A stretch of DNA of 64,000 bases from Psammoneis japonica (Eukaryota). The notes under the pieces were generated by a model that was given only the letters and a program-made list of their open reading frames with translations, was not told where the DNA came from and did not search any database. The translations under genes were made by a program, and so were the position numbers. How positions within the stretch are numbered: position 1 is the first letter of the stretch; every line of letters begins with the position of its first letter. Shown here piece by piece: positions 1-64,000 of this stretch. The stretch spans positions 2,517 through 66,516 of the forward strand of contig QPGO01000075.1 in assembly GCA_008632985.1 (NCBI GenBank), written 5' to 3'.

Positions 1-1413
1 ATGTCAAGGGACAATGGAATGAAAGCTCTTGCCAAAGCGGCTGTTGTGGCTTCCCGAGAAGAGAATGAGGAAATCCGGTTGTCACAGGAGGAGAACAACC
101 ACAATTCCCAGGAAGAAGATGTGGAAGAAGAGGAGGAGGAAATGCCGGAGGAAATGCGGACGTCAGAGGAGGACAAGGAAGCTGTGAATTCTAAGGAAAT
201 AGACAATGATGCTTCTCAGGAGAAGAAAGATGCAGGTTCTTTACCAAAATCATCAAAATCCAAGGAGGGGGACATTCAACACATTCCCACCAAGCTCCGG
301 CGTTTCGTGAATGCAATCAAACATGACGTGTCAAAGCATGTGCGGGACAATGTCCACCGCACTTGTTCCTTGTTTGCCGTGGTCAACCCAAGCACAGAAC
401 CAAAATCACTGACAACACTGGCAAATTCTGGACGCGGGCCGAACAATCGCGGGAAGAAATGCATTTTGTTGCATCACAACCAGAAGGGGTTGTCATCCGA
501 CTTCGGCAAAGAAGCAAGCAAAAAAGCAAGGGCAGCTGTAAAGGATTTTCTTCTTCGTGAATTTAATCAAGAAAACGAAGGCGACATTGTCGACTTGTTG
601 AACAACAAACACACTCACATTTTGGGAATTTGTGCAATGCCAAAAAATCAAGAAAGTGGCAAACTGGCAACTGATCTTGTCACTGCATTGTTGTGTCGGT
701 GCATTGAATTGGTGCCAGCAACAATTGTTGACCATGTTCGAGTCGACAGAGGAGCCAAAGTGCACGACCATGGGTTGTGCCCCTTCCTGATTAGCCTGGC
801 TCAATCTGTCGGCTGCACGGTTGTTGGCACTTGGGACACAATGCTGCATTGTCAAGTCAAGCTCAAACAATGCCACTGTGAAAGTTTGGGTTTCGAGGAC
901 ATCACAGAGGAAATGAATGAGGAGCCCTCTTGGGAAAGAGTGAGACACCATTGGAATTGGAGTGCTTTGATCAAAGAGGACGGAGATGACACTGGGGCAC
1001 TGATGGTGAAACGCAGAGTCACCACACGTTGTGCAAAAATTGCGTTGCCCATCTCTCACACAGAGGATGATTTCCAATGCAATGTAAAACATTGGCGAGA
1101 TCGTGTTGGGTTCTGGAGCAGCAAGAAGAGACCCGCCGATCAATGCCAAGATTTGGTGGATCAAGAGAAAGACCTCATCTACAAATCGTCAGTGGTGATG
1201 GTTGGCAATGCGACACTGGATTCTTTTAAAGATTCCTGGCAAAAACACATGGATGGACGCCAATGGTTTGACATTGGAAAGTGCATTTACGAATCCTACG
1301 AACATTGCGTGGGTGCAAGTGACGCCAACCAAGTTAAGTCACATTTCGAGACAATGGCTTTGTTTGCCGCAAGCATCAATTTCTCCCCACCAAATGAGCA
1401 AATTGGCAAATGA
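1..1413 (+). pseudogene. Element-borne ORF (possibly 5'-truncated by the window) with an acidic N-terminus and a GNAT acetyltransferase-like segment, TpA-mutated
   Basis: 470-aa ORF. The segment IVDHVRVD...HDHGLCPFLISLAQ...MLHCQ...CHCESLGFE resembles GNAT motifs A/B once C/H are read back as Y (e.g. YYESLGF). Lies in a TpA-depleted domain. Confidence 0.4.
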
Positions 1414-1529
1414 TGAAACATGGAAAAGAGCGGCGTTTCGATCAAGGACTTCCGAGCTGGCTCAAAGAGCGAAATGTGTGAGGGGCAAGTTCAACGCAAC
1501 TGCGGAGTCGGGAACTGACAACCGGAAGC

Positions 1530-3401
1530 ATGTTCTCAACCCCAAGTGTCACCCAACGGAGTCGGAGCGATTCAGATGAAGACATGGAAATGGAAATGCC
1601 TTTGGGTGATGATGGAGCCATGTGTCAACTTCTTGAAAGCATCCATTTGAAGTGCAACACGTGCAACATGCTGTTTCCCATCGATTGCAACCAGGAAGAT
1701 CAAGGTGGACTGTCACCAGCAGCAACTTTGTTTTCAGCGCTTGCGGGACCTCACTGTGATCATGCAATGTGTGTTCCGGGCAAGTGCCCCATTTGCACTG
1801 CACAAAGCAAAAGTGCAGTGTACGAACTGCTGGCTGGTGCTGCACAAGAAGACAGAGAAACTCTGAAGGACCCAGAGAAACGCCAAGTGCGGTTGAACAA
1901 AAAGGATTTCTTTCTGCCACCTTTGCGACACATTGCAATTTGGTGCAAAGAAGCGGAACAACTGCATTGGCACCAGATCAATCGGTTGTTCCGACAACAT
2001 CGTTTTACAGAGCTGGCGAAGGAGGCGATGCTTGACAAAAAATTCTCTGCCAGGGGAAACAAGAGAGAAAAGAAGGAACCAAAACCACAAGAGGGAGATG
2101 GTGACCCAGAGGAAGAGGAGTCCGAATCGGAACCAGAAGATCAAGGTCTCCTTGTGTCACGAAGAAAAGTGTTGTCTGCCAGGGACAAGAAATGTCAAGA
2201 TGTACGTCATGAGGCGAGGATGCACTGTGAGGATGCCAAAGAATTGGAACGGCCACATGGTTTTGAGTGGGTCGATCGGGCCACACGGCCGGATGAAAGT
2301 GAGGTGCCAGGTGATGCTGTTGATTGTGAAGGACCAGTTTTACATGGATGGTTCAAAGATTTCAAGCATGGCAGAACATTTGCTGAAGACTGTTTTGGAG
2401 CGACGAATGACAAGGACATTGGAGGAGGGCCGATGAACCTTGTTCGAGCCGCAATTGAGGAAGCTAAAAAGAAACCTGACACAAGAGTGATTTTCAATGC
2501 CAGACAAAAGAGGCAAATTAGCAAAAGAGCTGATCACGCAACAAACAATGGTCAGGTTCACAAAGTGAGACGGCTGACAGCAAAGGAGCTGACAAAGGAG
2601 GGGCTTGTAGCTGATGATGATTTTGAAGGTCCGGAGGGAACGCCAGCATTCGTGGGGGTTGGCACAAGGAAGAAACCGTGCCATTGCACCATGGAGTGGG
2701 CAAGAGCCAATTTTCAGCAGCGATGTCCCACAGTGTACAAGGCCATGTGTGATTGGGAACCAGGGAAGAAATGTTGCAGACTGCCGGAGGGTCACGTGTT
2801 GGATAAAAGCGGGCTGGAATTTCCCAGCTCGGGACCCCCAGTCAAACATCAACAAGGGGAGAAAGACACGTGCGTGTTTTCGAGCCTGGCCAGTGTCCGA
2901 AATTACATTGGAGATGAAAGGATGGAGCGACACATTGTGAATTACATGGGTCATTCTTGCAGATCAGAGAACACCAGCAACAAATGGTTGGAGTTCGCCA
3001 TTGGCATGTTGTCGGGACAAAAGCAGAAGCTTTGTCCTCCACTGGCTGCATCAATGAAGTGGCACGCATGCAAGAAGTGTCAGAAAATGGCAGCTGGCAA
3101 GAGGGGATTCTTCGATTTGACCACCTGCATTGCCGATGACATCGTTCTTTGTTGGTTGACAAACAATCACTGCACTGCTTTGCATGGTGGTTGGATCTTC
3201 GACTCCAATCATGAACTCGCTCTTCCGGCAAAAGACATTCAGTGGTTGAATTGGTGTTTGGGGAATGACACATTTGAAGCAGATGCACTGGCAGAAGATC
3301 CAAAATCAGCAGTGGAGGAAGCAGTTTTTTTCGAAATGCCGAAGGCTGTCCAAACAAGGTTGCGTAAACGCAAGCGGCAAGACAATGCAGTTGTGGGTTA
3401 A
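1530..3401 (+). pseudogene. Element-borne ORF with an N-terminal Cys/His cluster and a C-terminal papain/C39-like cysteine peptidase domain
   Basis: 623-aa ORF. QQGEKDTCVFSSLAS...NNHCTALHGGWIFDSN gives a Q-C...H-D catalytic-type arrangement. May be the frameshifted continuation of 1..1413. Confidence 0.4.
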
Positions 3402-4743
3402 TTCTTCTTACTTGGCATGGTTGTCGGGGCCAACGATTTCCAGGCATGCAGGCGTTTGCGAGTCACCAATGTTTTGCTGACAAGCCCGGCCTTTTCTGCA
3501 GCACGCAACAGTTGGCACGTTTGCGGCAGTGCACAAGGCTTCCCACCAAGGACATTCATCATGAGCCCCTTAGTTTGAAAACACGTGCCCGCGGGTTGAT
3601 CCGCAAAATGACTGAGCAATTCATGTGTGCCACTCATTTCCTCGTCCGTGTGCGGGTGCACGTTTAACCAACAGCGGCATCCATCAACGATGCATTGGCT
3701 CACAAGAGGCTTCGTCCACTGATTGTGCTTTTGGACTTTCACGTTGTCCAATGGGGTGGCGCAAAGCAAAGGAAGGAAACGATTCTTGGTCGCTGGCATC
3801 AGATCACTTCGTTTCACAGGAGCAAACACAAGCAAGCTGCTGCCCCACACATCTTGCTCTGTCACTTTGAGTTTCTTTAGGACAGTTTGTCGACGCTCGG
3901 CTGTGAGATAAAACTGTGAAGTTGCAGTCTTCCATGTCATGATGATTTGTTTGCAATCCATGCCCGTGGAGGCACCACGATTGGGAAGAGATGATGTCAT
4001 GCTGCAAAACCGATTGCAATGATCGGGTTTTGCTAAAACTGTGCCAGCTTGCAGCCATTTGCCCATGGCAACACAGGCAACAGCATCAACAAAATGCTTG
4101 GGTTTAGTCCGCCTGTCACAATTTCATCAACAACAATCTTAAAGGAATGGTGGTGAGCCAACCGACCGAGAGATTCTAGAAAGTTGTCGCTGAGTGTTGC
4201 GCCATTGTTTGCCAGCATCAATTCTAAAAACAATGCAGTGATTGGCACCTTCTTTACAGCCTGCATCAAACAACGGAGATGAATGTGGTTGAGACAATCG
4301 TTTTCGCACTCACTGAGCTCCGCGGAGCTCAGAGTGCCTGGCATGTGATGCGGCAGCGCAATGGTGTGATTGCGTGTAAAAGAGTTAAACACGTCGTCCG
4401 GATGCATTGCCGCGCTCGGACCATGTTCTGCACTGAACATGCTGGCAGTCCAACAGTGGATGGGCCCATGATCACCGGCCACATAACTTCCACATGCAAT
4501 CAAACATCCGTCGTTGTGCCCTCCTGTCACAGAATCAATTGCAAACAAATTTGCATCGGAGCTGTTTGGCATCACTTTGTACAGCAGCAATTCACCATCA
4601 AAGTGACGAAAAATGACTTCTTCCAACTGCTTGTGGTGGCCGATGTCCATGGAAGAATTCATCAAATCTTCGCCATTGCGTTTTAAGCCACGTGGGCTAA
4701 CGGCAACCAAATTGCACCCCCAATTGTTTGCCATGTCGTCCAT
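3398..4743 (-). pseudogene. Class-III (PLP-dependent) aminotransferase-like gene, frameshifted near 4108
   Basis: ORF 4033..4743 has FLELMLANNG...KIVVDEIVTGG. The other frame continues DAVACVAMGKWL (PLP lysine) into ORF 3398..4066. Confidence 0.6.
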
Positions 4744-5621
4744 GGCGTCGTTTGGGATTGTTCAATGCGCAAAAGAGCAAGATGCAAGATTCAAGAAGAG
4801 TCCCAAAAGATGATTGGATGGAAAAGAGGGGAGGGATCGCAGTTCTGTTGATGGGCTTGCGCAGCGCAGAGGATTTGTGAAAATGAGGTGGAGCAACGCA
4901 TGTGCTCTCAATCACCAAAAGCGCAAAACACGTGCATTCTGCTGCACTGCGCATTTGCAGACAAGCCCTGTGCGCAGGGCCCCACACATGTTCCACACGC
5001 TGAAAGAGCAGCATGCACGCGCGCATGCACTCCCACCCAATCGTGTGATTGCACAATGCATTTCATTCAACAACGTAGATGAAGCGAGCACTTTAAAAAA
5101 GAACACACATGAAAAATCAAACTTCAATTGTGGAAAATCATGCATTCAAAAGTGAACCAATGAGAACCCAATTTTTGTTTAAGGAAAATTTTGTTTCAAA
5201 TGGGAGGAAAGAACAATCTTCTTAACACAACAGGTTGACATGGTTGTCAATGTTCATTTCAGAACAACAATGCTTGATTGAAACAATGAAAAACACAGAA
5301 AAGAACAAAACTGAACACAACTCAAAAACCGTGCAATGAGAACATGCAACCGTGACTTTGCAATTGTGTCAAACAGATTCGGCTCGTCCCGGACCATCCA
5401 CAAGTATAAAAAGCGATTAGAAGTCGAAAACACAATGACGAATTCATTTCATCAGACACAGGTGTCGGTCGTCAGCCTTGATCTTACAAACACATCGAGG
5501 GCAAACACTTCAACAGAGGGAAACACAACCCCGTCAAGGACAGATGTTGCAACAGCGGGGAACACAGGCAGGTGCATTTGAAATCGAAGTGTGCGTTTGG
5601 AAGCTAACATTGTGATCTGAC

Positions 5622-8383
5622 ATGCAGTGGGAAGCTTCCACAACAAATCCAGGGGAAAAAATAACAGCACCCAATCGTCCATTGGATCATCCAAGAGACT
5701 TTTTTCATCCAACAACAGGGGCCAACCCCACAAGACCAGAGGATGCTGCTCTTTTGTGGTCACACCGAAAGGCACGTCCACAACTTGGTGAGGTGGAGAC
5801 GGTGCCGCCCAATGGCAAGAAGATGCTGCAAGAGGTGGCACAAATCCGGTCGTCCCTTCGACAACACATCATGACTCAACACCTGGAGGGCTGTCGGAAA
5901 AATGCAATGGACAAGGAAGTGGCAATGCCATCAACAAACACCAATCCCGTCACAACAGAAGACTTCAAAAACATTCTGGCAAGCATGGACAACACAACCG
6001 AGAATCAGCAGCTCGTGCATCAAGTTTTCCACGCCTTTCATCGCAACAGAGGATGGCTGGCTGCTGCCATTGACAAATGGTTCACCGCAAACAACATGAA
6101 GCTCATGCCGCACGCCACAGACGCTTCCAGCAAACCTCGCAAAATGTGTCGCGATGACAGAGGCGGGTTCACTGTGGTGGCACGCCAAGCCAAATGTCAA
6201 ATAATTAAAACGTTTGTGGAGTTTATGCTGCGGAAAGCAGGCTGGTGTGTGGCAACTACAATGCACAAGAGCAACAAGGAGAATGGAGGTAAAACATGTG
6301 TGGCCGTCCCCGCTGCAACCAATGTGGAAACAACAACCAAAGCAAAGTTTTACATCGTGTCGATGAAACCAGTGGCGGTGAGTTAGTCGCACATTGTTTG
6401 TTTGTCCTTTTGTTGACAATCTTGTTTGGTTGACGACTTCGTTCCCATTTCCGGTCCTTGACAGCAGGAGGAGAACACCGAAGCATCAAAACAAGTTGCT
6501 CAGGGAGCATCCAGCAAAGACATTGACATTGCATCCCTTGTGGACCTTGCAAAAACAGCAAGCATGTTGTCAGAACAAATGGGAGTTCTGCTGTCCAAGG
6601 AAGATTTGCTCCAGTCGATTCGTGGCAGCATGACAGTCACCAGTTCATCCCAAATGGTCAACGAAGAGATTGTGCTTGATCCGCAACATGAGTCCGAAAC
6701 TCAGGTGTCAACACTGACCATGGACACCACACTAAATTGCCCATCTGAACCAACGGCAAAGCGGAAGTTAACCGAGAAGGAGAAGGAGGCAGAGCAAATT
6801 CCTCGTCGGGAGCGCAATGATGAACTAGAACCCCTCACCATGGATTTGGATGTCATCGATGGTTGGAATTCCAATGACGAAGAGTTGGCAGAAATGGCGT
6901 CACAGGTGACTGTGTGATTTGGTGGTCCAATTGCTGTGGTGTTGGATGGCTCTAACCAACTTCCGCTTTGATGCCTTGTTTGGCTTGTCAGACACAGTTG
7001 TCTGGGTCCCCTTGTTGCAGGACGGAACAAGAGCCCGGGAACGCTCCAGCGGCAAGAAAAATGCATTGTGTCATGCGGCTGAATTGCACGTCGCTCACAC
7101 CACTGTTCTTCATGCAAAAGGTTGATGAGATGGACGAGCCAACTGGTGCAAAAGAAAAGGTGAGAGCATTGTCGGTGCTCCAGCTGTCAATTTGGACTGT
7201 TGCTCTAACAGCTCTTTGGCCTCATTGGGTTGCTGGATGCCACACCAAACCATCCCAGATGGTTGAAACACTGGAGCGAGCACAAAAAAAACAAGTGAGT
7301 GAACAGAGTTCTGAGGCAGAGCGCGACACATGGATTGGATCAACCAGTCACACTGCTCCTGCTGTTCTTTATGACCAGGCAAATGAGGTGGTTGACAGTG
7401 GCAACAATGAAAAGGTGAGAGCAATGTCGGTGCTCCAGTTGCAAATGAAACAATTGCTCTGACCACTTTGGGGCGTCATTGCTGGATGCCAGACTCAACC
7501 ATCCCCAGTTGCTGAAATGCCAGAGAGAGCACCAACAGAAGACGGCAAGATCACATTGTCTTGCAGCCAATTGTGCAATTCATCGGACACGTCTCACACA
7601 GCCGTTGTTGTTTGCAATGAGAAAGGTCGAAGAGACAATGGCAAATGGCGCAAATGAAAAGGTGAGAGCATTGTTGGTGCTCCGGATTGCCATTGAGAAG
7701 TTGATCTAATGGCATTCAATGTGTGTCATGATGGCATTTCTTTTGCAGACTCAACCAGCCAACCACTCTAAACCATTGTTAAATCCATTGCAAAACAAAG
7801 CGGTGAGAATGCATGATGAAGTCATGTGGATTGTGCGCAGTGTCTTGGAAACATCACCTCTCATTTTGTTGTTTGTTTGCAACAAAGACAAAGACAGCAA
7901 ATGGCAAACGCACACACAAAACTGCAACACTCGTTGTGGCTCAAGTGGATCAAACAACTGCTTGCAATTCACAGGTGCAGAGCAAACGTCATTGTTGATT
8001 TGGCACGCCTGTTGTTGTGTTGTCTTGTTTGCGCACGCAAACCAATTGTGTTTGTTTGTTTGTGTTTGCAGTGCAAGTGTGAGGAGGCTCACTTGTTCCA
8101 TGCCTTGGTCCATCAAGATGACGGAAAACACTTTGCTCAAGCGTGCTTCAAAACCAACCCACTGTTCCCCACAAAGTGCTGTGGCGAAAAGTGTGATGTT
8201 GTTTTTGGATCAAGCAGTTACAAGATTGGACAAAGAAAGGCAGTTTGGGTTTGCATGAACGCATTGAATGGTTCTTGCAATTGCAGGTTTGCATTGTGTG
8301 TGCAGTGTCATCAAAAGACCATGTCAGCTGCATCCAACAAACGGTGCCGAAGGACAACCCGAAACAACAACAACAAACAATGA
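5622..8383 (+). pseudogene. Multi-exon hypothetical gene of the element, ending in a Cys-rich putative zinc-binding domain
   Basis: ORFs 5622..6386 and 6540..6917 join in frame via a GTGAGT..CAG intron at 6378-6464. Repeated GTGAGAG donor-like sites follow. The 3' part has CCGEKC...CMNALNGSCNCRFALCVQC. Exon structure beyond 6900 is uncertain. Confidence 0.35.
7154..7760 (+). repeat. Three diverged ~250-bp tandem units, each with an intron-like segment
   Basis: GAAAAGGTGAGAGCA(T/A)TGT(C/T)GGTGCTCC at 7154, 7409 and 7656, each followed by a CTAA/CTGA branch-like site and related downstream sequence. Confidence 0.7.
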
Positions 8384-8519
8384 GGCAACGCAACACATGC
8401 GCACGACGCAACACAATGTGCAATTGCTTGGGATTGATTTCACCGGCACAGTCAGGGTTCGGCGGATGTGTTTGTCAACAGAGTCAATCGAAGCACAGCT
8501 TCGCAAATGACAGTTGTTC

Positions 8520-8959
8520 AGAGCATCAGCAAATTTGTTCATAGTTATGATCTGTTTAAATGGAGAGGCTGTCGTCGTCCGTTGTTTATTCAGAGCTTTG
8601 CTCTAGTTAAATGTCCGTTGTTTATTCAGAGCTTTGCTCTAATTAAATGGAGATTCCACGGGCATCCAAACATTATTCAGAGTCGTGCTCTGATTGAATG
8701 GACACAATCACAGCAGCGCTCTGAATGTCAGCACAATGCTCTAATTTACAAATTAATGCTCTGGATACAATGCTCTAAATAAAATTCTATGGCTCCGAAT
8801 AACCAAATTTACTCTGATTGTGCTCTGCGTGGGCGTTATCGCCTTTTAATTAACTCTTATTTGCTCTGAATGTCCCACATTGTGTCGGGATAATTTAAAT
8901 AAAGCGTTGCTCAGAATAAAATATTCGGAGCATAAATGAAGAGAATCTCATCTGCAGTG
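8520..8959. mobile_element. Right terminus of a large DNA transposon (CACTG end, CMC/EnSpm-like) with subterminal short repeats; the element probably spans the window start to 8959
   Basis: Many copies of GCTCTGAAT/ATTCAGAGC-like motifs in both orientations over 8520-8935. Sequence ends ...CTGCAGTG at 8959 (reverse complement CACTGCAG) just before host-type sequence. The left end and any transposase are not in the window. Confidence 0.5.
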
Positions 8960-9069
8960 CAGCGCATCGCAATCTTGATCTGGCAGTCTGGCAATGGTTT
9001 CAAGTTTCAAGACGCTGCGTTCGTAATAAAGAGCAAGAGAAGAAACGCACTGTATGGTACTAAAACAAC

Positions 9070-10557
9070 ATGACGGAGGATGGAAATGAAGCCGGCGTTG
9101 TGATTGAGACGCAAGATCCGCCGCCTGTGGAGTCTGCAACAACAACAAGTGGGGCGAAAGATAATACCGGGGGCAGTTTGCACGGAGGAAAACAAGACGA
9201 CTACCAGAGGGATCCGAATAATAACGCCACGACTCTTGACGTTGTTTCAACATGGTCTGAAGGAACATCCGTTCATGGTATCCCCTATGCGTTAGATCGA
9301 CAGCATTTTCTTCGGTGGAAGCGCCTGCTTTGGTGGATCATTTTGTTGGCCTTCTTTGGTGTCATGTGTTTTCTCGTTTACGAACTAATCAAGGAGTACC
9401 AAAATTATGAGACCGAAACCACCGTGTATTGGAGAGCTCCAGATAGTTTGCCGTTTCCTCATGTGACTGTTTGCAGCTCAAATTTATTCCAACAGTCAAG
9501 GATGGAAACTACTGGTATTCAGTTTCCTCGAAACGATAAAGAGCTTAAACTCATCTCGCAGCCTTTTGAAGCTTTCTTTCGCAATACAATCACCAAATTC
9601 AACGGAATTGTGAGAAACAACACTGATGTATGGAAACCTGTAATAACGCATTTAGGCCTCTGCTGGACCTTCTCTACTGTTAAAAGAGTTTACAGCCCTG
9701 GCCCAGCTGGTGGGTAAGTCATGTCAAGATTTTGAATAACGAGAGCTACCGTTTATTCTGTGGTGATCATTATCACTCACCCACACGATTTCAGACTGGT
9801 GTTTAGTGGCTACCTAGATAATTCAGATTTTTTGACAATCACAGAAGAGCTCGGTGTTTACGTTTTCATCACACAGCCTGGCATCCAGATTGCCGACCAA
9901 ATGCCTTTTGCTGTTGCCAAGCCTGGTGAACTGAGTTGGATCTCCATTAAATCAACTGAGTTCTTTCGAGAACGAGACCACCCGTGGTCCACTTGCAAAT
10001 CCGAGGCTCCAGAGTACACACAGCCTCGATGCCGTGCTCTTTGTAAATTCCAGTATTTAGAACAACAGTGTGGCTGCCGAGGCTTGGGTGACAACCGGAA
10101 AGAAGTCGAATCGCTGCCGTACTGTAACACTGCAGATGAAGAGTGCACCACGCTTGAAAAACAAGACGCTCCTGCATTTCTTGAAAGCTGCGACTGCTTT
10201 CCACCGCCATGTCACGAAACAGTCTACACAACGCGGTCCAACACTTTGAAGTTATCGGCACCGTTTGTTCTACAATTATCGGAGCGGTTGAATGTTTCGC
10301 TGGCAGAGTTTCAGCAGAATGTTGTCCACCTTCGTATCAACTACGACACGATTTGTGAGGAGGTGTCGGAAGAAACCAAGGTGCAGACTCTGGCAGGGCT
10401 GTTTGCAGCCATTGGTGGCCAATTTGGCTTGTGGGCTGGTATTTCGTTCATTAGCATTCTGGAGGTCATTGGAGAACTCTTTTTGTTCCGTTTTATCCCG
10501 CGTCTGTGGGGAGATCACCGTTTGTATGGCATGGGCAGCAAAACAAAGACTGCGTAA
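9070..10557 (+). CDS. DEG/ENaC/ASIC (amiloride-sensitive sodium channel) family protein, 2 exons, ~468 aa
   Basis: Pre-TM1 TSVHG motif, TM1, FPHVTVCSSN, Cys-rich thumb (CRALC..CGC..CDCFPPPC) and TM2 IGGQFGLWAGISFISILE. An intron at 9714-9794 (GTAAGT..TTTCAG) restores the frame. Confidence 0.88.
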
Positions 10558-10823
10558 CCCTGCTGACGAGCGGAAGCAGATTATGTATGTTTTACGCACA
10601 GATTTTCGTACACACCCGATGGAGTTAGATGAGATAGTTCTAAGCTTTTGCTTGGCATAAAGGAGCTAGAGACTATTCTATTAAGGATTCCTTCCCGAAA
10701 CGACTTTTGAGTATGCCATACCTTTCAATCTTTGAGGCTCAAGGCTAGTATCTGACAACCATAGTGGAGCGCATGATACCTACAAGTAATCATAAAGATC
10801 TCTACCAAGTAGGTGATCTCTCT

Positions 10824-13800
10824 CTAGAGTGTGACGTATTGTCCGCATACAACAGAGCGGACTGTAAAAAAGTCTTCGCACAACGGGCCCTCCACATCAA
10901 TCTTTCCGCTATCTTGATCTTTTTTTACAATAATCTTGCCGTTCACAACAAGTTTGGAGTAACCAGAGTGAGCACTGCATAGGTAAGGTACAAGAATAGA
11001 GAGAAGAGTAGTCTGAGCACACGAGAAAACATCAAGCAAGCGACATAGAAAGGATCGAGCTACAAACCTATATTCTGCCTTCATTCCTTGGGCAATAACC
11101 TCGGCACGAAGATCCGTCAGCAAAACGTCTCCGGCACTCAAGTAGAGACTTCCGGGTCGTTTCTTATCACGAGATGATTCGGACCGGGGAGCCAGGACGA
11201 TAGATCCATCTAGCGCCACCTTCTGTCCGGTTGCTACGGAGTCTAATAGACTCACTGTGTATTCTCCCAACTGAGCTTCGAAAGGTTCAACCGGTTCTGG
11301 TATCAGGGCTGAATCATCACCAGCTTCTGATGCCGCCGCTGCGGCTTCCTTTTCTTCCTTGGTAAGGAAAGGAGTGTCAATAAGCCTCACCGCATACGCA
11401 GCATGACCAACATTTAACTCTACCGTCTCCCCGTCAGACGGTGTAACGACTGCATTCTCCTTGCCCTTGCCCTGATCTTCCCCGGTCACAAAAGAACGCA
11501 CCGCGTCGGCCAAGAGTGCTACCTCAGTGGAAGACTCTGAATCGCCCTCGGAATCAGTTCCTCCCAAGATTACAACTTGCCCTGGCTGAAGAGCGCGGAT
11601 TGACTGCCTAGCGGACCGGGCATCCACACGGCCTTCTAAAGGAACGTAGGCGACCTCGGCCAGCACTTCCAGACGCCTTGGCATCGTGGACACCTTGATT
11701 GGAGGACCGTTGCGTCCTCTTATAATGCCGGTACCCTCTGACAAATCTGCCGCCTCCAGTGCCTGCTCGTTCATTTCATCTCCAATCCCTTCGTCGCCGT
11801 CCTATTATGGTGAGAACAAGAAATGAGCGAACTGCGAAGAAAGCAAGAGTAAGCCCTATTGTTCAATACCAGTGTCTTACCGTTCCCTGTCCAGAGGGAG
11901 CGTTTGCATCGCCCTTTGCCTTGGGAGCTTGTCCCATAGCTCGACCATCTACCCCAAAGCCAAAGCCTCTTCTCATTACCTCTTCTCCAATGCGGCCACT
12001 TCCTCCTACAAACCGAGAAGGATCAACGCCAGTGACAATGTCGACGAATCGCTCTGGAATGACAGCAATGCCATAATCATCCTCCAACACTTCGCCGGAA
12101 CGACCCACGGATTCCCCAATGCCATATTTTGCAGTTGAGTCGGACTGTCCGATCCCCACAGCCTCTTCTACCACCTCAAATGTTACTGCGGCAAAAGGAA
12201 ACAAAAACAATACCAAGGTGAGAGACAATTCAAGCGCATCAAAAAGAGGCTTTACCCCTTCTCTTTTTTAAACTTACAATGCAACGGCTTTGAGTACTTA
12301 AGGAACAGACTAGAGTCGAAACGGCTCTTCTTCTTGGGACGCTTGGCCACAAACTGTTGCTTCACCGGCTTTGCAGTCTTCTTGTCCTCGTCTTCCCCCA
12401 ATCTCAAGCGACCCTTGGCAAGTTCAACCTCCAGCATCATTGCTCGTTGTTCTTCTTGCTTTTGTTTGGCCAAGCGAGCAGCTTCTTCACGGGCTAGAAA
12501 TGCCTTGAGGGGAGCACCGGCCAAGGGCGCTCGATGTGGCACTTGCGCATCAACTTCAATTACATCGTCCATTTCTCGACCTGCCTTTTTTGCCTCGCAC
12601 CACTTGATCAAAAGCTGTGCCGACGTGCAATATTTAGACACTTGATCGGCGGGGATAACTGATCCAACAACCAATGCGCCACCTTCCTCAGTGTCTTCTT
12701 GTTGTTGCTGAGCTTCGGTCTCGGACGTGGTTGCGGTAGCTTCTGCAGCTGCGGCCGTCGTTACTGTTGCAGGCGCAGCAGTTGCAGCATCCTCGGTCGC
12801 GGTGGCAGAAGGGACAACTTGTGAAAGCGATCTTGAAATACACCGTGAGGAGTCTGTCAGCACAATTGCATTGTCTGGATTATCAGCCCATTTCAGCATG
12901 ACATCCCGTGCGGGACCACAGTCCAAAGTAGCGCCGGATGCTAATACCACAGTTGGATTTTGCTCTTCCTGAAGAAGTGCTTCGAATTCCGCTGTAGAGA
13001 CACAAAAATGAACGTTTCGAAATGCAAACGGGTGTCCTCGTTGTGAATCAAACATTTGACCCAACGGTGCCGCCATCCATTCCAGTTGAGCACGAGCGTA
13101 ATCCAACACGTTTGAAACCATGGGACCCAACCAAACCAAGTTATACGTGGCGCTCAATCGATGCTTCTCCCAATGCTGACTAAGCAGAAGAATTAACTCC
13201 ACGACTCTACCACTGGCATCGACTGGCAAAAGCACATTTCCGTCTCGCCGAAGAACCTGGAGAACGGTTTCCACAATAGCCTTATGCGATTGAGTCACAA
13301 GGGGCGGCGGTAGTGTTGGCTTGGGACCGCTGTATAATTGTGCCAAAGCGGGCATAGCGGGTCCACCCGGTCTCGTTATCAGCACATCAGGTGTAGAACC
13401 ATGCTTGAGTAGTGTTGCAGAGCCCAAATGCAATTCCTTCGCAATGTGATAGGTACTCGTTACTACCACAACAGTTTCATCCAAGAGTCGTTTTAGTACA
13501 TAAAAGGCGCCACCCACAACATGTCCAGCCTTATGAGGTGTAATTGACAGTGCCGGTTGATTTGTTTCTGGGTTATTGACAATAACGGACTGAGAATACT
13601 TGATAGTCCGCAGCGACGAGCACGCTACATCTATCTCGTCAAGCGTGTATGGGGGTGCTCCACCGTCTAAACTGGTACAAGCGTGAGCATCATACAGAGC
13701 CATTTGTCCCATCTTAACGGTCGGAAAGGTTGCATACAACTGTCCTGGTTGTTCACGGCTTGTTGATAATACAGAGGCAGGCCACCCATGGCACCCAAGG

Positions 13801-13987
13801 TCGAATCCGTAAGAATTAGGATCTCATGCGGGGGAAGTGTGGGAAAGTCAGCGGCTGATTTACTGTCGTCCCAACCCACATTGCATAACACACGAACGCC
13901 TCCATATTCTACTAGTGTACAAGATGGTGTTTGAGAGGATATACCATCACCTTGACGGCTACCGTAAATGGGCGTCACCCTCAACAT
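10824..13987 (-). CDS. CPSF2: Cleavage and polyadenylation specificity factor subunit 2 (CPSF100)
   Basis: YATFPTVKMGQMALYD, AGHVVGG, LRRDGNVLLPVDASGRVVEL and a C-terminal IDVEGPLCEDFFTVRSVV. Introns at 12186-12277, 11802-11880 and 10975-11067. Apparent frame discontinuity near 13745. Confidence 0.9.
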
Positions 13988-14149
13988 CGTCGCTGCCCAT
14001 GATCGGTGCGAACTGCGTTGCGAGCGATGTGAGATGCGAAGTGTTAATAGGCTATGAGCTATGATTCCGACGACCAAAGCGAGGAGTCTATGAATGTGAC
14101 GAAATTGCGGCAATTTTTTCATATTCGTGGCCGGTTTAAAGGAAAAGGG

Positions 14150-17100
14150 AAAAAAGGAGGGGATTCCGACAATTGAACACACACACAATTTGACCATGCA
14201 ACCAGGGCCAGAGTTGCACTGGCTTCTTTTGGTCCAGGGTGGTTGCTGCAGGTGCAAAGAGTGGGGCACATTGCAGCTGCAGGAGGGCAACAATGTGACT
14301 CTGAGTGTGTGCTGCCAAGCTGAGAAGCCCAGCTTGGTTGTGAGCCAAGCCCTGCCAGGCCTGCTGCCCTGGCTCCACAGCTGCTCCTCCCAGTGTGTGC
14401 ATCAATTGTTGAAGGAGCACCACATTGACTCAAAGGCTGTGTTTTGGGTGGAACAGAGAGGGAAAGAATTGTTGTCCTCTTGACTGGTGCTTGCTTCAGA
14501 CCCCGCATCATGAGCACAAGCTCCTCTTGAGAAATGAGTGAGAGACACTTCACACAGTCATTTTTGGTGCCTCTCTTTGGCTGCCCACTTGGCATTGCCA
14601 ACAAACTCTTGAACCCAACCTCACTCACTCAACTTTTTGTTGGCTTTTTTGTGGCCAGGGATCACTGTTGCAGGCACAAATGGTGGGCACATGCCATGTG
14701 GCTCTGCTTGGCAACAATGTGATGCCAAGCAAGCATGTGCCACCCACCAAGGAGCCAAGCAGCCCAGCTCAGCTTTGAATGGAGCTCCAGGACAGCAGCC
14801 AGCTCTCAGTGCTTCCAGCATGGCTTGCTTGCTCAAGCTGTGCTGCATTCACCCCACAATGCTCTGTGTTGTGGTGGCTTGTTGCAAGCCATGAGGAGTC
14901 TGCAGTTGGCCAGGGGCCCATTTTGCAAAGGCCACACATGTTGTGTGAGGGGCCAGGTGCAGAGATCTGCAACAATGGCTTTGTGGCTGTTGGCACCAAG
15001 TTGGCATTTGATTGGGAGCCAGTGCTGAGGGGCTGTGAAGTGGCTGTGCTGGGGTCAGGAGCCCAGCCAGCTCACACTCTCTTGTTGTCACAAATTGCTG
15101 TCACAGCTGTCTTTGCATTGCAACCAGCCAGGTGCAGTTGGTCCCAAGCTGGCACTTGATTTGGAGTGACTGCCAAGGAACTGTGAAGTGTGGGGTTGGG
15201 CAGTCCAGCCAGCTCACACTCTTTGCTGACAGCAGAAAGTGCTGTCGCACCTGTCTTTGCATTGTGGTGCCAGCCAGGCACACATGGCCAGAGCAGCCTT
15301 GGCACATCCTGCTGACAAAACTGGCAAAACAGCAACTCTTGTGGTTGGGCAAGCATGCAGGCAGTCTGGGCACACCCCTGGGAAGTCAAACAGGAAGGAG
15401 GGCTCAGCATTGCCGCCAGTGCCAGAAACATGCTCAGCAGCTTGTCTTGAGAGAGATTCGAGCCCACACAGCCCGAGCTGGGTGTCTTGGCTGGCAGGTT
15501 GGAAAGCATTCTTGAGCACAGTCTGGTGTGTGGGTGGCACTGTCACCAAGAGAGCTGCTCTGCAGAGGAAGAGGGAAACAGGCAACAGCATTTTGCAAGA
15601 ACTGTTTTTTTTTTCAATGGTTGGGTGGGATGGGGCAGCATCTGGACTTTGACGGAGCATTTGGCGGACAAAGCTTGAGCACAGAGAGCTGTCCACTCAA
15701 ACTCCACAAGTGGCACATTCCAAAGGTGACACCACACATGGGCCATTTGTTCATGCATCAACATGCATCAAGCTGCAAGTCTCACAAAAAACCACCACCA
15801 ACCTTTCAACCAACCACCATGGAGGAGAGAACAGGGCAAGAGGTTCGAAACAAGAGCGATTCGTTGACTCTCTTCTTGTTTCATGCATTCAAGAGCTTCT
15901 TGTCCTTCTTGAACATTTGTTGTGCATTGTTGTCTCTTTTAATTCAAGTGCAAAGAGGAATCACTTTTCTTGTTTCTTTCTCTTGAGGGGTTGTTGGTTG
16001 TTGAGTGATTCAATTTTTGTTGTCACATTTTTGGAAATGTTGGCAAACCCGATCACTGGCTTGATTGTCAACCCATTCACCATTTTGAGTCTCCATGGCA
16101 TAAAATGCCACAAGCCCAGAGCCCTCAATTGTTTCATCAAACACAGTGCTTTGCACACGTCCAACATCAACTCGACTCAGTTGAAATCCCAATTTGTGGG
16201 CGATGAAAAATCACGAATGTCAAACAAATGGCCACTTTCGACACCAACATCCCCGAGTTCAATCCAAATGTGACGGCATGCCTTGCAGCTCATGACCATG
16301 ACACATGCAAGCATGCTTCATTGTTGTCATCACGCACTCACATTGAAAATGCCAACAGATCAAAGTTTGCGAAAAGGATGGAACACAAACTCATTTGTGT
16401 GTTCATTGGTGGCATTGGAATGATGACATCAAGGGCAGAAGGGATCTAAAATCCTCACTCATCATTGACATTTCTGCATTGCTCAGAATTTGAAATCTGG
16501 CCACTGCCGTCAAGCATTCAGCTTTCTTTGTGTCAAAGTGCAAAGACACTTGACGATTTGCACCAATCATGTGGCTGTCTCTGTGTCGAAGTGGGGGTGA
16601 CACTTGACGTTTTACACTGTTCATTTAGCTTGCTTTGACTTGAAGTCAAATGTCAAGTTTGGGTTGTGGGCTTGTCGTTGTTCAGCCACGATCATGAAGT
16701 CTTTGCCGCTTTTGCTTTTACGTGGTGACAAATGACAAAGACACAAGTGCAAACAATGACATCACAGCGGACATCCTTTCTGTCTTCTGAAGCACTCATT
16801 TTTTGTTTGATGCCCATCGCATAAAAAGGAGCAAAGATGGTGGCACAACAGCGCCATCCGAGCACAATGTCTGCAGCCTGTGCACGATCGCTTGGGTGTG
16901 CACAGTGCTGTGCAAACGGTCACATCTGATGCCGACAATCTGCAGGCGAACGCCAAGAGGTCAACCGGTGGAAATCCAAAAAACAGGCAGATCTGATGAG
17001 TGCGAATGCTCGTGTCAAGTCCGACACAATGTGCCACGTTGAAATTTTGGTTCTCGGCGCCGCCAACTGGGCGACGCACAGAAGACAAAAATGAAGTGCT

Positions 17101-18300
17101 GCACAGCATGCATTGTTTTTCATTGATGCCTCATCATTTTTCCTTGTTCTCTTTGACATCACATGGCCAAACAATGTTGATGATGATTTGGATGAAACCT
17201 GCATTGTCGATCGTGGCGTTCATTTGTTTCTGGCTGCTCACCAGCACTCTCCTGAGACCGATGCTGGCCCCTTTGCCGTGGGATCTTCCACTGCACTCTG
17301 CTGCTCTGCCTGCAACGTGGGTTGTGTCACCTGCATGGTGAGTGCTGGGCTGTCTGTGGGCATGGTTGGACCTCTCTCGTTGCCGCTGGTGCAGCTTGTT
17401 CTGCCGTTCAGGGCTCGTGCATGGCGGCCTGGGTGTGTTGCTGTCATGTCGGCTGCGCCAACTCCCTGGAGACGGGCTCCAGTCCCAGGTGGGACTCCGT
17501 GTGACATTGGGCCTGCAGAATTCTGCGTGCGAGCTCTGCAGCAAATTTGTGCTGCAATGACAACACGAATGATTGCCAACAGAAAAAGAGGCAATTTCAC
17601 GAACGCATCTCCTCCTTCATGCTTGGAGCACATCATTGACAGTTTGCCCGGGTGTGTTCTTCAGACATTGAAGAACATGCCCAGTGCATTTTCATTCTCA
17701 TGAATGTTGAAAATGGAAAGCCTTTGGCTTCGCAAAACAGGGAGTGTGAAACAATTTCACAGAATTTCACACGCAGAAATGTGCGCGCGCGACATGCGAC
17801 GCGATCCAAAAAACTGTTGATGTCACAGTGCAGCAGCACGAGGTCCCACCTGGAGCTGGAGCACGTCTGGAGAAACCCTGCGAATGATTTCTGTTCTTTT
17901 TTTTGCACAATCCTTGGGTCACAAGTTGTCACAGGAGGCAGAATTTTGCAGCAAACATTTGCGCGCTGTGTGCGCCGTCGCTCGGATTCTCGTGTCTTTT
18001 CCACCCGATGCCCAGCGCACAATTCTCCACCAGGTGCAGCTTTCTCTGCAAAACCAAGTCATTGTTCTTTGCACGGCATTTCCTAAAAGTCAGCAGCAGG
18101 AATGTGGCAGCATGGATGGCAGGGCTCGGCCAACTTGCGGCGCACGTCATCTCGCTTTCTGCTTGAAAGTGCGTGCCGGTGCACTCTGGTGGTCACTGCG
18201 GTGTTCTCCAGAGAGCAAAGGCTTCAGCCACAGAGAGGTGTTCTTGTTCTGTAGGGCCTGCTTTCTACCAGGAGCATTGTACAGTTTATTCGGATGCGCT
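14150..18300. repeat. Degenerate repeat/transposon-derived domain, TpA-depleted (also CpG-depleted at 14.15-15.9 kb)
   Basis: Almost no TA, internal diverged repeats (e.g. CCAGCCAGCTCACACTCT near 15063 and 15206), and homology to 46.7-47.1 kb. No recognisable protein. Confidence 0.6.
17461..17880 (-). repeat. Dispersed repeat, inverted homolog of 46680-47070
   Basis: CCAGTCCCAGGTGGGACTCCGTGTGACATTGGGCC..GCAGAATTCTGCGTGCGAGCTC is the reverse complement of ~47004-47060. ORF fragments SRWDLVLLHCDINSFL and SRWDLALLNCDIDSFL are shared. Confidence 0.85.
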
Positions 18301-18754
18301 CAATTGTTTCCCTCTTCTGTGGAGGTCAGTTCTTCCTCCATGATCGCTGTGTGCTTTGTACATGTCTTCGCCACGAATGCTGTTATGAAAGTTTTGGCGC
18401 CACAATTTTTATGGAATCATGCCATCACATTATAAATATTATTCATTCTCTATTAAAATTTATCATGGAAGTTTGGCGCCACTTTCTGCTGAACCGAAAT
18501 TTTCATGATGCTCAAGGTATCCTGTTCGAGTTCGCAAGGTTCACGTCAAACGTCCATTTCACTCTTTGTTCACCACGGGAGCTGATGCCAAGAATTCGAC
18601 CGAAAGAACGTGTCTATTCTGAATCAGCGAGAACCCTGTCTACTAGGCTACTGTGGTCGAATCAGTGCTTTAGTATTTGAAAAAGAAAGGTACCACTCCG
18701 GGGTTGCGTTCTCTCGCTTGATTGCTCTCATTTCATTCTGATTTAGGGGGCATC

Positions 18755-20035
18755 ATGTGTGAAGAACGAAACGGCTTTCATCATGGCTCAGGCCGCTCGA
18801 GTGGTACTACGACTACTCGACAACGTTGGAAGAAGATCTTCATTGTCACCTTTGGGGTTCTTTTGGCACTTATCGCCCGTCCCTTGGTAAACGCCAATAC
18901 TCGTCATCGTCTCCACAACACGGTTCGCGCCTTTTACTCATTAGCCACCATGCCATCACAAGACTGGGATTTGTACTACGAATCGCTTGATAAAGTCATG
19001 ACAAAGGATGCTATTGAAACTGAGCAGGACGAACGTCTCGTCCGAGCTTGGTACAAGGTAGTAAACTACTTTTGCGATTTGGGGAATCTTGAGAAAATGT
19101 ACATTCCTCCCCTTGTTGATCCCGCATTGGGATTGGAAGAAAACCAGTTGCTTATTGAGAACAAAATGGCTTTGGGGGGCGCCAGTCTTTCCTGGAATGC
19201 TTCCTACATTAACAAAGTAGGTGATACTCTTCCAGAGAAATACCAGCAACGCTACGTTGTAGACAAAGCAACAGGTCAGAAAACAATACTACCCGTAGGC
19301 CAGGCCATGTCTGTAGAGCATGAGCAGCGCCCTATGGAAATTGCCGATCTGGGCTGTGGCAAGGGCAGAGTAATGCATGATATGACTAGATACACTCAGG
19401 GTAAGGCCACTGGCATCAACATTGACACTTCGCAACTGAGGAATGCTTTGCAATTTGCCCTAGACAGGGATCTCTGGCCTCAAACGCTGGACTTTCGTCA
19501 AGGAAGTCTCAACGACAAGTTACCGTTTGAAGATGAATCGATTGATTTCATATACGAGATTGGGGCGTTCACGTACATGATTGACAAACTGCAAGTGTTC
19601 CAGGAGATGTTTCGCGTCTTGAGACCCGGTGGAGCGTTTTGTTATAATGATTGGACCGTATTGGAGGCGTTCGATCCGAATGATCCAGCTCAAGTTGAGA
19701 AAATTGGTCGTATCAAAAAGTTTAGTGGTCTCATTGAGCTTCATCAGCCGCATCAGCTCGCAGCAGTGGCGAAAGAAGCTGGCTTTGAGGTGGTCTGGAA
19801 TCGACACGGTGGATACTTGGCGAATCCTTCCAGTGGATTGCTGGGGCAGATGGAGAGTTCGTTTTGGTTCGCAGACGTCTTTATGAGTGCAATCACGCCA
19901 ATTATGCCTAAACGGTTGGCGAAATTCTGGGCTACACTCCGAGCCTATGGAGGAGCTGAAATCGTTGTAGAGAGCATGGACAAGCAGTGGCTGGACGTTG
20001 GGCATATCTTTCTTATTCGAAAACCTTACTCGTAA
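18755..20035 (+). CDS. SAM-dependent methyltransferase, sterol 24-C-methyltransferase-like, with an N-terminal TM segment
   Basis: Motif I IADLGCGKG, GINID, LPFEDESIDFIYEI and FRVLRPGG. First ATG at 18755. Normal Tyr/TpA content. Confidence 0.8.
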   Translation: MCEERNGFHHGSGRSSGTTTTRQRWKKIFIVTFGVLLALIARPLVNANTRHRLHNTVRAFYSLATMPSQDWDLYYESLDKVMTKDAIETEQDERLVRAWYKVVNYFCDLGNLEKMYIPPLVDPALGLEENQLLIENKMALGGASLSWNASYINKVGDTLPEKYQQRYVVDKATGQKTILPVGQAMSVEHEQRPMEIADLGCGKGRVMHDMTRYTQGKATGINIDTSQLRNALQFALDRDLWPQTLDFRQGSLNDKLPFEDESIDFIYEIGAFTYMIDKLQVFQEMFRVLRPGGAFCYNDWTVLEAFDPNDPAQVEKIGRIKKFSGLIELHQPHQLAAVAKEAGFEVVWNRHGGYLANPSSGLLGQMESSFWFADVFMSAITPIMPKRLAKFWATLRAYGGAEIVVESMDKQWLDVGHIFLIRKPYS

Positions 20036-20421
20036 TCAACAAGAATGATACGGGACTGTATGTTACGATATATGTGGGCTGTGATTGATTGTGTTTGGTT
20101 GTCAAGGGAGTCTTCCTTAATCCTGACTGTATGTGCTACTTTACTGTTAATAAGAGTACTGTAAACAAAAGTTGTCATCTAAAAAAGTTCGCGAAGAGGT
20201 CCTCTTGCCTCTCTTCTTTTTCTGTTGTTCAGAAAGTTAATTGAGTTCACAGACAGAGACCCCATAAGAAGTATTTAAGCGGGTCTTTCTCAGCCCGGAG
20301 TGTACGTGTTACTTAATCGCAGAGCTCCGATGTGTAGTCGGTAGCTGTACTATAGAAAGTAAAGGTTTGTCAGGCTAGGCTACGCAGTTGTACCTTAATT
20401 GAAACGAGTTCTACTTATGTT

Positions 20422-21207
20422 CTAATTCTCTTTTTTCTTTGAGTCAGGACTCGGCACGGGAGGTACAACGCCCTGCAGCGGCTGCGAGAAGTGATTATCA
20501 AAGAATACTTTAGATGGCTCGAATCTCAAGGTCTTTTTGCCCGAGGCAGGTGGAGCCCCGGCGGCAGTTCCCAAAGCCACCAACACGGTCGGAGTGTAGC
20601 GTCTGGGCAATCCCAAAGCTTTACGGGTCCGGTTTGAATCAAAGCCTTCCATGGGGGATGTGGCCCACCCTTCTTCCGTGGCGGCCAACAAAAACGTTGA
20701 TACGGGAAACATTGTCTGCTTAATGGCCCAAGTGCGCGTCGATTCTCCCACCATGGCCGTCATGACGGGATGAAACAAACCCATAACGGGAAAAAGTAAA
20801 GCTTTCAACATTGACACTAGCCAATTCAAGGGTTTCACATGCCAGGCAACCAATTTGAGGGGTAACCCGACCTTCTTTAAAGTGGTTTCCTTGTCATAGC
20901 CAGAGGCGGCACTGAGATCTCCCAGTCGATCCAGATTGCGGGTCGGTTCCAAGTCGGCACAAAAGACAAGCGTCGCTGCAGCCTGTCGAATCCGATCTTG
21001 ATTCCCTGCAAACGCCGCCTGAATCACCTGCTCTGACTCGTGGGACCCGCGTCGGACCACAATTGCAACCCAACCTTGACTGTTGAAGCAAGTCGGAGCC
21101 CTCTGTGTTAGGGCAAGAATCTTATGAAGGCGTTCCTCATCCAAGGTGTCGTCGTCGCGAAATTCCTTGCACGCATACCGAGTCAAAATGGCGTCGCTGA
21201 CTTTCAT
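20422..21207 (-). CDS. Nitroreductase family (FMN-binding) protein
   Basis: AILTRYACKEF, RAPTCFNSQGW and GWATSPMEGFD. Likely ATG at 21207; the upstream in-frame extension runs into the transposon end. Confidence 0.88.
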   Translation of the reverse strand: MKVSDAILTRYACKEFRDDDTLDEERLHKILALTQRAPTCFNSQGWVAIVVRRGSHESEQVIQAAFAGNQDRIRQAAATLVFCADLEPTRNLDRLGDLSAASGYDKETTLKKVGLPLKLVAWHVKPLNWLVSMLKALLFPVMGLFHPVMTAMVGESTRTWAIKQTMFPVSTFLLAATEEGWATSPMEGFDSNRTRKALGLPRRYTPTVLVALGTAAGAPPASGKKTLRFEPSKVFFDNHFSQPLQGVVPPVPSPDSKKKEN

Positions 21208-21626
21208 GATTTCATTCACTTGCCCTGTCTCATGGACAATTCGTTGTTTTCTGTTACCGTACGTATTGGAGGTCTTGCATCGGCATTGTAAAACCCCATC
21301 AGATCTGAAAGATCTGTTACGACGATTCTTGAGAATCTGCGATTCTTGAGAATCCGGACCTGGAATTTTGTGAAAACCGTTTTTTAAGAATCGGACCTCG
21401 TGCAAATTTCCCATTTGTTGTGAACCACCGATTCTCCAGAATCACGGTCACCGATTCACAAGAATTCCCTTTTTGGCCATTTTCCGGATTCTCAAGAATC
21501 CCAGACATGCTCAAGACGTGGCACCCTTGCTCTTCGGCCTCCTCCTTCTTTGCTCCTGTTTTCACTTTGTGCCATTCTGTTGTTCTTCTTGGCCGAGATT
21601 GACCCCACGTTGTTGCATCCACCGCC

Positions 21627-24600
21627 ATGTCCGTTGCTCTCCCTCCCAACCAACCAGACGCCACTGTCCTCACATCTCCTGAGAAGGTGAGGGCCGTCTT
21701 CATGGAGACCAAACACCGTGAAGCTTTCAACTTGATTGCCTTTGGCATCAAGGACAACCAATTTGATGATGTCTCGCTTGTGAACAACTCCAAGTTGATG
21801 CTTCGTTCTGAGTGGGAAACAAGGGTTCGAGCTGTCAAGTTCTGGAACACCGGATTAGATGGGCTTGACAAAAAGGAGTTCCGCAAGCAATTTGGCAACC
21901 AAGCTTGCTCCTGGGTTCACACCCACCTTGTAGAGACGAATGACTTTGGTTGCAACACTCTCTTCCGAATCAAGAAGAACTCCGACGGAGAGATTGTTTC
22001 CAAGCTCGTGGTTGCTCACCTTGAGCAGACATTTGATGTCGTGGCGCAGCACCATCACCAGACGGGCGGTCATCTAAAGCTTGCACGCACATTCAATGAC
22101 ACAAAGAAAAAATGCTGCAATGTGACTGAACAGCTGGTTTCCCACTGCATTGATCTGTGCCCCACTTGCAGCAAGGCCCAGCCGTCTGTGGCAAGAGTTG
22201 AGGGGGCTCGTGTCCCAATCGTGAGCCGGAGTTTTCGTGACAGGTTCCAGATGGACCTTGTCGACTGCCGAAAGGACCCTTGCCAGTTCTACCCAGGGGA
22301 CCCAAACTCCCCGACCATGAAGTGGCTCATGGTTTTGAAAGATCACTGCACCAGGTTGCTCTGGACCACTGCCATTCCCTCCAAGGAAGCAAAATGGGTT
22401 GCCAAGGAGTTCTGCCACATTTGTTCTTTGATCGGCTGCCCCCTTGTAAGCCACGCAGACAACGGGAAGGAGTTCACAGCAGATCAAGTGACTGAAGCCA
22501 TCCAGGAGCTCAACCCGTGCTGCAGCGCTGTCCAGGGTGGTGCCAGAATGCCTTGGCACCAGGGTTCCGTGGAGCGCTCAAACCACCCCATTAAATCGGC
22601 CATCGCTTTGCTTGTCGAGGAAGAGATCTGCAAGGGAAACACCAATGCATCATGGGTGATGGAGCACCCCAAGGCAATGGCGTCTCTCAATGCAACTGCC
22701 AACAAAGGAAAAAGTGAGTGCTCTGCCTGCTTCCATGTCTTTGGCATGGAGTTCCATGAACTCCTGACAACCGTTCCCCTTGCAAACCTGCAAAGTGCCA
22801 AGACTGTTGCTGAGAGATGCACCATCATTGGTGGAGACTACAAGAGGAAGATGCTGGCAATGGGTGAGGTCACGGAAGAAGAGATTGCTGCTGTTGTTTC
22901 CAGCAAAATTGGTCCATCGAATCTCTCCACCACTGACTCTGTTGCTTCAGCCGGCTGTCCTCCTCCTTTGGGCACAGGCAATCTCACTGCCGACTTCCAC
23001 GCAGAAACGTCCTCTCCCTCTCCCAAAAAATTGAATGCCTCCGCATCTGCAGTTGCTTTGTTCTCGCCAATCAAGTCTGGCAAAAGCAATGGAGAGCAAC
23101 CCGCATTGCCACGCTCGCCAGCAGACACGGAACAACCAAACCCCCCCCCCTCCTTCGATTGCAGCCAAGGCATCACCAAACAATGTGGAGGCACCCCCGG
23201 CCAATTCAGCCGGTGTGCTGTCCAAGCGTGTGCATCCAAGGAATCACCAAACAATGAGGAGCCACCCAAAGCCAATTCAATCACTGTGCCAACCAAATTG
23301 GTCACAGCCAAGGAATCACCCACTGACATGGAGGTTGAAAAAGAACCACAAACCACTGTGGGTCTGCCAACAGTGTTGCCAACAGACACAGAGCTGTCCA
23401 AAGCCGGGGTTGCCAAGGCACAAGCAAAGCTGGAGCAATTTTTCCCGGCTGCAACACTGAAGACGCAAGTTGCCAACCAAAAATTTTGGTCGAAGTTTCC
23501 CTTCAACCGTCGGGTGGCTTTGTCAAGCACAAGACACCGTGTGACCCTGGATGATGGCACCACACCAAAGTGTGTTTATCCACAACTTGATTGCCCCAGG
23601 TGCTGCCTGTCGGGCAAACCTTTCAAGGTTGCATGCCATGACAACGATTGCATCCACAACAGCAGGAGCAGAAGCCGATGGTTTGACACACAATTTGTCT
23701 CAAGTTTTGCACAGTTGCTTGCAGACGAGGGTCACCCGCAAAACACAAGGATGCTTCATGTCATGCATGGGGCAACGTCCTTGGCTCAACTTCAAGGGTC
23801 GTTGAACAGCCAACCAATCTCGCTTTCAGGGTCAGTCACAACTCTCTGCTCTGTAGCCAACCGGTCGTCACATTTTGCTGTGCTTAAATTTTTGTTGCCG
23901 CAAAAAACCATTCAAGTTTTTGAGGGCCTTGGGTGCAAACTCACCACCTGGAATGACGAAATCATGTGCACTCTCAAGAGGTGCGGCCTTGTGTCCAAGG
24001 ATTCACAAGCAAGACGTGTCTTGGAACATGAAGAGAATGGAACTCCACCAGCAGCCAAGAATTGTCGTTCAGGTGCATGGAAAGTGCAAAGAGGAGAGGT
24101 GTCAGCAGCTCAAACGGACACCCACAGCTGCGGCCCTCGTGCTTGCGTTTTACTTTGGGACATTCTGTCACCCGGAACAATGCCCTTGCCCTTGCAATTG
24201 TTGTCTCCTGACAATTGTCGCCTTGCTGTGATGAACAAGTGTCACGATCTTTTGGAAAATGAACAATCAAAAGATTTGCACTTTCTCCAAAAAGTCAAGG
24301 GTGTCACTGTTGACTGGGAAGAAGAAGAGCATCATCCAAAAGTTCCCAACTCTGATGTTGTCATGATTGACCAAGAAGATCCCACAGTGCCTCAAAGGAT
24401 TCGTTGTGGATTGTGCCTTGACGAGGAGCTTCCGGTGGACATGGCGCTTCATTGCTGCCAACTGACTTTGCATTTGCACTGTGTGCTGGGCTGCCTTGAC
24501 TCTGACAGTTTGTGCCCCTGCTGCCACTCAGAAATTGACGAGGCTTGTTTCGAAAAACTCAATGATGACGATGTCAAGTTGCTTCTGGCAAGGTCTGCAG

Positions 24601-25739
24601 CAGAATCATCCTCACAGGTTCAAGATTGTGGGAAGCATGGAAAACTGTCAGTTGTCCACAAGACAGAAAGTGTCTCGGACAGCTCAGAAAGGAAGGAAGA
24701 CACAGACGACAAGTTGTCGCAGTCACCCCACTGTCACGAGAAAGAAAATCCAAAGGGCTCATTTCTGAAAACAGGAACACAAACAAGGTTCAAAAGTGGC
24801 AGCTCTTTTTGGAAAGAACGCAAAGCCACAATTGCCGGATTCCACAGAAACACGGTGGTGACCTCTGAAGGCGACTGGCTGCAATTCAAGAGTGAAAAGG
24901 AGGAAGATGAAACCATCAAAGAGTGGGAACAAATTGATGTGCATGATCCAGCAATTGCCTTGGAGCCACCGCCAGGTGACCAACCCATTTGCATGTCATT
25001 GCGACTGTGGCATGTGTGCGTTGACAAGGACTTGCAAGAGTGGTTGCGGGAGGCAAAGTTGAAGCGACCAACAATTTATGACCAACTCATTGCCAAAACA
25101 ACAAAGGAATGCGGCGAAGGCAGTGCCTGGGCTGTTGCCGGACCAACTGGTGTCACAGCAAAATGTCAAACAATTGCCAAGATGAAGGACTTGGGAACCA
25201 TGCCTGAACCCAAAACAGGACCTCCATGCAAGATCTGGAAGCTGGATGGTGGCACACCAACCAGTGATTTGCTCCCAAATGACGATCATCAAAACCGCAG
25301 AAACAAGAGAGCATGCAGTGACAAACTCGCTAAAGATCGTCAAGAACGCAGTCACAAGAAAATGAAGGTGCGGTTTGAAAAAAGTCGCTCTCTTGTTCCC
25401 GGCTGTTTGGCCAGAATGAAGGTGGACAAAAGAGATCGCAACAAAGGCAACTACATCGGAATCATTGGCGTGGTGTGTGAACAACATCCGGAGAGCATGT
25501 TGGTCAAGGTGGTGACAGAAGGTGGCATCATGTCCACTTGCAACAAACCAAGAAACATTCAAGCAAGAGATTGCAGCCCTTTGCGGAACCAGCATGTGCC
25601 GGTGGCCGAAGCACTTGACAAGTGGCGACAAGAAGTCAGGGACGGCACGTTCGATGAATCATCTTGTCCAAAGATAAGTTTGAAGAAGGCCCACAAGAAT
25701 AGCACAGGAGACCAACCCAACAACATCGATCAAAAATAG
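21627..25739 (+). CDS. Transposase/integrase (HHCC + DDE, KRBA2/Ginger-like) fused to a Ulp1/SENP-like protease and a RING-like finger; TpA-mutated, probably dead
   Basis: HHQTGGH...CPTC; FQMDLVD, HADNGKEF and QGSVERSN; SSHFAVL...QTDTHSCGPRAC; CGLC..C..HLHC..CPCC. About five Tyr in 1370 aa. Confidence 0.85.
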   Translation: MSVALPPNQPDATVLTSPEKVRAVFMETKHREAFNLIAFGIKDNQFDDVSLVNNSKLMLRSEWETRVRAVKFWNTGLDGLDKKEFRKQFGNQACSWVHTHLVETNDFGCNTLFRIKKNSDGEIVSKLVVAHLEQTFDVVAQHHHQTGGHLKLARTFNDTKKKCCNVTEQLVSHCIDLCPTCSKAQPSVARVEGARVPIVSRSFRDRFQMDLVDCRKDPCQFYPGDPNSPTMKWLMVLKDHCTRLLWTTAIPSKEAKWVAKEFCHICSLIGCPLVSHADNGKEFTADQVTEAIQELNPCCSAVQGGARMPWHQGSVERSNHPIKSAIALLVEEEICKGNTNASWVMEHPKAMASLNATANKGKSECSACFHVFGMEFHELLTTVPLANLQSAKTVAERCTIIGGDYKRKMLAMGEVTEEEIAAVVSSKIGPSNLSTTDSVASAGCPPPLGTGNLTADFHAETSSPSPKKLNASASAVALFSPIKSGKSNGEQPALPRSPADTEQPNPPPSFDCSQGITKQCGGTPGQFSRCAVQACASKESPNNEEPPKANSITVPTKLVTAKESPTDMEVEKEPQTTVGLPTVLPTDTELSKAGVAKAQAKLEQFFPAATLKTQVANQKFWSKFPFNRRVALSSTRHRVTLDDGTTPKCVYPQLDCPRCCLSGKPFKVACHDNDCIHNSRSRSRWFDTQFVSSFAQLLADEGHPQNTRMLHVMHGATSLAQLQGSLNSQPISLSGSVTTLCSVANRSSHFAVLKFLLPQKTIQVFEGLGCKLTTWNDEIMCTLKRCGLVSKDSQARRVLEHEENGTPPAAKNCRSGAWKVQRGEVSAAQTDTHSCGPRACVLLWDILSPGTMPLPLQLLSPDNCRLAVMNKCHDLLENEQSKDLHFLQKVKGVTVDWEEEEHHPKVPNSDVVMIDQEDPTVPQRIRCGLCLDEELPVDMALHCCQLTLHLHCVLGCLDSDSLCPCCHSEIDEACFEKLNDDDVKLLLARSAAESSSQVQDCGKHGKLSVVHKTESVSDSSERKEDTDDKLSQSPHCHEKENPKGSFLKTGTQTRFKSGSSFWKERKATIAGFHRNTVVTSEGDWLQFKSEKEEDETIKEWEQIDVHDPAIALEPPPGDQPICMSLRLWHVCVDKDLQEWLREAKLKRPTIYDQLIAKTTKECGEGSAWAVAGPTGVTAKCQTIAKMKDLGTMPEPKTGPPCKIWKLDGGTPTSDLLPNDDHQNRRNKRACSDKLAKDRQERSHKKMKVRFEKSRSLVPGCLARMKVDKRDRNKGNYIGIIGVVCEQHPESMLVKVVTEGGIMSTCNKPRNIQARDCSPLRNQHVPVAEALDKWRQEVRDGTFDESSCPKISLKKAHKNSTGDQPNNIDQK

Positions 25740-27685
25740 TTTTGTCGCACCATCACGTGTCACTTTTCACTAAGAGGTAAACCCCCTCAACAACTTTTCA
25801 ACTTTTTTCATCATTTTGACTTTCTAGGCAAATCGGTCACAGTCATTAGAGCAAAAATGAGGAAATGAACGTTAATTAGCCGTCACTCTGGTCATTTACA
25901 TGAGACAAAAAATAACGACCTGGAGGAAAAAAGGGTGCTGTTGCAGCCGTCGCGACGCCACCATGAATGGGTCCATGCAAACAACAGGTGCTGTCCCTCC
26001 ACCGGTGGATTCCCCCCTTCCTCCTTCGATGGCACTGGTGGAGGCTGTTCTTCTGGTGGCATGTCAATCAGAAGCATGAAGGTCGGTTGGTGGATGTGTT
26101 TTCATCCCAGGTGAGAAACGCGCGTGCGGAGGTGAGACGTTTCGTCTGTCCCTTTTCCGTCGCCGTGCTTTTTGTGCGAGCAAATCTGACTGGACTTTCC
26201 CCGATTTTTCGTTTCTTCTTTCCACAGACATGTTTATTTTGAAAAGCCTCCGTCATTCTCATTGGTTGAAGGGTGCGCACAAGAAAAGCGCTGTCTCGAA
26301 AGCGGCATTTTTTGGAGTGAAACTGACAGCTGTCTGCTCGTTGTTGTTATTCTGGTGCATTTGAGAGACTGTTCTGCTGTTTCTTTCACCGAATCTGACT
26401 GCTTTGAAAGAATGCACGCATCATTCATTGTGTGAAGAGCTCACACCAAAAAAGAACGGCGTTCTAACTCCATCATTTGCATGAGAAAAATCGGGGGAAC
26501 TGACTTCACACGTGATTTTTTTGCGCGATCGGCCATTTCAAAGATCGACTGATTTGTCGACCTGTGTGGGATGCTTGAGTGAATAAAACAATGGGATTGA
26601 AACAGCAGCGTCAAAGTTCAATGTGTGTCTGGTCATTGTGTGATTTGACATGCCCAAGCAGAGTTGAAGATGAAATGTTGACAAAATTTCACCGCTCAAA
26701 ATGACTGGTTCTATCTTAGAATAAAACAAAATGGCTGCAACACTGAGACATCGCTGATGGCATTGTTCCGCTTTACAACAATGAAACTGTCACACTTGCA
26801 TCTGAGATTCTTTGTCCTCACACACCCTCAAAACCGAACACATGATGATTCTCTTGTCGGCAGCGAAATCTGATGTTGTCGCACGACCCAAAAGCATCGT
26901 CCATGACGACTCAAAGTGCGGATGATGCATCACAAGAATCACAGCAACGTGTCACAGAAACATTCTTCGTTGTCAGCATCCGGTGTCAAGCAGATGGAGC
27001 AGCGCGTTGATGAGAATCCTGCTTCGCAAGCTGAGGAAGAGAGAAAGAGGCATCAAAAACATCATGAGTCAAAAGGCCATCCACAAGGCACAACAAAAAA
27101 CAAAGATCAAATTTTCAACCACATCATCGCATTGAGCGTTGTCTCATTGACCTGTCTCGGCATTCTTGCCTTCTCAGTCACAACATCCGTTGGTGCAAGA
27201 ATGGACGAGTTCATGGCGATGGCATGGTGCCATTTTCGGTTTGCGCGAATTGTGGTTTGTGGTTCGAGACATGGAAAAACACACTTTTGCTGTCATGGAG
27301 CTCGTTTTCTACAAAGATTTTTGGCACTGAATGCACGTCTCATGTAGAAACACGTAGAAAACCTCGTGATGTGTCCAAAAGTTTCTCACCCAGGATGAAA
27401 ACACATCGGTGCCACGTCGACATCATGCGGCAATGCACTGTAAAACAACAGGTCAATGGGCGGTGCGCACAATGTGCACACAGTCTTACCTGCATGCAGA
27501 AAACATGCTGAAATGCTCTGCAGGAAATTTTCATCGCAATGCTTTGCATGTTCCAAAATTTTGAATTGAAAATTTCGAATCAAATTGAAACAAACAACGC
27601 TCATTTGACAAATCATTGTGCAGCAATTTGGTGACTGCATGTTGAACATTTTCGGATTCTTAAGAAAAAAAATGTGATGTTTTAA

Positions 27686-28526
27686 GGGTGGTCGGTTGCC
27701 ACTTTTTTTAGCTCGAATTCGGCCGAACAGCTCGTGTTTTGCATGATTTTTCCTGGATTTCACCGTGCTTCACCGTGGTGAAAACAACAAGCCATAAGTC
27801 TGTGATGGAGGTGGTCCGTCTGCCAACTCTCATTTATTTTATGTTTGTTGTGTGTCAAAGATTGCACGCACATGAAAAGTTGGTGGACGGCAAACTGCGT
27901 TTTTGAGAAATGTCGATGATTGTCATTGTCGTCGTGCTTCGATCGCAGTGCTGATGGTTCTCGTTTTCGTGCGCGATCGGGTGTGACTGTGAACAATTCT
28001 TGCATTCAAAAATGAACACTGTAAAAAACCTGCGGCATTCTCAAGGGGGGTCATCCCCGCGTTTGTCCCAAAATTGCCGTTGCATTTGAATGAGGTTTTT
28101 TGCAGTGTTCATTTTTGAATGCAAGAATTGTTCACAGTCACACCCGATCGCGCACGAAAACGAGAACCATCAGCACTGCGATCGAAGCACGACGACAATG
28201 ACAATCATCGACATTTCTCAAAAACGCAGTTTGCCGTCTACCAACTTTTCATGTGTGCACGCAATCTTTGACACACAACAAACACAAAATAAATGAGAGT
28301 TGGCAGATGGACCACCGATTGCCGTCTACCAACTTTTCATGTGTGTGCAATCTTTGACACGTGACAAACATGAAACAAATGAGAGTTGGCAGACGGACCA
28401 CCTCCGTCACAGACTTATGGCTTGTTGTTTTCACCACGGTGAAGCACGGTGAAATTCAGGAAAAATCATGCAAAACACGAGCCATTCGGCCGAATTCGAG
28501 CTAAAAAAAGTAGCAACCGACCACCC
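27686..28526. mobile_element. Foldback/MITE element nested in the Ginger-like element
   Basis: Inverted arms 27686-28031 and 28093-28526 (the right arm has an internal ~88-bp duplication) around a ~61-bp spacer. Ends GGGTGGTCGGTTGC; flanks TTAA (left) and TCAA (right). Confidence 0.85.
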
Positions 28527-29005
28527 TCAATAATCCGTGCCGTTGATTCTTGTTAAAACCAGCAGGACGAGCTATCATAGAATTTATCACTCAACGGAAA
28601 TCCGATTCTCGAGAATCGGAATTCGGATTCTTAAGAATGGGAATTCACGACTTTCGTCGTGACAGATCTTCACTGCGCTGCCGCCGACACCGTGGACACA
28701 CTAATCCTGCAAGGTTCGTTCGCTCGCCAATAGCAATGATGACGTGCATGCTTTCCGATACACGTTAAATCCTGCTACGTCAGCAGTACGGTTGCCTCAT
28801 TTTTTTTTTGCGCGGGCACTTCACAATCTTCAACTTCCCACGATAGACCGTGAAGGTTCACGCTAACATCAGTATTCTGCTGCTGTATTATTATTTCTGA
28901 CGATCCCTTTACCTTGATCTCCGAGCAAAGACCACCTGACTGCTGCAATAGTAAGTTCTAAAGAAGTGGCATAGCGAGCAGAAGTTGCTGAGCTCGAGAG
29001 GAAGT

Positions 29006-32000
29006 ATGGAGAATATCGATAATGAGCAGCATCCCACGAGGGATCCAGAAGCTCTCGAGAACGGAGAAGAGCAAGATGAGGTCCATCCTGACGAGACAGA
29101 GGCACACGTACGTTTTGAAGAACTTACAAGAGACTCATCGACAGTCATGAGCACTGAGTCTGCTTTGTCAGAGGGGACACCGTTGAGAAGAGAAGGAATC
29201 ATCCAGGGTAAAGATGCTGAGGAGGATCCCAATCGCGGCAGTGTTACGCCTTCCGCGCAATCTCGCAGTTCTAGTCTCGAACTCAGAAAGTCGCCAGTCA
29301 GTCTGTTGTTAATGCCTGATGCGGAGTTTAAAGAGCTACAAGAATTAGAAAATGAAAAGCAGGATACGAAGGAACGTGTGGGGATTGTCAGAATGACGTG
29401 TTTGAATCCAAAGTTTGATTTGCGAACGCAGCTGATGCTTGCCTTTGACAGTCTCAACTTTGTTACCATCTTTTTAGTGGTACTGATTTGTGTTATTGTT
29501 TCGCAGCAAACGGGAAACAATATCAAGGAGATAAGCTCGGACACATTTTCGAATCTTGCCGAACGAATTCACGGACGAACAGCTCGGTATTTAGCCGAAT
29601 CGTTGGAACACCGGATTATCCCCCGAGACGCGGTTGAGATCATGTATCAAGTGACACGAGATCGTTTCCAGGGATATCCGACGTTTCTGGATGACTCACA
29701 AGTACCCTTTCGCAATATGGTTAACAATGAAAACGTGTATCCCATTGTTGGTACACCACTTCCTTTGGACTGGGAAATGTCCTCTTTGGTTACAGCGGAA
29801 ACGAGTGAGGAACATGTACAAGGAAGATGGGGTTGGTACGACGGGCACCCATTCAGTACCGCAAATGCGTTCTTTGTGATGCAAGGTGCTTGTAATCCGT
29901 CCGAAACAGACCCAATGGCGAGAACGTATTGGCCAAACTGCACGGATGCAAACAATGATATATCAACTGGTGGAATCATGAAGCCTTCAAATCTTACACA
30001 ATTCATATACGAAAAGGCTAGCGACTTGGTCCCAACCATGAAGGCCCTGTATGAGTACAACCAAGACGTTCGGGAGATTGGTGTCTATTTCGCCAATCAA
30101 GGTGTGGGTGCTTCCATCTCCTTTCCGCACTATGAACTGGATTCACAAAACACCTACACTGCGACTGGCTGCGATTGGATGAAGGAGCCGAACCCATATG
30201 ATCCTTCAAGGTCTATTGGAACACAAGAAGAAATCGACAAGTGTTATGAGGAAGGTACATTGCTGTCGTCTCGGGAATATAGTCCGTTGGGAAGAGCTTG
30301 GTGTCGAGATCAAGCACTCCACCCAGAAAAGGTCTTGGTAGACGGACCCTTCCTTGATGCATGGATAGACAGCAACTGGCTGCTTTCATCAGGAAGAGCT
30401 GTGTATGATCGGATCACAAAGGAGTTTGTCGCTTGTATATTTGTGGGCATGTCGACATCGTTCGTAGACGACATTGTTCGAGAGTCTCGTGTTACTCGGA
30501 ATTCTGCGGTATCTGTTGTCCGTTGGGACCCAAAAGGCACCGTAGTGGCCTCTTCTGCCTGGAACTTTGCTGACGGGCGAGAAACAGTCACAATTGCGAA
30601 TCTCAGGCTCGGAATGACAAACGAAACCTACAATGATCTTTACAGTCTGGTGAATTACAAGGAGAAATGGGACCCGATCCAAGTACAACAAGCATACGAG
30701 AGCTTCAGTTCCAAAGCAGATGGCTTTGTAGTGTCAGCCTATCCCATACCCCCCGTCCCTAGTGAATTTGATTCGAGCTACCGTCCAATCTTTCTGGCCA
30801 TGTCGTCTGCTGATGAATCGGATGTATTCGGCAAGGTAGACGAAGTCAATGAAGACGTTGACGATCGTGTGAACAACGCAATTTGGTTCTCTGTTATTGT
30901 CGGCACTGCTGGCTTTGTTCTTGCCACCATTATCATCATACTTACTGCCACCGCCATAACAAGGCCCTTACAAAGAATGAACAAGAAAGCGGAATTAATT
31001 GTTGGTAATTTTGATGACGACAATTTAGATGAGCACGCAATCAAGCCGATCGCTACAAAATCTCCGCGCTGCGTCCCCAAAACTGAGATAACCGACGTTG
31101 TCAATGAATTTAATAAAATGACAGTGTCGTTCAGCGGGTCGCTCATGGCGAGATCGGAGGGTGGGAAATACGTGGAAGTCAGAAATGTCTTTGATATGCG
31201 AGACGACTTTATGAGCCTCTACGCGAAACGCAAAGAGACTGGTATTCCGTTCGAGGTTCCCGAGCAAAAAGCAAGTTCGTCGCTGGATGAATCTGGCCTT
31301 CCTTCGGCGGAGAAAGGAGGAGCGTCCGTGAACAAAGGAAGCTCGAATGGCAGCGGAGATGTTTCAGAAATGCTCACGTCACCTTTCCAGTTTCGTCATG
31401 CTGGCACAAATCTGAAAGTTCGTAAGCCTATTTTGAGGCAGACGTTCAGCTCAAGTGACATCTTAGCTCGTTCTGAGAAGCGCCCTTCTCCTCTTTTCAT
31501 GTGGATTGTGCTACTTATCGTTACTCCTCTTCTCCTCACCACAATCACGATATCCGCTGTCGTCATTTCGGAGATGTCTAATGAGTTCGATGAAAGCGTA
31601 AAGGACGTGGAATCGCATTTTCTGGATGTTGAAGTCAAGGCGCTGTCCGTCTACGTCGGTCTCAGGGCGAGCTTTGTTTCAACCTACACAAGCAGATCGG
31701 TACGCGACCTTTATCTAATGACCCGAGTTGCCAGCTGGTTACTGTTTGATGGCCTGAGCCGAGCTGACACCTTCACAGAGTCAGTCACAGCCGTGAACGA
31801 ATGCTTAGATGCTAAATCATCCGAGACTTGTCCATGGACTATAGAAAATCGGGTTTGTGATTGTGCATGGAACTATGACGGCGTTGAATGCGAGAGCTAC
31901 TCTGAAGTTGATTCTCGCAACTTGCAATTTCCTTATTTTTTTGTCTCGTCCGACGCTGCCCTACCCAACGGAACTAGGTTCAAGACTGCGTTTCCAGATA

Positions 32001-34443
32001 ACTCAGTCTCTCCGCAAACGACGCTTTGGTGGGACGGCCCTTTTGACTTGCCAGGCAATGCCGCGAACGAGACAGCTTCTGGGTATTCGACTACTTATGA
32101 TCGCTTGCAAGTTATTTCTGCGTTTCCCCTTTTTCCTGTTTTAAGTAACTACGATGCACAGAAAGAAAATGCTATGGGCCATTTCATTGCGTTTGAAGAA
32201 GATGTAAGAAAGACGTACGGCATTTGATAAATTGCTGTTCCTTTCCGCCACCTTTCTCAACTTTTCTTACTCTCTCTACTAGGGCCTATTCTTTGCTTAC
32301 GAAGGTTGTTTCAATTCTGCTCACTCCTTTGCTGCTTTTTGGCAATCGACAGTAGAGAATGGAGCGGAACACCTTCGTCCACAACTTTGTCCTCTTGACA
32401 AGTACGGTTTTGACCCTCGGTAAGGAAAATGATTGTTGTCCGCTTTCGTGGTTTCTTTCACGATTTATCACTTGCTTATCCATCAATAGCTGTCGCGAGT
32501 GGTACGACACAGGAAGAAGGAGGGCACTACAGGAAGGAGACTTCCTGTACATCACTGCACCATATGAATTCGCTGAGGGAAAAACTATTGCACAGAGTGC
32601 GACGTCTCCTCTTATTGATCCTAGAACAGGATCGTACGTGGGGCAAACGTCGCTGGATTTCTCTGTCACGGACATCTTTAATGTCTTGACAAGTAGTACG
32701 CCACTAGCCCCTGGTGGATTCCCATTGCTGATTACACCGACGGCGGATACGTATGGTGGAGACACTGTGATTGGACCTGGCCTCAATGGTTCGGTTGCGT
32801 CACAATCTGTGTCACAAGTGGTGATACCGCTTGACCAGGACTGTCGGGGCGTTGAGAGATGCTCATACAACAGCCTAAGATTCGATACTATTGTAGCATC
32901 CATGAAGACAGGACAGAGCTCCACGGTGATGTTTGAGAGAACAATAGCCGACGGAAATACTGAAACTGTTTACATGGCATTTGCGCCAATCAATGTTCAA
33001 TACCTTGACCCAGAGAACGTTTCTGACTTTTCACGTGGTGCTTCTGTGAAGAATCACTTAATCTACTCGTTGGGCCTTGCAGAAAGTAAGCAAGGTATGC
33101 TCGAGCCCTTCTCAGATACACAGGCAGAGATGCAGAGGCAGATAAACACGGCTATCGCAATTGTTGCCGCTGTCATTGTCGTTGCCGTGGTCGCCGCTGT
33201 CGCGATTTCATACTTGGTTGCACGATCAATTTCAGAGCCCATGGCGTATCTTCTCGAATTAATTCGTATGCTCAATCGCGATGATACAAAACAGGATCCT
33301 CCGGTGGTTGATCAAAACAAGGGGTCAAAAGAGATAGTCAATGTGTCGAACACCATGGAATCGCTCTATAGAGTTGTACGGTTGGCCAATTTATCCTTCT
33401 ACCTTGGGGATTTAGAAGCAGCGTACCGGGTGCTTGTAGACGCTTTGCGTCTCTTCAAGCGCCTTGACAACAAGAAAGCCATCGGCGTTGCTTGTAACAA
33501 CCTCGGGAACGCCATGTTGGCCATGTACCGTGAAATGCAGATCGAAAAGGTGGATTCTAAGTTCGGACTGACGCGCAAGGACATTATTGCAAAGGGCACC
33601 GCATATTTTCATGAGGCGATTCAAGTGGGAGAGAAAGCGTATGACGATTTCTTTGAGGTTGAAGGATGGTCTCCTAATTGTCTTGATTTCATGCAACACT
33701 TATCCAATCGTTATTTCAATCGTGCCGTCTTTCTTCTCACCGTGAAGAAAGATCATGATCAGCCTGAAGAGATTGAGAGCCTTGGTTTTCGAGACTTGGA
33801 TATCGCTCGAGACATGGATGGAGAGATTGAGAGCCAGGGCGAAGAGAGTGGCTGGGGCAGTTTGAATCGGTCAGAGAAATTGTTTAATGTCCACTTGGTT
33901 CGAATAAGAGGATATCTATTGCTTCTCGAGTTAGGATATAGTGATGTATGGGAGATTGACGAAAGCCTTCGGGATCTCTATGCTATGCTGTCCTCTGAAT
34001 CTAAGAAGGAGTCCTCGGACTTGTTCCTAGAAATGAACCAAGTGGGTCGTCTCCAGCAGGCCGAGACGGAGACGATGAGGCACTTTTTGATTAAAAAGGA
34101 CATTGTCACTGCCGCAACAGTTGCTATTCGTATGATGATGGAAGATGAACTGATTTTGTTTGATTCAATGGTGAAGGCGGTTAGAGTTCTCTTCGCTTAT
34201 GTCGGTTGCAACGGTAATAGTTTCGATGAGGCGACAAGGTCTCGCCTAGAGGAAGATCTTGAAGACATCATGGATGACCTCCGAGATTATTACGACTCAA
34301 GGAGACACTCTGCGGCCTCCACCCGTACTCACACAATCGCATCCAAATCTCTTCGAAATATCGGATCTTCGTCTTTAAAGACGAGGCGCACGTCAACTTT
34401 GTCTGACCAGTCTGGTCAATTTGGAACAATGGAACAATTCTAG
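29006..34443 (+). CDS. Large membrane protein with two extracellular dCache-like domains, HAMP-like linkers and a C-terminal TPR-like region
   Basis: Four TM segments; YSPLGRAW and spliced FDPRCREWY dCache motifs; ITRPL/ISEPM HAMP-like starts; KAIGVACNNLGN TPR-like segment. Introns 32204-32282 and 32420-32489 give a continuous frame. Confidence 0.75.
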
Positions 34444-36398
34444 TAGTTTCTCGATTATTTTTTTGCCCTGGGTTGTTGTGGCAGAAGCAAAGTTTTTTGC
34501 TGTTATGATGCGGGATCCGCGATTCTGCAACCTTTCCACTCTTGTTCAACACTTTGGAGTCTTTCGAAAGTCGATTGAAAGTGTCGCAGCGATACTTCTC
34601 AATGTTGTCTTGCTTTCTAAGATTGTCATGTGGTATTAGGAATCTAAAGACTAGCGTATCGCGTTGATATTGTTGTAAGGATCGGCAACAGTCTAAGCCG
34701 CTCCTCTCCTCCGATGTGTTTTTGAGAATGAAATATTGTGAGTTGTGATAGCGACTGAAGAATGAGCCCCGCCTGCCTTTCATAATAGAGTCAGGATAAA
34801 ATTAATTTAATGGTTTTAATTCATATTCGGCGCTGAATTTTAATAAGAGCGAGCCGTTTTTCTCACAAAAACTCACAACGACACCACACGGAGTGAGGAG
34901 TGAGTCGTCGTACGATCGAAGTCATCGACAATGATTTGATGCTCGTCAGCTGTCCCGAGTTCACCACCCAGTAATATCCCGTCCACTAGCCTATCCGCTG
35001 GGCCAATTGATGTTGTATCTGCTCAGAAAGAAACCGTCTGATGATGCATCTCCTCAGAAGCCGGCAACGACACCTTTGACCTTTGACGGGTTTGCCGCCT
35101 AGTGAAGTCCGTTGACTCGCCCTTCCGCTCGGCGAGCTGATATGACGACCAACCCTTCGACGGTGCCCCTACGTTAGCACTCTGCAATGCCAAGTGCAGC
35201 TCCCCGTTGACGTGCCATCCAACGCGCCATCAGCAGAACCAAGCGATGTTCGGAAGCACTTCGTGCTCTGACGACGAACGTGAATGATGAATCGTATGAT
35301 GCACAAGGAAAGAAAAAGAGAATCGACAAAAGATGCACTTCGATGGGATTTACCATTGCTAGGAGCCACTTGGACCGATCCATTTCTTTCCTTGTCATGT
35401 TGCGATATCTGTTCTCGCGAGTTGTTTTCCGACTGCTCTTATCCCACTCCATCCCCAAAATCTCCACGTATTATCGTTCGCCGCTCCTCAGCCATGTTAC
35501 AAGGAGTTGTCGTCATACGTCAGACGACTTACCTGTGAGTACAATATGTTATGTGTAAGACGTCATAAGATGGACTTGATCCTTGAGACGCGATTGAACG
35601 TTGCGAGAAGAAAGAGTGTGTCTTTTTCACCCCAACCCCATCATTCAGACCCTCTCTTATTTCACCATTCTAGGGGGTGTCCCGACCGCCTCGAGTGAGG
35701 GAGAACCAAATGACGTAGCCACTGCTGAAAGTGACTTGGAAGGTTCTCTTGACATTGATCAATACGACATAGCTACCAACCCCCGTTCGACCTCCATGAG
35801 TTTTGTTAAGAAGCGGCGTATTCTCTTGATCTGATCCAAGCAAAGGCCGTTTTCTTGCAATCTTCATATTCTCGATAATGGATTTCTGCAGCACGAAGAA
35901 AGGTTGCTCTTGGCAGGCTTCCACTTCATATTCTATCAGAGAACACTGCCTTGTCCATGGCAATGTTTTCGCAAAGTAAGGACAAATCGCTTTTCAGTCC
36001 GATTTTGATCTTTCGGATGAGGACAAGGAAGGAGGCTTTGGCCTTTGTCACGGATGTTTTAAGAGAAACGGCTGAAGAGGCAGCGTTGCATACCGATACC
36101 ATCACACATAATCGACGACTTCGACATCATGTTGATCGAGTCGAGAAAGTCTGCTGAGCCATACGAGCACCACGCAGGTTTTGCGAATACGCAGCCGCGA
36201 TAAAAGACTACAGTGTTCCGTTCTGGATCTTCGATCTTATTCCGCATCACGATGGACACACGAAAGCCGTTTTAGTGATGATATCGCTACAAACTTGCTT
36301 TAATCGATGACATGTACTAATAACAAGGCTGTGACTGTTGTTCGAAAGGGCGAGCTAAGCCTGTGGTCGAACATACTTACGATCTACATCTTATCATT

Positions 36399-39300
36399 TT
36401 AACGCTTCAACAGCAGGTGCTGTTCTTCCCTCGCCAATCCTCGACAGACCCTTTCAAGGTCGCTATACTGATAAAGATGACTGTTCCCTCGAGTATCGAC
36501 AAGGTTTTCTGGATTAGCCACGGCGGGACCAAGTGACACTCCCTGCCCTCGCAATATGTTTGCCAGAGCGTCCCGTCGCGATTCAGTTCTATACAATGTC
36601 TCCCCTGCAAATAGCTGTGTCGCAGCGATGGAGTAATCGGAAGGATGCCCGGAAAGGTCGTGAGCGAGACTGCGAAGCCACCTCTGTGAGCTACCCCATC
36701 GTTTTCCAAGCACCATCATATTCGACAGAAGCCCTGTAATGTGTTCGTCCAAAGCGGATCTCAGAATGCTCAAATGGCAAAGGCAGGTTTTGGTGGCCTT
36801 GTTGTCAGATTTATCCCAAAACAAACGTATCAAAGCATCTGCTTCTCTTTCGGATACTAGCAGCATTCTTCTGTCTGGAAAATATACGAACAAATCAATG
36901 AGGCGTAGGTATTGATTCAAAGAAGTAAGAGGGAAGCCAGACTGGCTTATGACCGACTTGAAATAATTTTCTGTCCCAAAAATGCGTTCGCACCATGCGT
37001 AACGCGACAATGAGGGAGGAGACACATGGGAAGCGACGAAGTCACCAAGGGAAGTTATATCAACGATGCCGGACAAGTCAGTCGGCGATGCCGCTTCAAG
37101 AACCGTTGCTTTCTCCCAGTTGGTTTCTCTGCAGGGACACATACGAGGTATTTCCACTTCTTTCTCCTCCTCGACCTCTCGTTCCAACTCGAGTTCTCTT
37201 TCGCATTCCGCGTCCATATCACCGTTGGCGTGAACAACGCTCTCTCCATAGCGCTGAGCTTGACAGGTAATACCTTCCATCAGCGACTTTTCCTTTGCTC
37301 CAACTTTCGACGAAGCTTCGCGTGCACGACGCTCATGGTAGTTTCGCGCTTTTTCAACAGCAACGGAAATGCTTACATCGCGAAAAGAACCGCCGTAGTA
37401 ATCCTCCAGGGAAAGCTTCTCATCTTCTAAAGATAGCTCGATGTTGCCTCGTGAAGAACAGAAAAAGAGGCCCTGATCAGCCCATGGAAGGAGACCTTCT
37501 GCATTGGCTTTCACAGTGTTCTGAAGCGTCCATTCGAGAACAACGCGAGGATTCACCTCCTTTGCGCGTCGTGCATCCATGATTTCTCTGAACAAGAACT
37601 CCGTCCCTGCGATGACAAGACTTTGACCATGCGCAAGCGATCGCATGCGTCCCGCCGCCTGCATAAGCTTGTCCTTGCACATTTTAGGCCCAATTGTCAA
37701 TAAAGCGGCGGCTGTCTTTCTCAGCTTGAGGTCTGATCCACGACAACGTGGCTCATCAAAGATGGCGAAAGCCTCTGATTCTTGAACCGGTGATTGATTC
37801 TTTGGGAGGAGCCTTCCCGAAGGCTCCAGCGCCATCCATTGTCCGTTGGGAGACCTATTGTCAAAAAACACCACCCCGGTCCACTGCAAGGCAGCGTTGC
37901 CCTTGCATAAGAGAATTATCTTGCGAGCTAGACCTTCATTGCTGAGTCCGGCAAGCAGCGCACCCGCATCAATGAAAGCTTGTGCGTTAGGATGGTCTTT
38001 AATCAGATTCATAATACTTTCAACGTTGTTGGAACCGCATAGAGACAAACAATCGGTGGTCTTGTTTATCAACAGTTCAAGCATTCGGCCATTTGTGGTG
38101 ATCAGAGACTGCCAGATTGCGTCCGCAGATTCGACGTCTGCAAAGTACTGCTTTACTTGTAAAGGAAGCAAGCGGTGGTTGTCATTCGTCCCAGAGAATC
38201 CAACAGTATGAATAGAATTGCCCGCAAGATGCCATGACGTCGCCGTGAGCCGTTGAGGATAGTACTGCATTTCTTCGGGAAACACAGAGGAGTTGAGCCA
38301 GAAATTGATGACTTCGATGTTCCGGCAATAATATTTCACCAGCAACCTCAGCTGCATTTGATTGGCCAAGTCGATTTTCTCAACACGGTTTAACGAAACT
38401 TGATCCTTCTCCTCCATACGACCTTTGCTCAAAGAGAACCACTGCTTGTAAATCTCACTCTGCACATTTCTCCCTAGGGAAAAAAGAGTGGAAAATGCGG
38501 CAACCAATTCTTCTCCACTCAAGCCGTCGTCATAGTAAGACAAGATTGTGAATACGATTGCGTAGTCAGGATGAGAGAACTCAGACCTGTTCGGGGATTT
38601 CGAATATTGTGCATGTATTAGTGGTGGCCACAGTGATGCAAAACAAGGACAGAAATAAAATTCTTCATTCTCACCTTAACGACGGGGTGTCCGCACCTCG
38701 GAATGGCACGCTTAGCTTCTTTTTCCCGGGCCTTGCAACTCCAAAGTCTACCCTGTGACGTTTTCGAAGGCAATGGATAAGTATTCCGCCTACTAGTAAG
38801 CCGCGAAGAGCAAGTACATCGCTCCGATGGCCGTCGCTTAATTCATTGATCCAGTCGCCGGGCTCATGCTCCCGAAGAATAGACACCATTATTGAATCCT
38901 TGCAGGCATGGTCGATTAACCATTCCAGTTCGTAAGGGGGGTTGGAGAAAACAGCCTCGGCGAGCGCACGATAAAAGTCGGGTATAATCCTTTCCATTGT
39001 GTTCTGCGACGATACTTGGAGAGTACGGAACGCCTCCACGGTTGTTTCCGGACCAAGCAATGCAAAATCACTGTGATTTTTCAACCAACGCGCAACGATC
39101 TGATCTTTATGAATCACATTAAGCAGGGCCTGGACTGGTCGCCAACGGTGGGCACCGCCCGGTAGCTCCTGCACAGAACCCACTGCATATATGAGTTGAA
39201 AACGATGATGCAGAAGTTCGTCGCTCTCGTCTAGAACATCGATCCATGAGCACTCCTGAACCTTTCTCAGCTCAATCGCCAGATTGTGCTCCTTCCCAAG

Positions 39301-42300
39301 TTCAAGTTCCTTTACTTTGAGGTCCAAGGACAAGCGGTGATCAGGGGCAACAATCACAAACCCAGAACTATCTTGACAGTGGCTCAACAAAGCCTGCATA
39401 GAAACGACTTTGTGGTTATTGAGCTGTACGTCACGGGAAAATGGCAATGTAACAAGTTTGAGATGGAAGACTGATGCAGAAAGTCTATGATGAAAAAAAT
39501 CACAGGCCTCTGAAAGCAGCTGGGGGAGGATGTTGATTCGTGGAACTGCTTTATTATTGCAGTGAAAAGCCCAATGAAGAATGAGCAAGGGGAGGATCAC
39601 ACTTGTAATAGGTAGATATGAAAGAAATGGTAAGAATGTCGTTGTATCTCGTATGCTGATCGAAAAGCGATCGCATCAGCGAACTCACCGTGTTTTCCCC
39701 ATACCCATGTTAAGTTGTACAATGTCACCTATGTTCTCGATAAGATGACGAGAAACCGCAGCTTGTTCCGGCCAAATCTGAATGCAGTGTTCAACTTCAA
39801 ATACCAACCAAGCCGGGAAATCGGATGCGCGCCAATTTCTGATCACGGCAAGCTCCTTGATAAAACCTTGCTTGTCGTGAATAAGTTCCGACAGACGCCC
39901 AACCTTGTCTTCGATAACGCAAAGGCGAAGCCACTCAATGATCCAAGGCTGAATAGTTCTCTCTTCATCGGTAGAAAAAGATGAGACAAATTCCAACAGC
40001 ACGTCGTGCCGCAACGCAGCAAAGAGTAGATCCCGAGCCGTTGCTCGTGGCTGCACTCCAGATAACCGCTTCAAGTCCACGCTTGACGGATTTTCAGTAC
40101 ATGCTGTATTATTCAAGGCGCTCAGTACATGGTCCTCAACAGCCTGTCGTGAGTGCGCGGTACTTTCATGTAACCCAGCAATATGAATTGCGATTTTATC
40201 AGGCTTGAACTCGCAAAAATCAGGTCGCTTCGATGTCTCCTTATGAATTTCCCAACTTGCGCGCTGCTCGGCGATAATGTCTGCCTCAAGCGGAGTTTTT
40301 GATTTTCCGGTAAGCGGAAAGTCGCATTGGGAATCTTGATCTTGACCTAGCTCAAGACTCCCGCGGAGCTCTTTGAGCGAATTCTCCAGCTGCGTACTAA
40401 CATCGGTTTGTCCCGGGAACGATGACATGGGGACGGAGGTGGCGGATCGACGTATTGGCCTATGTCCGCATTGTCCAAGTATCCTCTTTTCCTCACTTTC
40501 CGTCAGACAATTACGGTAATCTAGCACGCCAATTCCCAGGTCCAACAAGTATTTGTTCGATTCATCCGCACTAGCCTCACATGCTGTTCCATTGTATTCC
40601 GAGCGGTCATCACTGGAATGTAGAAAAGGAACGGATCCAGAGCTCTGGATGATTTCAGAACAGAGCAGCGAAAGAGTAGAATGTCTCCCTTTGCAAATAG
40701 CCCTCAATCTCGAAAGGGACGTCATTTCTTCTCTGGAGAGGACTCGAGAAACCCAACTCCCTCTGACAAGCTCGGTCGCTATCTCAAAACCAGTAAGCAA
40801 CGTATCACAATCAGGACTCTTAAAGCTCGTAGACGCATGCAACGCGGCAAGATGGAGTCTAGATGACACCGTAGACGACGACAGTGTTTGAAATCTCGGG
40901 TGAAGATCATACTTGTGCCAGCGACAACTTTCGTCGCAGTTCGTACTTGTTTTGATCACCGTCGAGCCAGACAACGGGGAGCGCTCAATCTCTCCATCCG
41001 CAACAAGGATGCTACTACAGCTCACCCCACCAGTTTTCGCCAACCCTTGTCGAATAACGAGATAACCTGTAAACCCAAAGAGACATCCGAAGAGCTGCTG
41101 GCAGTTTTTCAAAACGAATCCAGATAGCTCCGTACAATGAAAAATACCGTCACGGTAGGTAAAGTTGAGACCGTATCGGGGAAGTGAAACAGTAAGTATT
41201 GCTGGCTGTCCCACCAAGATGAAATGAATGAACTGGCGGTCTTCCAATTTCGCGAAGATGCGCGATAGGTCGGAATCATGGAGGACCAGCCGCGGGAACG
41301 ACACAATGGATTGGTCAATATCTCGCACGACCAGAATGTTGCTCCTGAGATGGTCAGGAACAACACGGCATTCGCCAACACACGACTTGCTTTCGAAAGA
41401 AAGATTCACGATAAAGTAGACTTCACGTTTGGAATAAAGCATCCCTCGAAGAAAAATAGTATTTTTTTCTCTGCAGAGCCAGTGACTATGCATCCTCTTG
41501 AGACGGGTAGGAAGCTCGTCTCCCCATCGCTGAATACCATCGGAGGTACCATCGAGCAGCTCCAACCGCTCTCCTTCTTGCGACGTCTCTGTGATGCAAA
41601 GGCTTTTGCCGTCGAAAGCAAAGTTATAAATAAAACCGCCAATACGTCGCACTGTCTCGTACTGCTCGTTCTTGCACACAACTTCAAAGTTCCTTTGTCC
41701 GAAAGTCCGTTGATACAAGTCATGCTCAAGGATTTCGGTAGGCAACGAAGATGGCGGAAGACCATTGACAAGCCCCGTGCCGGTGAGAACATTGATTGCA
41801 TAGTTACATCCATCGGAGCCTATACCAAAAAAGCTTGAAGATGATGATTCAAGTGGCTTCCACCGAAGACTATCGGGTACAACGTCGATTACAGCCCGGA
41901 TCGCATCAGTCAAAAAAGATTTCCTTCTTGTGACGACGTCGATGACATGAACAACGATTCTAGCGTTGATATTGTCGCATCTTCTTTCGATGCCGGCAAG
42001 TTCGCCACTAGCCTCCGCTCCTTCGATGCACAAATTCTTTCCAATGGCTCGACATTTAAGTGCAAGACCGGTGTCATTATCATTCATTGGGCCTTGTGTT
42101 GAGCAGAGAATCGATAGACTGAGTAGAAGTTTCTGTCGAATCCGAAAACTAGCGACGTCAGAGGATTGCTCTGTGGACTCAGCCTGACGACCGAAGTCTT
42201 GCGCCCATTGAAAAGCTGCGTCAGCTAATCGCCTTGAGATCACCTTCAGCTCGCCATGCTGCGCTATCTTCGGATCTCGGTCCCAACCGGCGAGAAACCC

Positions 42301-45300
42301 GGCGACATCCGCGACAATGTGTACCGATGAATAGCTACTTGGGCTGTCCTTTATTTCATCGACAAAATGGTCCAAGACAACTCTGAGTGCCGGTAGAAGC
42401 TCACCAAGGATCAGGTCACGCTTCCAGCAGAACAACACGTCGCCTTTAGAACTAACATTGAGCCTTCCGATATGAAATAGTGTCTGTTTGAGTAGGACGT
42501 GTACACAGTGGTGCTCAAGTGGAAGCGATCGGTCAAGAAGCGCCACAAGCACACTCCGCAGCTGCCTGTGTGGATAGCTCCTCATATTGCAGAAAGCTAG
42601 AAACTGCGTTTTTGATAGCCACGAAGGCCGCGTCTCCTGGCAGGCAAGAGCTCGATTTCCTCGTACAGGAGCATCATCCGCATTCTCCTCAAGCCGCATG
42701 GTCCACTGCAGAGACTTCCCATCTATTCCAAGCTTTTCGGTGAAGTATGAAATGACCCATTTCCGAGGAATTCGAAAAGGATCGAATGCTCCGCCATTCA
42801 TGGCACGATCGCACAAGAGGCTTCCACCAGTCCATTCCATACCAAATGTGACTGCGTCGGGAAACCACACGCCATTCTCCCTCGAAGACATGTTGTCAAC
42901 AGATGTCGGTCCAATTGTTTTTGGAATTACGTCAGCTAAACCTCTTGTTGAAACCAAAGCAACATCCCCTTGCGAACCCTGCCTCTTTTCTCGTGGAGAG
43001 TGAAAACAATAGTATTGGTTGCTGTTGTAGAAGTCCTTCAAGCACTCCCTGTTTGTAATCTGCAAGGCAGCAAAAACATCAACAACCTTTGTTCCGTCCG
43101 GCCCATCGCATTCGGCAACCCAAGGTCGTGGAACAAGCATTTGCTGAGCAGAAAAGCTAAGAGTTGATAGATCTCTGAGAATCGGCGGCATGTGAAGAAA
43201 GAATAGCCATACACGGGCCTTGGCCTCTTCTCTTGGCAGCGGCTGGCATACTGGCGGAGGAGCCTTGAGTGCGGCTTTTAGACTATTCTTGCGTGATGAA
43301 ACCTTCTGTTCGAGCGATCGTACTCTTGATTCACATCGGTCCAGTTCTGATCGTGAGGCGTATTTACTACCAGATCGCGCATAGTCGTACCTTTCTTGCG
43401 CATCGTTTCGGTCGACTTTAGCAGTGTCAAGCTGCCTAGTTAGGCTGGAAATTTCCGATCTGAGCCTGCGTGCTTCACGCTGCTTCCTCAACACTTCCTC
43501 CCAGTGCTTGTCCATTCGTTGATTTGCATCGTCCATTTCTGCCTTCAATAAATGCTGCAATTTGGTGTCGTTCTTTGCCCAAGCTCTAGCAAACTGATTG
43601 GTTGCATCTGGCGCACGCAATGAGAACAACTCAGTATTCTCTGAGTGGTGGTTCTCGTTGAGAAATGACGCGACTTCCGCAAGCGCCCTCCAACAAGTAC
43701 GGTCGTCAAGGACAAGATGTTCCAAGTCGCTAAATCGAAGCGCGACGCTGTATGTACCTATCCCCATCCCAGCAATCTCGCGCTTCAACGTGGAAAAAAC
43801 AAGACAGTATGCAATCCATACTACTAGCAGCTCTCGACTCCGTAATACAGAAATCATGAGGCCGGACGTATCCAAACGTTGAAAAAGGCTGCGGTACTCG
43901 TGCACCACATCAAGCAAGTTTGAGACTTCCAATTCACTTAGACAAGCGGCATCGAAACCATCGAGGGCTCTGTTCCAGAAAGTATTTTCTACCGCTCCAA
44001 GGCGGAGAAGTATCGTGTCCGAGTTATCCTTGCCTTTGAAGGGCGAAGATTTCAGGTATGCAAGAAGCTCTTTCAAGTCAAACTTGGAATTATGCGTAAA
44101 GACATGGTGTGGACCAATATTGTTTTTGATTCTGCTCTCAAAGCTACGTTCCTTGAGTGCTGGTCCAGGTGCTTCCTCTGGTAAATCAATCCTCGGTGAT
44201 CGGAAGGAGTTGGGGTTCCTCAAGAGGCTATCGACGTCCGGCAACAGAAAGCGATCTGCCTCGGCTCGCGCAAGTCGTTCAACGACTTTGTCGATGCGAT
44301 TCCTCAGATCGTTTGATGCATGAAAGACAGAATGAATGGTTGAGGCACCGATCTCATGTTCGTCTGCCTCCATGGAAACTACTTCAAGTATCCGAAATGC
44401 GACGTCAAGATCGGCCCTTACTTTCCAAGCCTTTTCGCCTGTGGCCTCGATACTATCCTCCTCTGCTCGCGTGACTCTATCGTCGAGGATGCGGAGATGG
44501 ACAGAGAGCATAAGCTTGATGAACAAGACCTTGTTGGTACAACCACATTGAGTGAGACACCAATCCAAAATGAACTTGGCTAGTGCATAACTCGTGTTGC
44601 GAGGCTCACCCCCCGTGTGGCGACCAACATCCGTGAATCCACCTTTGGGAGTAACATCATGGCAACCACACCTTGTTCCCATTGCACAGGGACAACGGAT
44701 TGCTTGAGTTGCAAGTGCGTGAACAAGAGTTGGTGTAAACTGGTGCCCCTGACGCCCACCTGCCGCAGTCCGGCGGTCTCCGTCACGTTCCTTTGCGGTA
44801 TCCAGCAACTGCTGAAACCGCTTCCAGAAGGCTTCCATCTTGTCTTCCTCGAGCGTTCCAGCAATGAGCATCTTGTAGTCCTCGGCGTTTGCTTCGTGTC
44901 GATATCCGTCTGAATCGTCATGATGTAAGAAGAACGAATGTCGGTCGAGGCCAATGATCGAAATGGTCCTGGTGAAAGGCATCTGGTGCTCTCCACGATG
45001 AGCAAAAAGTGCACTGCCATATTGGGGTAGCCAACGAACGTCAGGTCCATTGCCCTTCATCATGGAGATTGCTTTGTCAACAGCACGCATCTCATCGGCG
45101 GAGAAACCGGTAGTAGGCGGTTCCTTGTCCGAGACTCCTTGTTCGGGCGTTTCGTCGCCATCTCCGTTAGGCTAGGAAGGGCCATATTAAGCCAGGAATG
45201 TTAGCACAGTCGAATGACAAGCTTCCAAATAGAACTAAGTTGAACTTACCGCTAGGCCTTCGATGCACATAAGAAGCAACTTCACAAACTGCTTACACGA

Positions 45301-45718
45301 GTGAGCATCCTGCAAATGCAGAACGCTCCTGTTTGGCAACGCATACATGCTCTGGAGGAGCCGGTCCAATATCGCCGAGTCAAGAGTAAGCTTCATATTC
45401 ACTCAGATCTAAAGCCGTTAACTGTATTGTTGCAACAACAAGGTCGTCTTTGTTTATTCTGAAAAACGAAAAGCTTTGTTCACCTTTCGTGAACAAAGTG
45501 AGACTGCTACTGCATACCAACTTTCGCAAGGCGAGAAGAGAAAAATACCGGATCTGACATGGGAAGAAGAGCTTCAATAAAAAGATCATGTTCAATATGG
45601 GCATGGCGAAAATTTCAAAGGCCGTAGCACCGGTACAATAGCGCGTTCCTAACGCCCAACGTTGTACGCTTTCTTCCGTCGATCCAGACGAAGATTCTTG
45701 AGCTTCATTCTCGATCAT
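36399..45718 (-). CDS. Giant DUF3638/DUF3645-family protein (~2900+ aa) with a P-loop/SF2-like core; 5' end uncertain
   Basis: QLNMGMGKTRVILP, DVLDESDELL, LSVPFRGADTPSLRSEFSHPD, GFSGT, RGSDLKL and QAAGRMR. Introns at 45172-45249, 39602-39688 and 38587-38674. First exon(s) in 45250-45718 unresolved. Confidence 0.8.
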
Positions 45719-46980
45719 GTGTGGCTGAAAGATTCATGATCTGCATTAACTCATCCTCTATAAAACAGCAAAAAGATCCGACTGCCAATGGTCATGCATG
45801 CACATGGTTAAAAAGCCCGAATACCTCAAATGTGACGTGCAACATTGTGAGAACGAAACCCACCGAAGCGCTTGTAGCCGCGTTTCGATGAATGATACGA
45901 TTTTTGATGCATTAGGGCTACAAAGACTTGTATTCCAGCCAGTACAAAGATTGACTCCGCATCACAAACGAGAAGATACTCTGAACTTGCAGTAGCATGC
46001 AACAGCGCGAGCATCCTCTAAATGACAAGCGCCTCATACACAGTATAGCACCGCACTCAGCTTGCTTTAAGCGGCCTCTGCCATATCATAAGACTGCTTT
46101 TACGCTACATATGGATCATCCTGTAGCAACTACATGGGAAACAGTGTTAAAATAATCCGTACATCCATTTGAATCGCAGCGCGGCGACGTCATGGCCGCA
46201 TCGTCGCGTGCATGGATGGTGGAAAATCTGTCTATCAATTGTATTCATTGTTGAATAAACGTATATGCTCCAGAAATTCTTCACTTCAAAAACGGCGGCG
46301 TCTGCAGCCATGATCCATGATGTTCAGCTTCAGAGGTGGTCGGCGTTAGTAGTACAAAAAATCGCTGCACATCGCACCGATCACACCTTAAGCCATTTCG
46401 ATCAGACATCGTGAGAATAAGAAAAGATTTTTTCAACTCGACGCTGAAGGGAAAAAGACGATCTACATATAATATGACGATGAACCCTCATTCATCTTTT
46501 TGGTCGAGCATGATTGGCTTTTTCTCGTTCCTTTTTCAATTGGATTACGTGGAGGAAACTCAAGAGTTGTCAGAACCAACCCGTGATTGTGTTGCTGAAG
46601 AAAAAAATTCGGTCGCCACGGTGCCACGACAAAACCATGAATCATCGACCGAAAGTCATGCTGCCGCAGAAGAATCATTGATGCGTTCCAGGTCTAGGTG
46701 GGACCTCGCACTGCTGAACTGTGACATCGACAGTTTTTTGAATCACGTGTATGTCGCGAACGTAGATTTCTACGTGATTTTTTCGACATTTTGTGTCATT
46801 TTACGGTGCACTTGTTGAGCGATCCGTCCAACAACTTTTTACATTTTTTGTCACAGCGCGATTCTACAATGTCTTGTGAATCGCGCAGGGCGGGCACATT
46901 TGCAGAAACGTCGAGTGGCAAGAGGCACAATTGCACCACAAACTTGGCAGTTTATTTGATGTTGAAGACAAACACATCCA

Positions 46981-48558
46981 TTGGTTGAATTCTCGTGCTG
47001 CGGAGCTCGCACGCAGAATTCTGCGGGCCCAATGTCACACGGAGTCCCACCTGGGACTGGAACCCGTCCATTTCAGTTGTCGTCACAGGGGCAAGAATCA
47101 TCTGCTGACAATGCGAAAGAAAATTGTTCTCTGGAGACTTCTGACTTGTTGCACGCCGCTGACGATTCGTTAAGATCAGGGGCAGCGTCACAAAACATTG
47201 AAAACAAAAGCACTGATGATGACGAGAAAGTCTCACGCAGCAGCCGAGAATGCGATCAAGAAGCATCGGGGAGCCGAGAGCAAGCACAAGCGCGACTCTT
47301 GTCGGATCATAATCCATTGACTGAGCTCAACAAGCACGTCACAAAGCCCCGACTCAACTCAAGACAGCATGCGTTAAATTTTACGAGCCAAAGTTGCTGT
47401 TCACAGGGTGGGCGACACAATGGTGGAGGAGCGCGTTCTCACTGCCCCAAAAGGCCATCCACCACCTTTCAACAACGAAGGGTGATGCAGAAGTCGAGTT
47501 TTCATTTCGTGAGAGAGGAGCGGTCGGATGCCAGTTGTGGATGGTCTGTCAACAAGATTCATGTGGGTTCTTTTACGAATCGCGTTAGTGACAAGGATCA
47601 CACCGCAGCAAGAGTGGCCCAGGGCGGAAGCAAAGGCAAAGCATCTGCTTTGGCTTTGACCAAAGATGCGAGCAGGTCTGAGAAACGACACCATCAGCTT
47701 TTTGCCAAGGACGAGAAGGAGCCTTTTGAGAATCCCAAGATGTCCACTGGTGGAAAGCGGAGTGCGCCCGCGTCATCAAGAAACCCTTCAGCAAGTGCCG
47801 CGTCCCGTTCGACCAAAGACACTGGCAGGTCCGAGAAACAACACCGTCAGCTTTTTGCCAAGGATGAGAAGGAGCCTTTTGAGAATCCCAAGATGTCTGC
47901 CAGTAAAAAGCGGAGTGCGAGCGCGTCATCAAGAAACCCTTCAGCGAGCGCCGCATCCCGTTCGACCAAAGATGCTGGCAGGTCCGAGAAACGACACCGT
48001 CAGGTTTTTGCCAAGGATGAGAAGGAGCCTTTTGAGAATCCCAAGATGTCTGCCAGCAGAAAGTGGAGTGCACCCGCGTCATCAAGAAACCCTCCAGCGA
48101 GTGCCGCATCCCGGTCAACCAAAGATACGAGCAGGTCCGAGAAACGACACCGTCAGCTTTTTGCTGAGGACGAGAAAGCACCCGAGATGACCAATGGAAA
48201 GCGGGGTGCTCCCGCGTCATCAAGAAACCCTCCAACGATGAGCGCCAGAAGAAACCATCCACCAATCGACGTTTTGGACAGCAGTGATGACGATCGCCTC
48301 CAACCAAAGCACAAAAGAAGACCTTTTGCCGATGCTGAAGATGAGGCCATTTTAGCTGGCGTCAAAGAATGCGGTGAGGGGAACTGGAAAGCCATGAGAG
48401 TGTGTGGCCATGCCGTCTTGCACTCGCGCAGCACGGTCAACATCAAGGATCGCCATCGTGTTCTGAAGAAATGCGGGAAAACTGAGGGAATGGAAAACTT
48501 CCCGGATGAATGTGCAGATGCAATTGCTGATGAGACGCATCATGGCAGCAGTGAGTGA
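46981..48558 (+). pseudogene. Element-borne ORF with 51-aa repeats and a C-terminal telobox/TRF-type Myb domain, TpA-mutated
   Basis: RRPFADAEDEAILAGVKECGEGNWKAM...SRSTVNIKDRHRVL matches a TRF Myb pattern (FT..ED..L..GV..YG.G.W..I...R....KDRYR) after T->A, Y->C, I->M and Y->H changes. Start uncertain. Confidence 0.7.
47659..48230 (+). repeat. 153-bp coding tandem repeat, ~3.5 copies
   Basis: ACCAAAGA.. units start at 47659, 47812, 47965 and 48118. Confidence 0.95.
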
Positions 48559-48966
48559 ATCAATTGATGATCCGATTGCGATCTTGGTGTGGTGGGTCCA
48601 AGAACTGAAGATTCAACACAACTCTTGCGTCGTCATTTTAGTTTCTCAGCAGGACCATGGACTAAAATAATTTCATCCTTCCTCATCTTGTGAACAGTTG
48701 CACTGGTGGCGACATTCTCATGTTGCAGCCATGCCGTTGCTTGTCGTGTGCGACATGGGCGGCGACACCATTTTCACGTTTCTCATGGTGTGGTTGGGGG
48801 ATTGAGAGCTCCTCATCATTGCAATGAAGCCGCCAAATTCAGAAACCAAACAGACGCACCGGCATTGTCCACAGTTCTTAGCTGCGACAGGCTCTGCGGC
48901 ACAACAGCAGAGGGCATGGCAGCCCTCTGCTCTTCTCTGCTCTCCAGCTCTATCTGCTCCACTCTT

Positions 48967-48969
<3 letters not shown>

Positions 48970-48999
<30 letters not shown>
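48970..48999. repeat. (CT)n microsatellite
   Basis: Uninterrupted TC run of about 14 units. Confidence 0.9.
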
Positions 49000-49001
<2 letters not shown>

Positions 49002-49039
49002 TCTAGAGAGGAAGCAACGGTGTATGTGCTCATTTCTAT

Positions 49040-49471
49040 TGCCCCATGCATGCGCCAGGTGCTGAAAAAGAAGATGTGTTACGACTTTGTCGTTGTGAAA
49101 ATTATGAGCTAGTTTAGAGTAGAGAAAATGGGATCGTGCGAATAGGGAATCTTGCCAAATCCCTATTCGTTCGCATTTGGATCGTATTAAATCGATCGTG
49201 CGTTCGCATTGTGGATCGTGCGAATCAAGCCATCACGCGCCATGCACGAGTGATGTCATCGTGTGGAATCACGCTGCCATCGTGGGCCAGACGACGGGCT
49301 AGTGTGCTTCACACGGATGCTCTCTTAGCATCCTTCTGGAATTGCCTAAGACCTAGAGCCACGCCCTCCTGTGGTCGTGCTTCCCAGGTGCGTGTTAACA
49401 ACACCACGTTGCCACGCACAAGAGGCTCATGCACGGTCTCACCGTGTTGTCCAGCAGCGAGGCATGCTGCA
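49040..49471 (-). repeat. 3' LTR
   Basis: Colinear ungapped match to 53907-54338; adjacent to the PPT. Confidence 0.92.
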
Positions 49472-52400
49472 CACTCCCCCATGATCAGGGCCGTCAAGTG
49501 ACAGAATGTCTTGCTGGTGATGGGGCACAATCTGCTGCAGATCACACGTGTCCATCAGCACTCCGTTCTGGACACGCAACGTGCCGTTGTCACACACACG
49601 GACAACTCTGGCGGGTCCTGCATGGCTGTCAGAACCGCACTCAGAGGATTGTTCCTGTTTGACAAGCACCAACTGCCCTGCGGTGTGTTGATGCTCCTTG
49701 CGTTTCTGATTTTCACGCTTGTTGTTTAAGTGGGCAAGCTTCTGCTTTCTGGTTTCCATGCACTTCCACTTGGCACGATGGGCAACAGACAAAACCGCAT
49801 CGCGTCCGAAGACCAATTGCACGGGACTTGCACGCGTGGTCGTGTGCACCGCAGCTCCAATGGCGAAGGCTGCTGCGGAGAGGATGCCACTCCATGGGTC
49901 ATCTTCGTCCAGTTCCATGTCCTGTGCTGAAAAGGAACGTGCCATGTTGCCAAGTGTCTGGTGCACACGTTCCACTGTGGCATTTGCCTGTGGATTCCGT
50001 TTGCTCATGGGTTTCTTCAAAATCCCACAGTCATTTTTAATCATCTGGCCAAATTCTGCCACAAATTTTGTCCCACGGTCACAAACCACCTGGGTTGGCC
50101 ACGGACATCTGCACAGCCACGTTTGTTCCACGATGTTTGCTGCGACGTCTGCGCGTTTCGTAGACACTTCTTTGATCTCGAACCACCTGGTTGCTGGGTC
50201 AATCATTGTGACTGCCCACAATTGCAAGGTGTCCTTTCCGCGTCTTTGAATTTTGTGTGGCCCCATCGTGCCCATGCATGGAGTTTCCCATGGAATTGTC
50301 TCTGTGACCTTTTCTGGTGGCTTCCCATGACGCTGCGTTTGGCGTTTTGTCTTCTGGCATCGATCGCACTTAACGCACGTAGAATGCACCGTAGACCTCA
50401 TGCCAGGCCAACAGAAGTGCTGGGCAACAGACATTTCCGCATGTGTCTCACCTGGATGACACAGTGTCTCGTGGTGCCATTCAGTTAGCGGAACCTGCAA
50501 TGACTGTGGTGCTGTGATTTTGTCCTTATGACAGATTGACTGTCGTGATGACCCTCCCCCACGACACGCGTGAATGGAGCAGTCGGACGAGTCCTTGGCT
50601 CTTGAGAGCAGGCGCTTGTCCTTTTGTTGTGCTTTTTGAATGCGCTTGAAGCTAATGGGCAGAGACAGCTCATCTTGAGCGTCTGCATTAAAGGCTTCAT
50701 GCAAAGGACGACTCGATGGAGTGTCTTTTACATCCGGATTGGCCTCGGAAGGCAAGCTGGGTGCTGGTCGAAGGCGACTAAGAGCGTCAGCGACTGGGTT
50801 GTGGGTGCCCTTAACACAGCGTAATTCGGGACCGCATTCTTCGCATGTCAACTGCCAGCGCATGACGCGCTCGGCATTGAACACTTTGTGCGCAAGATTT
50901 TTATGATCGGCACATGTGATCACACGATGACCAAGGAGAATCGTTCGAAATTCTTTCAACGTCTCCACAATGGCGAGCAATTCTCTCTCCGTTGTTGCAT
51001 GATTTAATTGCGCACTGTCAAGCTTTCTGCTGTAAAAGGCGACAGGTTTATCATCTTGGGACACAACTGCTCCCAATTGACATTTAGAGGCATCGGCGTG
51101 CATCTCAAAGGGTTTGTTGAAATCAGGATGTGACAGTGAAACATCATCCGACATCACCCGTTTGACGGTTTCGAACGCCTCGTCTTCAACGGACGTCCAT
51201 TCCCACTTGACAGTCTCGCTTGCGAGTCGTGTTAGCAGAGCCAAGACTTCAGAACGTCCAATCCACGTGTCGCGGCAGCAGTTCACCATGCCAACAAATG
51301 AACGCAGGTCGCGTTTGTTGGTTGGGGTCGCGATTCGCTCAATGGCGTCGACTTTGTTGGGTGTTGGTCGTGCTCCGTCTCTGTCAACCAGACAACCCAA
51401 GTGTTCTAATTGGGTTTGACAGAAGTGAGATTTAGTTGTGTTGACTTTTAGTCCTGCTTTCTGGACCCTCAACAAAACTTCTTCAAGTTTGTTGAGGTGA
51501 TCTTCACAGGTGCCTTTCGTCACGACGAGAAGGTCATCTAAGTGCGTTCGAACGAACGACAGATCTTCAAATGAGCCTGACATGCGTTCTTGGAAAATGT
51601 CTGGCGAACCACACAATCCCATGGGCAATGCCTGCATCTCACACTTGCCCCACGGGAAGATGAGCGTGCAGAGCTTCTTGCCATCAGCATCCAATCAGAT
51701 GTGACAACAGCCCATGTTTAAATCCAGCGATGTAGCCCACATAAAGCCTTCGAGCTCAAGTGGCACATCTTGGACATGAGGAATCGGGTGAGGCAATCGC
51801 TCAATCCGTTTGTTCAGCTCTCTGAAATCATTGATGAAGCGCACCGTTAAATCTTTCTTCGGCATGACAAATGATGGAGCTGCCCATTGGGATCGGCTGA
51901 CGCGTTTGAGAACACCGATGCGCACTGGGCGCTCTACTTCCTCACGCAGCGTAGCTTCGTGTGCACGAGGTGCTTTACACGGACGAGCGTGGTGTGGTTC
52001 TGCACCCTCCTTGAGTTGGACATGGCAGGGTTCTCCCTTCCATTCTCCCAATGTCCCATCAAATGAGGACTCATGGCGTTTCAACAGTGCCAAAAGGTCG
52101 TTTTGTTGAACCACAGAAAGTCCCATTGCCCCTCGCGTCATGTCCTCGAGGCAGGCCGGCGCGCACTTGGCGTCTGAAATGCGCGAAATCCGGTCGGTTT
52201 CCGAAGATGAGGCTTCTGGATCTTGAAGATAGAAGGAGGTTTCCACCGCAGCATCTGCGTGCCTCATTGGCACTTCTCCATTGACCAATGGCCACTCTGT
52301 CATCTGTTTAGAGAAGACAACGTCAATGCCTTGTGTCTCCAGAATGTCACGTCCAACAATCATGTCGCACTTGCCCAACTTTCCGTTGTGTGCGTGGACG

Positions 52401-52720
52401 GCATGCTTGGGTTCTGCAGTTTCGGATAATTCTGGCAACCGAAATTTAACGGTGCAGTCGTCAGACGTGCCAAACGAGCCTGCTGCCGTGGTCCAGTTTG
52501 TCTCAGCCATTGAATGGCTTCGCAGACGTTCACAGCATCGACTGTCGAGCAGAGCACTGCCAGCGCCACCATCTGGTGGTGCCTCAATGGTTTGAGTCTT
52601 GCCCTTGCCATGTTTGGCATTCACAGCCACAAACAAGATTGGAGTGAGATGAGTCTTTTTAACTCGTTTGCGGGATTGGCCTACAACACGTGTACGATGG
52701 CAATTCAGTTGTTCATTCAC
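49439..52720 (-). pseudogene. pol: pol (protease, reverse transcriptase, RNase H, integrase) with an in-frame TGA at 51695-51697
   Basis: SQWAAPSF, RFINDFRELN, LPMGL, HLDD (for YLDD), DAS..LGAV, ERELLA, VADALSR, DRG..F and VERVH. The two ORFs are in the same frame, separated by one TGA (probably from CGA). Confidence 0.93.
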
Positions 52721-52768
52721 ACATTCATCTGATGTGTTAAAACTGCCTGTGTTGTGTCGGCCCCCTTC

Positions 52769-53812
52769 TCAGGCGTCCGAATCTTCGGAATCACTTAAGT
52801 TGAGGTCACGGAAGTGATTGAGCTCCTCCTCGCGGGCCTTGCGCTTTTTCTGAGCGTTGGCAAAACACTCCTCGACCTTCGATCCGATGAGAGCATCAAT
52901 GTCTTCCTCATTCCGAGGTTTTGCATTGGGCTTGCCGCCTCCGTCATTGGAATGTCCAGTCTTGACACGTTTCACGTGGTGCTCAAGCTGACGGCAATCT
53001 TCCGCATCATGTCCACAGTCAGTCCCGTGTGGCATGCACGACTTCTGGGTGTTCCGCTGGGTCGTGATCAACGACTCAGGATTGTCCATTCTACGTCCCT
53101 GCTTACGTGGAACCTCAGCATGTTGGTCCTGGTTACCTTCGGCAAGCTCGACCTGCTCGATGCGCTCGCAGAACTGTACAAATTCGGCGATGGCATGCGC
53201 CAACGGGTCAAAATTCTGTAGCGTCATGAACTTCTGCCATGCGTTCGGCACACCGCACTCGAACATGTCGCACAGTTCGTCATCAGGTGATGGTGCCGGT
53301 GTTTCTCCATCCTCCATCACGGGTGGAAACTGAGAGATGCAGCCGTTAATTTCAACAGCCCTCGCGACGCAGTCACGAGTAGAAACCTCTGCGGGCTTGC
53401 GCATGAAGCGCCGCAGATGACGCTTCTGCAGCAGCACCGCCCCATTTGGGAAGATGCTTTCCTTTAGCTTCGCGACGCATGCTGCGCACGCAGCGTTGGT
53501 TTGGGACGCCTGCTTGTCAGCGGCATCATCAAATGACGTCAGAGCATCGCCCTGTAGTGAGTCACGCATGAGGGCAAATTTCGCTGGCCCGGTCGTGATG
53601 TTTTGTCCTTCGTGCACGCGATCCACGTTGCGTGGAAAGATTGGGAGTGTCTCGCATGTAGCCGCAGAAAGGTGCGGGATGCCCATCTCTTGCGTTGGAC
53701 TGTCCGGATCAGTGGGGTTGTTACACAGCTTGTATGTCTGGTGCTCGCCCTGCTGCAGCTCTTTCTTCTCTGGCCATGCGAACAGAATCGGCGGCTCAAT
53801 CCGCTTCTTCAT
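52769..53812 (-). pseudogene. gag: gag-like ORF
   Basis: ORF between the 5' LTR and pol, with QKRHLRRFMRKP and a CxxHG..GH....C knuckle-like motif. Confidence 0.75.
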
Positions 53813-53906
53813 GGTCGTTTTGAGATTTGTCGGTCCCACCAACATTTCGTAGTTTCGTTTCTGTAGATTTCATTGCCTTGCACAACATGCGGGAGTGATG
53901 TCACTG

Positions 53907-54338
53907 TGCCCCATGCATGTGCCAGGCGCTGAAAAAGAAGATGTGTTGCGACTTTGTCGTTGTGAAAATTGTGAGCTGGTTTAGAGTAGAGAAAATGGGA
54001 TCGTGCGAATGGGGAATCTTGCCAAATCCCTGTTCGTTCGCATTTGGATCGCATTAAATCGATCGTGCGTTCGCATTGTGGATCGTGCGAATCAAGCCAT
54101 CACGCGCCATGCACGAGTGATGTCATCGTGTGGAATCACGCCACCATCGTGGGCCAGACGATGGGCTAGTGTGCTTCACACGGATGCTCTCTTGGCATCC
54201 TTCTGGAATTGCCTGAGACCTGGAGCCATGCCCTCCTGTGGTCGTGCTTCCCAGGTGCGTGTTAACAACTCTGCGTTGCCACGCACAAGAGGCTCATGCA
54301 CGGTCTCGCCGTGTTGTCCAGTGGCGAGGCATGCTGCA
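53907..54338 (-). repeat. 5' LTR
   Basis: Match to 49040-49471. Confidence 0.92.
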
Positions 54339-54619
54339 CTGTTCTCTGATTGAAATGCCAGCACACAACATTCGTGCCGGGCCAACACATCCAAAAAAAT
54401 CCACCCTCGGTTCTACCCTGTAGAGAGCAGCACTCATCCTGTGGGGAAGAAGACCAACCCGTGGCCATCAGTGGAGAAGCTACGTGCTAGCAATCAACCT
54501 GCGCAAACCCCACACGAGGAGTTGAACCCGAAAAAAAACTCCAAGACGAAGCGAGCGACGCTCAAAAAACACCGCGCCGTCACCTTGACCATGGCCTTTG
54601 AATGCCCGTAGTTCTGCTC

Positions 54620-55350
54620 GGCACCCATTGCAGCAAAGGTGTGAATGCCAACATTGACTGATGAGACTGTGAAAAAAATGATGCTTGCTTTGGATTTTTT
54701 GCTTGCCCTTGCCTTTTGGGTGTTTGATGACTTTTGCTGCAAGAGAGGAAACACGCGGCGCCACCGCGTCGGTGACAGCAGCGTTGACATTTCTGCTCGG
54801 TGATTTGAGGACAAAGGTGAGAATGCCAATGCTTGCCAAACTTAGCTGTAAAAATCGCATGGTTGTGTTTGCACTCATTGCAAAGCCCGCATTTTGGGCG
54901 TTTGATGCTTTTTTCTGAGGCACAGCTTTTCTCTCACTTTTTCCATTGTTTTGTGGTCGCTCACAGGTCTGCCCGGCACCCATTGCAGCAACGGCATGAA
55001 CACCGCTACGGATTAACATGACTGTGGAAAAAAATGATGCTTGCAGTGGATTTGTTGCTGCTCCTCACCTCTTGGGTGTTTCGCGACTTTTGCTCCCAGA
55101 GAGGACACTGACAGGACTGCCGCGTCTGACACAGTGGCATTCACAATCAAGCTCAGCTTCGGACTGCAAAGGTGAGAACAACAAAATTTGCTAACAATGA
55201 TGTCGAACATGTGATGGAAATGTTTGTTTGTTGCACACATCTCATGTTTTGTGCGTTTGATGATTGTCAAGTGTGGCGCAGTTTTTTCCTCACAGTTTCT
55301 CCTGTCTCGCCGTCGCTGACAGGCCCACTCGGCACCCATTGCAGCATGGG
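54620..55350. repeat. Diverged ~355-bp tandem repeat (2 units plus the start of a third)
   Basis: GGCACCCATTGCAGCA at 54620, 54975 and 55331; ACTGTG(G)AAAAAAATGATGCTTGC near 54666 and 55021. Confidence 0.8.
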
Positions 55351-56310
55351 CGCCAAGGTGAATACGGACCAAATAGTTATAAAAAAATGCACCTCAAGCC
55401 AAGGATGCGGAACAATCTGTTTAAAGATCAACGGCAGCAACCCTTGGTCGTGCCTTCCGCGCTGGGGAGCAGCTTGTTTTCTTCTCAAGCTGGTGGAAGT
55501 GCAATGAGGTGCTGATTGTTCCTTGGGCTAATGCAATTGTTTAGTAACATTTAAATATAAAATTCACAACAGTGATCTCAAACAGGTGCTTTGGAGCTTG
55601 TCAAAGTTGAAAGCAGTGCAAGTCGTTCGTCTGCTTTCCCACAGGGAGTGTGAAGGTTTCTGCTGCACTCAGGACGCCTGTGAGTGCTGCTTGCCATGCC
55701 ACCATAGATGCAGTTGGCATTGGTGCAGTTGCCGGGGTTGCATGCGGCAACGCTCATGGTTGAGATGCCGCATTGAGACGAGTAGAACTTTCGAGTATTT
55801 TTTTTGTTCCTCCCGTCGCACTCGACATCACGCACCAAGGACAGACTGTTTAGATCGCGCGAAAGGGGCGCGCAGGGTAGAATTTTTGGCTCCGAAAATT
55901 CTACTGTGCCTTCTACCTGAGTGGAATAAACAGTGGATGTACGGTAGATCTTTTTAGAAGATACTAACACCGTATTGTCATTTTTACATACGAGAATTCC
56001 ACTTTCCAGTAGAAAAATACTCCTTGGGTAGAATTTTGGGTGTAACGGTACGGTACTCTACACTATCTACTATCCGCGAGTCGTACCCGCGACCAAAGCA
56101 AATCTTCGAAGTTCACGCAGTTCAACAATGAAAAACGTGTACGGTAAATCAGGGAGCGGGTGTTCGATGATGTTCGATTGCGAAGATGCAGAGATAGAAC
56201 AACCGCGGACGTTGCTTTTCCCATTAGACCTTTGATAAAGCTTCTCTTGGAGCGAATCCAAGAGCTAACCTTTAGCAGTAGCAGAGCTGTTCGGAGTTGG
56301 AAAAGTAACG

Positions 56311-57426
56311 ATGAAGCTTCTTCAAAGTTTTCGTCTGTTCTGTTTTTCCATGCTGCTTCTCTTTTCAAGCATGACGGCAATTGCAACCAACAACAACTGC
56401 AGTCCAGAAGAAGGAACATGTCCAGTGTACGATGTTCTTGGTGAACCATCTGAGTTCACAGAATCTACCACCGGAGTCAAGTTGGCGGTTCGTCGATGGG
56501 TCCCGGAGGACATTAAAAGCGCCATCTTGTTTGTACATGGTGGAGCTGGATGGCACACTGGATATTCAGAGATCATGGGTAGATCTATGCAAAAGGCTGG
56601 TATCGCCGTTGTCGCGTTTGATAGCATAGGTAGCGGATACAGTGAGGGCATGAATGGCGGTTTGCGAAATTATTTCGATTCAATCGACACTCTCGTCAAT
56701 GATGTCACAATGATGATGGACAAGGTGCGATCCGAGTACCCAAACAAGAAAGTTTTCTTGATGGGGGAAAGCTTTGGATGCTTTGTGCTTATATCGCAGA
56801 TATTAAAGGAGCAAAAGAGTCCGGACGGAAGTCTGGCGGATGGCTACATTTTTACGGGCCCCGTGGTCAAGATATTACGTAAGTCCGTCTTTGAAAATGC
56901 ATCGTTTGCAAACCTCATAGAGCCGCCATGGCCCGCTCACTCTAACATTGCTACTTATCATCTTTACTGTAAAGCCGAGATGCTACCACCCAGACCCGTC
57001 ATTGCGGTTCTAAGGTTTCTGGCACGCTTTTTCCCAATGCTCACCACACCCGGTACTGACTTTTTCAGTACGTTCGACCTGGCTTTTGGGGACAAGGGCT
57101 GGGCCCAAACAGGACGGAACGATCCAATGATTCAGGAAGCAGCTATTGCTCCACCCAAAGTGGGGATGGCCGCGTCTGTCCTTACATATATGAACAACAA
57201 TTATGACTCGTTGCAAGAGGTTAACGTTCCTTTCAAAATATTCATGGGAGAGAACGAGCTCCGCGTGGATGTAGAAGCTGTGAAACACTTTGCGAGAGTG
57301 GCTTCGTCCACTGATAAGGAAATTGAGATTATCGAGGGTGGTTATCACCAGCTTTTCCAAGATGTCCCTGAAGTTACTCAACAAGTGTGTCAGAAAACGC
57401 AGCAGTGGACATTGGCTCGTTCCTGA
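56311..57426 (+). CDS. Alpha/beta hydrolase, monoacylglycerol lipase/lysophospholipase-like, with a signal peptide-like N-terminus
   Basis: LFVHGG, DSIGSGYSEG, GESFG nucleophile elbow and GGYHQLF. In-frame intron at 56879-56974. Confidence 0.88.
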   Translation: MKLLQSFRLFCFSMLLLFSSMTAIATNNNCSPEEGTCPVYDVLGEPSEFTESTTGVKLAVRRWVPEDIKSAILFVHGGAGWHTGYSEIMGRSMQKAGIAVVAFDSIGSGYSEGMNGGLRNYFDSIDTLVNDVTMMMDKVRSEYPNKKVFLMGESFGCFVLISQILKEQKSPDGSLADGYIFTGPVVKILRKSVFENASFANLIEPPWPAHSNIATYHLYCKAEMLPPRPVIAVLRFLARFFPMLTTPGTDFFSTFDLAFGDKGWAQTGRNDPMIQEAAIAPPKVGMAASVLTYMNNNYDSLQEVNVPFKIFMGENELRVDVEAVKHFARVASSTDKEIEIIEGGYHQLFQDVPEVTQQVCQKTQQWTLARS

Positions 57427-59488
57427 CGAAAGAATAGAGAAGTAGACGCGTTTATGGGATGTCAGCTAGAGGGCATTATAGTGGACTTATTCTTATTGCT
57501 TTATCTGTCTTTAGCTCCCATGTAGGGTCCATCTCAGCATGTCTCTAGAGAGCCGCAAGAGAGCAGGAAAATTAGAAGAATCAGTGGGATGTCAACATGA
57601 CTCAGACACAATTGAGCATGACCAACATTGTTTTGATGAACCGAGGCAAGGTTCAACATTTAGACAAAGCATTGTCTCCCTCTCCCACACAATCATTTAA
57701 TTTTTTTGACATGATGCTGAAGATCCAGTGCATCACCCATGATGTCTCAAACCCTCACAAACTGTTTTGCACCTCTTTGCATCTGATGCAAAAGTCCTGC
57801 AACTTGATCATTGCCGCACGATGGCAGGAAAGCACAATCATTTGATTCCCACAGCTGCAAAAGATGCACAGGTTCAATGGATGCTGTGATGATGCATGTG
57901 ATTGTTTGTGGTGCTGGGATTGCTGGTTTTTTAATTGCCCAATTTGCACCACTGCCCAGACCTTTGGTGTGGAGTCATGGTGCTGGAACAATGCAACAAC
58001 AACAAGACCAGCATGGAGAAAGGTTTGCAAGGCACAGACAGCCCACCACAATCCAAAGTCAACCACAGCTCTTTTTGGGGTGCTGGTCCATGGTGGGTCA
58101 GCTTCTTGATTGGCAATGACCACATGCACATTGAAATGGCTTGGAAAACATGGCAAAACACAGATGCAGTGTTGTCCAGCACAAAGATTTGGTGTGGGTG
58201 TGGTCAGAGAAGTCTGCATTTTGGGGTGGCTTCCTTTTGGTTTTGGGTTGGAACTTTGTGCTGGTGTTTGTCAAACATTTTCTGCATTGGCACCACATTG
58301 TGGGCAAGGGCTCCATCAAGGAATTGCAGTTCTTGCAGCGGGTGGGGTGCACAGTTGAGAAAAATGGGGGTGCCGCAAGTTGGACTTCCAAAACAAGGTC
58401 ATTGGGAATGGCTGCACAGGAATTTTTGCTGGCAAGAATGAGAGTGCTGCCTTGCACACAGACACACAATTCTGGGGCACTTGCTTCTTGCGGATCAAAA
58501 GAGTCTCCAATTCGGGTGCTGATCTAAAGTGACTGCTGTTGAAAAAATGAAAATGGCATGTCGCGCATGTCTGTGTGCTGCAAGATGGCATGAGAGGGAG
58601 TGCTTGCTGCAGGGCCAAAATGTTTGGCTCTAGCCAGCAAAACAGTCCAGAGCTCAGCAGCAGCTGAGCCTGCTGCAATCCAGGCCACCAGATGTGAGCC
58701 AAGAATGAGTGCTTTGCCTGCCCTGCATGTTGGCTGCTGGAAGCACCACAAAGCACAAAGATGGTTAAATCTGCCACTGCACCACTTGGCCTTGTTGGGG
58801 CACCAGCCAACTTTCATGTGGGTTTCCTGCCAATCATGAGCCAAACACACACCAAAGAACAATGAGAACCTTGCCCAGCTGTCTGCTTGGGCATTTGGGC
58901 AAGAGATTGCACAGGAGAAGAAATGAGAAGGAACTTAAAATTTCTTTTGTGGTCAGGGCACAGTGGTGCACATTTTTCAAACCTGGCCAACTTGCAATTT
59001 TGCCACAGACTGGCGATGGCCTGCATCCAACAGCTGGGCTTTCCACCAGTTCTTGATGAGGTGAAGTGCCATGATGAGCCAATCAGAGCCCACTCCTGCA
59101 ATTTGCAACACTCTGCTCATGAGGCAGCATTGCCCCCGGTCCATCCTGCCATCAAATGGCATGACAAAAAAAAACAGAGCTGTTTTTAAGTGCCATCACT
59201 CCTTTGCCAGCTGGGCTGGTGCCGGCTGACCCACACTCCCAGTGCACAGTTAAGTGTGGCAGAAGCTTGCGCTGGATCAGCCGGGGTGGGCATCACCAGA
59301 AGATGACACCCCACCAAGATGACTGAAAAGGAATGATTCACACGAGGGATTTGTTGCACGCTTGTTGATGACAGCCACAAAAGGCACACCACAACTGCAA
59401 CGGACAATTGCACTCAGATGGGTTTTTAAAACAGTCCACAAAAGGAGCCTTGAAGGTGAGACGAGCAGGTCATTAGAGAAAATGTTCT

Positions 59489-59960
59489 TGACACGTAGAA
59501 ACAACACTGAGTCTTGCGTGGAAAAGCCGATGAGAGCAGCAAACCAAAGACCATCAAATGGCATCACAGGACAACTTGCATTCTTGCTGAAAAGGGCTGC
59601 AAAAGAAGCAGCACATTCACCACAAAGAGCGAAGCACTTGATTGCACGGTGGAGAAAAGAAGAGAGGTTGAAGACCGATTGGCAAGGACAAAAGCAGTCC
59701 AGAGAAGTGACACACAGACAGTCAGAGGTGACACGTAGAAACAACACCAGATCTTGCATGGAAAGACCAACGGGAGTGGCAAATTAACAACAATCAAATG
59801 ACTCCAAAGGACAACCAATGTTCTTGCTGAAAAGGGCCGCAACAGAAGTGGTGCTTGCACCATAAAGAGTGAAGGACTTGATTGCATGGCAAGGAAAAGA
59901 AGCAGCATTGAGGACCAATTCGCAAGGACAAAAGCAGGCCAGAGAAGTGACATGCAGCAG
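59489..59960. repeat. 240-bp tandem duplication
   Basis: TGACACGTAGAAACAACAC at 59489 and 59729, with shared TTCTTGCTGAAAAGGGC and GCAAGGACAAAAGCAG blocks. Confidence 0.85.
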
Positions 59961-60411
59961 ATCGTCCGGCATCTGCAGATCCGCGTAGAATTTGCACTAG
60001 AACCTGTGTAGAAAATTTTCTGAGACAACAGAAAATTTCAAGAAATGACAACCAGCACACGAACCAAAAGGCCGGGACACTCGTCGTTTTTCCACTGATG
60101 AACTTTGCTCATCATGCTGCAACAAGGATGTGCCATTGGTGAACATGGACAGAATGGGCTTGTTGGAGCCAAATCAACACCATCTGAGAAGGGTGACATC
60201 AGTGCAAGAAGGTGCATGGAAACCTGCGCAGAAGCTGAGGGTGTGCAGCTGATGTCGAAAAGTGTCAAATGGCATGACAGAGCATGATCACTTCCCCAGC
60301 AGAGAAAGTGCTGCCTTGGGCCCAATTGCTCAAGCAGCCAAAGACATGGCACAAGAACCTGGGGAGGGCACCTTGGCATTGGATCAGCAATCTGCCAGTC
60401 TGTTTGGCATC

Positions 60412-60709
60412 ACTTGTTGCAAGAGGTCAGCACTCCTCTCAGACATTTGTGGGAGAAAATGAGCTCCAAGTGGACGTGGAAGCTGCAGATTGCTTTGCGA
60501 GAGCAGCTTCATTTCTTGCTGTCAAGGAAGTTGGCATTGTCCAAGAGCAGGTGTCCCCAGCATTTCCAAGATGTCCCAAAGTTGTTCAACAAGCACGCCA
60601 AAGTGCACAGCAGCAGAGATGCTGGCTTGTTCCTGACAAGAGAACAGAGAAGCAGATGTGCTCTCATCCTCTGTCTCGGGGCATGTCTGGAGAGCCATGA
60701 GAGAGCAGG
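60412..60709 (+). pseudogene. Decayed duplicate of the lipase 3' end and 3' flank (57206-57567)
   Basis: Colinear similarity: TTGCAAGAGGT, GAGCTCC..GTGGA, CTTTGCGAGAG, TTTCCAAGATGTCCC and GTTCCTGAC; peptide FVGENELQVDVEA vs FMGENELRVDVEA. Confidence 0.88.
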
Positions 60710-62026
60710 GTTGTCACTCTGTTTCTGGCAGAGAGTCGCCAAGTGAGATGAGTCAGAAAGACCAACCTGAGCTGTTGTGAATGTCAGCCAAGAATCCCAA
60801 GAGCTGTGGATGGCTGCTGAGATGTGAGAAGGTGTTCTCTGTGTGAAGCACATGTCTTCAAGAGAACCTCTGGCACAACATGGAATTTAAAGTGCATGCA
60901 CAAACTCTGAATTGCACCAACATGTCTTGAAAAGCTCAAGGGCACAAGCCACCTCCTGCAGTGCCATGAGGAACAGGTTGTTTGACATGATTTTTTGTTC
61001 TTGGAGGAGGGCATTTGCTGATTCTGCCAACACATTTGCAACAATGGAGATGGCAGCAAAAGACACACTTGGACATTGTAGAGGAGTGCTCCCAAAGCAA
61101 GAAACAGCACAGGGGACCCTGCATGAGATCCAAAAGCCACCTGCCACTGGCTTAAAAAAAAAACAGTGGATGCACAACATCACAAAAGGACCACAAGATC
61201 AAGCAACAAGCCCTGTGAAAGTGATGCCAGCTCAGGCAGGCATGCTCCCCCCCACCTCATTCATGACAACATCTTGCTGCCAGCAGGAGGAGGGAACTGC
61301 ACACCCATCTTTGATGGCAGCGCTGGACAGAAGCTGTCCAAGCAATGGCTTTGTCCATGTCAGCTGCACACCTCCTGCCTGGAATGCACATGCTGCAAAG
61401 TTCCAAGGCTGATTTGGTGATTTCCTTTGTTGCACAGCATTTCAGAGAGATGCAAAGCTTTTGTGCTGTGTCAGCCATGACTTGGGGTGGTGCAAAACCT
61501 CCCTCTCCATGAGCCAAGAAGAGAAGAAATCTGCCCCACTGAAAGATGCCCCAACAACAACACAAACAGCAAAGTCTGTTGCTTCCATGCTTGATTTGCT
61601 GCAGAGCTGCAGAGCTGCAAAAAAGTCAATCTCTTGTTGGAGAGAGCAACTTTTGGTTTTCTCATTGCAGCCAGCAAGTCCAAAACCCACACAACATTGG
61701 AGATTGCACTGCATTGCTGCAGACACATCCCAGCAGTCAGCACCTTTTGACAAGGGCAAGAGCAGCATGATCTTGTTTTGAAACAAGTTCAATGAGCACA
61801 GAATGAGCTGATCCATCATGATTGTCTGCCGCAATGCGGTGCACTGTGGTCAGGGAAAAAGATTGCTGAGGATCATGGCAACAAGACATTCTTGCACAAA
61901 CAATTGAGGTGTGGCCTTGTCTCCACAGCTTGCCCAAGCACAACAGCCCAAAGTCAGAAGTGCAGCAAGCCCCCCTTGACCTGATGTGTTGTCAACAAAG
62001 AAAGAGCATTGTTGAGCTGGGAGGGA

Positions 62027-63010
62027 TGTCAAGGCTCCTGCCACAACAGCCACAACCAAGTGTGGAATGCATCTTAATGCCTGCTTTTAAAGAAGCTTGC
62101 AGGTCCAGGGTGTGCACAATTCAGAGGAGCAGCACACATTGTGAAAGCTGTGCTTGCCTCTCTAAATTCTGTCAGAAGCTGGACATTGTGGGGTGGCAGG
62201 TCAGCACATGCACAGACAACTCTTCTTCACTGCACACTCTTGCAACTCTGCTGGCAGCAGCATGGCATTCAAAGGGATGAGGTCAAGATGAGAATTTTGG
62301 CAACTGACATCTCTGGGACTGGCCCATTGTGAACAAGCCATTGCCAGCTGGAAATGTCACAGGGCCCACCAGCACCCTGTTGGCAAGGAGCAAAAAAGGA
62401 GCATGAGATGTTTTTCAAAGCAACTGCTGCATGTCTTTTGCAGAGCAGTGCTGTTTCAACAAGTTGCTTTTAGAGCAAAGAGCATTGCTGACCACCCTCT
62501 GGCTCAGAATTCTTGCTTGTTGTGCATGAGAGCTGTCAAGGCTGCCACAGCAGTCACAACCAAGTGTGGAGTGCATTTTGATGCCAGCTTTTAAAGCAGC
62601 AGTTTGCAAGCCCAGGATGCACACAATTCAGAATGGCGCACTTTGTGAGAGCTGTGCTTGCCTTTCTGGGTTCTGCCAGAAAAGTCAGGCATGGGTCAGT
62701 GGGGTGTCAACACATGTGCACACTTGTCTTGCAGCTCCACTGATGACATTCAAAGGGATGATGTCAAGATGAGAATTTTGGCAAATGACATTTCTGAGAC
62801 TGGCGGCCCTTTGTGGATGAGCCATTGCCAGCTGGAAATGTCACATGGCCCACCGCAGCACCCTGTTTGCAAAGAGCAAGAAAGGGTCATGAGATGTTTT
62901 TTCAAGGCAACCACTGAACATCTTTTGTGGAGCAACGTTGTTGTTCAACAAGTTGTTCTCAGAACAAAGAGTGTTGCTGACCACCCTCTGGCTCAGAATT
63001 TTTTTCATTT
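62027..63010. repeat. ~500-bp diverged tandem duplication
   Basis: CACAACCAAGTGTGGA at 62051 and 62555; GTCAAGATGAGAATTTTGGCAA and GCTGACCACCCTCTGGCTCAGAATT each present twice. Confidence 0.88.
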
Positions 63011-64000
63011 GTGTGTGTGTGTGTGTGCATGGGCAAGTGCCAGATGGGCAAGTGCTGCTCACATCATCTGGGGGTGTCTCTCTTTTTGTGGGACCTTCTT
63101 GTTCACCAGGTTGTCTGCGCAAGAGTGGCAACGACAATCAACTCAGTGCAAAAAACCACCCTTCATGTGAACACCACACACAGCAGCACTGCCACACTCA
63201 ACAACCAACAACTTGCTCACATTGTTGCACATCTCTTGTTCCTCACTCCATGCTGGTCAGCGCCACCACAGGAAGAGCTGCTGGTGTTTGGACACAGTGT
63301 TGTCTCACTCTGAATTCAACAACTGCAATTTTTTTTGCAAGTGCAGCAGCAGATTTTGGAGTGCAGGTGTTTAGAAGATTGAAGTGCATCAACTGTTTGA
63401 TGTCTTTTCACATCCAATGCACATCATGTCCCACAGCTTGTTCATTGCTGCAATGTGAGTGTGCAAAAAAGTGCACCAGTGGCTTTTTTCTCTCTCAGCT
63501 GCACAAAAAATGTGCACACTCTTGTCAACTGGATGCTGGCAACACATGATTTTGTTTGTGGCATTGCTGGGGTTGCTCTTGGTGCTGCAATCACTGAAAC
63601 TTGTGCTGCTCTGGCCCCACAGTTTCAAGCTGGTGTGTGGGGATCTCTGGGGCAACAAAAGCTCTGCCAAGCAACAACAGCACATGGAGAAAGACATGCA
63701 AAGTGCAGGGGCTGGCCTGCTGCAACAGATTGGCTTGATTGGCAGCACCCACAAGTGAGCCAAAACAGCCAGAAAAGCATGGCACAGCAGCATTGCACAA
63801 CTCAAGAAGGATTTGATGATGGACATGGTGGCAGGAAAAGTGTGCACGATGTTTGCCCCACTTCCTTTTAGCTTGTTGTTTCTTGCACATTGTCACGCGA
63901 TCTCTTTTTTTGTTGCAGCATGTTTTCTTCACAAGTGTTGAAGAAACTGGGACACAAGCAAGGCTGTCAATTGGGCTGTTGGAAGGGATGCATGCACGTG

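Follow-up and report, generated by a model that had tools for sequence, protein, structure and literature searches.

In a 64,000-nucleotide stretch of DNA from the pennate diatom Psammoneis japonica (the window), repeats are confirmed to be depleted of TpA while the neighbouring host genes are spared. The lost TpA has become TpG or CpA, and it is very probable that this reflects a real, targeted hypermutation of chromosomal TpA of the kind described in the chlorarachniophyte Bigelowiella natans, in which integrated NCLDV and virophage DNA undergoes TpA-restricted hypermutation (Mettrop et al., bioRxiv 10.64898/2026.01.13.699255). In that preprint, two viral inserts in mutation-accumulation lines are reported to have gathered 231 mutations, of which 230 are A to G or T to C, all of these on TpA, at a rate put at about 1000 times background. 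It also describes an enrichment of DDE and RT domains in TpA-poor coding sequences and activity of the process in only some laboratory lines; an ADAT2-like deaminase is proposed as effector, and DNA activity of amphioxus and trypanosome ADAT2 is cited (bioRxiv 10.64898/2026.01.13.699255). With TpA-only hypermutation shown experimentally in this 2026 preprint, the system can no longer be called undescribed, as the original prediction had it; no published report of TpA hypermutation in diatoms was found in the literature. What the analysis shows directly is the signature and the direction of the change, an effect on both strands, an influence of the flanking bases and a sharp restriction to repeats.

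TA-poor domains and their contents

TpA-poor segments were called with a two-state HMM on P(A|T), together with dinucleotide tables per kb. The TpA o/e was 0.03-0.20 in seven TA-poor segments and 0.57-0.66 in host segments; at the host rate, the former would each hold 90-300 TpA but have 8-69 (binomial P 3e-19 to 9e-73). For the unclassified repeats, a host-like TpA level is assumed as the ancestral state. TG and CA reach o/e values of 1.3-1.9 in these segments, symmetrically in each domain. TA drops, as does CG in a subset, while AA, AT and the others remain nearly constant. Per dinucleotide position, the losses of TA (0.034) and CG (0.0196) sum to 0.0536 and cover 87 % of the gain in TG plus CA (0.0613). 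Tyr makes up 0.0-0.6 % of residues in ORFs of the TA-poor domains compared with 1.2-3.7 % in host ORFs. The five domains originally predicted were thus recovered, with the start of domain 4 at 46.5 kb instead of 46.9 kb.

Features are listed here without strand unless one is given. Domain 1 (1..8539; HMM segment 2-8539) has a TpA o/e of 0.12 and a CpG o/e of 0.63; its long open frames exist because TAA and TAG are absent, and the ORF scan gave no recognisable protein family in it. Domain 2 (14164..18250) contains only 8 TpA in 4087 bp (o/e 0.03; CpG 0.38). Domain 3a (21326..25667, + strand; TpA o/e 0.06) is an integrase-bearing element; its 1378-aa open frame (21603-25736; Tyr 0.4 %) matches retroelement integrases in the N-terminal part. 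It is followed by a TA-normal island (25675..25913; 10 TpA in 239 bp), one of two such small islands inside the TA-poor domains, and, on the other side of this, by domain 3b (25921..28496; TpA o/e 0.12), with a normal CpG o/e of 0.96 and a foldback/MITE-like hairpin (27682-28530) whose 212-nt arms are 94 % complementary and inner 163-nt arms 99 %. Domain 4a (46475..49002; TpA o/e 0.15) carries a 153-bp tandem array (47655-48238) within a Tyr-free 530-aa frame. A short inverted homology to 17.4-17.9 kb is also present in domain 4a. The second TA-normal island (49004..49396; o/e 0.65) consists of most of the 3' LTR of a Ty3/gypsy retrotransposon plus 36 bp of flank. This element (49040..54339, - strand; LTRs 49040-49472 and 53907-54339) lies largely in the next TA-poor segment (49409-55359; TpA o/e 0.20) and is flanked by TA-poor 356-bp tandem repeats (54340..55359). 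Its frame (49442-53869) encodes RT, RNase H and integrase, contains two in-frame TGA stops and has only 4 Tyr among 1476 residues. A host α/β-hydrolase gene (Hydrolase_4; 56269..57426, + strand), with normal TpA and 2.8 % Tyr, ends 155 bp short of the edge of domain 5 (57581..64000; TpA o/e 0.07), which is almost CpG-free (0.15). Domain 5 holds tandem repeats of approximately 240 and 490 bp and a copy of about 250 bp of the 3' end of the hydrolase gene (60409..60656, + strand; 71.6 % identical), of which the host gene is the unmutated partner.

The family scan took in 122 of the 157 ORFs of the window. The predicted coincidence of the domains with named classes of transposable elements is verified in part: one clear Ty3/gypsy element, one foldback/MITE-like hairpin and one gene-fragment copy were found, as was one integrase-bearing element of no firm class. 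The label "DNA transposon" could not be confirmed, and no family match was obtained in the scanned ORFs for the TA-poor remainder. The same scan revealed no effector gene within the 64-kb window, as had been predicted.

Direction and sequence context of the change

The change was polarised with 148 homologues of the gypsy Pol protein, 19 columns of which have Tyr in at least 50 % of the sequences. None of these is Tyr in the window: 9 are Cys (TGY), 7 His (CAY), and Phe, Arg and Ala occur once each, whereas 220 of 293 other conserved columns are retained. In a first-pass alignment, Tyr was retained at 0 of 11 columns compared with 179 of 230 others (Fisher P 1.6e-7), and P0122, the closest homologue, has Tyr in 9 of the 11. 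The integrase element retains none of the 15 Tyr of its relative P0121, six of them now being His or Cys. In the hydrolase fragment copy, all nine TpA of the host gene have become TG (4) or CA (5) and none the reverse; of the 10 CpG in the host, 9 are now TG or CA. Together with the LTR pair discussed below, these data bear out the predicted direction, TA to TG or CA, i.e., A to G on either strand. The two strands are affected about equally, as is evident from the 9 Cys against 7 His and the symmetric TG/CA values, and action at the DNA level is supported.

Loci in metagenomes that encode relatives have a TpA o/e of 0.50-1.18 in 17 of 17 cases. Three Tyr-erased relatives from public run assemblies agree in the choice of Cys or His at only 5/13, 4/8 and 4/8 columns and have therefore mutated independently. 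Judged from these sequences, the TA-poor state does not appear to be an inherited trait of the lineage.

First-position replacements of the A-to-G type in gypsy Pol occur in 7 of 14 cases after T, 2 of 20 after C, 1 of 10 after G and 1 of 15 after A. The flanking bases matter as well. Relative to host DNA, TpA survival is 0 for ATAT (none left where host DNA holds 150), 0.02 for ATAC, 0.03 for ATAG, 0.06 for GTAC, 0.12 for CTAG, 0.13 for ATAA, 0.22 for GTAA, 0.23 for CTAC, 0.48 for CTAA and 0.60 for TTAA. The order of loss is T>C>G>A at +1 or, equivalently, A>G>C>T at -2, ATAT being lost fastest and TTAA slowest. Of the TA-poor 500-bp windows, 16 of 69 have a CpG o/e below 0.4, compared with 0 of 59 TA-normal ones. 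Some of these repeats have also undergone CpG decay to TpG/CpA, of the type caused by 5mC deamination, a process distinct from the loss of TA; neither this decay nor RIP accounts for that loss, in agreement with the original prediction.

The LTR pair, domain edges and copy number

The gypsy LTRs are 95.2 % identical and differ at 21 bases, representing 18 events, 17 of which are at TA, CG or TG:CA sites (5 of the 18 at CpG-type sites). At nine sites, TA in the 3' LTR is TG (8) or CA (1) in the 5' LTR, while the reverse does not occur; the change is therefore later than integration. Action after integration is shown in this one element. Of 14 TpA sites, none was lost in the 3' LTR island of about 400 bp and nine in the 5' LTR (P 6e-4). 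Were whole repeats or whole elements simply targeted, such an escape of most of the 3' LTR would not be predicted.

Copy number and read support were taken from Logan-built contigs of one public run, X1, a single sample and study that is possibly the assembly's own. By contig depth, domains 2 and 3 are multicopy: depths in domain 2 are approximately 2000-6000, with a sum of 63311 at 17.3-18.0 kb, compared with about 57 for host DNA, and summed depth in domain 3b is 3000-9000. The last ~400 bp of domain 2 (17841-18250) have single-copy depth, yet are TA-poor. At three of four edges, the TA-poor stretch and the repeat have their limits within tens of bases of each other: TpA ends at 14137 and the unique contig at 14134 on the left of domain 2, TpA ends at 21318 and the unique contig at 21340 on the left of domain 3, and on the right of the latter TpA is back at 28502 while the hairpin arm ends at 28530. 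Depth and edges are as expected from the predicted confinement to multicopy DNA with sharp boundaries. It is not established that repeats as such are targeted in the manner of a reverse RIP: the unique hydrolase partner is intact, one LTR largely escaped and the B. natans target is reported to be single-copy.

Among 40 of the 159 differences between the window and X1 contigs, 32 lie within TA-poor domains; of these 32, only 2 have TA in the other copy, and 15 are of the CpG type. The same TG/CA choices are therefore common to many copies. For the families that share them, the depletion is older than the last amplification, or the copies spread by duplication or gene conversion.

Explanations for the depletion

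Mutation of TpA in place, in repeats already in the chromosome and of the same kind as in B. natans, is probably the best explanation. Alternatively, the repeats may have been TA-poor before they multiplied, inheriting this from their master copies or, as non-coding elements free of TA, being selected because they escape TA-directed attack or TA-targeting insertions, with little or no mutation in place. The near absence of TA from the listed differences between copies, contigs at least 99 % alike at depths of 180 to thousands and the approximately 3-4 near-identical TA-poor copies of the integrase element indicated by contig depth speak for this. It is nevertheless unlikely: the gypsy LTRs diverged in one direction after integration, conserved Tyr columns show TAY codons in the ancestors, relatives elsewhere have normal TpA and those relatives that lost Tyr arrived at Cys or His independently. 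At best, it shifts the time of mutation for some families and leaves the origin of the depletion unexplained. The shared TA-poor state comes near to the TA-free ancestors that the original prediction had named as evidence against itself. Patch repair by an error-prone Y-family polymerase of the Pol-eta type (WA), one of the predicted candidates, or a TpA lesion poorly repaired in heterochromatin, is quite unlikely. The Pol-eta spectrum includes A:T to G:C transitions in TA context, and the affected repeats are probably silenced, but AA shows no deficit (o/e 1.27 in TA-poor and 1.14 in host DNA), replacements are rare after A compared with T, the near-saturation at ATAT and edges within tens of bases are hard to obtain by diffuse repair errors, and the B. 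natans process is reported to be on in only some laboratory lines.

A symmetric adenine modification that marks silenced DNA at TpA and converts to hypoxanthine, as an adenine counterpart of CpG methylation decay, is improbable. TpA is palindromic like CpG, the strands are affected about equally and both processes end in TG/CA; however, we know of no TpA-specific adenine methylation in eukaryotes, 6mA sits at ApT and marks active genes, and to our knowledge N6-methyladenine does not deaminate faster than adenine. Editing of retrotransposition intermediates, by an ADAR-like enzyme on element RNA or, analogous to APOBEC3, by adenine deamination of single-stranded cDNA, with fixation at integration, appears decidedly improbable. 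It would suit an LTR retroelement as the clearest case and the strand skew of the LTR changes (8 TG to 1 CA), and strand-transfer intermediates could in principle leave the LTRs unequal, but Pol shows both polarities where one-strand editing would give one, the hairpin, tandem arrays and captured gene fragment show the same degree of depletion as the retroelement, the protected island extends 36 bp beyond the LTR, and the B. natans targets are described as DNA-virus inserts mutating in place. Miscalling of modified or damaged TA bases in repeats during sequencing or assembly is very improbable. The Logan contigs, an independent build, have the same bases as the assembly, with single-copy depth where expected (e.g., an 819-nt contig in domain 2 with 2 letters differing), a miscall that affects both strands alike at a palindromic step should leave a mixture of TG and CA reads instead of a single clean call, Pol proteins that have lost their Tyr are present in assemblies of other runs, and B. 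natans mutations are reported to be heritable in mutation-accumulation lines. The agreement of X1 is not independent support, since this run may come from the very sample that was assembled.

In the favoured reading of mutation in place, a DNA-level process in the diatom would turn TpA into TpG or CpA on either strand of resident, transposon-derived repeats while sparing adjacent unique genes. The agent may be an enzyme acting on DNA, where it would deaminate the adenine of TpA, with a targeting step that directs it to silenced or foreign sequence; a polynucleotide adenine deaminase is our leading, though tentative, guess for the effector. Since TpA to TpG/CpA never makes a stop from a sense codon, elements would be disabled through mass missense changes, with every Tyr becoming Cys or His and ATA, TTA, GTA and CTA codons and T|A sites at codon junctions altered. 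Loss of signals such as TATA and AATAAA is presumably also part of the disabling.

Comparison with known systems

RIP of Neurospora and other fungi is a C-to-T change, mainly of CpA to TpA, that creates TA and stop codons and mutates both partners of a duplication. The process described here resembles it in disabling repeated DNA by hypermutation, with transitions at a specific dinucleotide, and in leaving a sharp-edged compositional footprint, but it is opposite in that A becomes G, TA is destroyed and stops cannot arise; moreover, the unique host partner of the hydrolase fragment is intact and one gypsy LTR largely escaped. Decay of 5mC in methylated transposons gives the same TG/CA products in the same repeats, but it cannot remove TpA, and TA is depleted here with normal CpG in 53 of 69 windows.

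TadA, ADAT2-ADAT3 and ADARs convert A to I, read as G, their natural substrates being RNA loops or double-stranded RNA; TadA/ADAT2-ADAT3-type deaminases also perform the A-to-I mRNA editing of the fungal sexual stage. With their 5'-U/T preference, they share with the present case a T/U directly 5' of the edited A, whereas the product here is a chromosomal change on both DNA strands. The flank order, T>C>G>A if the +1 base matters, is unlike ADAT2/3 anticodon-loop targets and ADAR neighbour preferences. No gene of the TadA/ADAT/ADAR type was found within the 64-kb window.

The closest parallel is B. natans, where likewise TpA alone is reported to be affected, the product is TpG or CpA by strand, foreign or selfish DNA is hit in an otherwise normal genome, and the long-term trace is a deficit of TpA with a surplus of CpA+TpG, found in 1-kb windows that cluster. 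Set against that account, the diatom process has hit multicopy repeats of transposon-like character, tandem arrays and a gene fragment, where the B. natans target is a viral insert in single copy; depletion has come close to saturation (o/e 0.03-0.20 compared with 0.45 for the NCLDV insert), CpG decay overlies a subset and a flank hierarchy can be measured. De novo rates were measured in B. natans, whereas the diatom case is known from the footprint in resident sequence. The occurrence of the same odd signature in a stramenopile diatom and in an unrelated, rhizarian alga hints at a widespread genome defence by DNA editing.

TpA depletion in the window

TA-poor segments were called from per-kb dinucleotide tables combined with a two-state HMM on P(A|T). 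This recovered the five TA-poor domains that the original prediction had drawn, at 1-8539 (domain 1), 14164-18250 (domain 2), 21326-28496 (domain 3), 46475-55359 (domain 4) and 57581-64000 (domain 5), the fourth starting at 46.5 kb instead of 46.9 kb. The observed/expected ratio (o/e) of TpA was 0.12 in segment 2-8539, 0.03 in 14164-18250, 0.06 in 21326-25667, 0.12 in 25921-28496, 0.15 in 46475-49002, 0.20 in 49409-55359, and 0.07 in 57581-63999, against 0.57-0.66 in the host segments. A TA-poor segment thus contains 8-69 TpA where 90-300 are predicted from the host rate (binomial P 3e-19 to 9e-73). TA is the only depleted dinucleotide, joined by CG in some places; per dinucleotide position, the losses of TA (0.034) and CG (0.0196) add up to 0.0536 of the 0.0613 gained by TG and CA. 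Open frames of the TA-poor domains contain 0.0-0.6 % tyrosine versus 1.2-3.7 % in host ORFs, and their contents of histidine and cysteine are raised. As the HMM segments show, the depletion is confined to selfish DNA; the host genes have normal TpA and Tyr contents.

Content of the TA-poor DNA

A Ty3/gypsy retrotransposon is located at 49040-54339 on the minus strand, with paired LTRs (433 bp each, 95.2 % identical) and reverse transcriptase, RNase H, and integrase in one frame. The Pfam order in the pol frame (RVT_1, RT_RNaseH_2, Integrase_H2C2, rve) identifies it as Ty3/gypsy, a purine tract adjoins the 3' LTR, and 97101 HMMER matches were obtained. A possible 4-bp target-site duplication (CTAT vs CTGT at 49036-49039 and 54339-54342) is weak and hinges on the exact LTR ends; assuming that the LTRs end in TG..CA, the two flanks show one TA->TG difference.

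A second, integrase-bearing element at 21.3-25.7 kb carries a 1378-aa open frame, the N-terminal part of which matches integrases of retroelements, the lowest tblastn E being 4e-10. Both Integrase_H2C2 and rve were seen under the Pfam cut-off in a laxer scan of pieces, and a word-index search with the ORF as query returned a single match. The "DNA transposon" listed in the original prediction could not be confirmed from it. The relatives of the transposon proteins bear names from Mayamaea and Thalassiosira. The other recognizable components are a foldback, MITE-like hairpin at 27682-28530 and a copy of a fragment (~250 bp, 60409-60656) of the neighbouring host hydrolase gene, while the remaining TA-poor DNA consists of tandem arrays and of sequences without a family match. 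A Tyr-free open frame of 530 aa at 46966-48555 on the plus strand is partly made up of 153-bp (51-codon) tandem repeats and has a sub-threshold Myb-like match close to its end. Among ORFs of at least 90 aa in the TA-poor domains, 122 of 157 were scanned against Pfam and gave sub-threshold matches only; the other 35 were mostly the shortest ones or had been covered by the first Pfam scan. Domain 1 had no Pfam match even in the laxer scan of pieces, and Rfam had no match in the window.

Host genes

The host genes identified with Pfam encode a DEG/ENaC-type channel (9.0-10.5 kb), CPSF2 (10.8-13.8 kb, minus strand), a class-I methyltransferase (18.7-20.0 kb), a nitroreductase (20.4-21.4 kb), a giant DUF3638/DUF3645 protein (36.4-45.2 kb, 36399-45171, minus strand), and an alpha/beta hydrolase (56.3-57.4 kb). 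The conserved genes indicate a pennate diatom: the best matches of the CPSF100/CPSF2 ORF are at most 62 % identical, and the named ones come from Cylindrotheca, Fistulifera, and Bacillariaceae. Pfam places two neighbouring ORFs at 9064-10557 on the plus strand (E 3e-22 and 2e-30) in the amiloride-sensitive sodium channel (DEG/ENaC) family, which is mainly animal and occurs here in a diatom. The DUF3638/DUF3645 gene consists of three successive ORFs (758, 334, and 1828 aa) linked through introns or frame changes. In CPSF2, a contig from the public sequencing run X2 omits the 92 bases at 12186-12277 (minus strand), which read GT..AG on the CPSF2 strand. Judged from this skipped intron, X2 behaves like RNA, although it is labelled 'DNA?'. 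The X2 contigs give no cover on domains 2 and 3, which is not taken as bearing on expression.

Direction of the change

Three independent polarisations, by outgroups, by a host reference, and by the LTR pair, concur in pointing to a change of TA into TG or CA, the direction claimed in the original prediction. Tyrosine is present in at least 50 % of 148 gypsy Pol homologues at 19 alignment columns, none of which has kept it in the window: nine are Cys (TGY), seven His (CAY), and one each Phe, Arg, and Ala. Other conserved Pol columns were retained in 220 of 293 cases. A first pass with a 751-aa ORF had given 0/11 Tyr columns against 179/230 others (Fisher P 1.6e-7), and the closest gypsy Pol homologue retains Tyr at 9 of these 11 columns. 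Replacements of the A->G type at first codon positions number 7/14 after T against 4/45 after the other bases (C 2/20, G 1/10, A 1/15). The integrase element has a single relative, the homologous protein P0121, whose 15 aligned Tyr residues are all replaced in the window, six of them by His or Cys; at an identity of ~30 %, this comparison is weak. With the host gene as the reference, all nine TpA of the hydrolase segment became TG (four) or CA (five) in the fragment copy, and no change in the reverse direction was found; 9 of 10 host CpG are now TG or CA in this copy. Of the 21 bases that differ between the two LTRs, nine are TA in the 3' LTR versus TG (eight) or CA (one) in the 5' LTR, again with none in reverse.

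Cys and His take similar shares of the former Tyr columns, so both strands were hit. Clustering by strand was looked for, with mixed signs. The 8:1 ratio of TG to CA in the LTRs is skewed (binomial ~0.04, from nine sites); the nine Cys and seven His columns are interleaved, and TG and CA are symmetric per domain; a few 500-bp windows are skewed (34/69 and 71/38).

Flanking-base preference

The survival of TpA was expressed, for each tetranucleotide on the two strands combined, as a fraction of that in host DNA. No ATAT remains (survival 0; 150 in host DNA), and survival then rises through ATAC/GTAT (0.02), ATAG/CTAT (0.03), GTAC (0.06), CTAG (0.12), ATAA/TTAT (0.13), GTAA/TTAC (0.22), CTAC/GTAG (0.23), and CTAA/TTAG (0.48) to TTAA (0.60). 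A single flank rule yields this ranking, namely a preference for T>C>G>A at the 3' side of the edited A or for A>G>C>T two positions to its 5' side. As TpA is palindromic, the two rules are indistinguishable here.

Copy number, edges, and islands

The depth of contigs from the public run X1 (all reads behind this analysis derive from a single sample or study, possibly that of the assembly itself) was ~57 on host DNA, ~180-236 at 21.3-24.7 kb, and ~2000-3000 per contig in domain 2, which indicates that domains 2 and 3 are multicopy. The summed depth reached 63311 at 17336-18002 (17.3-18.0 kb), an extremely abundant short repeat; this repeat has inverted homology to 46680-47068. Domains 2 and 3 have sharp edges, three of the four being no more than tens of bases away from a repeat edge: TpA ends at 14137 and the unique X1 contig at 14134, TpA ends at 21318 and the unique X1 contig at 21340, and TpA returns at 28502, close to the end of the hairpin arm at 28530. 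The remaining edge has ~400 bp (17841-18250) that are TA-poor, with one TpA, in spite of a single-copy X1 depth; this stretch represents either leakage of the process beyond the repeat edge or a unique relic of old age. Only 155 bp separate the end of the hydrolase gene, itself unaffected, from domain 5.

A TA-normal island of 393 bp (49004-49396), with TA-poor DNA on both sides, comprises the greater part of the gypsy 3' LTR together with 36 bp of flanking sequence. The 3' LTR lost 0/14 TpA versus 9/14 in the 5' LTR (P 6e-4). The island is predicted neither by a repeat-wide nor by a spreading model. A second TA-normal island (25675-25913) has 10 TpA in 239 bp and is AT-richer (GC 0.385); it sits between two TA-poor segments just beyond the end of the 1378-aa frame.

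Mutation in place and inheritance

The two LTRs of one element are identical at integration, so the differences between the gypsy LTRs arose in the chromosome. An ordinary transversion is the exception among the 18 events that separate them; the other 17 fall on TA, CG, or TG:CA sites, which means that both dinucleotide-specific processes outpace background; from these few events, the TA and CG processes would outrun it by about two orders of magnitude. Action on resident chromosomal DNA can thus be read from the sequence of one element, the gypsy copy, for which alone in-place mutation is demonstrated. The non-retroelement repeats and the host-gene fragment are likewise TA-depleted. In 13 repeat pairs within the window, there were 45 TG:CA double differences, while adjacent double transitions of every other kind came to 26 in total, as expected if ancestral TA (or CG) was resolved differently between copies.

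Metagenome loci encoding relatives were found via the homologous protein P0172, and 17/17 have a TpA o/e of 0.50-1.18, none of them being TA-poor. TA-poverty is therefore not a trait of the transposon lineage. No relatives of a second homologue, P0181, were found among metagenome contigs. Tyr-poor gypsy Pol proteins also occur in assemblies of public runs: P0172 and P0181 were among the best 150 matches, and P0272 and P0286 (as well as P0181) among 120. These four contain 0-0.2 % Tyr and have solely Cys or His at the conserved Tyr columns, so the same signature exists in other public data. Three mutually related Tyr-free Pol proteins are concordant in the choice of Cys or His at only 5/13, 4/8, and 4/8 columns, which shows that they mutated independently once the copies had separated.

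The X1 contigs differ from the window at 159 positions; 40 of these were listed, 32 of them inside TA-poor DNA. Among these 32, two place TA in the other copy and 15 are of the CpG type. Near-identical TA-poor contigs are present at high depth, so several families were multiplied, duplicated, or homogenised after TpA loss, which is compatible with elements having nothing left to lose.

CpG decay and coding consequences

A second process affects CpG. A CpG o/e under 0.4 was seen in 16 of the 69 TA-poor windows of 500 bp versus 0 of 59 TA-normal ones, and the ratio was 0.15-0.63 in domains 1, 2, and 5. Diatom transposons are CpG-methylated, and the loss looks like ordinary decay of methyl-cytosine in a subset of the TA-poor repeats. 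It does not account for the loss of TA; segment 25921-28496 is TA-poor with normal CpG (0.96).

In the genetic code, TA->TG or TA->CA never turns a sense codon into a stop. Function can therefore not be read from the long open frames in the TA-poor domains. The gypsy frame contains two in-frame stops, each TGA, which could stem from CpG decay or other changes. Elements would be disabled through mass missense change, to which the loss of TA-containing signals presumably adds. Affected elements lose Tyr and TA motifs and keep long frames, so that they are missed by profile searches and may be annotated as spurious genes by gene callers.

Candidate mechanisms

Several processes could in principle remove TpA. 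Editing of RNA by an ADAR-like enzyme, fixed by retrotransposition, was rejected on account of the seven Tyr->His changes (sense T->C) beside nine Tyr->Cys. Editing of RNA or cDNA of retroelements in general is contradicted by the LTRs differing at nine TA sites and by the fact that non-retroelement repeats were also hit; cDNA editing should also leave a TpA gradient along the gypsy element, and none was found. Error-prone synthesis of the Pol eta type, one of the candidates put forward in the original prediction, has the WA motif, with A->G at both AA and TA. In the window AA is spared (o/e 1.27 in TA-poor vs 1.14 in host DNA) and the replacement rate is 1/15 after A vs 7/14 after T, which speaks against this candidate. 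GC-biased gene conversion was dismissed since AA and AT are not depleted, and selection against TA since it would not erase conserved tyrosines.

What we consider very probable is a real, targeted TpA->TpG/CpA hypermutation of chromosomal DNA, of the kind seen in Bigelowiella natans. That its effector is a polynucleotide adenine deaminase is given somewhat less than an even chance. Pfam scans of the ORFs found no deaminase-type effector gene within the window, as the original prediction had stated. Iyer et al. 2011 (PMC3239186) provide leads in a stramenopile family combining a deaminase with a SAM-Tudor array and in LmjF36.5940-like stramenopile deaminases with a Rossmann domain; paralogues of ADAT2/3 are a further lead from the B. 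natans preprint (Mettrop et al., bioRxiv 10.64898/2026.01.13.699255).

A broader reading, which we regard as rather unlikely in its entirety, is that diatoms and chlorarachniophytes, and possibly all stramenopiles, alveolates, and rhizarians, share a defence adenine editor of chromosomal DNA. Such an editor would read the TpA step, fastest in ATAT and slowest in TTAA, would target transposons and viral inserts with base-pair-sharp precision, and would cause missense changes free of stops. Non-coding repeats would become "immune" once no TpA remains, with the consequence that TA-free families could still multiply. Independently of this broader reading, the finding would extend a recently reported mutational defence to another algal group, one that is distant from the first and dominant ecologically. 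Its occurrence in two distant lineages would argue for an old, widespread system and not for a curiosity of one species. As the diatom case is near saturation and in ordinary transposons, it is testable by genome statistics in published diatom genomes; it is also open to genetics in transformable diatoms. Should the effector turn out to deaminate adenine in DNA, no natural enzyme of this kind would have been found in eukaryotic genome defence before, and it would be of clear interest for base editing.

Comparison with known systems

Fungal RIP changes C to T (CpA->TpA), enriches TpA, and mutates both copies of a duplication. Both its chemistry and its direction are opposite to those in the window, where TpA is depleted and CpA/TpG are enriched. 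Nor are both copies mutated here: all TpA are intact in the host hydrolase gene, whereas 9/9 are gone from the fragment copy at a distance of 3 kb, and the LTR pair is unequal (0/14 lost in the 3' LTR, 9/14 in the 5' LTR).

The substitutions in the window, A->G/T->C at TpA giving TpG/CpA, are those of the B. natans type. In the preprint, 230 of 231 mutations in two integrated viral regions are A->G/T->C, all of these on TpA, at a rate of ~1000x background in the viral regions and in some lines only. TpA-poor, CpA- and TpG-rich windows are clustered in the B. natans genome, DDE and reverse-transcriptase domains are over-represented among its TpA-poor CDS, and the authors propose an ADAT2-like adenine deaminase (Mettrop et al., bioRxiv 10.64898/2026.01.13.699255). 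Its main text makes no mention of diatoms, stramenopiles, or flanking context, and in the literature on diatoms no equivalent TpA signature was found, this preprint being the sole match. The TpA-only signature of B. natans is identical to that of the window, and the finding can therefore not be called undescribed, as it had been at first. The target in B. natans is a single-copy viral insert, whereas ordinary transposons are affected in the diatom. What is new is a more extreme case of a recently described kind of hypermutation, in a distant lineage and in ordinary transposons.

Follow-up and report, generated by a model that had tools for sequence, protein, structure and literature searches.

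Judging from sequence comparisons, the palindrome GATTCT-YR-AGAATC is a subterminal motif that recurs near the ends of a cut-and-paste transposon in the diatom Psammoneis japonica. The variation of its central dinucleotide probably records scarring by a TpA-directed mutator of a palindrome with a TA consensus, the CG- and CC-centred copies being of independent origin. This explanation builds on the architecture of the motif, its conservation across related elements, the direction in which the mutations go, the context they fall in, and a net lack of CpG in the transposons, all of which the comparisons reported here establish. The window is the whole 64,000-nucleotide stretch of contig QPGO01000075.1 that was analysed, and all coordinates refer to it.

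The integrase-type transposon is 7.36 kb long (21311..28668) and exhibits TGT..ACA ends, a GATC on either side and an intact 1378-residue gene. The left GATC (21311..21314) and the right one (28665..28668) directly adjoin the element ends and represent either a target-site duplication or a fixed target. GATC also adjoins the ends of three relatives among the matches listed (L050, L042 and L071/L011), and a read-contig common to several copies begins exactly at 21311. The left terminal inverted repeat (TIR), TGTTACGACGA (21315..21325, plus strand), can be aligned to the right end and to the relatives' termini; together with the right TIR, TGTCACGACGA (28654..28664, minus strand), it forms the only exact terminal match. 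The termini read TGTTA and TGTCA, and this TA versus CA difference, pointed out in an earlier sequence-only reading of the same DNA, is consistent with a TA to TG/CA process.

The transposase gene (21603..25739, plus strand) encodes an H2C2 zinc finger (H-x4-H-x28-C-x2-C) and a DDE core in which D218, D286 and E324 are invariant. It is purged of both TpA and Tyr. Its frame contains no TGA, against 25-57 in each of the five other frames. A Pfam scan returned a weak rve match and no other domain, OTU and Ulp1 included, while the family profile matches retroviral integrases (PFV integrase, 1.9e-13). The family counts 646 representatives at E<=1e-30, and the relatives' proteins bear RING fingers, unlike the OTU or Ulp1 domains of Ginger1. 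When the family alignment was used to scan viral contigs, the pattern was matched 108 times, in no case by a relative.

The element shares TGT..ACA (TGTNR) termini, TIRs, a 4-bp flanking duplication and the H2C2 plus DDE core with Ginger1, Ginger2/TDD and IS481EU. For Ginger1, the target is a fixed 4-bp palindrome, CCGG (PMC2836005, PMC10045372); its target-site duplications are CCGG or CCGT, whereas the window element and three relatives have a fixed 4-bp GATC. Furthermore, the YPYY and GPY/F motifs and the C-terminal OTU or Ulp1 domain of Ginger1 were not found in the window protein. A crude regular-expression scan of this protein and five relatives detected neither YPYY nor GPY/F. Its sole pattern matches were, in the window protein, a CPCC (residue 971), which belongs to a Cys/His-rich region near the C-terminus rather than preceding the zinc finger, and, in P0001, two GPH strings located outside the integrase core. 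Ginger2/TDD elements resemble the present one in possessing H2C2 and DDE without YPYY or GPY/F, together with TGTNR termini, but their target is the AT-rich RTATAY instead of GATC. IS481EU, reported from parabasalids only (PMC2836005, PMC10045372), is described with TGT..ACA termini and target-site duplications of about 4, 15 or 25 bp, with which the ends and the 4-bp flank seen here are compatible. The word "subterminal" does not occur in PMC2836005 or PMC10045372, nor do these two papers mention arrays of palindromic motifs spaced by 22 bp. Compared with the published Ginger and IS481EU descriptions, an integrase-type group with GATC flanks and 22-bp palindrome arrays is apparently undescribed.

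The motif occurs far more often than chance allows: the pattern GATTCTYRAGAA has 10 matches on both strands against 0.06 expected, and none of 100 shuffles reached 10. Every instance given in the sequence-only reading is present at its position, namely GATTCTTGAGAATC at 21324 and 21341, GATTCTCAAGAATC at 21487, GATTCTCGAGAATC at 28604 and GATTCTTAAGAA at 27655 and 28626. At the left end are two TG-centred copies (21324..21337 and 21341..21354), the second of which has as its orthologues the TA copy at 28626 and CA copies of the relatives. They are followed by a copy with a CC centre, GATTCT-CC-AGAATC (21430..21443), and by the CA-centred copy (21487..21500). The latter belongs to a 23-nt unit (21483-21505) that is an inverted copy, 96% complementary, of the TG-containing unit at 21336-21358 (pair I7). 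Towards the right end are a TA-centred copy that is an imperfect palindrome, 12/14 (27655..27668), the CG-centred copy (28604-28617), embedded in the only perfect 20-nt palindrome (28601..28620), and, 22 bp from it, a TA-centred copy that is likewise an imperfect palindrome, 13/14 (28626..28639). Two degenerate copies of the left end had been missed: GTTTTT-TA-AGAATC (21379..21392), which emerged from the inverted-repeat comparison and the centre census, and GATTCA-CA-AGAATT (21453..21466), from the census.

With up to two half-site mismatches tolerated, the census comprises nine instances: three TA, two TG, two CA, one CC and one CG. The four states TA, TG, CA and CG previously noticed are thus all present. 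Yet a TG copy becomes a CA copy when the other strand of the duplex is read, so that there are three chemical states and not four, and the CC state had been overlooked. These states belong to different positions in one element, and not to one site followed across copies. The left-end series TG, TG, CC, CA lies on a single read-contig at ~4x single-copy depth, which departs from the window at three positions, two of them outside the motifs. Being common to close copies, the left-end states are fixed there, and from such sequence data they may be old and tolerated rather than recent damage.

Relatives were sought in metagenome contigs. The motif scan returned at least 120 loci, 114 of which were discarded as chance matches or repeats of another kind. 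Six loci among the matches listed carry the same kind of element (L050=L114, L071=L011, L042 and L102); L114 and L011 are duplicates of L050 and L071 and were left out of the counts. Three further loci with similar motifs (L067, L095 and L096) do not have the common termini and were excluded from every count. L040 and others were rejected as relatives, their centres being non-YR. The transposase of L050 is 33% identical to that of the window. The relatives' termini read TGTTGTGACGA...ACA, then GATC; their ends can be aligned for some 350 bp, and the spacing of the motif copies is mostly 22 bp.

Counting the motif states across copies, proposed as a check in the sequence-only reading, was carried out on these relatives. 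Among the matches listed, the 36 centres of four independent ends are TA in 17 cases, TG in 10, CA in seven, and TT and GG in one each, while CG is absent. TA, TG and CA all occur at alignment positions 6 and 9 of the relatives' ends, and the complete motif nearest to the terminus is centred on TA at the right end of the window element, TG at its left end and CA in the relatives. TA as the ancestral hub, as had been proposed, agrees with both the counts and these orthologous sites. A CG consensus, with TG and CA as simple decay products, finds no counterpart among the listed matches (0/36). A CG-centred satellite of GATTCTCGAGAATC at L049 was considered as evidence for such a consensus and rejected as unrelated, as it displays neither TIR nor integrase.

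Alternatively, the centre might be a loosely constrained spacer that accumulated old, position-specific and since fixed variants with no bearing on any mutator. The left-end states common to about four close copies fit this idea, as do three positions at which a TG or CA is fixed throughout the relatives' copies, where TA and CG ancestry are indistinguishable. The recurrence of the CC variant in the window and in L071/L011 also favours it, and indicates that some of the centre variation is unrelated to the mutator. A free spacer should nevertheless drift through all 16 dinucleotides, whereas 34 of the 36 listed centres in relatives are TA, TG or CA and eight of the nine window copies are YpR. 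Moreover, the polymorphic orthologous sites centre on TA, and TA centres are scarcer in the more heavily TpA-purged window element (3/9) than in the relatives (17/36 among the matches listed). As a whole, the spacer explanation is unlikely.

The TpA depletion extends well beyond the motif. The observed/expected ratio (O/E) of TpA is 0.07 in the transposase gene, 0.12 in the element and 0.19-0.28 in a Gypsy element (0.04-0.28 in transposon regions overall), against 0.43-0.72 in host genes. L050 displays the same contrast, with 0.16-0.30 in the element and 0.53-0.72 in its flank. Conversely, CpA/TpG reach 1.5-1.9 in transposons versus about 1.1-1.2 in host genes. At the protein level, Tyr makes up 0.4% of the transposase and 0-0.6% across transposon ORFs, as compared to 1.2-3.7% in host ORFs; across 153 relatives the median is 3.0%. 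In a profile alignment, none of six conserved Tyr columns is kept (three have become Cys), while 78 of 111 other conserved columns are. This loss of conserved Tyr fixes the direction of change as TA to TG/CA. Three of four Ile to Val changes come after T. The reverse transcriptase of the Gypsy element shows HLDD where the motif YxDD is expected.

The two LTRs of the Gypsy element differ by 20 transitions, all at YpR steps, and one transversion. Nine of 14 TA sites differ, the 3' LTR having TA and the 5' LTR TG (eight sites) or CA (one site). The transitions also include five CG<>TG/CA differences and three CA<>TG doubles, so that CpG loss, which runs alongside, is inseparable from TpA hits in this pair. 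The LTR differences indicate that the TpA process goes on after insertion. A polarised spectrum of the four relatives' ends, noisy and in part mis-polarised, gives TA lost at 8/14 sites and CG at 7/11, with CA/TG to TA at 5/43 and CA/TG to CG at 6/43. The proposal that single hits convert TA into TG or CA is borne out by the lost Tyr codons, and the same change has been measured in Bigelowiella natans, as discussed below.

The inverse chain, from an ancestral CG through TG/CA to TA by deamination of 5-methylcytosine and a RIP-like attack on CpA, has been weighed against these data. It can claim that the CG copy alone forms a perfect 20-nt palindrome, that CpG is depleted in the transposon gene, and that the differences between sister copies are mostly CG versus TG/CA (40 of 563 rows listed). 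Fungal RIP converts C to T at CpA and enriches TpA. The present case resembles it in that transitions directed at repeats strike a YpR dinucleotide and cripple transposon genes, but the direction and chemistry are opposite, since here TpA is removed and CpA/TpG accumulate. The RIP signature, an excess of TpA with a deficit of CpA/TpG, is absent from the element, in which TpA/ApT is 0.14 and (CpA+TpG)/(ApC+GpT) is 1.56. Conserved Tyr codons are lost, not gained, TA is the commonest of the listed centres of relatives and CG is absent there, and a CG ancestor would need more steps to yield sites at which TA, TG and CA occur without CG. A CG origin is accordingly extremely unlikely.

It had further been proposed that a second hit by the same mutator turns TG or CA into CG, creating methylatable CpGs that would reinforce silencing. 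The first step of this chain is supported as described above, one CG-centred copy exists, and two LTR sites have CG in the hypermutated LTR versus TG or CA in the other. The second step lacks support on several counts. A change specific to TpA cannot make CpG, at least not in one step, all 230 A>G/T>C hypermutations of B. natans were on TpA, and no listed centre of a relative is CG. A mutator acting also at CpA or TpG finds no support in the conserved His/Gln/Cys/Trp columns, none of 11 of which has become Arg, or in the LTR pair, where CG gains are possible at no more than two of about 72 CA/TG sites against 9/14 TA sites lost. Feedback on methylation through new CpGs is at odds with a CpG O/E of 0.49 in the transposase gene versus about 1.0 in host genes, and with 25.5 versus 43.4 CGN codons per 1000. 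In a two-way comparison of sister copies, with 40 of 563 rows listed, the window copy has TG/CA against CG 14 times and the reverse once. Finally, the CG-centred copy sits in the end of the element that retains most TpA and CpG: in 28400-28668, which contains the CG and TA copies, TA is observed 8 times versus 14.8 expected (and 7 versus 12.4), as opposed to none versus 12.4 in 21400-21600, which contains TG/CA copies. The second-hit chain is therefore very unlikely, and the idea of a mutator that makes new methylation targets has been removed as unsupported.

Protein conservation gives no polarity to the sister-copy differences, as only two of the sites fall in the aligned part of the protein, both in variable columns. 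If the window derives from unpolished long reads, miscalled bases at methylated CpG could account for some CG versus TG/CA differences. At the sites listed, the variant of the window itself is absent from the read-contigs, which are uninformative on that variant.

In the preferred explanation, TpA scarring of a TA consensus, the central TA is the sole TpA of the consensus motif, which is devoid of CpG. A TpA-specific transition would leave TpG on one strand and CpA on the other, TG and CA copies differing only in the strand struck. Ordinary CpG loss would proceed alongside. As both processes would drain into TG/CA, motif copies would vary almost only at their centre, among TA, TG and CA. With exactly one TpA and no CpG, the palindrome would record hits at its centre alone and constitute a built-in reporter. 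The CG and CC copies would be independent variants rather than mutator products, the CG copy persisting at the 3' end, where the element is least mutated.

The motif is a putative binding site of the element's own transposase, and changes at its centre may impair transposition. The plant transposons En/Spm and Ac carry subterminal transposase-binding motifs, repeated in either orientation over the few hundred bp next to each end. The short motifs described here have a similar disposition, although the transposase belongs to another superfamily and binding is putative.

The first measurement of TpA hypermutation on invading DNA dates from 2026 and concerns a single chlorarachniophyte, B. natans. 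There, 230 of 231 hypermutations in mutation-accumulation lines were A>G or T>C, those all on TpA; giant-virus and virophage inserts were targeted, in a patchy and not constitutive manner (bioRxiv 10.64898/2026.01.13.699255). The two cases share TpA>TpG/CpA changes in foreign or repeated DNA, TpA depletion, an excess of CpA and TpG, and patchiness. They differ in that new mutations were measured in viral inserts of a chlorarachniophyte, while the present evidence is comparative and concerns DNA and LTR transposons of a diatom. By analogy, the foremost candidate for the enzyme is an adenine deaminase, although an enzyme is shown in neither case. Our literature search returned no diatom report of a TpA mutator. 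Diatoms are a distant and ecologically dominant algal group, and the full signature in their transposons, including direction and post-insertion activity, would suggest that such a process is spread among eukaryotic microbes and is not a one-off.

A tentative extension, possible although not favoured, is an arms race combining programmed TpA editing by the diatom against transposons, a TpA-purged transposon lineage and an indispensable central TA. Editing, probably by adenine deamination, may be a TpA>TpG/CpA defence of diatoms. It appears confined to a domain of the element: both in the DNA transposon and in the pair of Gypsy LTRs, it reaches the 5' end and the body and spares the 3' few hundred bp. 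The transposon may have answered by a near-total purge of TpA, including that of conserved Tyr codons, while keeping a 1378-codon gene open. If the editing is real, the central TA of the end palindrome would be the one target that this lineage cannot give up.

Two other repeats are lodged in the element. A nested high-copy element (26093..27407) is bounded by 27-nt inverted ends (pair I4) with GGTG on both flanks; its read-contig depth is 2000-10000, and a joint 26069>27441 is observed. A high-copy foldback (27682..28530) is an inverted duplication defined by inverted pairs I1-I3. Assignment of this foldback to the piggyBac type, based on a TTAA flank, was ruled out as the inverted repeat continues through the TTAA. 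The foldback is absent in other copies, which have 22-36 nt in its place.

The palindrome repeated near both ends of the 7.36-kb integrase-type DNA transposon consists of GATTCT and AGAATC half-sites around a varying central dinucleotide. Its consensus, GATTCTTAAGAATC, lacks CpG and contains just one TpA, the central dinucleotide, so that a TpA-specific mutator turning TA into TG or CA can strike the motif only there; the strand struck would decide which of the two is produced. In the window, GATTCTYRAGAA has 10 matches on the two strands (expected 0.06; 10 or more reached in 0 of 100 shuffles), and every instance named by the sequence-only reading exists. The four central states that it listed are all present, but GATTCT-TG-AGAATC becomes GATTCT-CA-AGAATC when read on the opposite strand, which that reading overlooked; the copies at 21341 and 21487, flanks included, form a 23-nt inverted pair. 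Also overlooked were a CC-centred copy (21430), degenerate copies (21379 and 21453) and the perfect 20-nt palindrome of which the CG copy is the core. With at most two half-site mismatches tolerated, nine copies are counted in the window (TA 3, TG 2, CA 2, CC 1, CG 1). Since the left-end states are common to close copies of the element, they are older than those copies, and possibly tolerated.

A metagenome scan for two motif copies side by side returned at least 120 loci, and six of the loci listed contain the same element type. Locus L050 (identical to L114) encodes a transposase 33% identical to that of the window, followed by a motif array; L071 (identical to L011), L042 and L102 have the array in common, along with termini TGTTGTGACGA...ACA followed by GATC. 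The left and right ends of these relatives can be aligned over ~350 bp, with a motif spacing of mostly 22 bp, and the array thus sits within long TIRs. Their 36 copies, from four independent ends, are centred on TA (17), TG (10), CA (7), TT (1) and GG (1), never on CG; 34 of the 36 match the expectation for a TpA mutator. Some positions are fixed for TG or CA, one is TA throughout and several are polymorphic, TA, TG and CA co-occurring at two aligned sites. The first full motif inward of the terminus, orthologous across four aligned ends, has TA at the right end of the window element and TG at the left, and is CA-centred in the relatives. As TG and CA lie two steps from each other unless joined through TA or CG, and CG is never seen in the relatives, TA is the hub; the proposal that TG and CA originate from TA is thereby supported. 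The TIRs differ by the same change as the motif centre (TA left, CA right, TG in relatives). TA centres make up 3/9 in the more thoroughly purged window element versus 17/36 in the relatives. We only infer that the motif would be bound by the transposase and that changes at its centre would reduce mobility.

The TpA deficit extends well beyond the motif. By observed/expected ratio (O/E), TpA stands at 0.07 for the transposase gene and 0.12 for the element; a Gypsy element has 0.19-0.28, and three patches without annotation have 0.04-0.14. CpA/TpG is 1.5-1.9 in the TpA-poor patches; host genes in the window have a TpA O/E of 0.43-0.72. In L050, TpA O/E is 0.16-0.30 within the element versus 0.53-0.72 in the flank. 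At the protein level, the transposon ORFs contain 0-0.6% Tyr, while His and Cys are raised. Comparison with 152 relatives, which gives the direction of change, shows that conserved Tyr columns are kept in 0 of 6 cases (three changed to Cys), versus 78 of 111 for other conserved columns, and three of four Ile>Val changes are preceded by T. Per 1000 codons, Tyr and NTA reach 3.7 and 5.1, versus 26.5 and 35.1 in host genes. According to the available text of a preprint on Bigelowiella natans (bioRxiv 10.64898/2026.01.13.699255), the same process has been measured directly in two viral inserts, where 230 of 231 changes are A>G or T>C, all 230 on TpA, and an ADAT2-like adenine deaminase is put forward. 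A literature search for such a mutator in diatoms found no report. Further TpA-poor patches (1-8000, 46966-48558, 48000-49000, 54500-55500 and 57500-64000; O/E 0.04-0.18, CpA/TpG raised) contain ORFs that nearly lack Tyr (0-0.6%) and match nothing in Pfam; the patches probably represent other hypermutated repeats. The CpG O/E of 60001-64000 is 0.11.

The Gypsy element, an LTR retrotransposon, lies on the minus strand (LTRs 49040-49472 and 53907-54339, body 49439-53869). Its polyprotein has two in-frame stops, and its RT carries HLDD in place of the active-site motif YxDD. The LTR pair differs by 20 transitions, all at YpR steps, and one transversion. Nine sites are TA in the 3' LTR versus TG or CA in the 5' LTR, never the reverse, with TpA O/E of 0.57 and 0.22, respectively. 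The flanking duplication reads CTAT versus CTGT. These differences suggest that TpA mutation continued after the Gypsy insertion. The DNA transposon and the Gypsy element are alike in that the 5' end and the body are purged and the final 270-430 bp on the 3' side are not (28400-28668 and 49040-49472). Such a pattern would fit a bounded domain of mutation, perhaps linked to transcription or chromatin.

The CG centre had been read as a second hit of the same mutator on TG or CA, creating new CpG methylation targets. This fails on several counts. A change limited to TpA is unable to produce CpG; none of 11 conserved His, Gln, Cys or Trp columns has become Arg, and CG gains are possible at no more than two of ~72 CA/TG sites of the LTR pair. 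CpG is depleted rather than gained in the transposase gene (O/E 0.49 versus ~1.0 in host genes; 25.5 versus 43.4 CGN codons per 1000). Where sister copies have CG, the window copy has TG or CA 14 times, the reverse occurring once; where they have TA, the figures are 6 and 0 (from 40 of 563 difference rows, 33 events). Fourteen supposed second hits without first hits in one lineage being implausible, these differences are probably CpG losses in the window copy, though some could be base-calling errors at methylated CpG if the window derives from unpolished long reads. Finally, the CG and TA copies fall within the last 270 bp, where TpA and CpG are near-normal, and the TG/CA copies at the left end, which is purged. 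CG and TA are therefore separate starting points, each decaying into TG/CA, not opposite ends of one chain.

The element (21315-28664) is bounded by 11-nt TIRs and flanked by GATC on both sides; the terminal 11-mers TGTTACGACGA and TGTCACGACGA are the only exact terminal matches. Its transposase gene (21603-25739) is an open frame of 1378 codons, without TGA versus 25-57 in each of the five other frames. The protein possesses an H2C2 zinc finger and invariant D218, D286 and E324; its Pfam match to rve is weak, and a profile of it with five relatives matches retroviral integrases (PFV integrase, 1.9e-13). With 646 representatives at E<=1e-30, the family is large. In a public run, read-contig depth is ~58 in the flank and ~230-300 at both element ends, roughly 4-5 copies, and the shared sequence begins at the G of GATC. 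The sister copies diverge by only ~1.2% (19 differences in 1639 bp), so the bulk of the TpA purge is older than their split. The gene is wholly open, yet every conserved tyrosine is lost; it would either be functional still or have been purged very recently. The closest named homologues of the adjoining CPSF100 gene are diatom proteins.

The 3' part houses a nested 1.3-kb TIR element (26093-27407), bordered by GGTG on each side and with inverted ends of 27 nt; its read-contig depth (2000-10000 versus 58 in single-copy flanks) denotes a very abundant family. It is accompanied by a high-copy foldback of ~850 bp (27682-28530) with arms 94-99% complementary, in place of which other element copies have a 22-36 nt hairpin alone, with extra TTAAGAAT half-sites.

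The available parts of published descriptions (PMC2836005, PMC6839031, PMC10045372) give Ginger1, Ginger2 and IS481EU the same TGTNR ends and 4-bp flank. The Ginger1 features named there (YPYY, GPY/F, OTU/Ulp1) are lacking and the target is also different; the element is thus left without a family assignment inside the integrase-type group. Metagenome contig L049 (1-1357) was rejected as a relative: nearly all of it is GATTCTCGAGAATC-type repeat, with CG at 13 of 15 centres, a satellite without visible link to the transposon. Five of 153 family proteins (5 profile relatives plus 148 from the larger family search), P0187, P0203, P0214, P0256 and P0266, contain <1% Tyr, four of them with ~7-8% His+Cys, and may represent further TpA-purged copies in public data. 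In L071, two elements meet at a lone GATC, which fits GATC being a duplicated target. The second (1700-1860, or 200-360 of L011) has at its end a different palindrome, CAGTCT-TG-AGACTG, with the core TCT-YR-AGA of the window motif; half-site sequence appears to differ among related families.

What the first reader, a model, noticed from the sequence alone, without database searches (positions are those of the whole stretch)
49036..54343. LTR pair and target-site duplication record post-insertion TA editing
Seen, by manual alignment of the two 432-bp LTRs: about 21 differing bases. Nine are TA (left LTR) vs TG/CA (right LTR), three are CA-vs-TG doublets, five are CG vs TG/CA, and one is a transversion. 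The flanks are CTAT (49036-49039) and CTGT (54339-54342). Established: LTRs and TSDs are identical at integration. Inference: nearly all divergence arose in place at YpR dinucleotides, reached flanking bases, and was unequal between the LTRs. LTR-divergence dating in this genome would therefore be inflated.
Basis: partly seen in the sequence, partly recalled or inferred. Interest (0 to 1): 0.88.

Follow-up and report, generated by a model that had tools for sequence, protein, structure and literature searches.

The report
TpA hypermutation scars on diatom retrotransposon
A dead jumping gene in a diatom genome has been rewritten almost only at the two-letter step TA (turned into TG or CA), the mark of a targeted DNA-mutating process so far reported in only one other alga, and it makes standard age estimates for such elements misleading.

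Summary
The two 432-bp LTRs (49040-49471, 53907-54338) align without gaps and differ at 21 bases: 9 TA(left) vs TG/CA(right), 3 CA/TG doublets, 5 CpG-type, 1 transversion. All 20 transitions lie in pyrimidine-purine steps (p about 8e-6). The flanks are CTAT/CTGT.

The element is a degenerate Ty3/gypsy-type retrotransposon on the minus strand of a diatom genome. The direction TA to TG/CA is shown independently. 29 of 29 conserved Tyr codons of its pol are now Cys or His. 75 of 81 derived A:T>G:C changes sit at TpA. A host gene in the window shows none of this.

The window is a mosaic of host-gene blocks (TpA observed/expected 0.4-0.8) and TE or unannotated blocks (0.00-0.22). These include an RT-less integrase element and a single-copy stretch. 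Surviving TpA follow a 3'-neighbour rule (TAY lost, TTAA kept).

The closest known case is the TpA-only hypermutation of integrated viruses in Bigelowiella natans (2026 preprint). I found no diatom report.

Still open: the nine LTR sites could not be polarised with other family copies, and a TA-rich island spanning the left LTR and its flank is unexplained. LTR dating is inflated: non-YpR divergence is 0 of 192 positions, against K2P 0.051.

The parts
49036..49039 (.). Left copy of the putative 4-bp target-site duplication (CTAT)
   Evidence: It matches the right copy at 3 of 4 bases, and the mismatch is TA vs TG.
49040..49471 (-). LTR (the 3' LTR of the minus-strand element), 432 bp, TG..CA ends. 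It keeps 14 TpA (obs/exp 0.57).
49472..49482 (-). Purine-rich tract (GGGGGAGTG on the minus strand) directly upstream of the 3' LTR: candidate polypurine tract
   Evidence: Read; position only, not tested.
49439..51694 (-). pol, C-terminal part: end of RT, RNase H, integrase (H2C2 + rve)
   Evidence: Pfam, (RT_RNaseH_2 3e-28, RT_RNaseH 6e-25, Integrase_H2C2 3e-10, RVT_1 1e-9, rve 6e-4). Best database relatives are 58% identical.
51695..51697 (-). In-frame TGA inside RT, at a position where 10 homologs have Arg
   Evidence: GYYHIR/K in the homologs, GCCHI* here.
51698..52768 (-). pol, N-terminal part (protease region and start of RT). No Pfam hit in this copy.
   Evidence: It aligns to homologs that carry aspartic-protease Pfam families.
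52769..53869 (-). gag-like ORF ending in TGA (52769-52771), in the same frame as pol
   Evidence: No Pfam hit. 2 Tyr in 367 residues.
53880..53906 (-). Region where a primer-binding site is expected, next to the 5' LTR. No canonical TGG start seen.
   Evidence: Read; not tested.
53907..54338 (-). LTR (the 5' LTR of the element), 432 bp. Only 5 TpA (obs/exp 0.22).
54339..54342 (.). Right copy of the putative target-site duplication (CTGT)
48951..49396 (.). TA-rich island (18 TpA in about 450 bp, including GTAT twice and CTAT three times). It spans 90 bp of left flank plus most of the left LTR, between depleted neighbours.
   Evidence: The 500-bp bin 49001-49500 holds 10 susceptible-context TpA against 0-1 in the adjacent bins.

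Best explanation
The feature is one degenerate copy of a high-copy Ty3/gypsy-type LTR retrotransposon in a diatom nuclear genome. After integration its DNA was changed almost only by two context-specific transition processes that act on TE or silent blocks of this genome.

(1) TpA>TpG/CpA, that is A>G on one strand or the other. It is strongest when the A is followed by a pyrimidine (TAY), weaker at TAG and weakest at TAA.

(2) CpG>TpG/CpA, the usual signature of 5-methylcytosine deamination.

The nine TA-vs-TG/CA differences are most likely TpA lost from the right LTR. The three CA/TG doublets are most likely TpA lost from both LTRs on opposite strands. The five CpG differences are CpG decay in one LTR or the other. 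The CTAT/CTGT flanks are the same TpA loss just outside the right LTR.

Shown here: the direction, the dinucleotide and 3'-neighbour context, the sharp regional restriction, and that it does not depend on reverse transcription or on copy number.

Inferred: the chemistry (adenine deamination to hypoxanthine in DNA, as proposed for Bigelowiella natans), the enzyme, and targeting by chromatin state. On that last point, the left LTR and 90 bp of its flank would be a spared, perhaps open, island.
For: LTR pair: 20 of 20 transitions lie at YpR steps, with 0 differences at the 192 non-YpR positions.

Direction. In a MAFFT alignment of the element's pol with 10 homologs, 580 columns are conserved in at least 8 of 10. 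Of these, 29 of 29 conserved Tyr columns are Cys (17, TGY) or His (12, CAY). Tyr makes up 0.2% of the element's pol against 3.3-4.2% in the homologs. Among derived single-transition changes, A>G numbers 52 (46 preceded by T), T>C 29 (29 followed by A), G>A 9 (7 after C) and C>T 1 (before G).

Control. The host CPSF100 ORF has 6 conserved Tyr columns: 4 kept as TAT, 1 Ser, 1 Phe, none Cys or His. Fisher p=6e-7.

Second element. ORF 21603-25736 shows 4 of 4 conserved Tyr>Cys and 7 of 8 A>G after T. Four intact homologs scanned against Pfam carry an integrase and no RT.

Landscape. The 1-kb TpA obs/exp map is bimodal: 0.41-0.78 in host-gene blocks and 0.00-0.22 in blocks 1-8k, 14-18k, 21-28k, 47-49k and 58-64k. 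CA/TG rises to 1.5-2.05 there. CpG is depleted in only some of these blocks.

Context rule. TpA survival in depleted blocks relative to host blocks depends on the 3' neighbours on the two strands: AA 0.63, AG 0.53, AY 0.18, GG 0.14, GY 0.11, YY 0.034. Chi-square p=1e-25.

Doublets. CA/TG doublets recur in four other repeat pairs of depleted blocks.

Independent reads. A 965-nt contig of run X1 covers the TA-depleted single-copy flank 48027-48956 with 2 differences.

Precedent. Mutation-accumulation lines of B. natans show A>G/T>C only at TpA, about 1000-fold above background, in integrated viral regions (bioRxiv 10.64898/2026.01.13.699255; abstract, Results and Discussion read).
Against: The ancestral state at the nine LTR sites and at the target-site duplication was not observed. 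No other family copy could be read: the table shows 40 of 696 rows and none of the 21 sites, and searches found no same-family DNA.

The left LTR (TpA obs/exp 0.57) is the outlier. The right LTR and the interior are both at 0.22. One could therefore read the left end as having gained TpA.

At 49188 both LTRs have TTAA where about 65% of the depth of other copies has CA, so TpA gain or retention is not uniform.

The left flank block was already saturated, so it is unclear why its last 90 bp are TA-rich.

The host-block baseline for the context rule is coding DNA, which is not an ideal stand-in for ancestral TE composition.

No enzyme, DNA modification or chromatin data are available, and no whole genome is held.
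Confidence: 0.8

Rival explanations
1. Reverse direction at the left end. A RIP-like or other cytosine-deamination burst (CpA>TpA, seen as TpG>TpA on the other strand) hit about 450 bp spanning the left LTR and its flank. On this reading the nine TA are new and the right LTR is the unchanged copy.
For: The left LTR is the compositional outlier (TpA obs/exp 0.57 against 0.22 for the right LTR and the interior). Eight of the nine changes are on one strand, as in deaminase clusters. The TA-rich island also covers flank DNA. At 49188 this copy has TA where most other copies have CA.
Against: Every polarised change in this genome runs the other way: 29 of 29 Tyr lost, and 75 of 81 A:T>G:C changes at TpA against 10 G:C>A:T, of which 8 are at CpG. 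TE blocks are TpA-poor, not TpA-rich. New TpA in GTAT or CTAT contexts would be the first to be removed. The island's TpA density (about 40 per kb) equals that of undepleted host DNA (39 per kb), as expected for sparing. The doublets are left unexplained.
Confidence: 0.12
2. Ectopic gene conversion or recombination among the many family copies. On this reading one LTR was overwritten from another copy, importing YpR polymorphisms that already existed in the family, rather than mutating in place.
For: The family gives depth figures 200-600 times that of the single-copy flank, although the tool warns this is no copy number. It varies at 613 transition places and 77 transversion places. That makes donors plentiful.
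Against: The TA-rich island runs 90 bp into non-LTR flank, which a homologous donor could not convert. The chance of at least 4 susceptible TpA there is 4e-5. There is no non-YpR difference between the LTRs, although family copies also differ by transversions. The near-matching 4-bp flanks argue weakly for a single insertion.
Confidence: 0.08
3. Editing before integration: RNA (ADAR-like) or cDNA intermediates of reverse transcription were edited, so the copy was born mutated and with unequal LTRs.
For: It would explain heavy damage to a young-looking copy. The 4-nt gaps at integration are briefly single-stranded.
Against: Both A>G (46) and T>C (29) occur on the sense strand. The same decay is seen in an integrase element whose intact homologs have no RT and in a single-copy non-TE stretch. 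Eight of nine right-LTR changes are T>C on the element's sense strand. That is not what editing of plus-strand strong-stop DNA, the step specific to the 5' LTR, would give (my reasoning from the standard reverse-transcription scheme).
Confidence: 0.05
4. Assembly or base-calling artefact at modified bases, or a compositional bias from GC-biased gene conversion or selection against TA.
For: Modified bases can cause systematic transition miscalls in long-read assemblies (recalled, not tested).
Against: A contig of an independent run matches 930 bases of TA-depleted single-copy flank with 2 differences. Run X1 holds 58% of the sampled 31-mers of 48300-55000. Biased gene conversion does not predict TpA-only change with a 3'-neighbour rule, nor simultaneous CpG loss. 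Selection cannot explain the loss of catalytic Tyr (YIDD to HLDD).
Confidence: 0.03

Closest known systems
TpA-specific hypermutation of integrated NCLDV and virophage DNA in Bigelowiella natans (Mettrop et al., bioRxiv 10.64898/2026.01.13.699255; abstract, Results and Discussion read)
   Same: Change is almost exclusively A>G/T>C at TpA, giving TpG/CpA. It is confined to blocks of foreign or selfish DNA with normal host DNA alongside. The long-term trace is TpA depletion with CpA+TpG enrichment in clusters enriched for RT and DDE domains and unannotated ORFs. It acts on single-copy DNA.
   Different: The host is a diatom (Stramenopiles), not a chlorarachniophyte. The main target here is a high-copy LTR retrotransposon plus an integrase element and unannotated blocks. 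Depletion is far deeper (obs/exp 0.00-0.2, against 0.45 for the B. natans NCLDV region). CpG decay accompanies it in some blocks. There are no mutation-accumulation data here, so ongoing activity is not shown.
Repeat-induced point mutation (RIP) of fungi
   Same: It is a transition-only, dinucleotide-specific, regionally confined degradation of selfish DNA that ruins coding capacity.
   Different: The chemistry and outcome are opposite. RIP is C>T mainly at CpA and enriches TpA. Here TpA is destroyed: window TpA/ApT = 0.34/0.90 and (CpA+TpG)/(ApC+GpT) about 1.5. RIP needs duplication, whereas here a single-copy stretch is affected.
CpG decay of methylated transposons (5-methylcytosine deamination)
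   Same: It explains the five CG-vs-TG/CA LTR differences and 8 of 10 derived G:C>A:T changes in pol. It also explains CpG obs/exp of 0.05-0.2 in blocks 14-16k and 58-64k.
   Different: It cannot produce TA>TG/CA. Several TpA-depleted blocks keep CpG near 1.0 (26-28k, 47-48k), so the two processes are separable.
ADAR or APOBEC editing of retroelements in animals
   Same: Host-driven, context-biased transition clusters that inactivate retroelements. ADAR favours a 5' U (as stated in the preprint's Discussion).
   Different: Those act on RNA or on cDNA and mark one strand. Here both strands are marked, and an RT-less element and flanking chromosomal DNA are affected.

Membership tests
Ty3/gypsy-type LTR retrotransposon | Direct long terminal repeats with TG...CA ends | tested here: met
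   432-bp LTRs, 95.1% identical, TG..CA ends.
Ty3/gypsy-type LTR retrotransposon | pol domain order RT - RNase H - integrase (integrase last) | tested here: met
   Pfam on the minus-strand ORF gives RVT_1 at residues 18-101, RNase H at 166-284, H2C2 at 396-451 and rve at 487-568. The protease is not detected in this copy but is present in homologs.
Ty3/gypsy-type LTR retrotransposon | Short target-site duplication flanking the LTRs | tested here: inconclusive
   CTAT / CTGT match at 3 of 4 bases, which has about a 5% chance on its own.
Ty3/gypsy-type LTR retrotransposon | Primer-binding site after the 5' LTR and polypurine tract before the 3' LTR | tested here: inconclusive
   GGGGGAGTG abuts the 3' LTR. 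No canonical TGG-type primer-binding site is seen next to the 5' LTR (read). No tRNA match was attempted.
TpA-targeted hypermutation (B. natans type) | Mutations are A>G/T>C and fall on TpA | tested here: met
   75 of 81 polarised A:T>G:C changes are at TpA. 29 of 29 Tyr codons became TGY or CAY. 4 of 4 did so in a second element.
TpA-targeted hypermutation (B. natans type) | Confined to blocks of foreign or selfish DNA, with host genes spared | tested here: met
   The 1-kb map is bimodal. The host CPSF100 gene keeps its Tyr codons. Most depleted blocks have no annotation, so calling them foreign is an inference for those.
TpA-targeted hypermutation (B. natans type) | [quoted passage not shown] | tested here: met
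   In depleted blocks TpA is 0.00-0.22 and CA/TG is 1.5-2.05.
TpA-targeted hypermutation (B. natans type) | De novo occurrence at about 1000-fold the background rate, episodic among lines | not testable with these tools
   Needs mutation-accumulation lines or strain resequencing. The only indirect evidence is that the LTR pair has 0 non-YpR differences against at least 9 TpA losses.
Fungal RIP | C>T at CpA in duplicated DNA, giving TpA enrichment and CpA/TpG depletion | tested here: not met
   TpA is depleted and CpA/TpG enriched. The polarised changes run the other way. The host is a diatom.
ADAR-type RNA hyperediting fixed by retrotransposition | A>G on the transcribed (sense) strand only, and only in retro-copied sequence | tested here: not met
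   Sense-strand A>G 46 and T>C 29. An RT-less integrase element and a single-copy flank are also affected.
CpG methylation decay | CG>TG/CA with CpG depletion | tested here: met
   Five LTR differences. 8 of 10 derived G:C>A:T changes are at CpG. CpG is 0.05-0.2 in two blocks. Methylation itself is not testable here.

The most novel reading that the evidence does not exclude
Diatoms and chlorarachniophytes may share a chromatin-directed DNA-editing defence that works as an 'anti-RIP'. It would convert A to G at 5'-TAY-3' on either strand of silenced selfish DNA, whatever its copy number, until Tyr codons and TAA/TAG stops are erased. Locally open DNA, such as the left LTR and its flank, would be spared. 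If the system is inherited across the SAR supergroup, the enzyme could be found by comparing genomes with and without TpA-erased blocks.
Probability: 0.35. Interest if true: 0.88.

Novelty: new member of a known kind. Interest (0 to 1): 0.72.

Why it matters
A targeted A:T>G:C hypermutation at TpA has so far been reported, as far as my six literature searches show (the 2009 diatom retrotransposon paper checked), only in one chlorarachniophyte preprint of 2026. Seeing the same signature in a diatom has several consequences.

- **Distribution.** It is deeper here and sits on retrotransposons. That suggests the process is widespread in a major group of marine primary producers, which makes the search for its enzyme a comparative-genomics problem.
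- **LTR dating.** LTR-divergence dating in such genomes overestimates age. Here K2P is 0.051 with zero change at non-YpR positions.
- **Homology searches.** Degraded TEs escape them: Tyr becomes Cys or His, there are no Pfam hits, and one search found nothing.
- **Gene prediction.** Loss of TAA/TAG creates long false ORFs on both strands. There are 41 ORFs of at least 150 aa in 27.5 kb of depleted DNA, against 18 in 28 kb of host DNA. These can mislead gene prediction.
- **New handles.** The 3'-neighbour rule and the spared island are new handles on the mechanism and on how it is targeted.

Tried and rejected
1. **Whole genome.** None is held, so the requested test on all LTR pairs could not be run.

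2. **Other family copies via reads.** Read laying laid 6399 contigs of X1, but it prints only 40 of 696 variant rows. None of them is at the 21 LTR sites, and the cap is one call.

3. **Same-family DNA elsewhere.** A degenerate 60-nt LTR pattern found only the two LTRs in the window and nothing in metagenome contigs. The search for related loci with pol gave two short contigs at 47-52% identity (L001, L002), which are useless as an outgroup.

4. **Near-identical proteins.** The best pol hits are 58% identical. All 120 have normal Tyr content (2.9-4.7%), so no decayed relatives were seen there.

5. **Word-based homology search on ORF 21603-25736.** It found nothing. The exhaustive HMMER search did.

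6. **Pfam on 22 ORFs of the depleted blocks.** Only the integrase hits, plus noise.

7. **Earlier scan notes.** Nothing on this genome and nothing related. The TpA hits are phage cases that do not bear on this finding.

8. **Context test on the LTR sites.** The nine sites lost in the right LTR sit in more susceptible contexts than the five shared TA, but the difference is not significant (one-sided Mann-Whitney p=0.089).

9. **Doublets by CpG decay.** I considered independent CpG decay in both LTRs as the source of the doublets. That predicts about 0.09 doublets against 3 seen (p about 1e-4, with my rate estimates). It is rejected in favour of TpA decay in both LTRs.

10. **Depth as copy number.** The depth figures are not used as copy numbers, following the tool's warning.

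Full report
**What is there.** The interval 49040-54338 is an LTR retrotransposon on the minus strand.
- Two 432-bp direct repeats (49040-49471 and 53907-54338) begin TG and end CA, and they are the only long direct repeat pair around.
- Between them lie three consecutive minus-strand reading frames. The first is a gag-like ORF (52769-53869). The second covers the protease region and the start of RT (51698-52768). The third carries the end of RT, RNase H, an H2C2 zinc finger and an integrase core (49439-51694; Pfam).
- With the integrase last, this is the Ty3/gypsy arrangement.
- A purine run abuts the 3' LTR. I saw no canonical primer-binding site.
- The nearest database relatives of pol are only 58% identical and come from environmental assemblies.
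- The host is a diatom. The CPSF100 gene at 10.8-13.8 kb finds only diatom proteins by name (Nitzschia, Seminavis, Mayamaea, Thalassiosira and others), at 55% identity or less.

**The observation.** It is correct to the base.
- There are 21 differences and no gaps.
- Eight sites are TA (left) vs TG (right), and one is TA vs CA.
- Three are CA/TG doublets.
- Five are CpG-type: CG in the left LTR three times, in the right LTR twice.
- One is a transversion.
- The flanks are CTAT and CTGT.
- All 20 transitions lie in a pyrimidine-purine step, while 55.6% of LTR positions do (p=8e-6; 5e-5 if the doublets count as single events).
- There is no difference at all at the 192 positions outside YpR steps.
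- TpA counts are 14 in the left LTR and 5 in the right. All 5 are shared, so the asymmetry is 9:0 (p=0.004).

**Direction.** I could not do it at the LTR sites either.
- No genome is held.
- The read-laying table is cut to 40 of 696 rows and shows none of the 21 sites.
- No same-family DNA exists in the collections I could scan.

The coding region does give a clean polarisation.
- I aligned the element's pol with ten homologs. 580 columns are conserved in at least 8 of 10.
- All 29 conserved tyrosines are replaced: 17 by Cys (TGY) and 12 by His (CAY). This includes the RT motifs, where GYYHI reads GCCHI and YIDD reads HLDD.
- Tyr makes up 0.2% of this pol, against 3.3-4.2% in the homologs.
- Among derived changes explained by a single transition, 52 are A>G (46 preceded by T) and 29 are T>C (all 29 followed by A). 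Only 10 are G:C>A:T, and 8 of those are at CpG. In addition, 15 are transversions and 26 need more than one step.
- The host CPSF100 gene is the control. Of 6 conserved Tyr columns, 4 are still TAT and none is Cys or His (Fisher p=6e-7).

So in this element TA became TG or CA, on both strands, and almost nothing else happened.

**It is a property of blocks of this genome, not of this element.** The 1-kb map of TpA observed/expected is bimodal, with sharp edges.
- It reads 0.41-0.78 over the recognisable host genes. These are CPSF100; a methyltransferase and a nitroreductase at 18-21 kb; the large genes at 28-47 kb; and a hydrolase at 56-57 kb (Pfam).
- It reads 0.00-0.22 over 1-8 kb, 14-18 kb, 21-28 kb, 47-49 kb and 58-64 kb, where CA/TG rises to 1.5-2.05.
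- The element itself sits at 0.16-0.33.
- CpG is also nearly erased in 14-16 kb and 58-64 kb, but it stays near 1.0 in 26-28 kb and 47-48 kb. Two separable processes are therefore at work.

Most depleted blocks have no recognisable domains. One does.
- ORF 21603-25736 carries an H2C2 zinc finger plus an rve integrase.
- Four intact relatives scanned against Pfam (1149-1408 aa) have an integrase and, in two of them, a RING finger, but no reverse transcriptase.
- It shows 4 of 4 conserved Tyr>Cys and 7 of 8 A>G after T.

The stretch 47.5-48.9 kb is TpA-depleted (0.12-0.13). Yet its depth figure in run X1 is that of single-copy DNA, and a 965-nt contig of that run reproduces it with 2 differences. 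The process therefore needs neither reverse transcription nor repetition, and it is not an assembly artefact there.

**A context rule.** Depleted blocks keep 6.7 TpA per kb, against 39.2 in host blocks. The survivors are not random.
- Relative to host blocks, survival falls with the 3' neighbour of the A on each strand. AA (TTAA) 0.63, AG 0.53, AY 0.18, GG 0.14, GY 0.11, YY (RTAY) 0.034 (chi-square p=1e-25).
- This is roughly multiplicative, as expected if each strand is hit independently with a preference TAY >> TAG > TAA.
- It explains why every Tyr codon (TAY) is gone.
- It also partly explains why eight of the nine right-LTR changes are on one strand. In three of the nine sites (four counting the TTAG site) the other strand offers only the resistant TAA context.
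- I found no such analysis in the main text of the B. natans preprint.

**The doublets.**
- CA in one LTR against TG in the other needs two transitions.
- Independent CpG decay in both LTRs predicts about 0.09 such sites. Three are seen (with my rate estimates).
- They are what is expected if an ancestral TA decayed in both LTRs, on opposite strands.
- The same doublets recur in other repeat pairs inside depleted blocks. There are five each in 47655-48176, 62262-63000 and 59489-59952, and two in the inverted repeat at 27.7-28.5 kb.
- Counting them, plus an equal number of invisible same-direction double decays, the tally becomes about 15 losses in the right LTR and 6 in the left. That is a milder asymmetry (one-sided p=0.04).

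**The unequal LTRs.**
- The right LTR and the interior are equally depleted (0.22 each), and the left LTR is not (0.57).
- The TA-rich state does not stop at the LTR edge. From 48951 to 49396 there are 18 TpA, including the most susceptible contexts (GTAT twice, CTAT three times).
- Four of them lie in the 90 bp of flank next to a (CT)n tract.
- The neighbouring 500-bp bins hold 0-1 susceptible TpA. The chance of four or more in that flank is 4e-5.
- A conversion from another copy could not reach into the flank.
- I therefore read this as a spared island, perhaps open chromatin at the insertion site. This is inference, and the island remains unexplained.
- The alternative is that about 450 bp gained TA by cytosine deamination at CpA. 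It fits the strand bias, but it runs against every polarised change in the window. I give it 0.12.

**Other family copies.**
- In run X1 the element collects depth figures 200-600 times those of the flank. The tool warns that this is no copy number.
- It varies at 613 transition places and 77 transversion places.
- Of the 40 rows shown, 26 are places where this copy has TG or CA and a share of other copies has TA. Six are places where this copy has CA/TG and the others have CG. Only two are the reverse TA case.
- So this copy is more decayed than many of its relatives, and it has private CpG losses.
- At 49188 both LTRs have TTAA where most other copies have CA, which is a result against a uniform direction.

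**Mechanism.**
- Shown: the direction; the TpA context and the 3'-neighbour rule; the action on both strands; the block-wise targeting that spares host genes; and the independence from reverse transcription and from copy number.
- Inferred: the chemistry is deamination of adenine to hypoxanthine in DNA, which is read as G. The agent would be a polynucleotide deaminase directed to silent chromatin, as the authors of the B. natans study propose with an ADAT2-like candidate.
- A thymine-modification route at R-T-A with mis-repair to C would give the same pattern, and I cannot exclude it.

**Comparison with what is known.**
- The closest case is the 2026 preprint on Bigelowiella natans. In mutation-accumulation lines, 230 of 231 mutations in two integrated viral regions were A>G or T>C. 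All of these GC-biased mutations fell on TpA, at about 6e-7 per site per generation. The process was episodic among lines. TpA-depleted, CpA+TpG-enriched clusters were enriched for RT and DDE domains.
- The signature here is the same, so this is a new member of that kind, in a different supergroup lineage. It adds deeper erosion, LTR retrotransposons as targets, a 3'-neighbour rule and accompanying CpG decay.
- It is not RIP: that has the opposite chemistry and outcome, and a defining feature was tested and not met.
- It is not ADAR- or APOBEC-type editing of retroelement intermediates, because both strands are marked and an RT-less element and flank DNA are affected.
- Six literature searches and a look into the 2009 diatom retrotransposon paper found no diatom report.

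**Consequences.**
- TAA/TAG stops fall from 9.1/8.1 to 3.2/1.6 per kb. ORFs of at least 150 aa are 41 in 27.5 kb of depleted DNA, against 18 in 28 kb of host DNA, many of them overlapping on both strands.
- Such ghost ORFs, together with Tyr-free proteins, are a practical flag for this process.

**Limits.**
- This is one window, with no genome and no chromatin or modification data.
- The LTR sites and the target-site duplication are not polarised directly.
- The baseline for the context rule is host coding DNA.
- Read evidence comes from assembled contigs of one sample, which may be the source of the assembly.

Noticed in passing
window 1-8500, 14000-18000, 21000-28200, 47000-49000, 57500-64000: Blocks with TpA obs/exp 0.00-0.22 and CA/TG 1.5-2.05, with sharp edges against host-gene blocks. 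The stretch 17001-18000 has no TpA at all. CpG is also nearly erased in 14-16 kb and 58-64 kb (0.05-0.22) but not in 26-28 kb or 47-48 kb.
   Followed up: yes
window 21603-25736 (+): A 1378-aa open frame with an H2C2 + rve integrase near its N-terminus. Four intact relatives scanned against Pfam (1149-1408 aa) carry an integrase and, in two of them, a RING finger, but no reverse transcriptase. It is possibly a Ginger-like DNA transposon (the name is recalled, not tested). 4 of 4 conserved Tyr are now Cys.
   Followed up: partly
window 48951-49396: A TA-rich island (18 TpA, many in the most susceptible contexts) spanning a (CT)n tract, 90 bp of flank and most of the left LTR, between fully depleted neighbours. 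The cause is unknown.
   Followed up: partly
window 54610-55600: A tandem repeat of about 356 bp, 61-78% alike between units. Its depth figure in run X1 is about 20 times that of the single-copy flank. Contigs of run X3 join across 150-151-nt GT..AG intervals here, as spliced transcripts would, so X3 may be RNA and the repeat may be an expressed multi-copy gene.
   Followed up: no
window 46966-48555 (+): A 530-aa open frame without a single Tyr. It contains 153-bp tandem repeats (47655-48231) and a weak Myb-like hit (E=0.005). It is single-copy by read depth yet TpA-depleted. It is either a decayed gene or a ghost ORF.
   Followed up: partly
window 27685-28031 and 28093-28527: Inverted repeat arms 94-96% identical at the edge of a depleted block. 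Their differences are again almost all at YpR steps, including two CA/TG doublets.
   Followed up: partly
window 36399-45171 (-): A very large DUF3638/DUF3645 gene read as three consecutive open frames (758 + 334 + 1828 aa), with normal TpA and Tyr content. It is probably one host gene with short introns or frame breaks.
   Followed up: no
window 53137-53846: One X3 contig joins 53137 to 53846, skipping 708 nt of gag. It carries TA at 13 places where this copy has TG/CA, so it represents a deleted and less decayed family member.
   Followed up: no
depleted blocks generally: Loss of TAA/TAG leaves many long overlapping open frames on both strands: 41 ORFs of at least 150 aa in 27.5 kb, against 18 in 28 kb of host DNA. 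These are likely to be mis-called as genes.
   Followed up: yes

Follow-up and report, generated by a model that had tools for sequence, protein, structure and literature searches.

Evidence for TpA-specific hypermutation of an integrated Ty3/gypsy retrotransposon and other TA-depleted blocks in a diatom genome

Blocks of TA-depleted DNA in the nuclear genome of the diatom Psammoneis japonica very probably underwent a TpA-specific hypermutation that acted on DNA, after integration, and was confined to such blocks. It is recorded in a Ty3/gypsy LTR retrotransposon, in which conserved Tyr codons have mostly become Cys or His codons and the two LTRs differ almost exclusively at a few dinucleotides. 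The element lies in a 64-kb window, the whole stretch of DNA that was analysed.

Results

The element is a defunct member of a Ty3/gypsy family that is present in many copies. It occupies 5.3 kb of the minus strand (49040-54338), of which the interval named in the original prediction (49439..52720) takes in pol only. The coding region is bounded by a direct LTR pair (95.15% identity across 433 bp by self-BLAST) comprising the 5' LTR (LTR B, 53907..54338, minus strand) and the 3' LTR (LTR A, 49040..49471, minus strand), both with TG...CA termini and with observed/expected ratios (o/e) for TA of 0.22 and 0.57, respectively. A stretch adjoining the 3' LTR (49472..49480, minus strand), purine-rich on the element's own strand, is the putative polypurine tract. 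A putative 4-bp target-site duplication, CTAT at 49036..49039 with CTGT as its partner at 54339-54342, is tentative, being a weak 3/4 match whose sole mismatch is one TA>TG change.

The coding region is a single frame with no frameshift and one premature stop within pol. A gag-like frame (52772..53869, minus strand; 366 aa, 2 Tyr), for which no Pfam match was obtained, is separated from the pol frame by an in-frame TGA (52769..52771, minus strand, from frame reading); the proteins of the relatives begin at the protease, so this TGA may be the natural end of gag. The protease and the N-terminal half of reverse transcriptase (51698..52768, minus strand; 357 aa, 1 Tyr) also had no Pfam match; the protease could be named only via alignment to relatives carrying aspartic-protease Pfam domains, and the reverse-transcriptase piece reads GCCHI in place of GYYHI. 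The premature in-frame TGA (51695..51697, minus strand) falls inside reverse transcriptase where the relatives' consensus is Arg (HIRLD), and would fit a CpG transition CGA>TGA if the ancestral codon was CGA. Beyond it, a frame of 751 aa with 1 Tyr (49442..51694, minus strand) encodes the C-terminal half of reverse transcriptase, RNase H, the integrase zinc-binding domain and the integrase core, with Pfam matches to RVT_1, RT_RNaseH_2, RT_RNaseH, Integrase_H2C2 and rve. The order RVT_1, RT_RNaseH_2, Integrase_H2C2, rve places integrase last, as Ty3/gypsy (Metaviridae) requires. With YxDD changed to HLDD (51533-51544), protease DSG to DGG and the premature TGA in reverse transcriptase, the catalytic motifs are broken and the copy does not qualify as active.

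It had been predicted that conserved tyrosines of this pol were systematically converted to Cys or His. The stop-to-stop frame (49439-51694, minus strand) does contain a single Tyr in 751 aa, and the full gag-pol frame (49439-53869) contains 4 in 1474 aa, with 3.9% Cys and 4.1% His. Among 120 listed relatives, Tyr ranges from 2.87 to 4.72% (median 3.9), and the medians for Cys and His are 1.3% and 2.5%; at 3.9% Tyr, the probability of finding at most one Tyr in 751 aa is 3e-12. A column was taken as a conserved Tyr column when at least 60% of 60 relatives had Tyr there. At the 33 columns so defined, the element has Cys at 16, His at 13, and Tyr, Trp, Met and Ala at one each. Nine of the twelve motifs put forward as altered Tyr motifs (HLDD, GCCHI, WGKC, EHLGC, NCCRD, NHAT, CADH, EECG and RCPWP) sit at columns with Tyr in 37-60 of the 60 relatives; the remaining three, CQLG (Tyr in 18/60), FCWP (10/60) and CDRG (9/60), sit at variable columns. 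Relatives sharing the same Cys and His residues were looked for, and none of the 120 carried them. The derivation of the protease sequence PPDG from LLDS also held, as PPDGGAG (52559-52579) aligns with L-L-D-S-G-A-S in the 41 relatives covering the site. The anticipated excess of particular replacements was present as well: Y>C 16, I>V 15, Y>H 13, T>A 7, L>S 5, L>P 5, I>M 5, V>A 4 and I>T 3.

The direction and context of the changes were read from 109 unambiguous single-base replacements at conserved pol columns. They include 45 A>G changes, 36 of them with a 5' T (P = 7e-17), and 31 T>C changes, 30 of them with a 3' A (P = 2e-16), so that the expected enrichment at ancestral TA is evident. 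Nine of the 45 A>G changes have no preceding T, which counts against a pure TA context; three of the 45 follow an A. A further 9 of the 109 replacements are of CpG type. The set also contains 10 G>A and one C>T, nine of these 11 at CpG, which does not match APOBEC-type cDNA editing (TC/CC). Both strands were hit, as had been proposed: on the coding strand TA became TG 36 times and CA 30 times, and these events are intermixed (33 runs versus 33.7 expected), which rules out strand-specific tracts. About 240 of about 300 TA sites have gone from 4.9 kb of the element. Confinement of the changes to TA and CG led us to reject GC-biased gene conversion; selection against TA was discarded as well, given that the copies are dead and that it is at TA that their LTRs diverge.

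Loss of TA depended on the flanking bases. Measured against the relatives, survival was 0 for ATAT, 0.03 for ATAC and ATAG, 0.07 for CTAG, 0.11 for GTAC, 0.12 for ATAA, 0.20 for GTAA, 0.32 for CTAA, 0.43 for CTAC and 0.59 for TTAA, with a similar ranking when scored against host DNA. ATA/TAT contexts are thus erased and TTAA is mostly kept, the symmetric data giving a combined -2/+1 flank effect only.

The two LTRs of an element are identical when it integrates. LTR A and LTR B have come to differ by 20 transitions and 1 transversion; of these 21 differences, 20 fall in the TA/TG, TA/CA, TG/CA or CG/TG/CA classes and one outside them (P = 3e-12). This agrees with the original prediction that double-stranded chromosomal DNA, and not an RNA intermediate, was mutated. 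Five TA sites are shared, nine are retained in LTR A only and three are discordant, TG against CA; 28 CG sites are shared and five have been lost from one LTR. The resulting 17 events comprise 12 that involve TA or TG-against-CA and 5 at CpG. The ancestral LTR would have had about 17 TA in 433 bp, i.e. it was undepleted; of these, the 5' LTR lost 12 and the 3' LTR 3 (Fisher P = 0.005). Over the pair, 15 of 34 TA site-copies were lost, versus 1 change in about 666 non-TA, non-CG bases, and the rate at TA sites is roughly 100 times that at other bases and several times that at CpG. If the three TG-against-CA sites are instead derived from CG, the losses become 9/28 site-copies for TA and 11/72 for CG. 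The 3' LTR stands out as a TA-retaining island next to 500 bp of interior that keep 1 TA. This retention is not predicted by a uniform post-integration process and runs against it; either gene conversion from a younger copy or a process that acts patchily could account for it.

A second young repeat pair, the inverted repeats at 27682-27893 and 28319-28530, differs by 13 transitions and no transversion, 12 of the 13 being in the same dinucleotide classes. Older tandem or dispersed repeats (7 pairs, 69-85% identity) show many transversions and other transitions and are too diverged for their spectrum to be read.

Five TA-depleted blocks (TA o/e 0.00-0.2, with edges about 100 bp wide) make up more than half of the window. 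Pooled (33.8 kb), they have an o/e of 0.11 for TA and 1.61 for CA and TG, versus 0.59 and 1.13 in the 28.4 kb of gene regions and spacers. About 1050 TA and about 800 CG were lost, which roughly offsets the gain of about 2030 in CA+TG. The first block (1..8500; TA 0.03-0.28, CG 0.44-0.89), in which no protein family was recognised, ends in a sharp edge at 8500. The second (14150..18200) has TA at 0.00-0.12 and is also CG-poor in its left part (0.03-0.19). The third (21400..28500) holds a copia-like open frame (21603-25736, plus strand) and, at its right edge, the inverted-repeat pair. The gypsy element lies in the fourth (46500..55500), whose flanks at 46500-49040 and 54340-55500 are more depleted than the element itself (o/e 0.08-0.24), which suggests a nested insertion into older depleted DNA. 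The fifth (57650..64000; TA 0.00-0.18, CG 0.00-0.47) is depleted of both dinucleotides and continues past the end of the window. Host genes and spacers keep a TA o/e of 0.5-0.9; this confinement to blocks, and hence targeting, is judged from one 64-kb window, in which block age and targeting are partly confounded.

TA and CpG decay together at 14150-16000, at 57650-64000 and within the gypsy element, and are uncoupled at 26001-28500, where TA o/e is 0.09-0.14 and CG 0.86-1.20. CpG decay is a second, separable component. Together with the extent over five blocks and the signature described in another alga in a 2026 preprint, it goes beyond what had originally been noted.

When 96 frames of at least 110 aa from the depleted blocks were compared with Pfam, just a weak rve match in the copia-like frame and a weak Myb match were obtained. 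Scattered Pfam matches under the curated cut-offs in these frames were taken as chance. The frame at 1482-3398 (639 aa) had no relative at E <= 1e-5 and is probably an artefactual open frame. Most blocks are without a recognisable transposon protein, and for three of the five the label of mobile DNA is an assumption.

The same pattern was looked for in other copies and relatives. In 6222 contigs of sequencing run X1 (which may be the assembly's own source) aligned to the element, 503 of 520 variant places were transitions. Among 40 listed places out of 523, other copies have TA opposite a CA or TG of the element at 18, and CG opposite a TG or CA at 15; AA>AG accounts for one. Relative to a baseline of 80 related metagenome elements (TA o/e 0.77 +/- 0.13), the element at 0.22 has z = -4.3. 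The signature was found in 1 of the 80, in a search biased against mutated copies since one of its two patterns contained Tyr. An environmental contig (locus L006) has no Tyr in a 492-codon frame matching pol, nor in its longest open stretch (320 aa); it carries the motifs GCHHI, HIDD, EHLGC and NCHRD and has a TA o/e of 0.30. In the copia-like frame, 5 of 1378 aa are Tyr, and its 8 conserved Tyr columns have Cys at 6 and Phe at 2; 6 of 150 copia-like relatives have less than 1.5% Tyr, each covering only 2-3 of the conserved Tyr columns.

Discussion

In the process we propose, double-stranded chromosomal DNA would be mutated after integration from TpA to TpG or CpA, or, equivalently, A to G on either strand where T sits 5' of A. 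Both Tyr codons are built on TA, which also occurs in ATA, TTA, CTA and GTA, and such a process would thus remove Tyr (including that of YxDD), Ile, Leu and Val. It could not make a stop codon, and a copy hit by it would die by missense while its frame remained open. The process would be directed at mobile or silenced DNA and would spare host genes and spacers. It is about as likely as not that the chemistry is enzymatic, with a TadA/ADAT2-like deaminase turning adenine in DNA into hypoxanthine; TadA/ADAT2-like enzymes act on A following U. The frames of the window contain no deaminase domain.

The most serious alternative, though an unlikely one, is that a TET/JBP-type enzyme oxidises thymine at TpA to 5-hydroxymethyl- or 5-formyl-uracil, which mispairs with G and yields T>C. 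Symmetric TA>CA/TG changes look alike whether they arose as T>C or as A>G on the complementary strand, 5-hydroxymethyluracil occurs preferentially at TpA and TpC in dinoflagellate DNA, and 5-formyluracil mispairs with G. Against this, there is no excess of TpC>CpC, as 30 of the 31 inferred T>C changes precede A; no TET/JBP gene lies within the window, and we know of no oxidised thymine base in diatoms. It is very unlikely that mismatches left by 5-methylcytosine deamination in methylated transposons recruit an error-prone polymerase eta-like enzyme that introduces A>G at WA motifs during patch repair. Polymerase eta has a WA hotspot and acts in phase 2 of antibody hypermutation, and the places where CpG and TA decay coincide would suit this account, but TA was lost without CpG loss at 26001-28500 and AA>AG is as rare as reported above, both among the A>G changes and among the variant places. 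Moreover, TA o/e falls to 0.00 over 500-bp windows, and such near-complete erasure far exceeds what polymerase eta is known to do. An untargeted, genome-wide TpA>TpG/CpA bias, with selection alone keeping TA in genes and the blocks being old neutral DNA, would account for host regions that are already TA-poor (o/e 0.59). We find it equally improbable: host spacers, e.g. 8501-9700, 28501-28950, 34450-36400 and 45200-46400, keep a TA o/e of 0.5-0.9 and would retain no TA if an untargeted process acted at the rate seen in the LTRs, where change was concentrated at TA, and the change at a block edge spans about 100 bp.

ADAR prefers a 5' U, and the element's interior is more depleted than its 3' LTR, as might be expected if the changes preceded integration, through ADAR-like editing of the RNA intermediate or hypermutation during reverse transcription. 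The point on 5' U is also made in the preprint on Bigelowiella natans (bioRxiv 10.64898/2026.01.13.699255). We nevertheless regard a pre-integration origin as highly improbable, even beside the last two accounts, because the LTRs differ at TA sites and derive from an undepleted LTR, the strands were hit equally and the events are intermixed, and sequence that is not retroelement is depleted too (the flanks, the inverted-repeat pair and blocks lacking a retroelement signature). The least credible account is an artefact, either of sequencing, with modified bases at TA in repeats being misread, or of a faulty assembly. The best run contains 54% of the element's sampled 31-base words, and at some places no aligned run X1 contig has the window's letter; yet 1438 aligned contigs match the element at 99% or better, and the family is highly repeated, so contigs lose rare variants. 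The unrelated environmental contig has the same Tyr-free pattern, and the changes vary between the LTRs and among copies, which a systematic miscall would not do.

Targeted TpA hypermutation of integrated DNA has practical consequences. LTR-divergence dating, used for diatom transposons in a 2025 preprint (10.1101/2025.10.24.684338), presumes a uniform clock; with 20 of 21 LTR differences coming from hypermutable sites, insertion ages would be inflated about twentyfold. In the depleted blocks, TAA and TAG occur at 3.4 and 1.8 per kb, versus 9.8 and 8.3 in host DNA, and through the process frames of 100 aa or more have become nearly twice as numerous, so gene callers will predict spurious Tyr-poor, Cys/His-rich proteins from these blocks. 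A second, distant lineage with the TpA signature would make a single-species case look like a wider eukaryotic defence, and would also supply a natural adenine-directed DNA mutagenesis, for which engineered base editors are, to our knowledge, the main other example. Diatoms are genetically tractable, CRISPR knockouts having been reported in Phaeodactylum (PMC9998398), so the enzyme and the targeting signal could be sought directly.

Among known systems, repeat-induced point mutation (RIP) of ascomycete fungi is similar in being a DNA-level, transition-only, dinucleotide-specific mutation of repeats that serves genome defence and leaves sharp-edged, skewed blocks. It runs in the opposite direction, from CpA to TpA, with a gain of TA and of stop codons, whereas in the diatom TpA becomes CpA or TpG, TA vanishes and stops are impossible. 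Fungal RIP (C>T at CpA) is accordingly not what we observe, as TA is depleted, CA and TG are enriched, and conserved Tyr codons show TA changed to TG or CA. Diatoms have DNMT4 enzymes related to the RIP factor RID and described as of unknown function (PMC9998398); a cytosine enzyme of the DNMT4/RID type leaves A>G unexplained. RNA deamination by ADAR/ADAT, including that of A-to-G hypermutated retroelements and viruses, shares the A>G change after U or T. These enzymes mark one strand of a retroelement's RNA before integration, whereas both strands of the diatom element were changed after it; ADAR-type editing fails on the strand symmetry and on the LTR differences at TA. CpG decay of methylated transposons is present as a component (5/17 LTR events, 9/109 replacements and the TGA at a consensus Arg) but does not account for the TA loss, from which it is uncoupled at 26001-28500.

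A full-text literature search, covering few subscription journals, returned no report of TpA hypermutation in diatoms or retrotransposons. The closest match is the case of the alga B. natans, a rhizarian (Mettrop et al., 2026; bioRxiv 10.64898/2026.01.13.699255). According to the preprint's text, 230 of 231 mutations in two viral regions of mutation-accumulation lines were A>G or T>C, all on TpA, with a rate of about 6e-7 per site and generation; its authors name an ADAT2-like candidate and propose adenine deamination. As in the diatom, TpA changes to TpG or CpA on both strands (in B. natans these changes only), the process is limited to foreign DNA that has integrated, with a normal picture elsewhere in the genome, and over the long term TpA is left scarce and CpA+TpG abundant; genes poor in TpA are enriched for reverse-transcriptase and DDE domains. 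The targets there are giant-virus and virophage inserts and the events were caught live, whereas the diatom targets comprise LTR retrotransposons as well as other blocks, and the timing is read from how the LTRs have diverged. TA depletion is deeper in the diatom (o/e 0.00-0.2, against 0.45 in the B. natans viral region), a flank preference is seen that the preprint's main text does not give for B. natans, and CpG decay accompanies the TA loss, unlike the TpA-only spectrum reported there. The text of the preprint makes no mention of diatoms, stramenopiles, LTRs or retrotransposons.

We file the diatom element as a member of the B. natans-type TpA hypermutation. More tentatively, and with somewhat less confidence than in the deaminase itself, we suggest that diatoms may possess an 'inverse RIP', a genome defence shared with Rhizaria and possibly ancestral to SAR. 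It would deaminate adenine at TpA of silenced mobile or foreign double-stranded DNA, preferring ATA/TAT and sparing TTAA, and would drive all transposon classes to near-complete loss of TA and Tyr codons without creating stops, so that dead elements persist as long, almost Tyr-free frames.

Conserved tyrosines of the gypsy pol are replaced by cysteine and histidine

The pol studied here belongs to a Ty3/gypsy LTR retrotransposon on the minus strand (49040-54338), bounded by a pair of LTRs (49040-49471 and 53907-54338; 95.15% identity over 433 bp) with TG...CA termini and carrying Pfam domains in the gypsy order, namely RVT_1 (its C-terminal half), RT_RNaseH_2, Integrase_H2C2 and rve. A 4-bp target duplication is possible, the match being weak (CTAT on one side, CTGT on the other). 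A single reading frame runs between the LTRs from 53869 down to 49439, where it ends with a TGA; it contains no frameshift and is interrupted only by two internal TGA codons, one separating a gag-like part from pol (52769-52771) and one within the reverse transcriptase (51695-51697). Because relatives have Arg as consensus at the latter column of our protein alignment (A2), this stop would fit a CpG transition. Public protein data contain around 1800 relatives, with a top identity of 58%.

The original prediction held that the conserved Tyr residues of this pol had been turned into Cys or His through TA>TG and TA>CA changes. Tyr was indeed scarce, with one residue in the 751-aa frame and four in the whole 1474-aa frame, in which Cys and His amount to 3.9% and 4.1%; 120 relatives contain 2.87-4.72% Tyr, with medians of 1.3% Cys and 2.5% His. 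Tyr is shared by 60% or more of 60 relatives at 33 columns; the window protein reads Cys at 16 of these, His at 13, Tyr at one and another residue at three. Nine of the twelve motifs put forward as Tyr-derived lie at firmly conserved Tyr columns, whereas CQLG, FCWP and CDRG lie at variable ones. The protease site, PPDGGAG (52559-52579), aligned to LLDSGAS, and the other expected replacements were over-represented (15 I>V, 7 T>A, 5 each of L>S, L>P and I>M, and 4 V>A).

The changes are TA-specific and affect both strands

As a starting set for inferring base changes, we took the 170 conserved columns at which the window differs from the relatives; 109 were usable, one kind of single-base change joining the codon of the consensus residue to that of the window. 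These comprised 45 A>G changes (36 with a 5' T), 31 T>C (30 with a 3' A), 10 G>A (8 at CpG), one C>T (at CpG) and 22 transversions. TA>TG or TA>CA made up 66 of the 109 changes and CpG decay nine. The two TA changes were equally represented (36 TA>TG vs 30 TA>CA, P = 0.54) and intermixed (33 runs vs 33.7 expected), as anticipated if both strands were hit, and the runs test detected no strand-specific tracts among the 66 TA changes of the pol columns.

The changes occurred after integration

Both LTRs of an element derive from a single template and are identical when integrated; as they now differ at TA sites, these changes arose after integration, in chromosomal DNA. The 3' LTR (A) and the 5' LTR (B) differ at 21 bases, by 20 transitions and one transversion (position 49403, A vs T), the latter being the sole difference outside the TA- and CG-derived classes. 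Five TA sites are common to both LTRs, nine are retained in A only (B having TG at eight and CA at one) and none in B only, while 28 CG sites are common, three retained in A only and two in B only. Three further sites are discordant, TG in one LTR facing CA in the other. If these were ancestrally TA, changed site-copies amount to 15/34 for TA, 5/66 for CG and 1/~666 for other bases; if ancestrally CG, to 9/28 for TA and 11/72 for CG. Under either assignment the LTR differences post-date insertion, in agreement with the proposal that chromosomal DNA was the substrate. By this comparison, TA sites changed about two orders of magnitude faster than background, and also faster than CpG sites.

From about 17 TA sites, the 3' LTR lost three and the 5' LTR twelve (P = 0.005), leaving 14 (observed/expected frequency, o/e, 0.57) in the former (49040-49471) and five in the latter. 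With one TA in the adjoining 500 bp of the interior, the 3' LTR stands out as a TA island flanked on both sides by strongly depleted DNA. Either gene conversion by a younger LTR or a patchy, episodic process could account for this.

A second young repeat pair, in inverted orientation (27682-27893 and 28319-28530; 94% identity), showed a similar spectrum, with 13 transitions, no transversions and 12 of the 13 in the same dinucleotide classes; older repeat pairs of the window were excluded as too divergent to inform on the spectrum. The inverted pair, of 212-bp units 425 bp apart, terminates precisely at the border of a TA-depleted block, and could be a DNA transposon terminus or a foldback element.

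TA loss is confined to blocks and separable from CpG loss

In 500-bp windows, TA o/e was bimodal, at 0.00-0.3 in five blocks (1-8500, 14150-18200, 21400-28500, 46500-55500 and 57650-64000) and 0.35-0.95 elsewhere, host intergenic spacers included, with the exception of values of 0.26-0.28 in two gene windows. The edges of the blocks span about 100 bp. The pooled blocks (33.8 kb) have o/e values of 0.11 for TA, 0.58 for CG and 1.61 for CA and TG, vs 0.59, 0.97 and 1.13 in the pooled host genes and spacers (28.4 kb); these values translate into a deficit in the blocks of about 1050 TA and 800 CG and a surplus of about 2030 CA+TG. The two losses can be separated: 26001-28500 is TA-poor (0.09-0.14) with CG at 0.86-1.20, and both dinucleotides are depleted in 14501-16000 and 57501-64000. 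In 14150-16000 and 57650-64000, CG is almost gone (0.00-0.2) along with TA, and CA and TG reach up to 2.4; these are presumably the oldest repeats of the window.

A copia-like frame (21603-25736, plus strand; 1378 aa, uninterrupted), with clear relatives and a weak integrase match near its start as in the copia order, contains only five Tyr, with 4.5% Cys and 3.5% His, and its eight conserved Tyr columns read Cys (six) or Phe (two). It represents another family damaged in the way of the gypsy element. Six of 150 public relatives (P0171, P0191, P0212, P0215, P0242 and P0267) have less than 1.5% Tyr, one having none, and may be further hypermutated copies, although they cover few conserved Tyr columns. 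In the remaining blocks, Pfam and relative searches revealed no recognisable protein. Since the flanks of the gypsy element are more TA-depleted than the element itself, it was probably inserted into older, already mutated DNA.

A 530-aa open frame near the element (46966-48558, plus strand), in a TA-depleted but CG-normal block, is devoid of Tyr. It includes a tandem array of three units of some 153 bp each (47655-48238) and, towards its C-terminus, a weak Myb-like hit that falls short of the Pfam cut-off (E = 0.005), and could represent either a host-like gene that was hypermutated or a piece of another mobile element.

Host genes of normal TA content were also noted. CPSF subunit 2 (10824-13823, minus strand) has its best named relatives in Cylindrotheca, Fistulifera and a genome of the Bacillariaceae, from which the organism was taken to be a raphid pennate diatom. 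The gene is split into two frames (12252-13823 and 10824-11801) separated by some 450 bp, which suggests an intron or insertion. Three adjacent long frames of 758, 334 and 1828 aa (36399-45171, minus strand), which match DUF3638 and DUF3645, have the appearance of a single, very large host gene.

TA survival depends on the flanking bases

Compared with relatives, TA survival was 0 in ATAT, 0.03 in both ATAC/GTAT and ATAG/CTAT, 0.07 in CTAG, 0.11 in GTAC, 0.12 in ATAA/TTAT, 0.20 in GTAA/TTAC, 0.32 in CTAA/TTAG, 0.43 in CTAC/GTAG and 0.59 in TTAA; all blocks compared with host DNA gave a similar ranking. A 5' A (equivalently a 3' T) thus led to near-certain loss and TTAA was mostly refractory, the effect covering the -2 and +1 preferences jointly as TA is self-complementary. 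The five TA sites common to both LTRs lie in TTAG, GTAG, TTAA, CTAG and TTAA.

Other copies and relatives

The family is highly repeated, 6222 contigs of sequencing run X1 aligning to the element, with transitions at 503 of 520 variant places. Among the 40 listed of 523 variant places, the other copies have TA at 18 and CG at 15 against TG or CA in the window, which retains CG or TA at three; most of the losses are thus private to the window copy. Because the assembly may derive from X1, whose contigs lose rare variants, the run serves as a view of the family rather than independent confirmation.

In 80 related metagenome elements, TA o/e was 0.77 ± 0.13, vs 0.22 in the interior of the window element (z = -4.3). 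From their tetranucleotide frequencies, about 301 TA are expected in 49473-54339 and 59 are present. One environmental contig (L006, 1-1478; TA o/e 0.30) encodes a gypsy pol relative whose 492-codon matching frame has no Tyr, two in-frame stops and a longest open stretch of 320 aa; its motifs GCHHI, HIDD, EHLGC and NCHRD follow the same Tyr>Cys/His pattern. As this relative shares only 58% identity with the window protein and was assembled from environmental sequence, the signature is not confined to the present assembly. The count of one such copy in 80 understates mutated copies, one of the two search patterns having included Tyr.

TA changes cannot create stop codons, since TAA gives only TGA or CAA and TAG only TGG or CAG. 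Therefore, a copy with about 240 hits still has an open frame, and its sole premature stop would be a CpG event. TAA and TAG are scarce in the blocks (3.4 and 1.8 per kb per strand, vs 9.8 and 8.3 in host DNA), which are therefore rich in long frames without relatives (per 10 kb, 36 frames reach 100 aa or more, vs 20 in host DNA).

Possible mechanisms

The TA loss in the gypsy pol is real, and the results support its original reading. The transition process is post-integration, both-strand, TA-specific, flank-dependent and confined to blocks. A genome-wide bias acting without targeting is contradicted by the host spacers, which fall in the higher TA mode, and by the narrow block edges, while editing before integration is at odds with LTRs that differ at TA sites and with the equality of the strands; an artefact is contradicted as well.

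As to the chemistry, the extended flank motif argues for an enzyme over general chemical instability. We infer that adenine in DNA would be deaminated to hypoxanthine, which replication reads as G, by an enzyme of the TadA/ADAT2 type; the natural target of such enzymes is the A following U33 in tRNA. A rival chemistry is oxidation of the thymine of TpA, which then mispairs with G. Polymerase eta-like errors at WA, made while patch repair mends methyl-cytosine damage, are a weakened alternative, as TA can be lost where CpG is not and AA>AG is rare.

Comparison with known systems

These observations are relevant to mobile-element and mutation biologists. Fungal RIP is a functional analogue, but its chemical direction is opposite to the TA loss described here. 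According to a paper on diatom DNA methyltransferases (PMC9998398), many diatoms carry RID-related DNMT4 enzymes, whose function is unknown, and its accessible sections describe no mutational signature; term searches of two diatom transposon papers (PMC2806351 and 10.1101/2025.10.24.684338) found no mention of dinucleotide or hypermutation patterns. The one close precedent found in the full-text literature is a 2026 preprint on Bigelowiella natans (10.64898/2026.01.13.699255). According to its accessible text, A>G or T>C accounted for 230 of 231 mutations in integrated giant-virus and virophage regions of mutation-accumulation lines, and every one of the 230 fell on TpA, with a rate of about 6e-7 per site per generation in some lines only, and an ADAT2-like candidate is named; that text mentions neither diatoms, stramenopiles, LTRs nor retrotransposons. 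Compared with B. natans as described there, TA depletion in the diatom goes far deeper and a flank preference is visible. The diatom case is best classed with the TpA hypermutation of B. natans, to which it adds a new lineage and new targets.

What the first reader, a model, noticed from the sequence alone, without database searches (positions are those of the whole stretch)
57206..60709. Duplicated host-gene fragment is mutated while the source gene 3 kb away is spared
Seen: 60412-60709 copies the lipase 3' end. TA sites of the intact gene read TG/CA in the copy: GGTTAAC->GGTCAGC, GTAGAAG->GTGGAAG, ATTATC->ATTGTC, GTTACTC->GTTGTTC, GAATAGAG->GAACAGAG, AAGTAGA->AAGCAGA, TCTAGAG->TCTGGAG. CG sites often read TG/CA as well. 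The functional copy gives the polarity. Inference: unlike RIP, which hits both partners, targeting follows chromatin domain rather than homology, though purifying selection on the gene is an alternative explanation.
Basis: partly seen in the sequence, partly recalled or inferred. Interest (0 to 1): 0.8.

Follow-up and report, generated by a model that had tools for sequence, protein, structure and literature searches.

The report
TA-erasing mutation domains in a diatom
A stray copy of the tail of a lipase-like gene has lost every TA (to TG or CA) because it lies in one of several sharply bounded, transposon-rich stretches of this diatom genome where TA is erased, while the working gene 3 kb away keeps its TAs even in its intron and untranslated tail.

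Summary
Window 60412-60709 is a real, single, 5'-truncated copy of 57206-57567, the last 221 nt of coding sequence plus about 141 nt of 3'UTR of an alpha/beta-hydrolase gene. All 11 aligned TA sites of the gene read CA (6) or TG (5) in the copy. 13 of 14 CG sites are changed, 12 of them to TG or CA.

This is one case of a window-wide pattern. About 54% of the 64 kb lies in five sharply bounded domains with TA observed/expected of 0.0-0.3 and excess TG/CA.

The direction of change (TA to TG/CA) and its occurrence after insertion are shown independently:
- The two LTRs of one retrotransposon differ mainly at TA versus TG/CA.
- 18 of 19 conserved tyrosine (TAY) codons of its pol gene now read Cys or His.

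The source gene is spared at neutral sites: TA o/e is 0.93 in the intron and 1.10 in the 3'UTR. The border lies within 10 nt of the end of the duplicated segment, so purifying selection does not explain the asymmetry.

The same TpA-to-TpG/CpA signature was reported in 2026 for integrated viruses in the chlorarachniophyte Bigelowiella natans. Eight literature searches found no report for diatoms.

"Chromatin domain" targeting is inferred, not shown. The enzyme is unknown.

The parts
56311..57426 (+). Intact alpha/beta-hydrolase (PF12146 Hydrolase_4, monoacylglycerol-lipase-like) gene. Exon 1 is 56311-56878, the intron 56879-56974 (96 nt, GT..AG, in frame, no stop) and exon 2 56975-57426. The product is 339 aa.
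   Evidence: Pfam E = 3e-34. Diatom homologues are 49-62% identical. A contig of run X2 joins 56878 to 56975. The spliced product fits the homologues across the junction. TA o/e is 0.54-0.55 in the exons and 0.93 in the intron.
57206..57567 (+). Source segment of the duplication: the last 221 nt of CDS plus about 141 nt of 3'UTR. It holds 19 TA (o/e 0.72).
57427..57575 (+). TA-rich 3'UTR-like tail of the gene (13 TA in 149 nt, o/e 1.10). The last dense TA is at 57573, and this marks the border of the protected island.
57576..64000 (.). Domain depleted of TA and CG, running off the window end. TA o/e is 0.03-0.17, CG 0.05-0.38 and TG/CA 1.6-2.2. It is mostly single copy in run X1; about 58600-60400 has raised summed depth.
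   Evidence: no Pfam family in its 24 ORFs of 120 aa or more
60412..60709 (+). Mutated, 5'-truncated copy of the gene's 3' end. It has 0 TA and 4 CG, four 1-3-nt indels and two larger deletions (33 and 35 nt) relative to the gene's 3'UTR, and is single copy (summed depth about 60).
59489..59957 (.). Two tandem units of about 240 nt (77% identical) inside the raised-depth stretch that ends just left of the copy.
49040..54338 (-). Complete Ty3/gypsy-type LTR retrotransposon. The LTRs are 49040-49471 and 53907-54338 (TG..CA). The flanks are CTAT and CTGT. Open pol-like frames lie at 49439-53869. It gives the rate and polarity of the TA process.
   Evidence: Pfam RVT_1, RT_RNaseH_2, Integrase_H2C2 and rve; LTR alignment; Tyr test; summed depth 12,000-31,000 against about 60
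46600..55700 (.). Younger depleted domain: the LTR element plus tandem repeats. TA o/e is 0.12-0.44 while CG is still 0.72-1.0.
21500..28450 (.). Depleted domain with a 1378-aa open frame (weak integrase match) and Tyr at 0.4%.
14300..18200 (.). Depleted domain. TA o/e is 0.00-0.12. CG o/e is 0.14-0.22 in its first 2 kb.
1..8450 (.). Depleted domain running off the window start. TA o/e is 0.07-0.19 over its first 8 kb.

Best explanation
What it is. The window comes from a diatom, judged by the named homologues of the hydrolase. Its DNA alternates between gene islands and transposon-derived domains.

Two context-specific, transition-only mutation processes act inside those domains:
- A fast process turns TpA into TpG or CpA, most readily at T-A-pyrimidine.
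- A process roughly ten times slower turns CpG into TpG or CpA. This is the usual footprint of 5-methylcytosine deamination.

TG and CA are the end states of both processes, so old domains hold almost no TA or CG, and TG and CA even swap with each other through short-lived TA or CG intermediates.

The 298-nt segment. It is an old, single, 5'-truncated copy of the 3' end of the neighbouring hydrolase gene that landed inside such a domain. It was carried to the same end state as a passive victim. The source gene, with its intron, UTR and upstream spacer, lies in a protected island whose border is within 10 nt of the end of the duplicated segment.

Shown: the copy, the polarity, the domain structure, action after insertion, the relative speed, and the sparing of neutral sites in the gene.

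Inferred: the TA process is enzymatic editing of silenced DNA. The most likely form is adenine deamination at TpA (A to inosine, read as G), as proposed for the same signature in Bigelowiella natans. It would be recruited by position, for example methylated or heterochromatic transposon domains that may spread in cis, rather than by the sequence of the target.
For: 1. Copy and site fates. See the observation check.

2. Domains.
- 1-kb and 250-nt maps show TA o/e of 0.00-0.2 in 1-8450, 14300-18200, 21500-28450 and 57576-64000, and 0.12-0.44 in 46600-55700. Genes have 0.38-0.72.
- TA density is 7.8 per kb in 34,824 nt of depleted DNA against 40.9 per kb in 27,924 nt of genic DNA.
- Borders are sharp on the 250-nt map.

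3. Action after insertion and speed.
- The two 433-nt LTR stretches differ in 21 columns.
- 9 of these are TA in the left LTR against TG (8) or CA (1) in the right. 6 more form three TG/CA double differences, best read as an ancestral TA hit in both LTRs.
- 4 are CG against TG, 1 is CA against CG and 1 is a transversion.
- TA count is 14 in the left LTR and 5 in the right.
- My rough estimate from these counts: TA decays about 100 times faster per base than other sites and about 10 times faster than CG.
- The flanks of the element read CTAT and CTGT.

4. Polarity from outgroups.
- At the 19 columns where at least 80% of 50 homologous pol proteins have Tyr, the window copy has Cys 8, His 10 and Tyr 1.
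- Other conserved residues are kept: Phe 16 of 17, Trp 14 of 15, Cys 7 of 7, His 7 of 7.
- The 120 homologues have 2.9-4.7% Tyr. The window ORF has 1 Tyr in 752 residues.

5. Other copies keep TA.
- Of the 40 best-supported differences between the window and the contigs of runs X1-X3 (183 more were not shown), 24 are window TG/CA against TA elsewhere and 7 are window TG/CA against CG.
- 2 are window TA against TG/CA, in a single-copy contig at the border near 46500.

6. The gene is spared at neutral sites.

7. Sequence context.
- TA density in depleted DNA relative to genic DNA ranges from 0.64 (TTAA) to 0.01 (ATAT).
- For trinucleotides the order is TAT 0.05 < TAC 0.09 < TAG 0.16 < TAA 0.30.

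8. Precedent (abstract, Results and Discussion read). In B. natans mutation-accumulation lines, 230 of 231 new mutations in two integrated viral regions were A-to-G or T-to-C, all at TpA, at about 1000 times the background rate.
Against: - No methylation, histone or small-RNA data exist for this window, so 'silenced chromatin' is an inference.
- TA is its own reverse complement. A-to-G by adenine deamination therefore cannot be told from T-to-C by a modified or damaged thymine on the other strand.
- Only one host-gene fragment with its source could be found in the window, so the natural experiment has n = 1.
- The copy is old (10 transversions in 292 columns, against 1 in 433 for the LTR pair). 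It shows the end state, not the rate.
- Three TG/CA double differences fall on in-frame GTG valine codons of the gene. These could mean synonymous GTA-to-GTG changes in the gene itself. A fourth, at a TGG Trp codon, must have arisen in the copy. Some slow TA loss in the gene is therefore not excluded.
- One of the seven coding TA sites (57330) may be a gain in the gene rather than a loss in the copy.
- Run X1 may be the sample the window was assembled from, so its agreement is not independent.
- The summed depths are not copy numbers.
- The whole genome was not available.
Confidence: 0.78

Rival explanations
1. The process hits gene and copy alike, and purifying selection alone keeps TA in the working gene.
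For: The coding part of the source segment is under constraint: the gene matches the homologues where the copy does not. Three GTG (gene) against GCA (copy) differences could be synonymous GTA-to-GTG changes in the gene.
Against: The intron (o/e 0.93), the 3'UTR-like tail (o/e 1.10, 13 TA in 149 nt) and the upstream spacer (o/e 0.86) are not depleted. The density falls to 4 TA per kb within 10 nt of the end of the duplicated segment. Whole gene islands, spacers included, keep normal TA.
Confidence: 0.03
2. The process is triggered by repeats or homology, like RIP with the opposite chemistry. It recognises multi-copy transposons and spreads a short way in cis. The gene escaped only because the shared 362 nt is too short or diverged too fast.
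For: The younger depleted domain coincides with DNA of high summed depth: LTR element 12,000-31,000, 54400-56200 about 1000, 59200-60400 about 2200, against 60 for single copy. The copy starts within about 10 nt of the end of the raised-depth stretch.
Against: Long stretches that are single copy today are as depleted as the repeats: 47200-49000, 57576-58600 and 60400-64000, all at depth about 60. The gene's duplicated segment shows no loss. Both could be explained by age or by a length threshold, so this rival concerns how a domain is founded and overlaps with the best explanation.
Confidence: 0.25
3. The changes were made in RNA by ADAR-like A-to-I editing of double-stranded transcripts and were fixed by reverse transcription. 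On this view the fragment is a retrocopy of an edited mRNA.
For: The fragment is 5'-truncated and ends in the 3'UTR. A 17-19-nt imperfect direct repeat flanks it (3,000 control flank pairs, 4% scoring as high). ADARs favour a U before the edited A, as the preprint's Discussion notes.
Against: Both strands are hit: 5 TG and 6 CA in the copy. The two LTRs of one element, identical at insertion, have diverged at TA in place. The flanking target-site copy also differs TA against TG. Non-transposon, single-copy flanks are equally depleted. There is no poly(A) at the 3' end of the copy.
Confidence: 0.02
4. This is not an enzyme aimed at foreign DNA. It is damage at TpA (for example UV thymine-adenine photoproducts, or a modified thymine such as hydroxymethyluracil misread as C) that is repaired well in open or transcribed chromatin and poorly in compact domains.
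For: The domain-wise pattern and the sparing of gene islands would also follow from differential repair. The TA palindrome leaves the chemistry open. That hydroxymethyluracil in dinoflagellates favours TpA is my recollection, not a result of any call.
Against: The contrast is extreme (about 100-fold per base by my estimate). Borders are sharp at the scale of 10-250 nt. The two LTRs of one element differ (14 against 5 TA), with 8 of 9 changes on one strand, which looks episodic rather than steady. In B. natans only some lines mutated. Untranscribed spacers inside gene islands are spared.
Confidence: 0.12
5. The polarity is reversed, or the pattern is an artefact: the gene gained TA (RIP-like CA/TG to TA), or TA-free DNA is a sequencing or assembly error.
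For: One coding site (57330) fits a gain in the gene.
Against: The homologues support the gene's state at the polarisable sites. 18 of 19 conserved Tyr codons are lost in the transposon. Contigs of run X1 match the window with 0 differences over 56027-59243 and 60183-64000, though X1 may be the source sample. The copy also carries transversions and indels, as real old DNA does.
Confidence: 0.01

Closest known systems
TpA hypermutation of integrated viral DNA in the chlorarachniophyte Bigelowiella natans (Mettrop et al., bioRxiv 10.64898/2026.01.13.699255; abstract, Results and Discussion read; supplements closed)
   Same: Transitions only, at TpA, giving TpG or CpA according to strand. Confined to discrete regions of foreign origin, with rates orders of magnitude above background. 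Long-term footprint of low TpA with high CpA+TpG in clusters enriched for reverse-transcriptase and transposase domains. Patchy activity.
   Different: - A different lineage: a diatom (stramenopile) instead of a rhizarian.
- Far more pervasive and further advanced here. 22 of 64 1-kb windows pass that paper's cut-offs, against 124 clusters in a genome with an 85 Mb callable part. TA o/e falls to 0.00-0.1, against 0.45 for their giant-virus region.
- The targets here are LTR retrotransposons, decayed single-copy DNA and a host-gene fragment. No viral genes were seen.
- A flanking-base preference (T-A-pyrimidine) and coupled CpG decay are seen here and are not described in the sections I read.
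- New mutations were measured there; only footprints are available here.
Repeat-induced point mutation (RIP) of ascomycete fungi
   Same: A genome-defence-like, transition-only, dinucleotide-specific mutation of transposons that leaves sharply bounded compositional domains and kills coding capacity.
   Different: The chemistry and direction are opposite. RIP turns CpA/TpG into TpA and enriches TA; here TpA is turned into CpA/TpG and erased. RIP mutates both members of a duplicated pair; here the gene partner is untouched. GC content does not fall here (48.6% in depleted DNA against 47.6% in genic DNA), so a GC profile does not show the domains.
CpG decay by deamination of 5-methylcytosine in methylated transposons
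   Same: CG to TG/CA in the same domains: 12 of 14 in the copy (a 13th reads AG), and CG o/e of 0.03-0.38 in the oldest domains.
   Different: It explains only the CG part. It is separable from TA loss: the younger domain 46600-55700 has TA o/e 0.12-0.44 with CG still 0.72-1.0. Methylation itself was not measured.
Deaminase editing of retroelements in animals (APOBEC3 C-to-U on cDNA; ADAR A-to-I on double-stranded RNA)
   Same: Hypermutation by base deamination as a way to disable mobile or viral sequences. ADARs favour U before the edited A.
   Different: Those act on replication intermediates or RNA and mark one strand. Here both strands of resident chromosomal DNA are changed in place, including DNA that is not a retroelement.
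5'-truncated processed pseudogenes / gene fragments captured in transposon-rich DNA
   Same: A fragment limited to the 3' end of the transcript, single copy, dead on arrival, with a possible flanking direct repeat.
   Different: There is no poly(A) tail. The segment does not span the intron, so intron loss cannot be checked. The flanking repeat is only marginally better than chance.

Membership tests
B. natans-type TpA hypermutation of silenced foreign DNA | Changes are almost only A-to-G / T-to-C transitions falling on TpA | tested here: met
   11 of 11 TA sites in the gene fragment. 15 of 21 differing LTR columns are explained by TA to TG/CA. 18 of 19 conserved Tyr codons read Cys or His. 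24 of the 40 listed contig differences fit.
B. natans-type TpA hypermutation of silenced foreign DNA | Confined to discrete regions while the rest of the genome has an ordinary spectrum | tested here: met
   Five domains with sharp borders. Genes have TA o/e 0.38-0.72 and TG/CA about 1.1-1.3.
B. natans-type TpA hypermutation of silenced foreign DNA | Targets are of foreign origin (virus or transposon) | tested here: inconclusive
   One complete and one decayed integrase-bearing element are present. 83 of 84 ORFs of 120 aa or more in depleted DNA have no family match with a bearing on origin (4 chance-level hits, all below cut-off). One target is a host-gene fragment. No viral hallmark genes were seen.
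B. natans-type TpA hypermutation of silenced foreign DNA | Rate far above background, measured as new mutations in culture | not testable with these tools
   Only an indirect estimate from the LTR pair (about 100-fold per base). Two TA against TG/CA differences were seen between the window and a single-copy contig.
B. natans-type TpA hypermutation of silenced foreign DNA | Same enzyme or homologous machinery (ADAT2-like deaminase proposed) | not testable with these tools
   No genome is held. No deaminase family appears among the window's ORFs. The enzyme is not proven in B. natans either.
Fungal RIP | C-to-T at CpA/TpG producing TpA excess | tested here: not met
   The direction is opposite: TA is erased and TG/CA enriched.
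Fungal RIP | Both copies of a duplicated sequence are mutated | tested here: not met
   The source segment keeps 19 TA in 362 nt; the copy has 0 in 298 nt.
5mC-driven CpG decay | CG to TG/CA with CG depletion in transposon domains | tested here: met
   12 of 14 CG sites in the copy read TG or CA. CG o/e is 0.03-0.38 in 57576-64000.
5mC-driven CpG decay | Cytosine methylation present in the domain | not testable with these tools
   No methylation data are available.
Processed (retroposed) pseudogene | Poly(A) tail and target-site duplication at the ends; introns absent | tested here: inconclusive
   No poly(A). The flanking 17-19-nt direct repeat was matched or beaten by 4% of 3,000 control pairs. 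The segment lies downstream of the only intron.

The most novel reading that the evidence does not exclude
Diatoms have a position-directed DNA editor that erases TpA (preferring T-A-pyrimidine) from transposon domains. It acts on anything that lies inside the domain, host sequence included, and stops within about 10 nt of a neighbouring gene. If it is homologous to the B. natans system, TpA editing would be an old genome defence shared by Stramenopiles and Rhizaria, working alongside cytosine methylation. It would also remove tyrosine codons and two of the three stop codons from its targets.
Probability: 0.5. Interest if true: 0.8.

Novelty: new member of a known kind. Interest (0 to 1): 0.66.

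Why it matters
1. It would extend a mutational defence known from one 2026 preprint on one rhizarian alga to diatoms, a major and genetically tractable phytoplankton group. Here it appears to shape about half of the sampled DNA.

2. The gene and fragment pair is a natural experiment on targeting. A host sequence is edited once it sits in the domain, while its identical source is not. This argues for position, not sequence, as the cue, and sets a resolution of about 10 nt for the border.

3. The LTR pair, the tyrosine-codon test and the flanking-base preference give simple computational assays that can be run on any genome.

4. There are practical consequences. The domains are invisible to GC-content scans. 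They also create very long false ORFs, up to 1378 aa here, because TAA and TAG vanish. This can inflate gene counts.

Tried and rejected
- Whole genome: none is held for this window, so no genome-wide survey of gene and pseudogene pairs and no search for deaminase genes.
- Earlier notes of this scan: five look-ups by place, sequence and words found nothing relevant.
- Expression: no RNA holder was listed. Run X2, recorded as 'DNA?', carries GT..AG joints and so behaves like transcript contigs. It has no cover over 58001-64000, which I do not use as evidence.
- Extension of homology beyond 57206-57567 / 60412-60709: none.
- Other parts of the gene elsewhere in the window, both strands: scores of 38 or less, against a null of 36.5.
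- Other genic fragments in any depleted domain: none scoring 55 or more apart from this one.
- Other diatoms: five metagenome contigs bearing homologues of the hydrolase (L001-L005, up to 13 kb) show no depleted domain; one 500-nt bin reaches TA o/e 0.22, the rest 0.36 or more. They are gene-dense and say nothing about repeats.
- The 120 pol homologues all have normal Tyr. This shows the depletion is not a family trait. It does not show absence in other species.
- Weak Pfam hits in depleted ORFs (Bac_rhodopsin E = 9e-4, Aminotran_3 E = 3e-3, Myb, DUF4703) were not borne out for the two I checked against solved structures. I treat them as chance.
- Atlas search with the CPSF100 fragment gave no useful taxon.
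- Strand-coordinated tracts are only hinted at: 8 TG against 1 CA in the right LTR, and TG-versus-CA heterogeneity of chi-square 185 on 126 df in depleted DNA against 146.5 on 136 df in genic DNA.
- Which flank matters: among 46 oriented events, the mixed classes split 15 with a pyrimidine after the changed A against 6 with a purine (my binomial p about 0.08, from the counts).
- The nitroreductase gene next to a border has low TA (o/e 0.38) but normal TG/CA, so it is not a victim.
- Literature: eight searches found the B. natans preprint and nothing on diatoms. Subscription journals are not covered.

Full report
**The observation**

The region holds an alpha/beta-hydrolase gene (Pfam Hydrolase_4, E = 3e-34). 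Its best homologues, 49-62% identical, are named by their sources as diatom proteins: Cyclotella cryptica, Bacillariaceae sp., and MMETSP/EukProt entries beginning Staur- and Craspedosta-. I therefore treat the window as diatom DNA. The species itself is not in the protein collection.

A contig of run X2 joins 56878 to 56975 (96 nt, GT..AG). The spliced 339-aa product fits the homologues across the junction. The gene is thus 56311-56878 plus 56975-57426.

| Measure | Value |
|---|---|
| Alignment score | 291.5 |
| Maximum of 20 shuffles | 40.5 |
| Identical columns | 211 of 292 |
| Transitions | 71 |
| Transversions | 10 |

Site fates and composition:
- All 11 aligned TA sites of the gene read CA (6) or TG (5) in the copy.
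- 13 of 14 CG sites are changed (TG 5, CA 7, AG 1).
- The copy has 0 TA in 298 nt, against 19 in the 362-nt source segment.
- Fisher tests against other A/T bases and other G/C bases give p = 1e-7 and 2e-10.

The homology covers about 141 nt of 3'UTR. No other piece of the gene lies in the window. No contig of 90% or more likeness raises the summed depth over the gene above about 60. The copy therefore comes from this gene and not from an old paralogue.

Where gene and copy differ in protein, the gene agrees with the 13 homologues, for example the Tyr of GGYH (TAT to TGT). One site (57330) is ambiguous.

**The setting**

The copy is not special. Dinucleotide maps show five domains with TA o/e of 0.00-0.44 and TG/CA of 1.2-2.2:

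| Domain | TA o/e |
|---|---|
| 1-8450 | 0.07-0.19 (first 8 kb) |
| 14300-18200 | 0.00-0.12 |
| 21500-28450 | 0.01-0.22 |
| 46600-55700 | 0.12-0.44 |
| 57576-64000 | 0.03-0.17 |

- Together they cover 34.8 kb of the 64 kb window.
- They alternate with gene islands in which ORFs have TA o/e 0.38-0.72.
- TA density is 7.8 per kb in depleted DNA against 40.9 per kb in genic DNA.
- Borders are sharp. The 3'UTR-like tail 57427-57575 has 13 TA; the next 1000 nt have 4.
- GC content is nearly equal in the two compartments (48.6% against 47.6%), so the GC profile is flat.
- CG depletion is separable from TA depletion. The domain 46600-55700 has low TA but CG o/e 0.72-1.0, whereas 14300-16000 and 57576-64000 have lost both.

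**Independent evidence on polarity, timing and speed**

A complete Ty3/gypsy-type element lies at 49040-54338 on the minus strand. It has RT, RNase H and integrase domains, TG..CA LTRs, a purine tract beside the 3' LTR, and flanks CTAT and CTGT.

LTRs are identical at insertion. Here they differ in 21 of 433 columns:

| Type of difference | Columns |
|---|---|
| TA in left LTR vs TG (8) or CA (1) in right LTR | 9 |
| TG/CA double differences (three sites) | 6 |
| CG vs TG | 4 |
| CA vs CG | 1 |
| Transversion | 1 |

- At this low divergence, the three double differences are best read as one ancestral TA hit in both LTRs on opposite strands.
- TA counts are 14 (left) and 5 (right).
- My rough estimate from these counts: TA is lost about 100 times faster per base than other sites and about 10 times faster than CG.

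At the 19 alignment columns where at least 80% of 50 homologous pol proteins have tyrosine, the window copy has Cys 8, His 10 and Tyr 1. Conserved Phe, Trp, Cys, His, Asp and Glu are kept. All 120 homologues have 2.9-4.7% Tyr, so the depletion is not a trait of the element family.

Laying contigs of runs X1-X3 on 46001-64000 gave 223 differing places. For X1 these were C>T 66, G>A 70, A>G 34, T>C 35 and 11 transversions. Contexts could be checked for the 40 that were listed:

| Window state vs contigs | Count of 40 |
|---|---|
| Window TG/CA, TA elsewhere | 24 |
| Window TG/CA, CG elsewhere | 7 |
| Window TA, TG/CA in a single-copy contig (46354, 46546) | 2 |
| Other differences | 7 |

The two window-TA sites lie at the border of a depleted domain. 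The run may be the assembly's own sample, and summed depths are not copy numbers.

**What the copy adds**

- It is old: 10 transversions in 292 columns, against 1 in 433 for the LTRs. It therefore shows the end state, not the rate.
- 11 of 35 aligned TG or CA sites have flipped to the other.
  - In a regime where TA and CG are both short-lived, an ordinary transition from TG to TA or CG is followed half the time by a move to CA. Flips are therefore expected.
  - One flip, at a TGG Trp codon, must have happened in the copy.
  - Three flips lie on in-frame GTG codons and could instead reflect synonymous GTA-to-GTG change in the gene.
- The gene's neutral parts are not depleted: intron o/e 0.93, UTR 1.10, upstream spacer 0.86. 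This removes purifying selection as the explanation of the asymmetry.
- The duplicated segment ends at 57567 and the border lies at 57573-57575.
- The copy itself is single copy (summed depth about 60). It starts within about 10 nt of a stretch with about 37-fold summed depth.
- A 17-19-nt imperfect direct repeat flanks the copy. 4% of 3,000 control pairs did as well. There is no poly(A) tail. How the fragment arrived stays open.

**Sequence preference**

- The ratio of TA density in depleted DNA to that in genic DNA depends strongly on the flanks. It is 0.64 for TTAA and 0.55 for CTAA/TTAG. It falls to 0.03 for ATAC/GTAT and 0.01 for ATAT.
- For trinucleotides the order is TAT 0.05 < TAC 0.09 < TAG 0.16 < TAA 0.30. 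TGC/GCA, GTG/CAC and TGT/ACA are the most enriched.
- Among 46 oriented events, the informative mixed classes split 15 to 6 in favour of a pyrimidine after the changed A (my binomial p about 0.08, from the counts).
- I read this as a preference for T-A-pyrimidine, tentatively.
- Strand-coordinated tracts are only hinted at.

**Mechanism**

Shown:
- A TA-specific, transition-only process acts on both strands.
- It acts on resident chromosomal DNA after insertion.
- It is restricted to domains that also show CpG decay.
- It acts on a host-derived sequence once that sequence lies inside a domain.

Inferred: this is enzymatic editing recruited by position, most simply adenine deamination at TpA. 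Because TA is its own complement, thymine modification or damage on the other strand gives the same footprint.

Rejected:
- RNA editing followed by reverse transcription, because of the LTR pair and the use of both strands.
- Reversed polarity, because of the outgroup comparisons.
- A sequencing or assembly artefact, because the copy carries transversions and indels as real old DNA does, and the run contigs agree with the window.

Still open: repeat recognition as the founding cue, with spreading in cis, is not excluded.

**Comparison with what is known**

The closest precedent is a 2026 preprint on Bigelowiella natans. I read the abstract, Results and Discussion and ran a term search in its text; I did not see the supplements. 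Its main points:
- 230 of 231 new mutations in two integrated viral regions were A-to-G or T-to-C, all at TpA, at about 1000 times background.
- Only some lines mutated.
- 124 TpA-poor clusters were enriched for transposon domains.
- An ADAT2-like deaminase was proposed.

The present case shares that signature but lies in a diatom. It is much more advanced and pervasive: 22 of 64 1-kb windows pass that paper's cut-offs. It concerns retrotransposons and a host fragment rather than viral genes. That text mentions no diatom or stramenopile. Eight literature searches found no diatom report. The library lacks most subscription journals.

Fungal RIP is the mirror image: it makes TA and hits both partners. 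Both defining features were tested here and not met.

**Verdict**

Position-dependent targeting and the rejection of purifying selection as the explanation are supported. 'Chromatin' and 'not homology' are unproven.
- I file this as a new member of a recently described kind, with added value as a natural experiment on targeting.
- Interest 0.66.

Noticed in passing
window 49040-54338 (-): A complete LTR retrotransposon whose frames stay open (751, 357 and 366 aa) although 18 of 19 conserved Tyr codons are destroyed. TA erasure removes TAA and TAG, so dead elements keep long ORFs. Its 4-nt flanks read CTAT and CTGT, so the target-site copy differs by a TA-to-TG change.
   Followed up: yes
window 49040-49471 vs 53907-54338: The two LTRs of one element are unequally hit (14 against 5 TA), and 8 of the 9 changes in the right LTR are on the same strand. 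This suggests patchy, possibly strand-processive episodes.
   Followed up: partly
window 46354 and 46546: The only two differences between the window and a single-copy contig of run X1 over 46001-46703 are TA in the window against TG/CA in the contig. Both lie right at the border of a depleted domain. They could be recent or allelic events.
   Followed up: partly
window 21603-25739 (+), 1482-3401 (+), 1-1413 (+): Very long open frames (1378, 639 and 470 aa) in TA-free DNA, with about 0.5% Tyr and raised Cys and His. Only a weak integrase match was found. Such frames could be mis-annotated as genes.
   Followed up: partly
window 56879-56974: The hydrolase intron (96 nt, GT..AG) is in frame and free of stops. 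The unspliced frame therefore reads through as a 371-aa protein, and ORF-based annotation would add 32 false residues.
   Followed up: yes
window 54610-55400: A tandem array of about 356-nt units. Related copies appear in run X2 as contigs with GT..AG joints that skip 150-151 nt. This looks like a repeated, spliced, transcribed unit of unknown nature inside a depleted domain.
   Followed up: no
window 46601-47200: Summed contig depth of about 137,000, against about 60 for single-copy DNA. This is a very abundant short repeat at the left edge of the depleted domain.
   Followed up: no
window 60393-60410 and 60711-60729: An imperfect 17-19-nt direct repeat lies immediately on both sides of the gene fragment. 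4% of 3,000 control pairs scored as high. It may be a target-site duplication from the insertion of the fragment.
   Followed up: partly
window 57206-57567 vs 60412-60709: 11 of 35 aligned TG or CA dinucleotides have flipped to the other. This is the expected signature of long residence where both TA and CG are unstable intermediates.
   Followed up: partly
window 36399-45171 (-): Three consecutive long frames (758, 334 and 1828 aa) with DUF3638/DUF3645 matches. They probably form one very large gene in the biggest gene island, and their TA content is normal.
   Followed up: no
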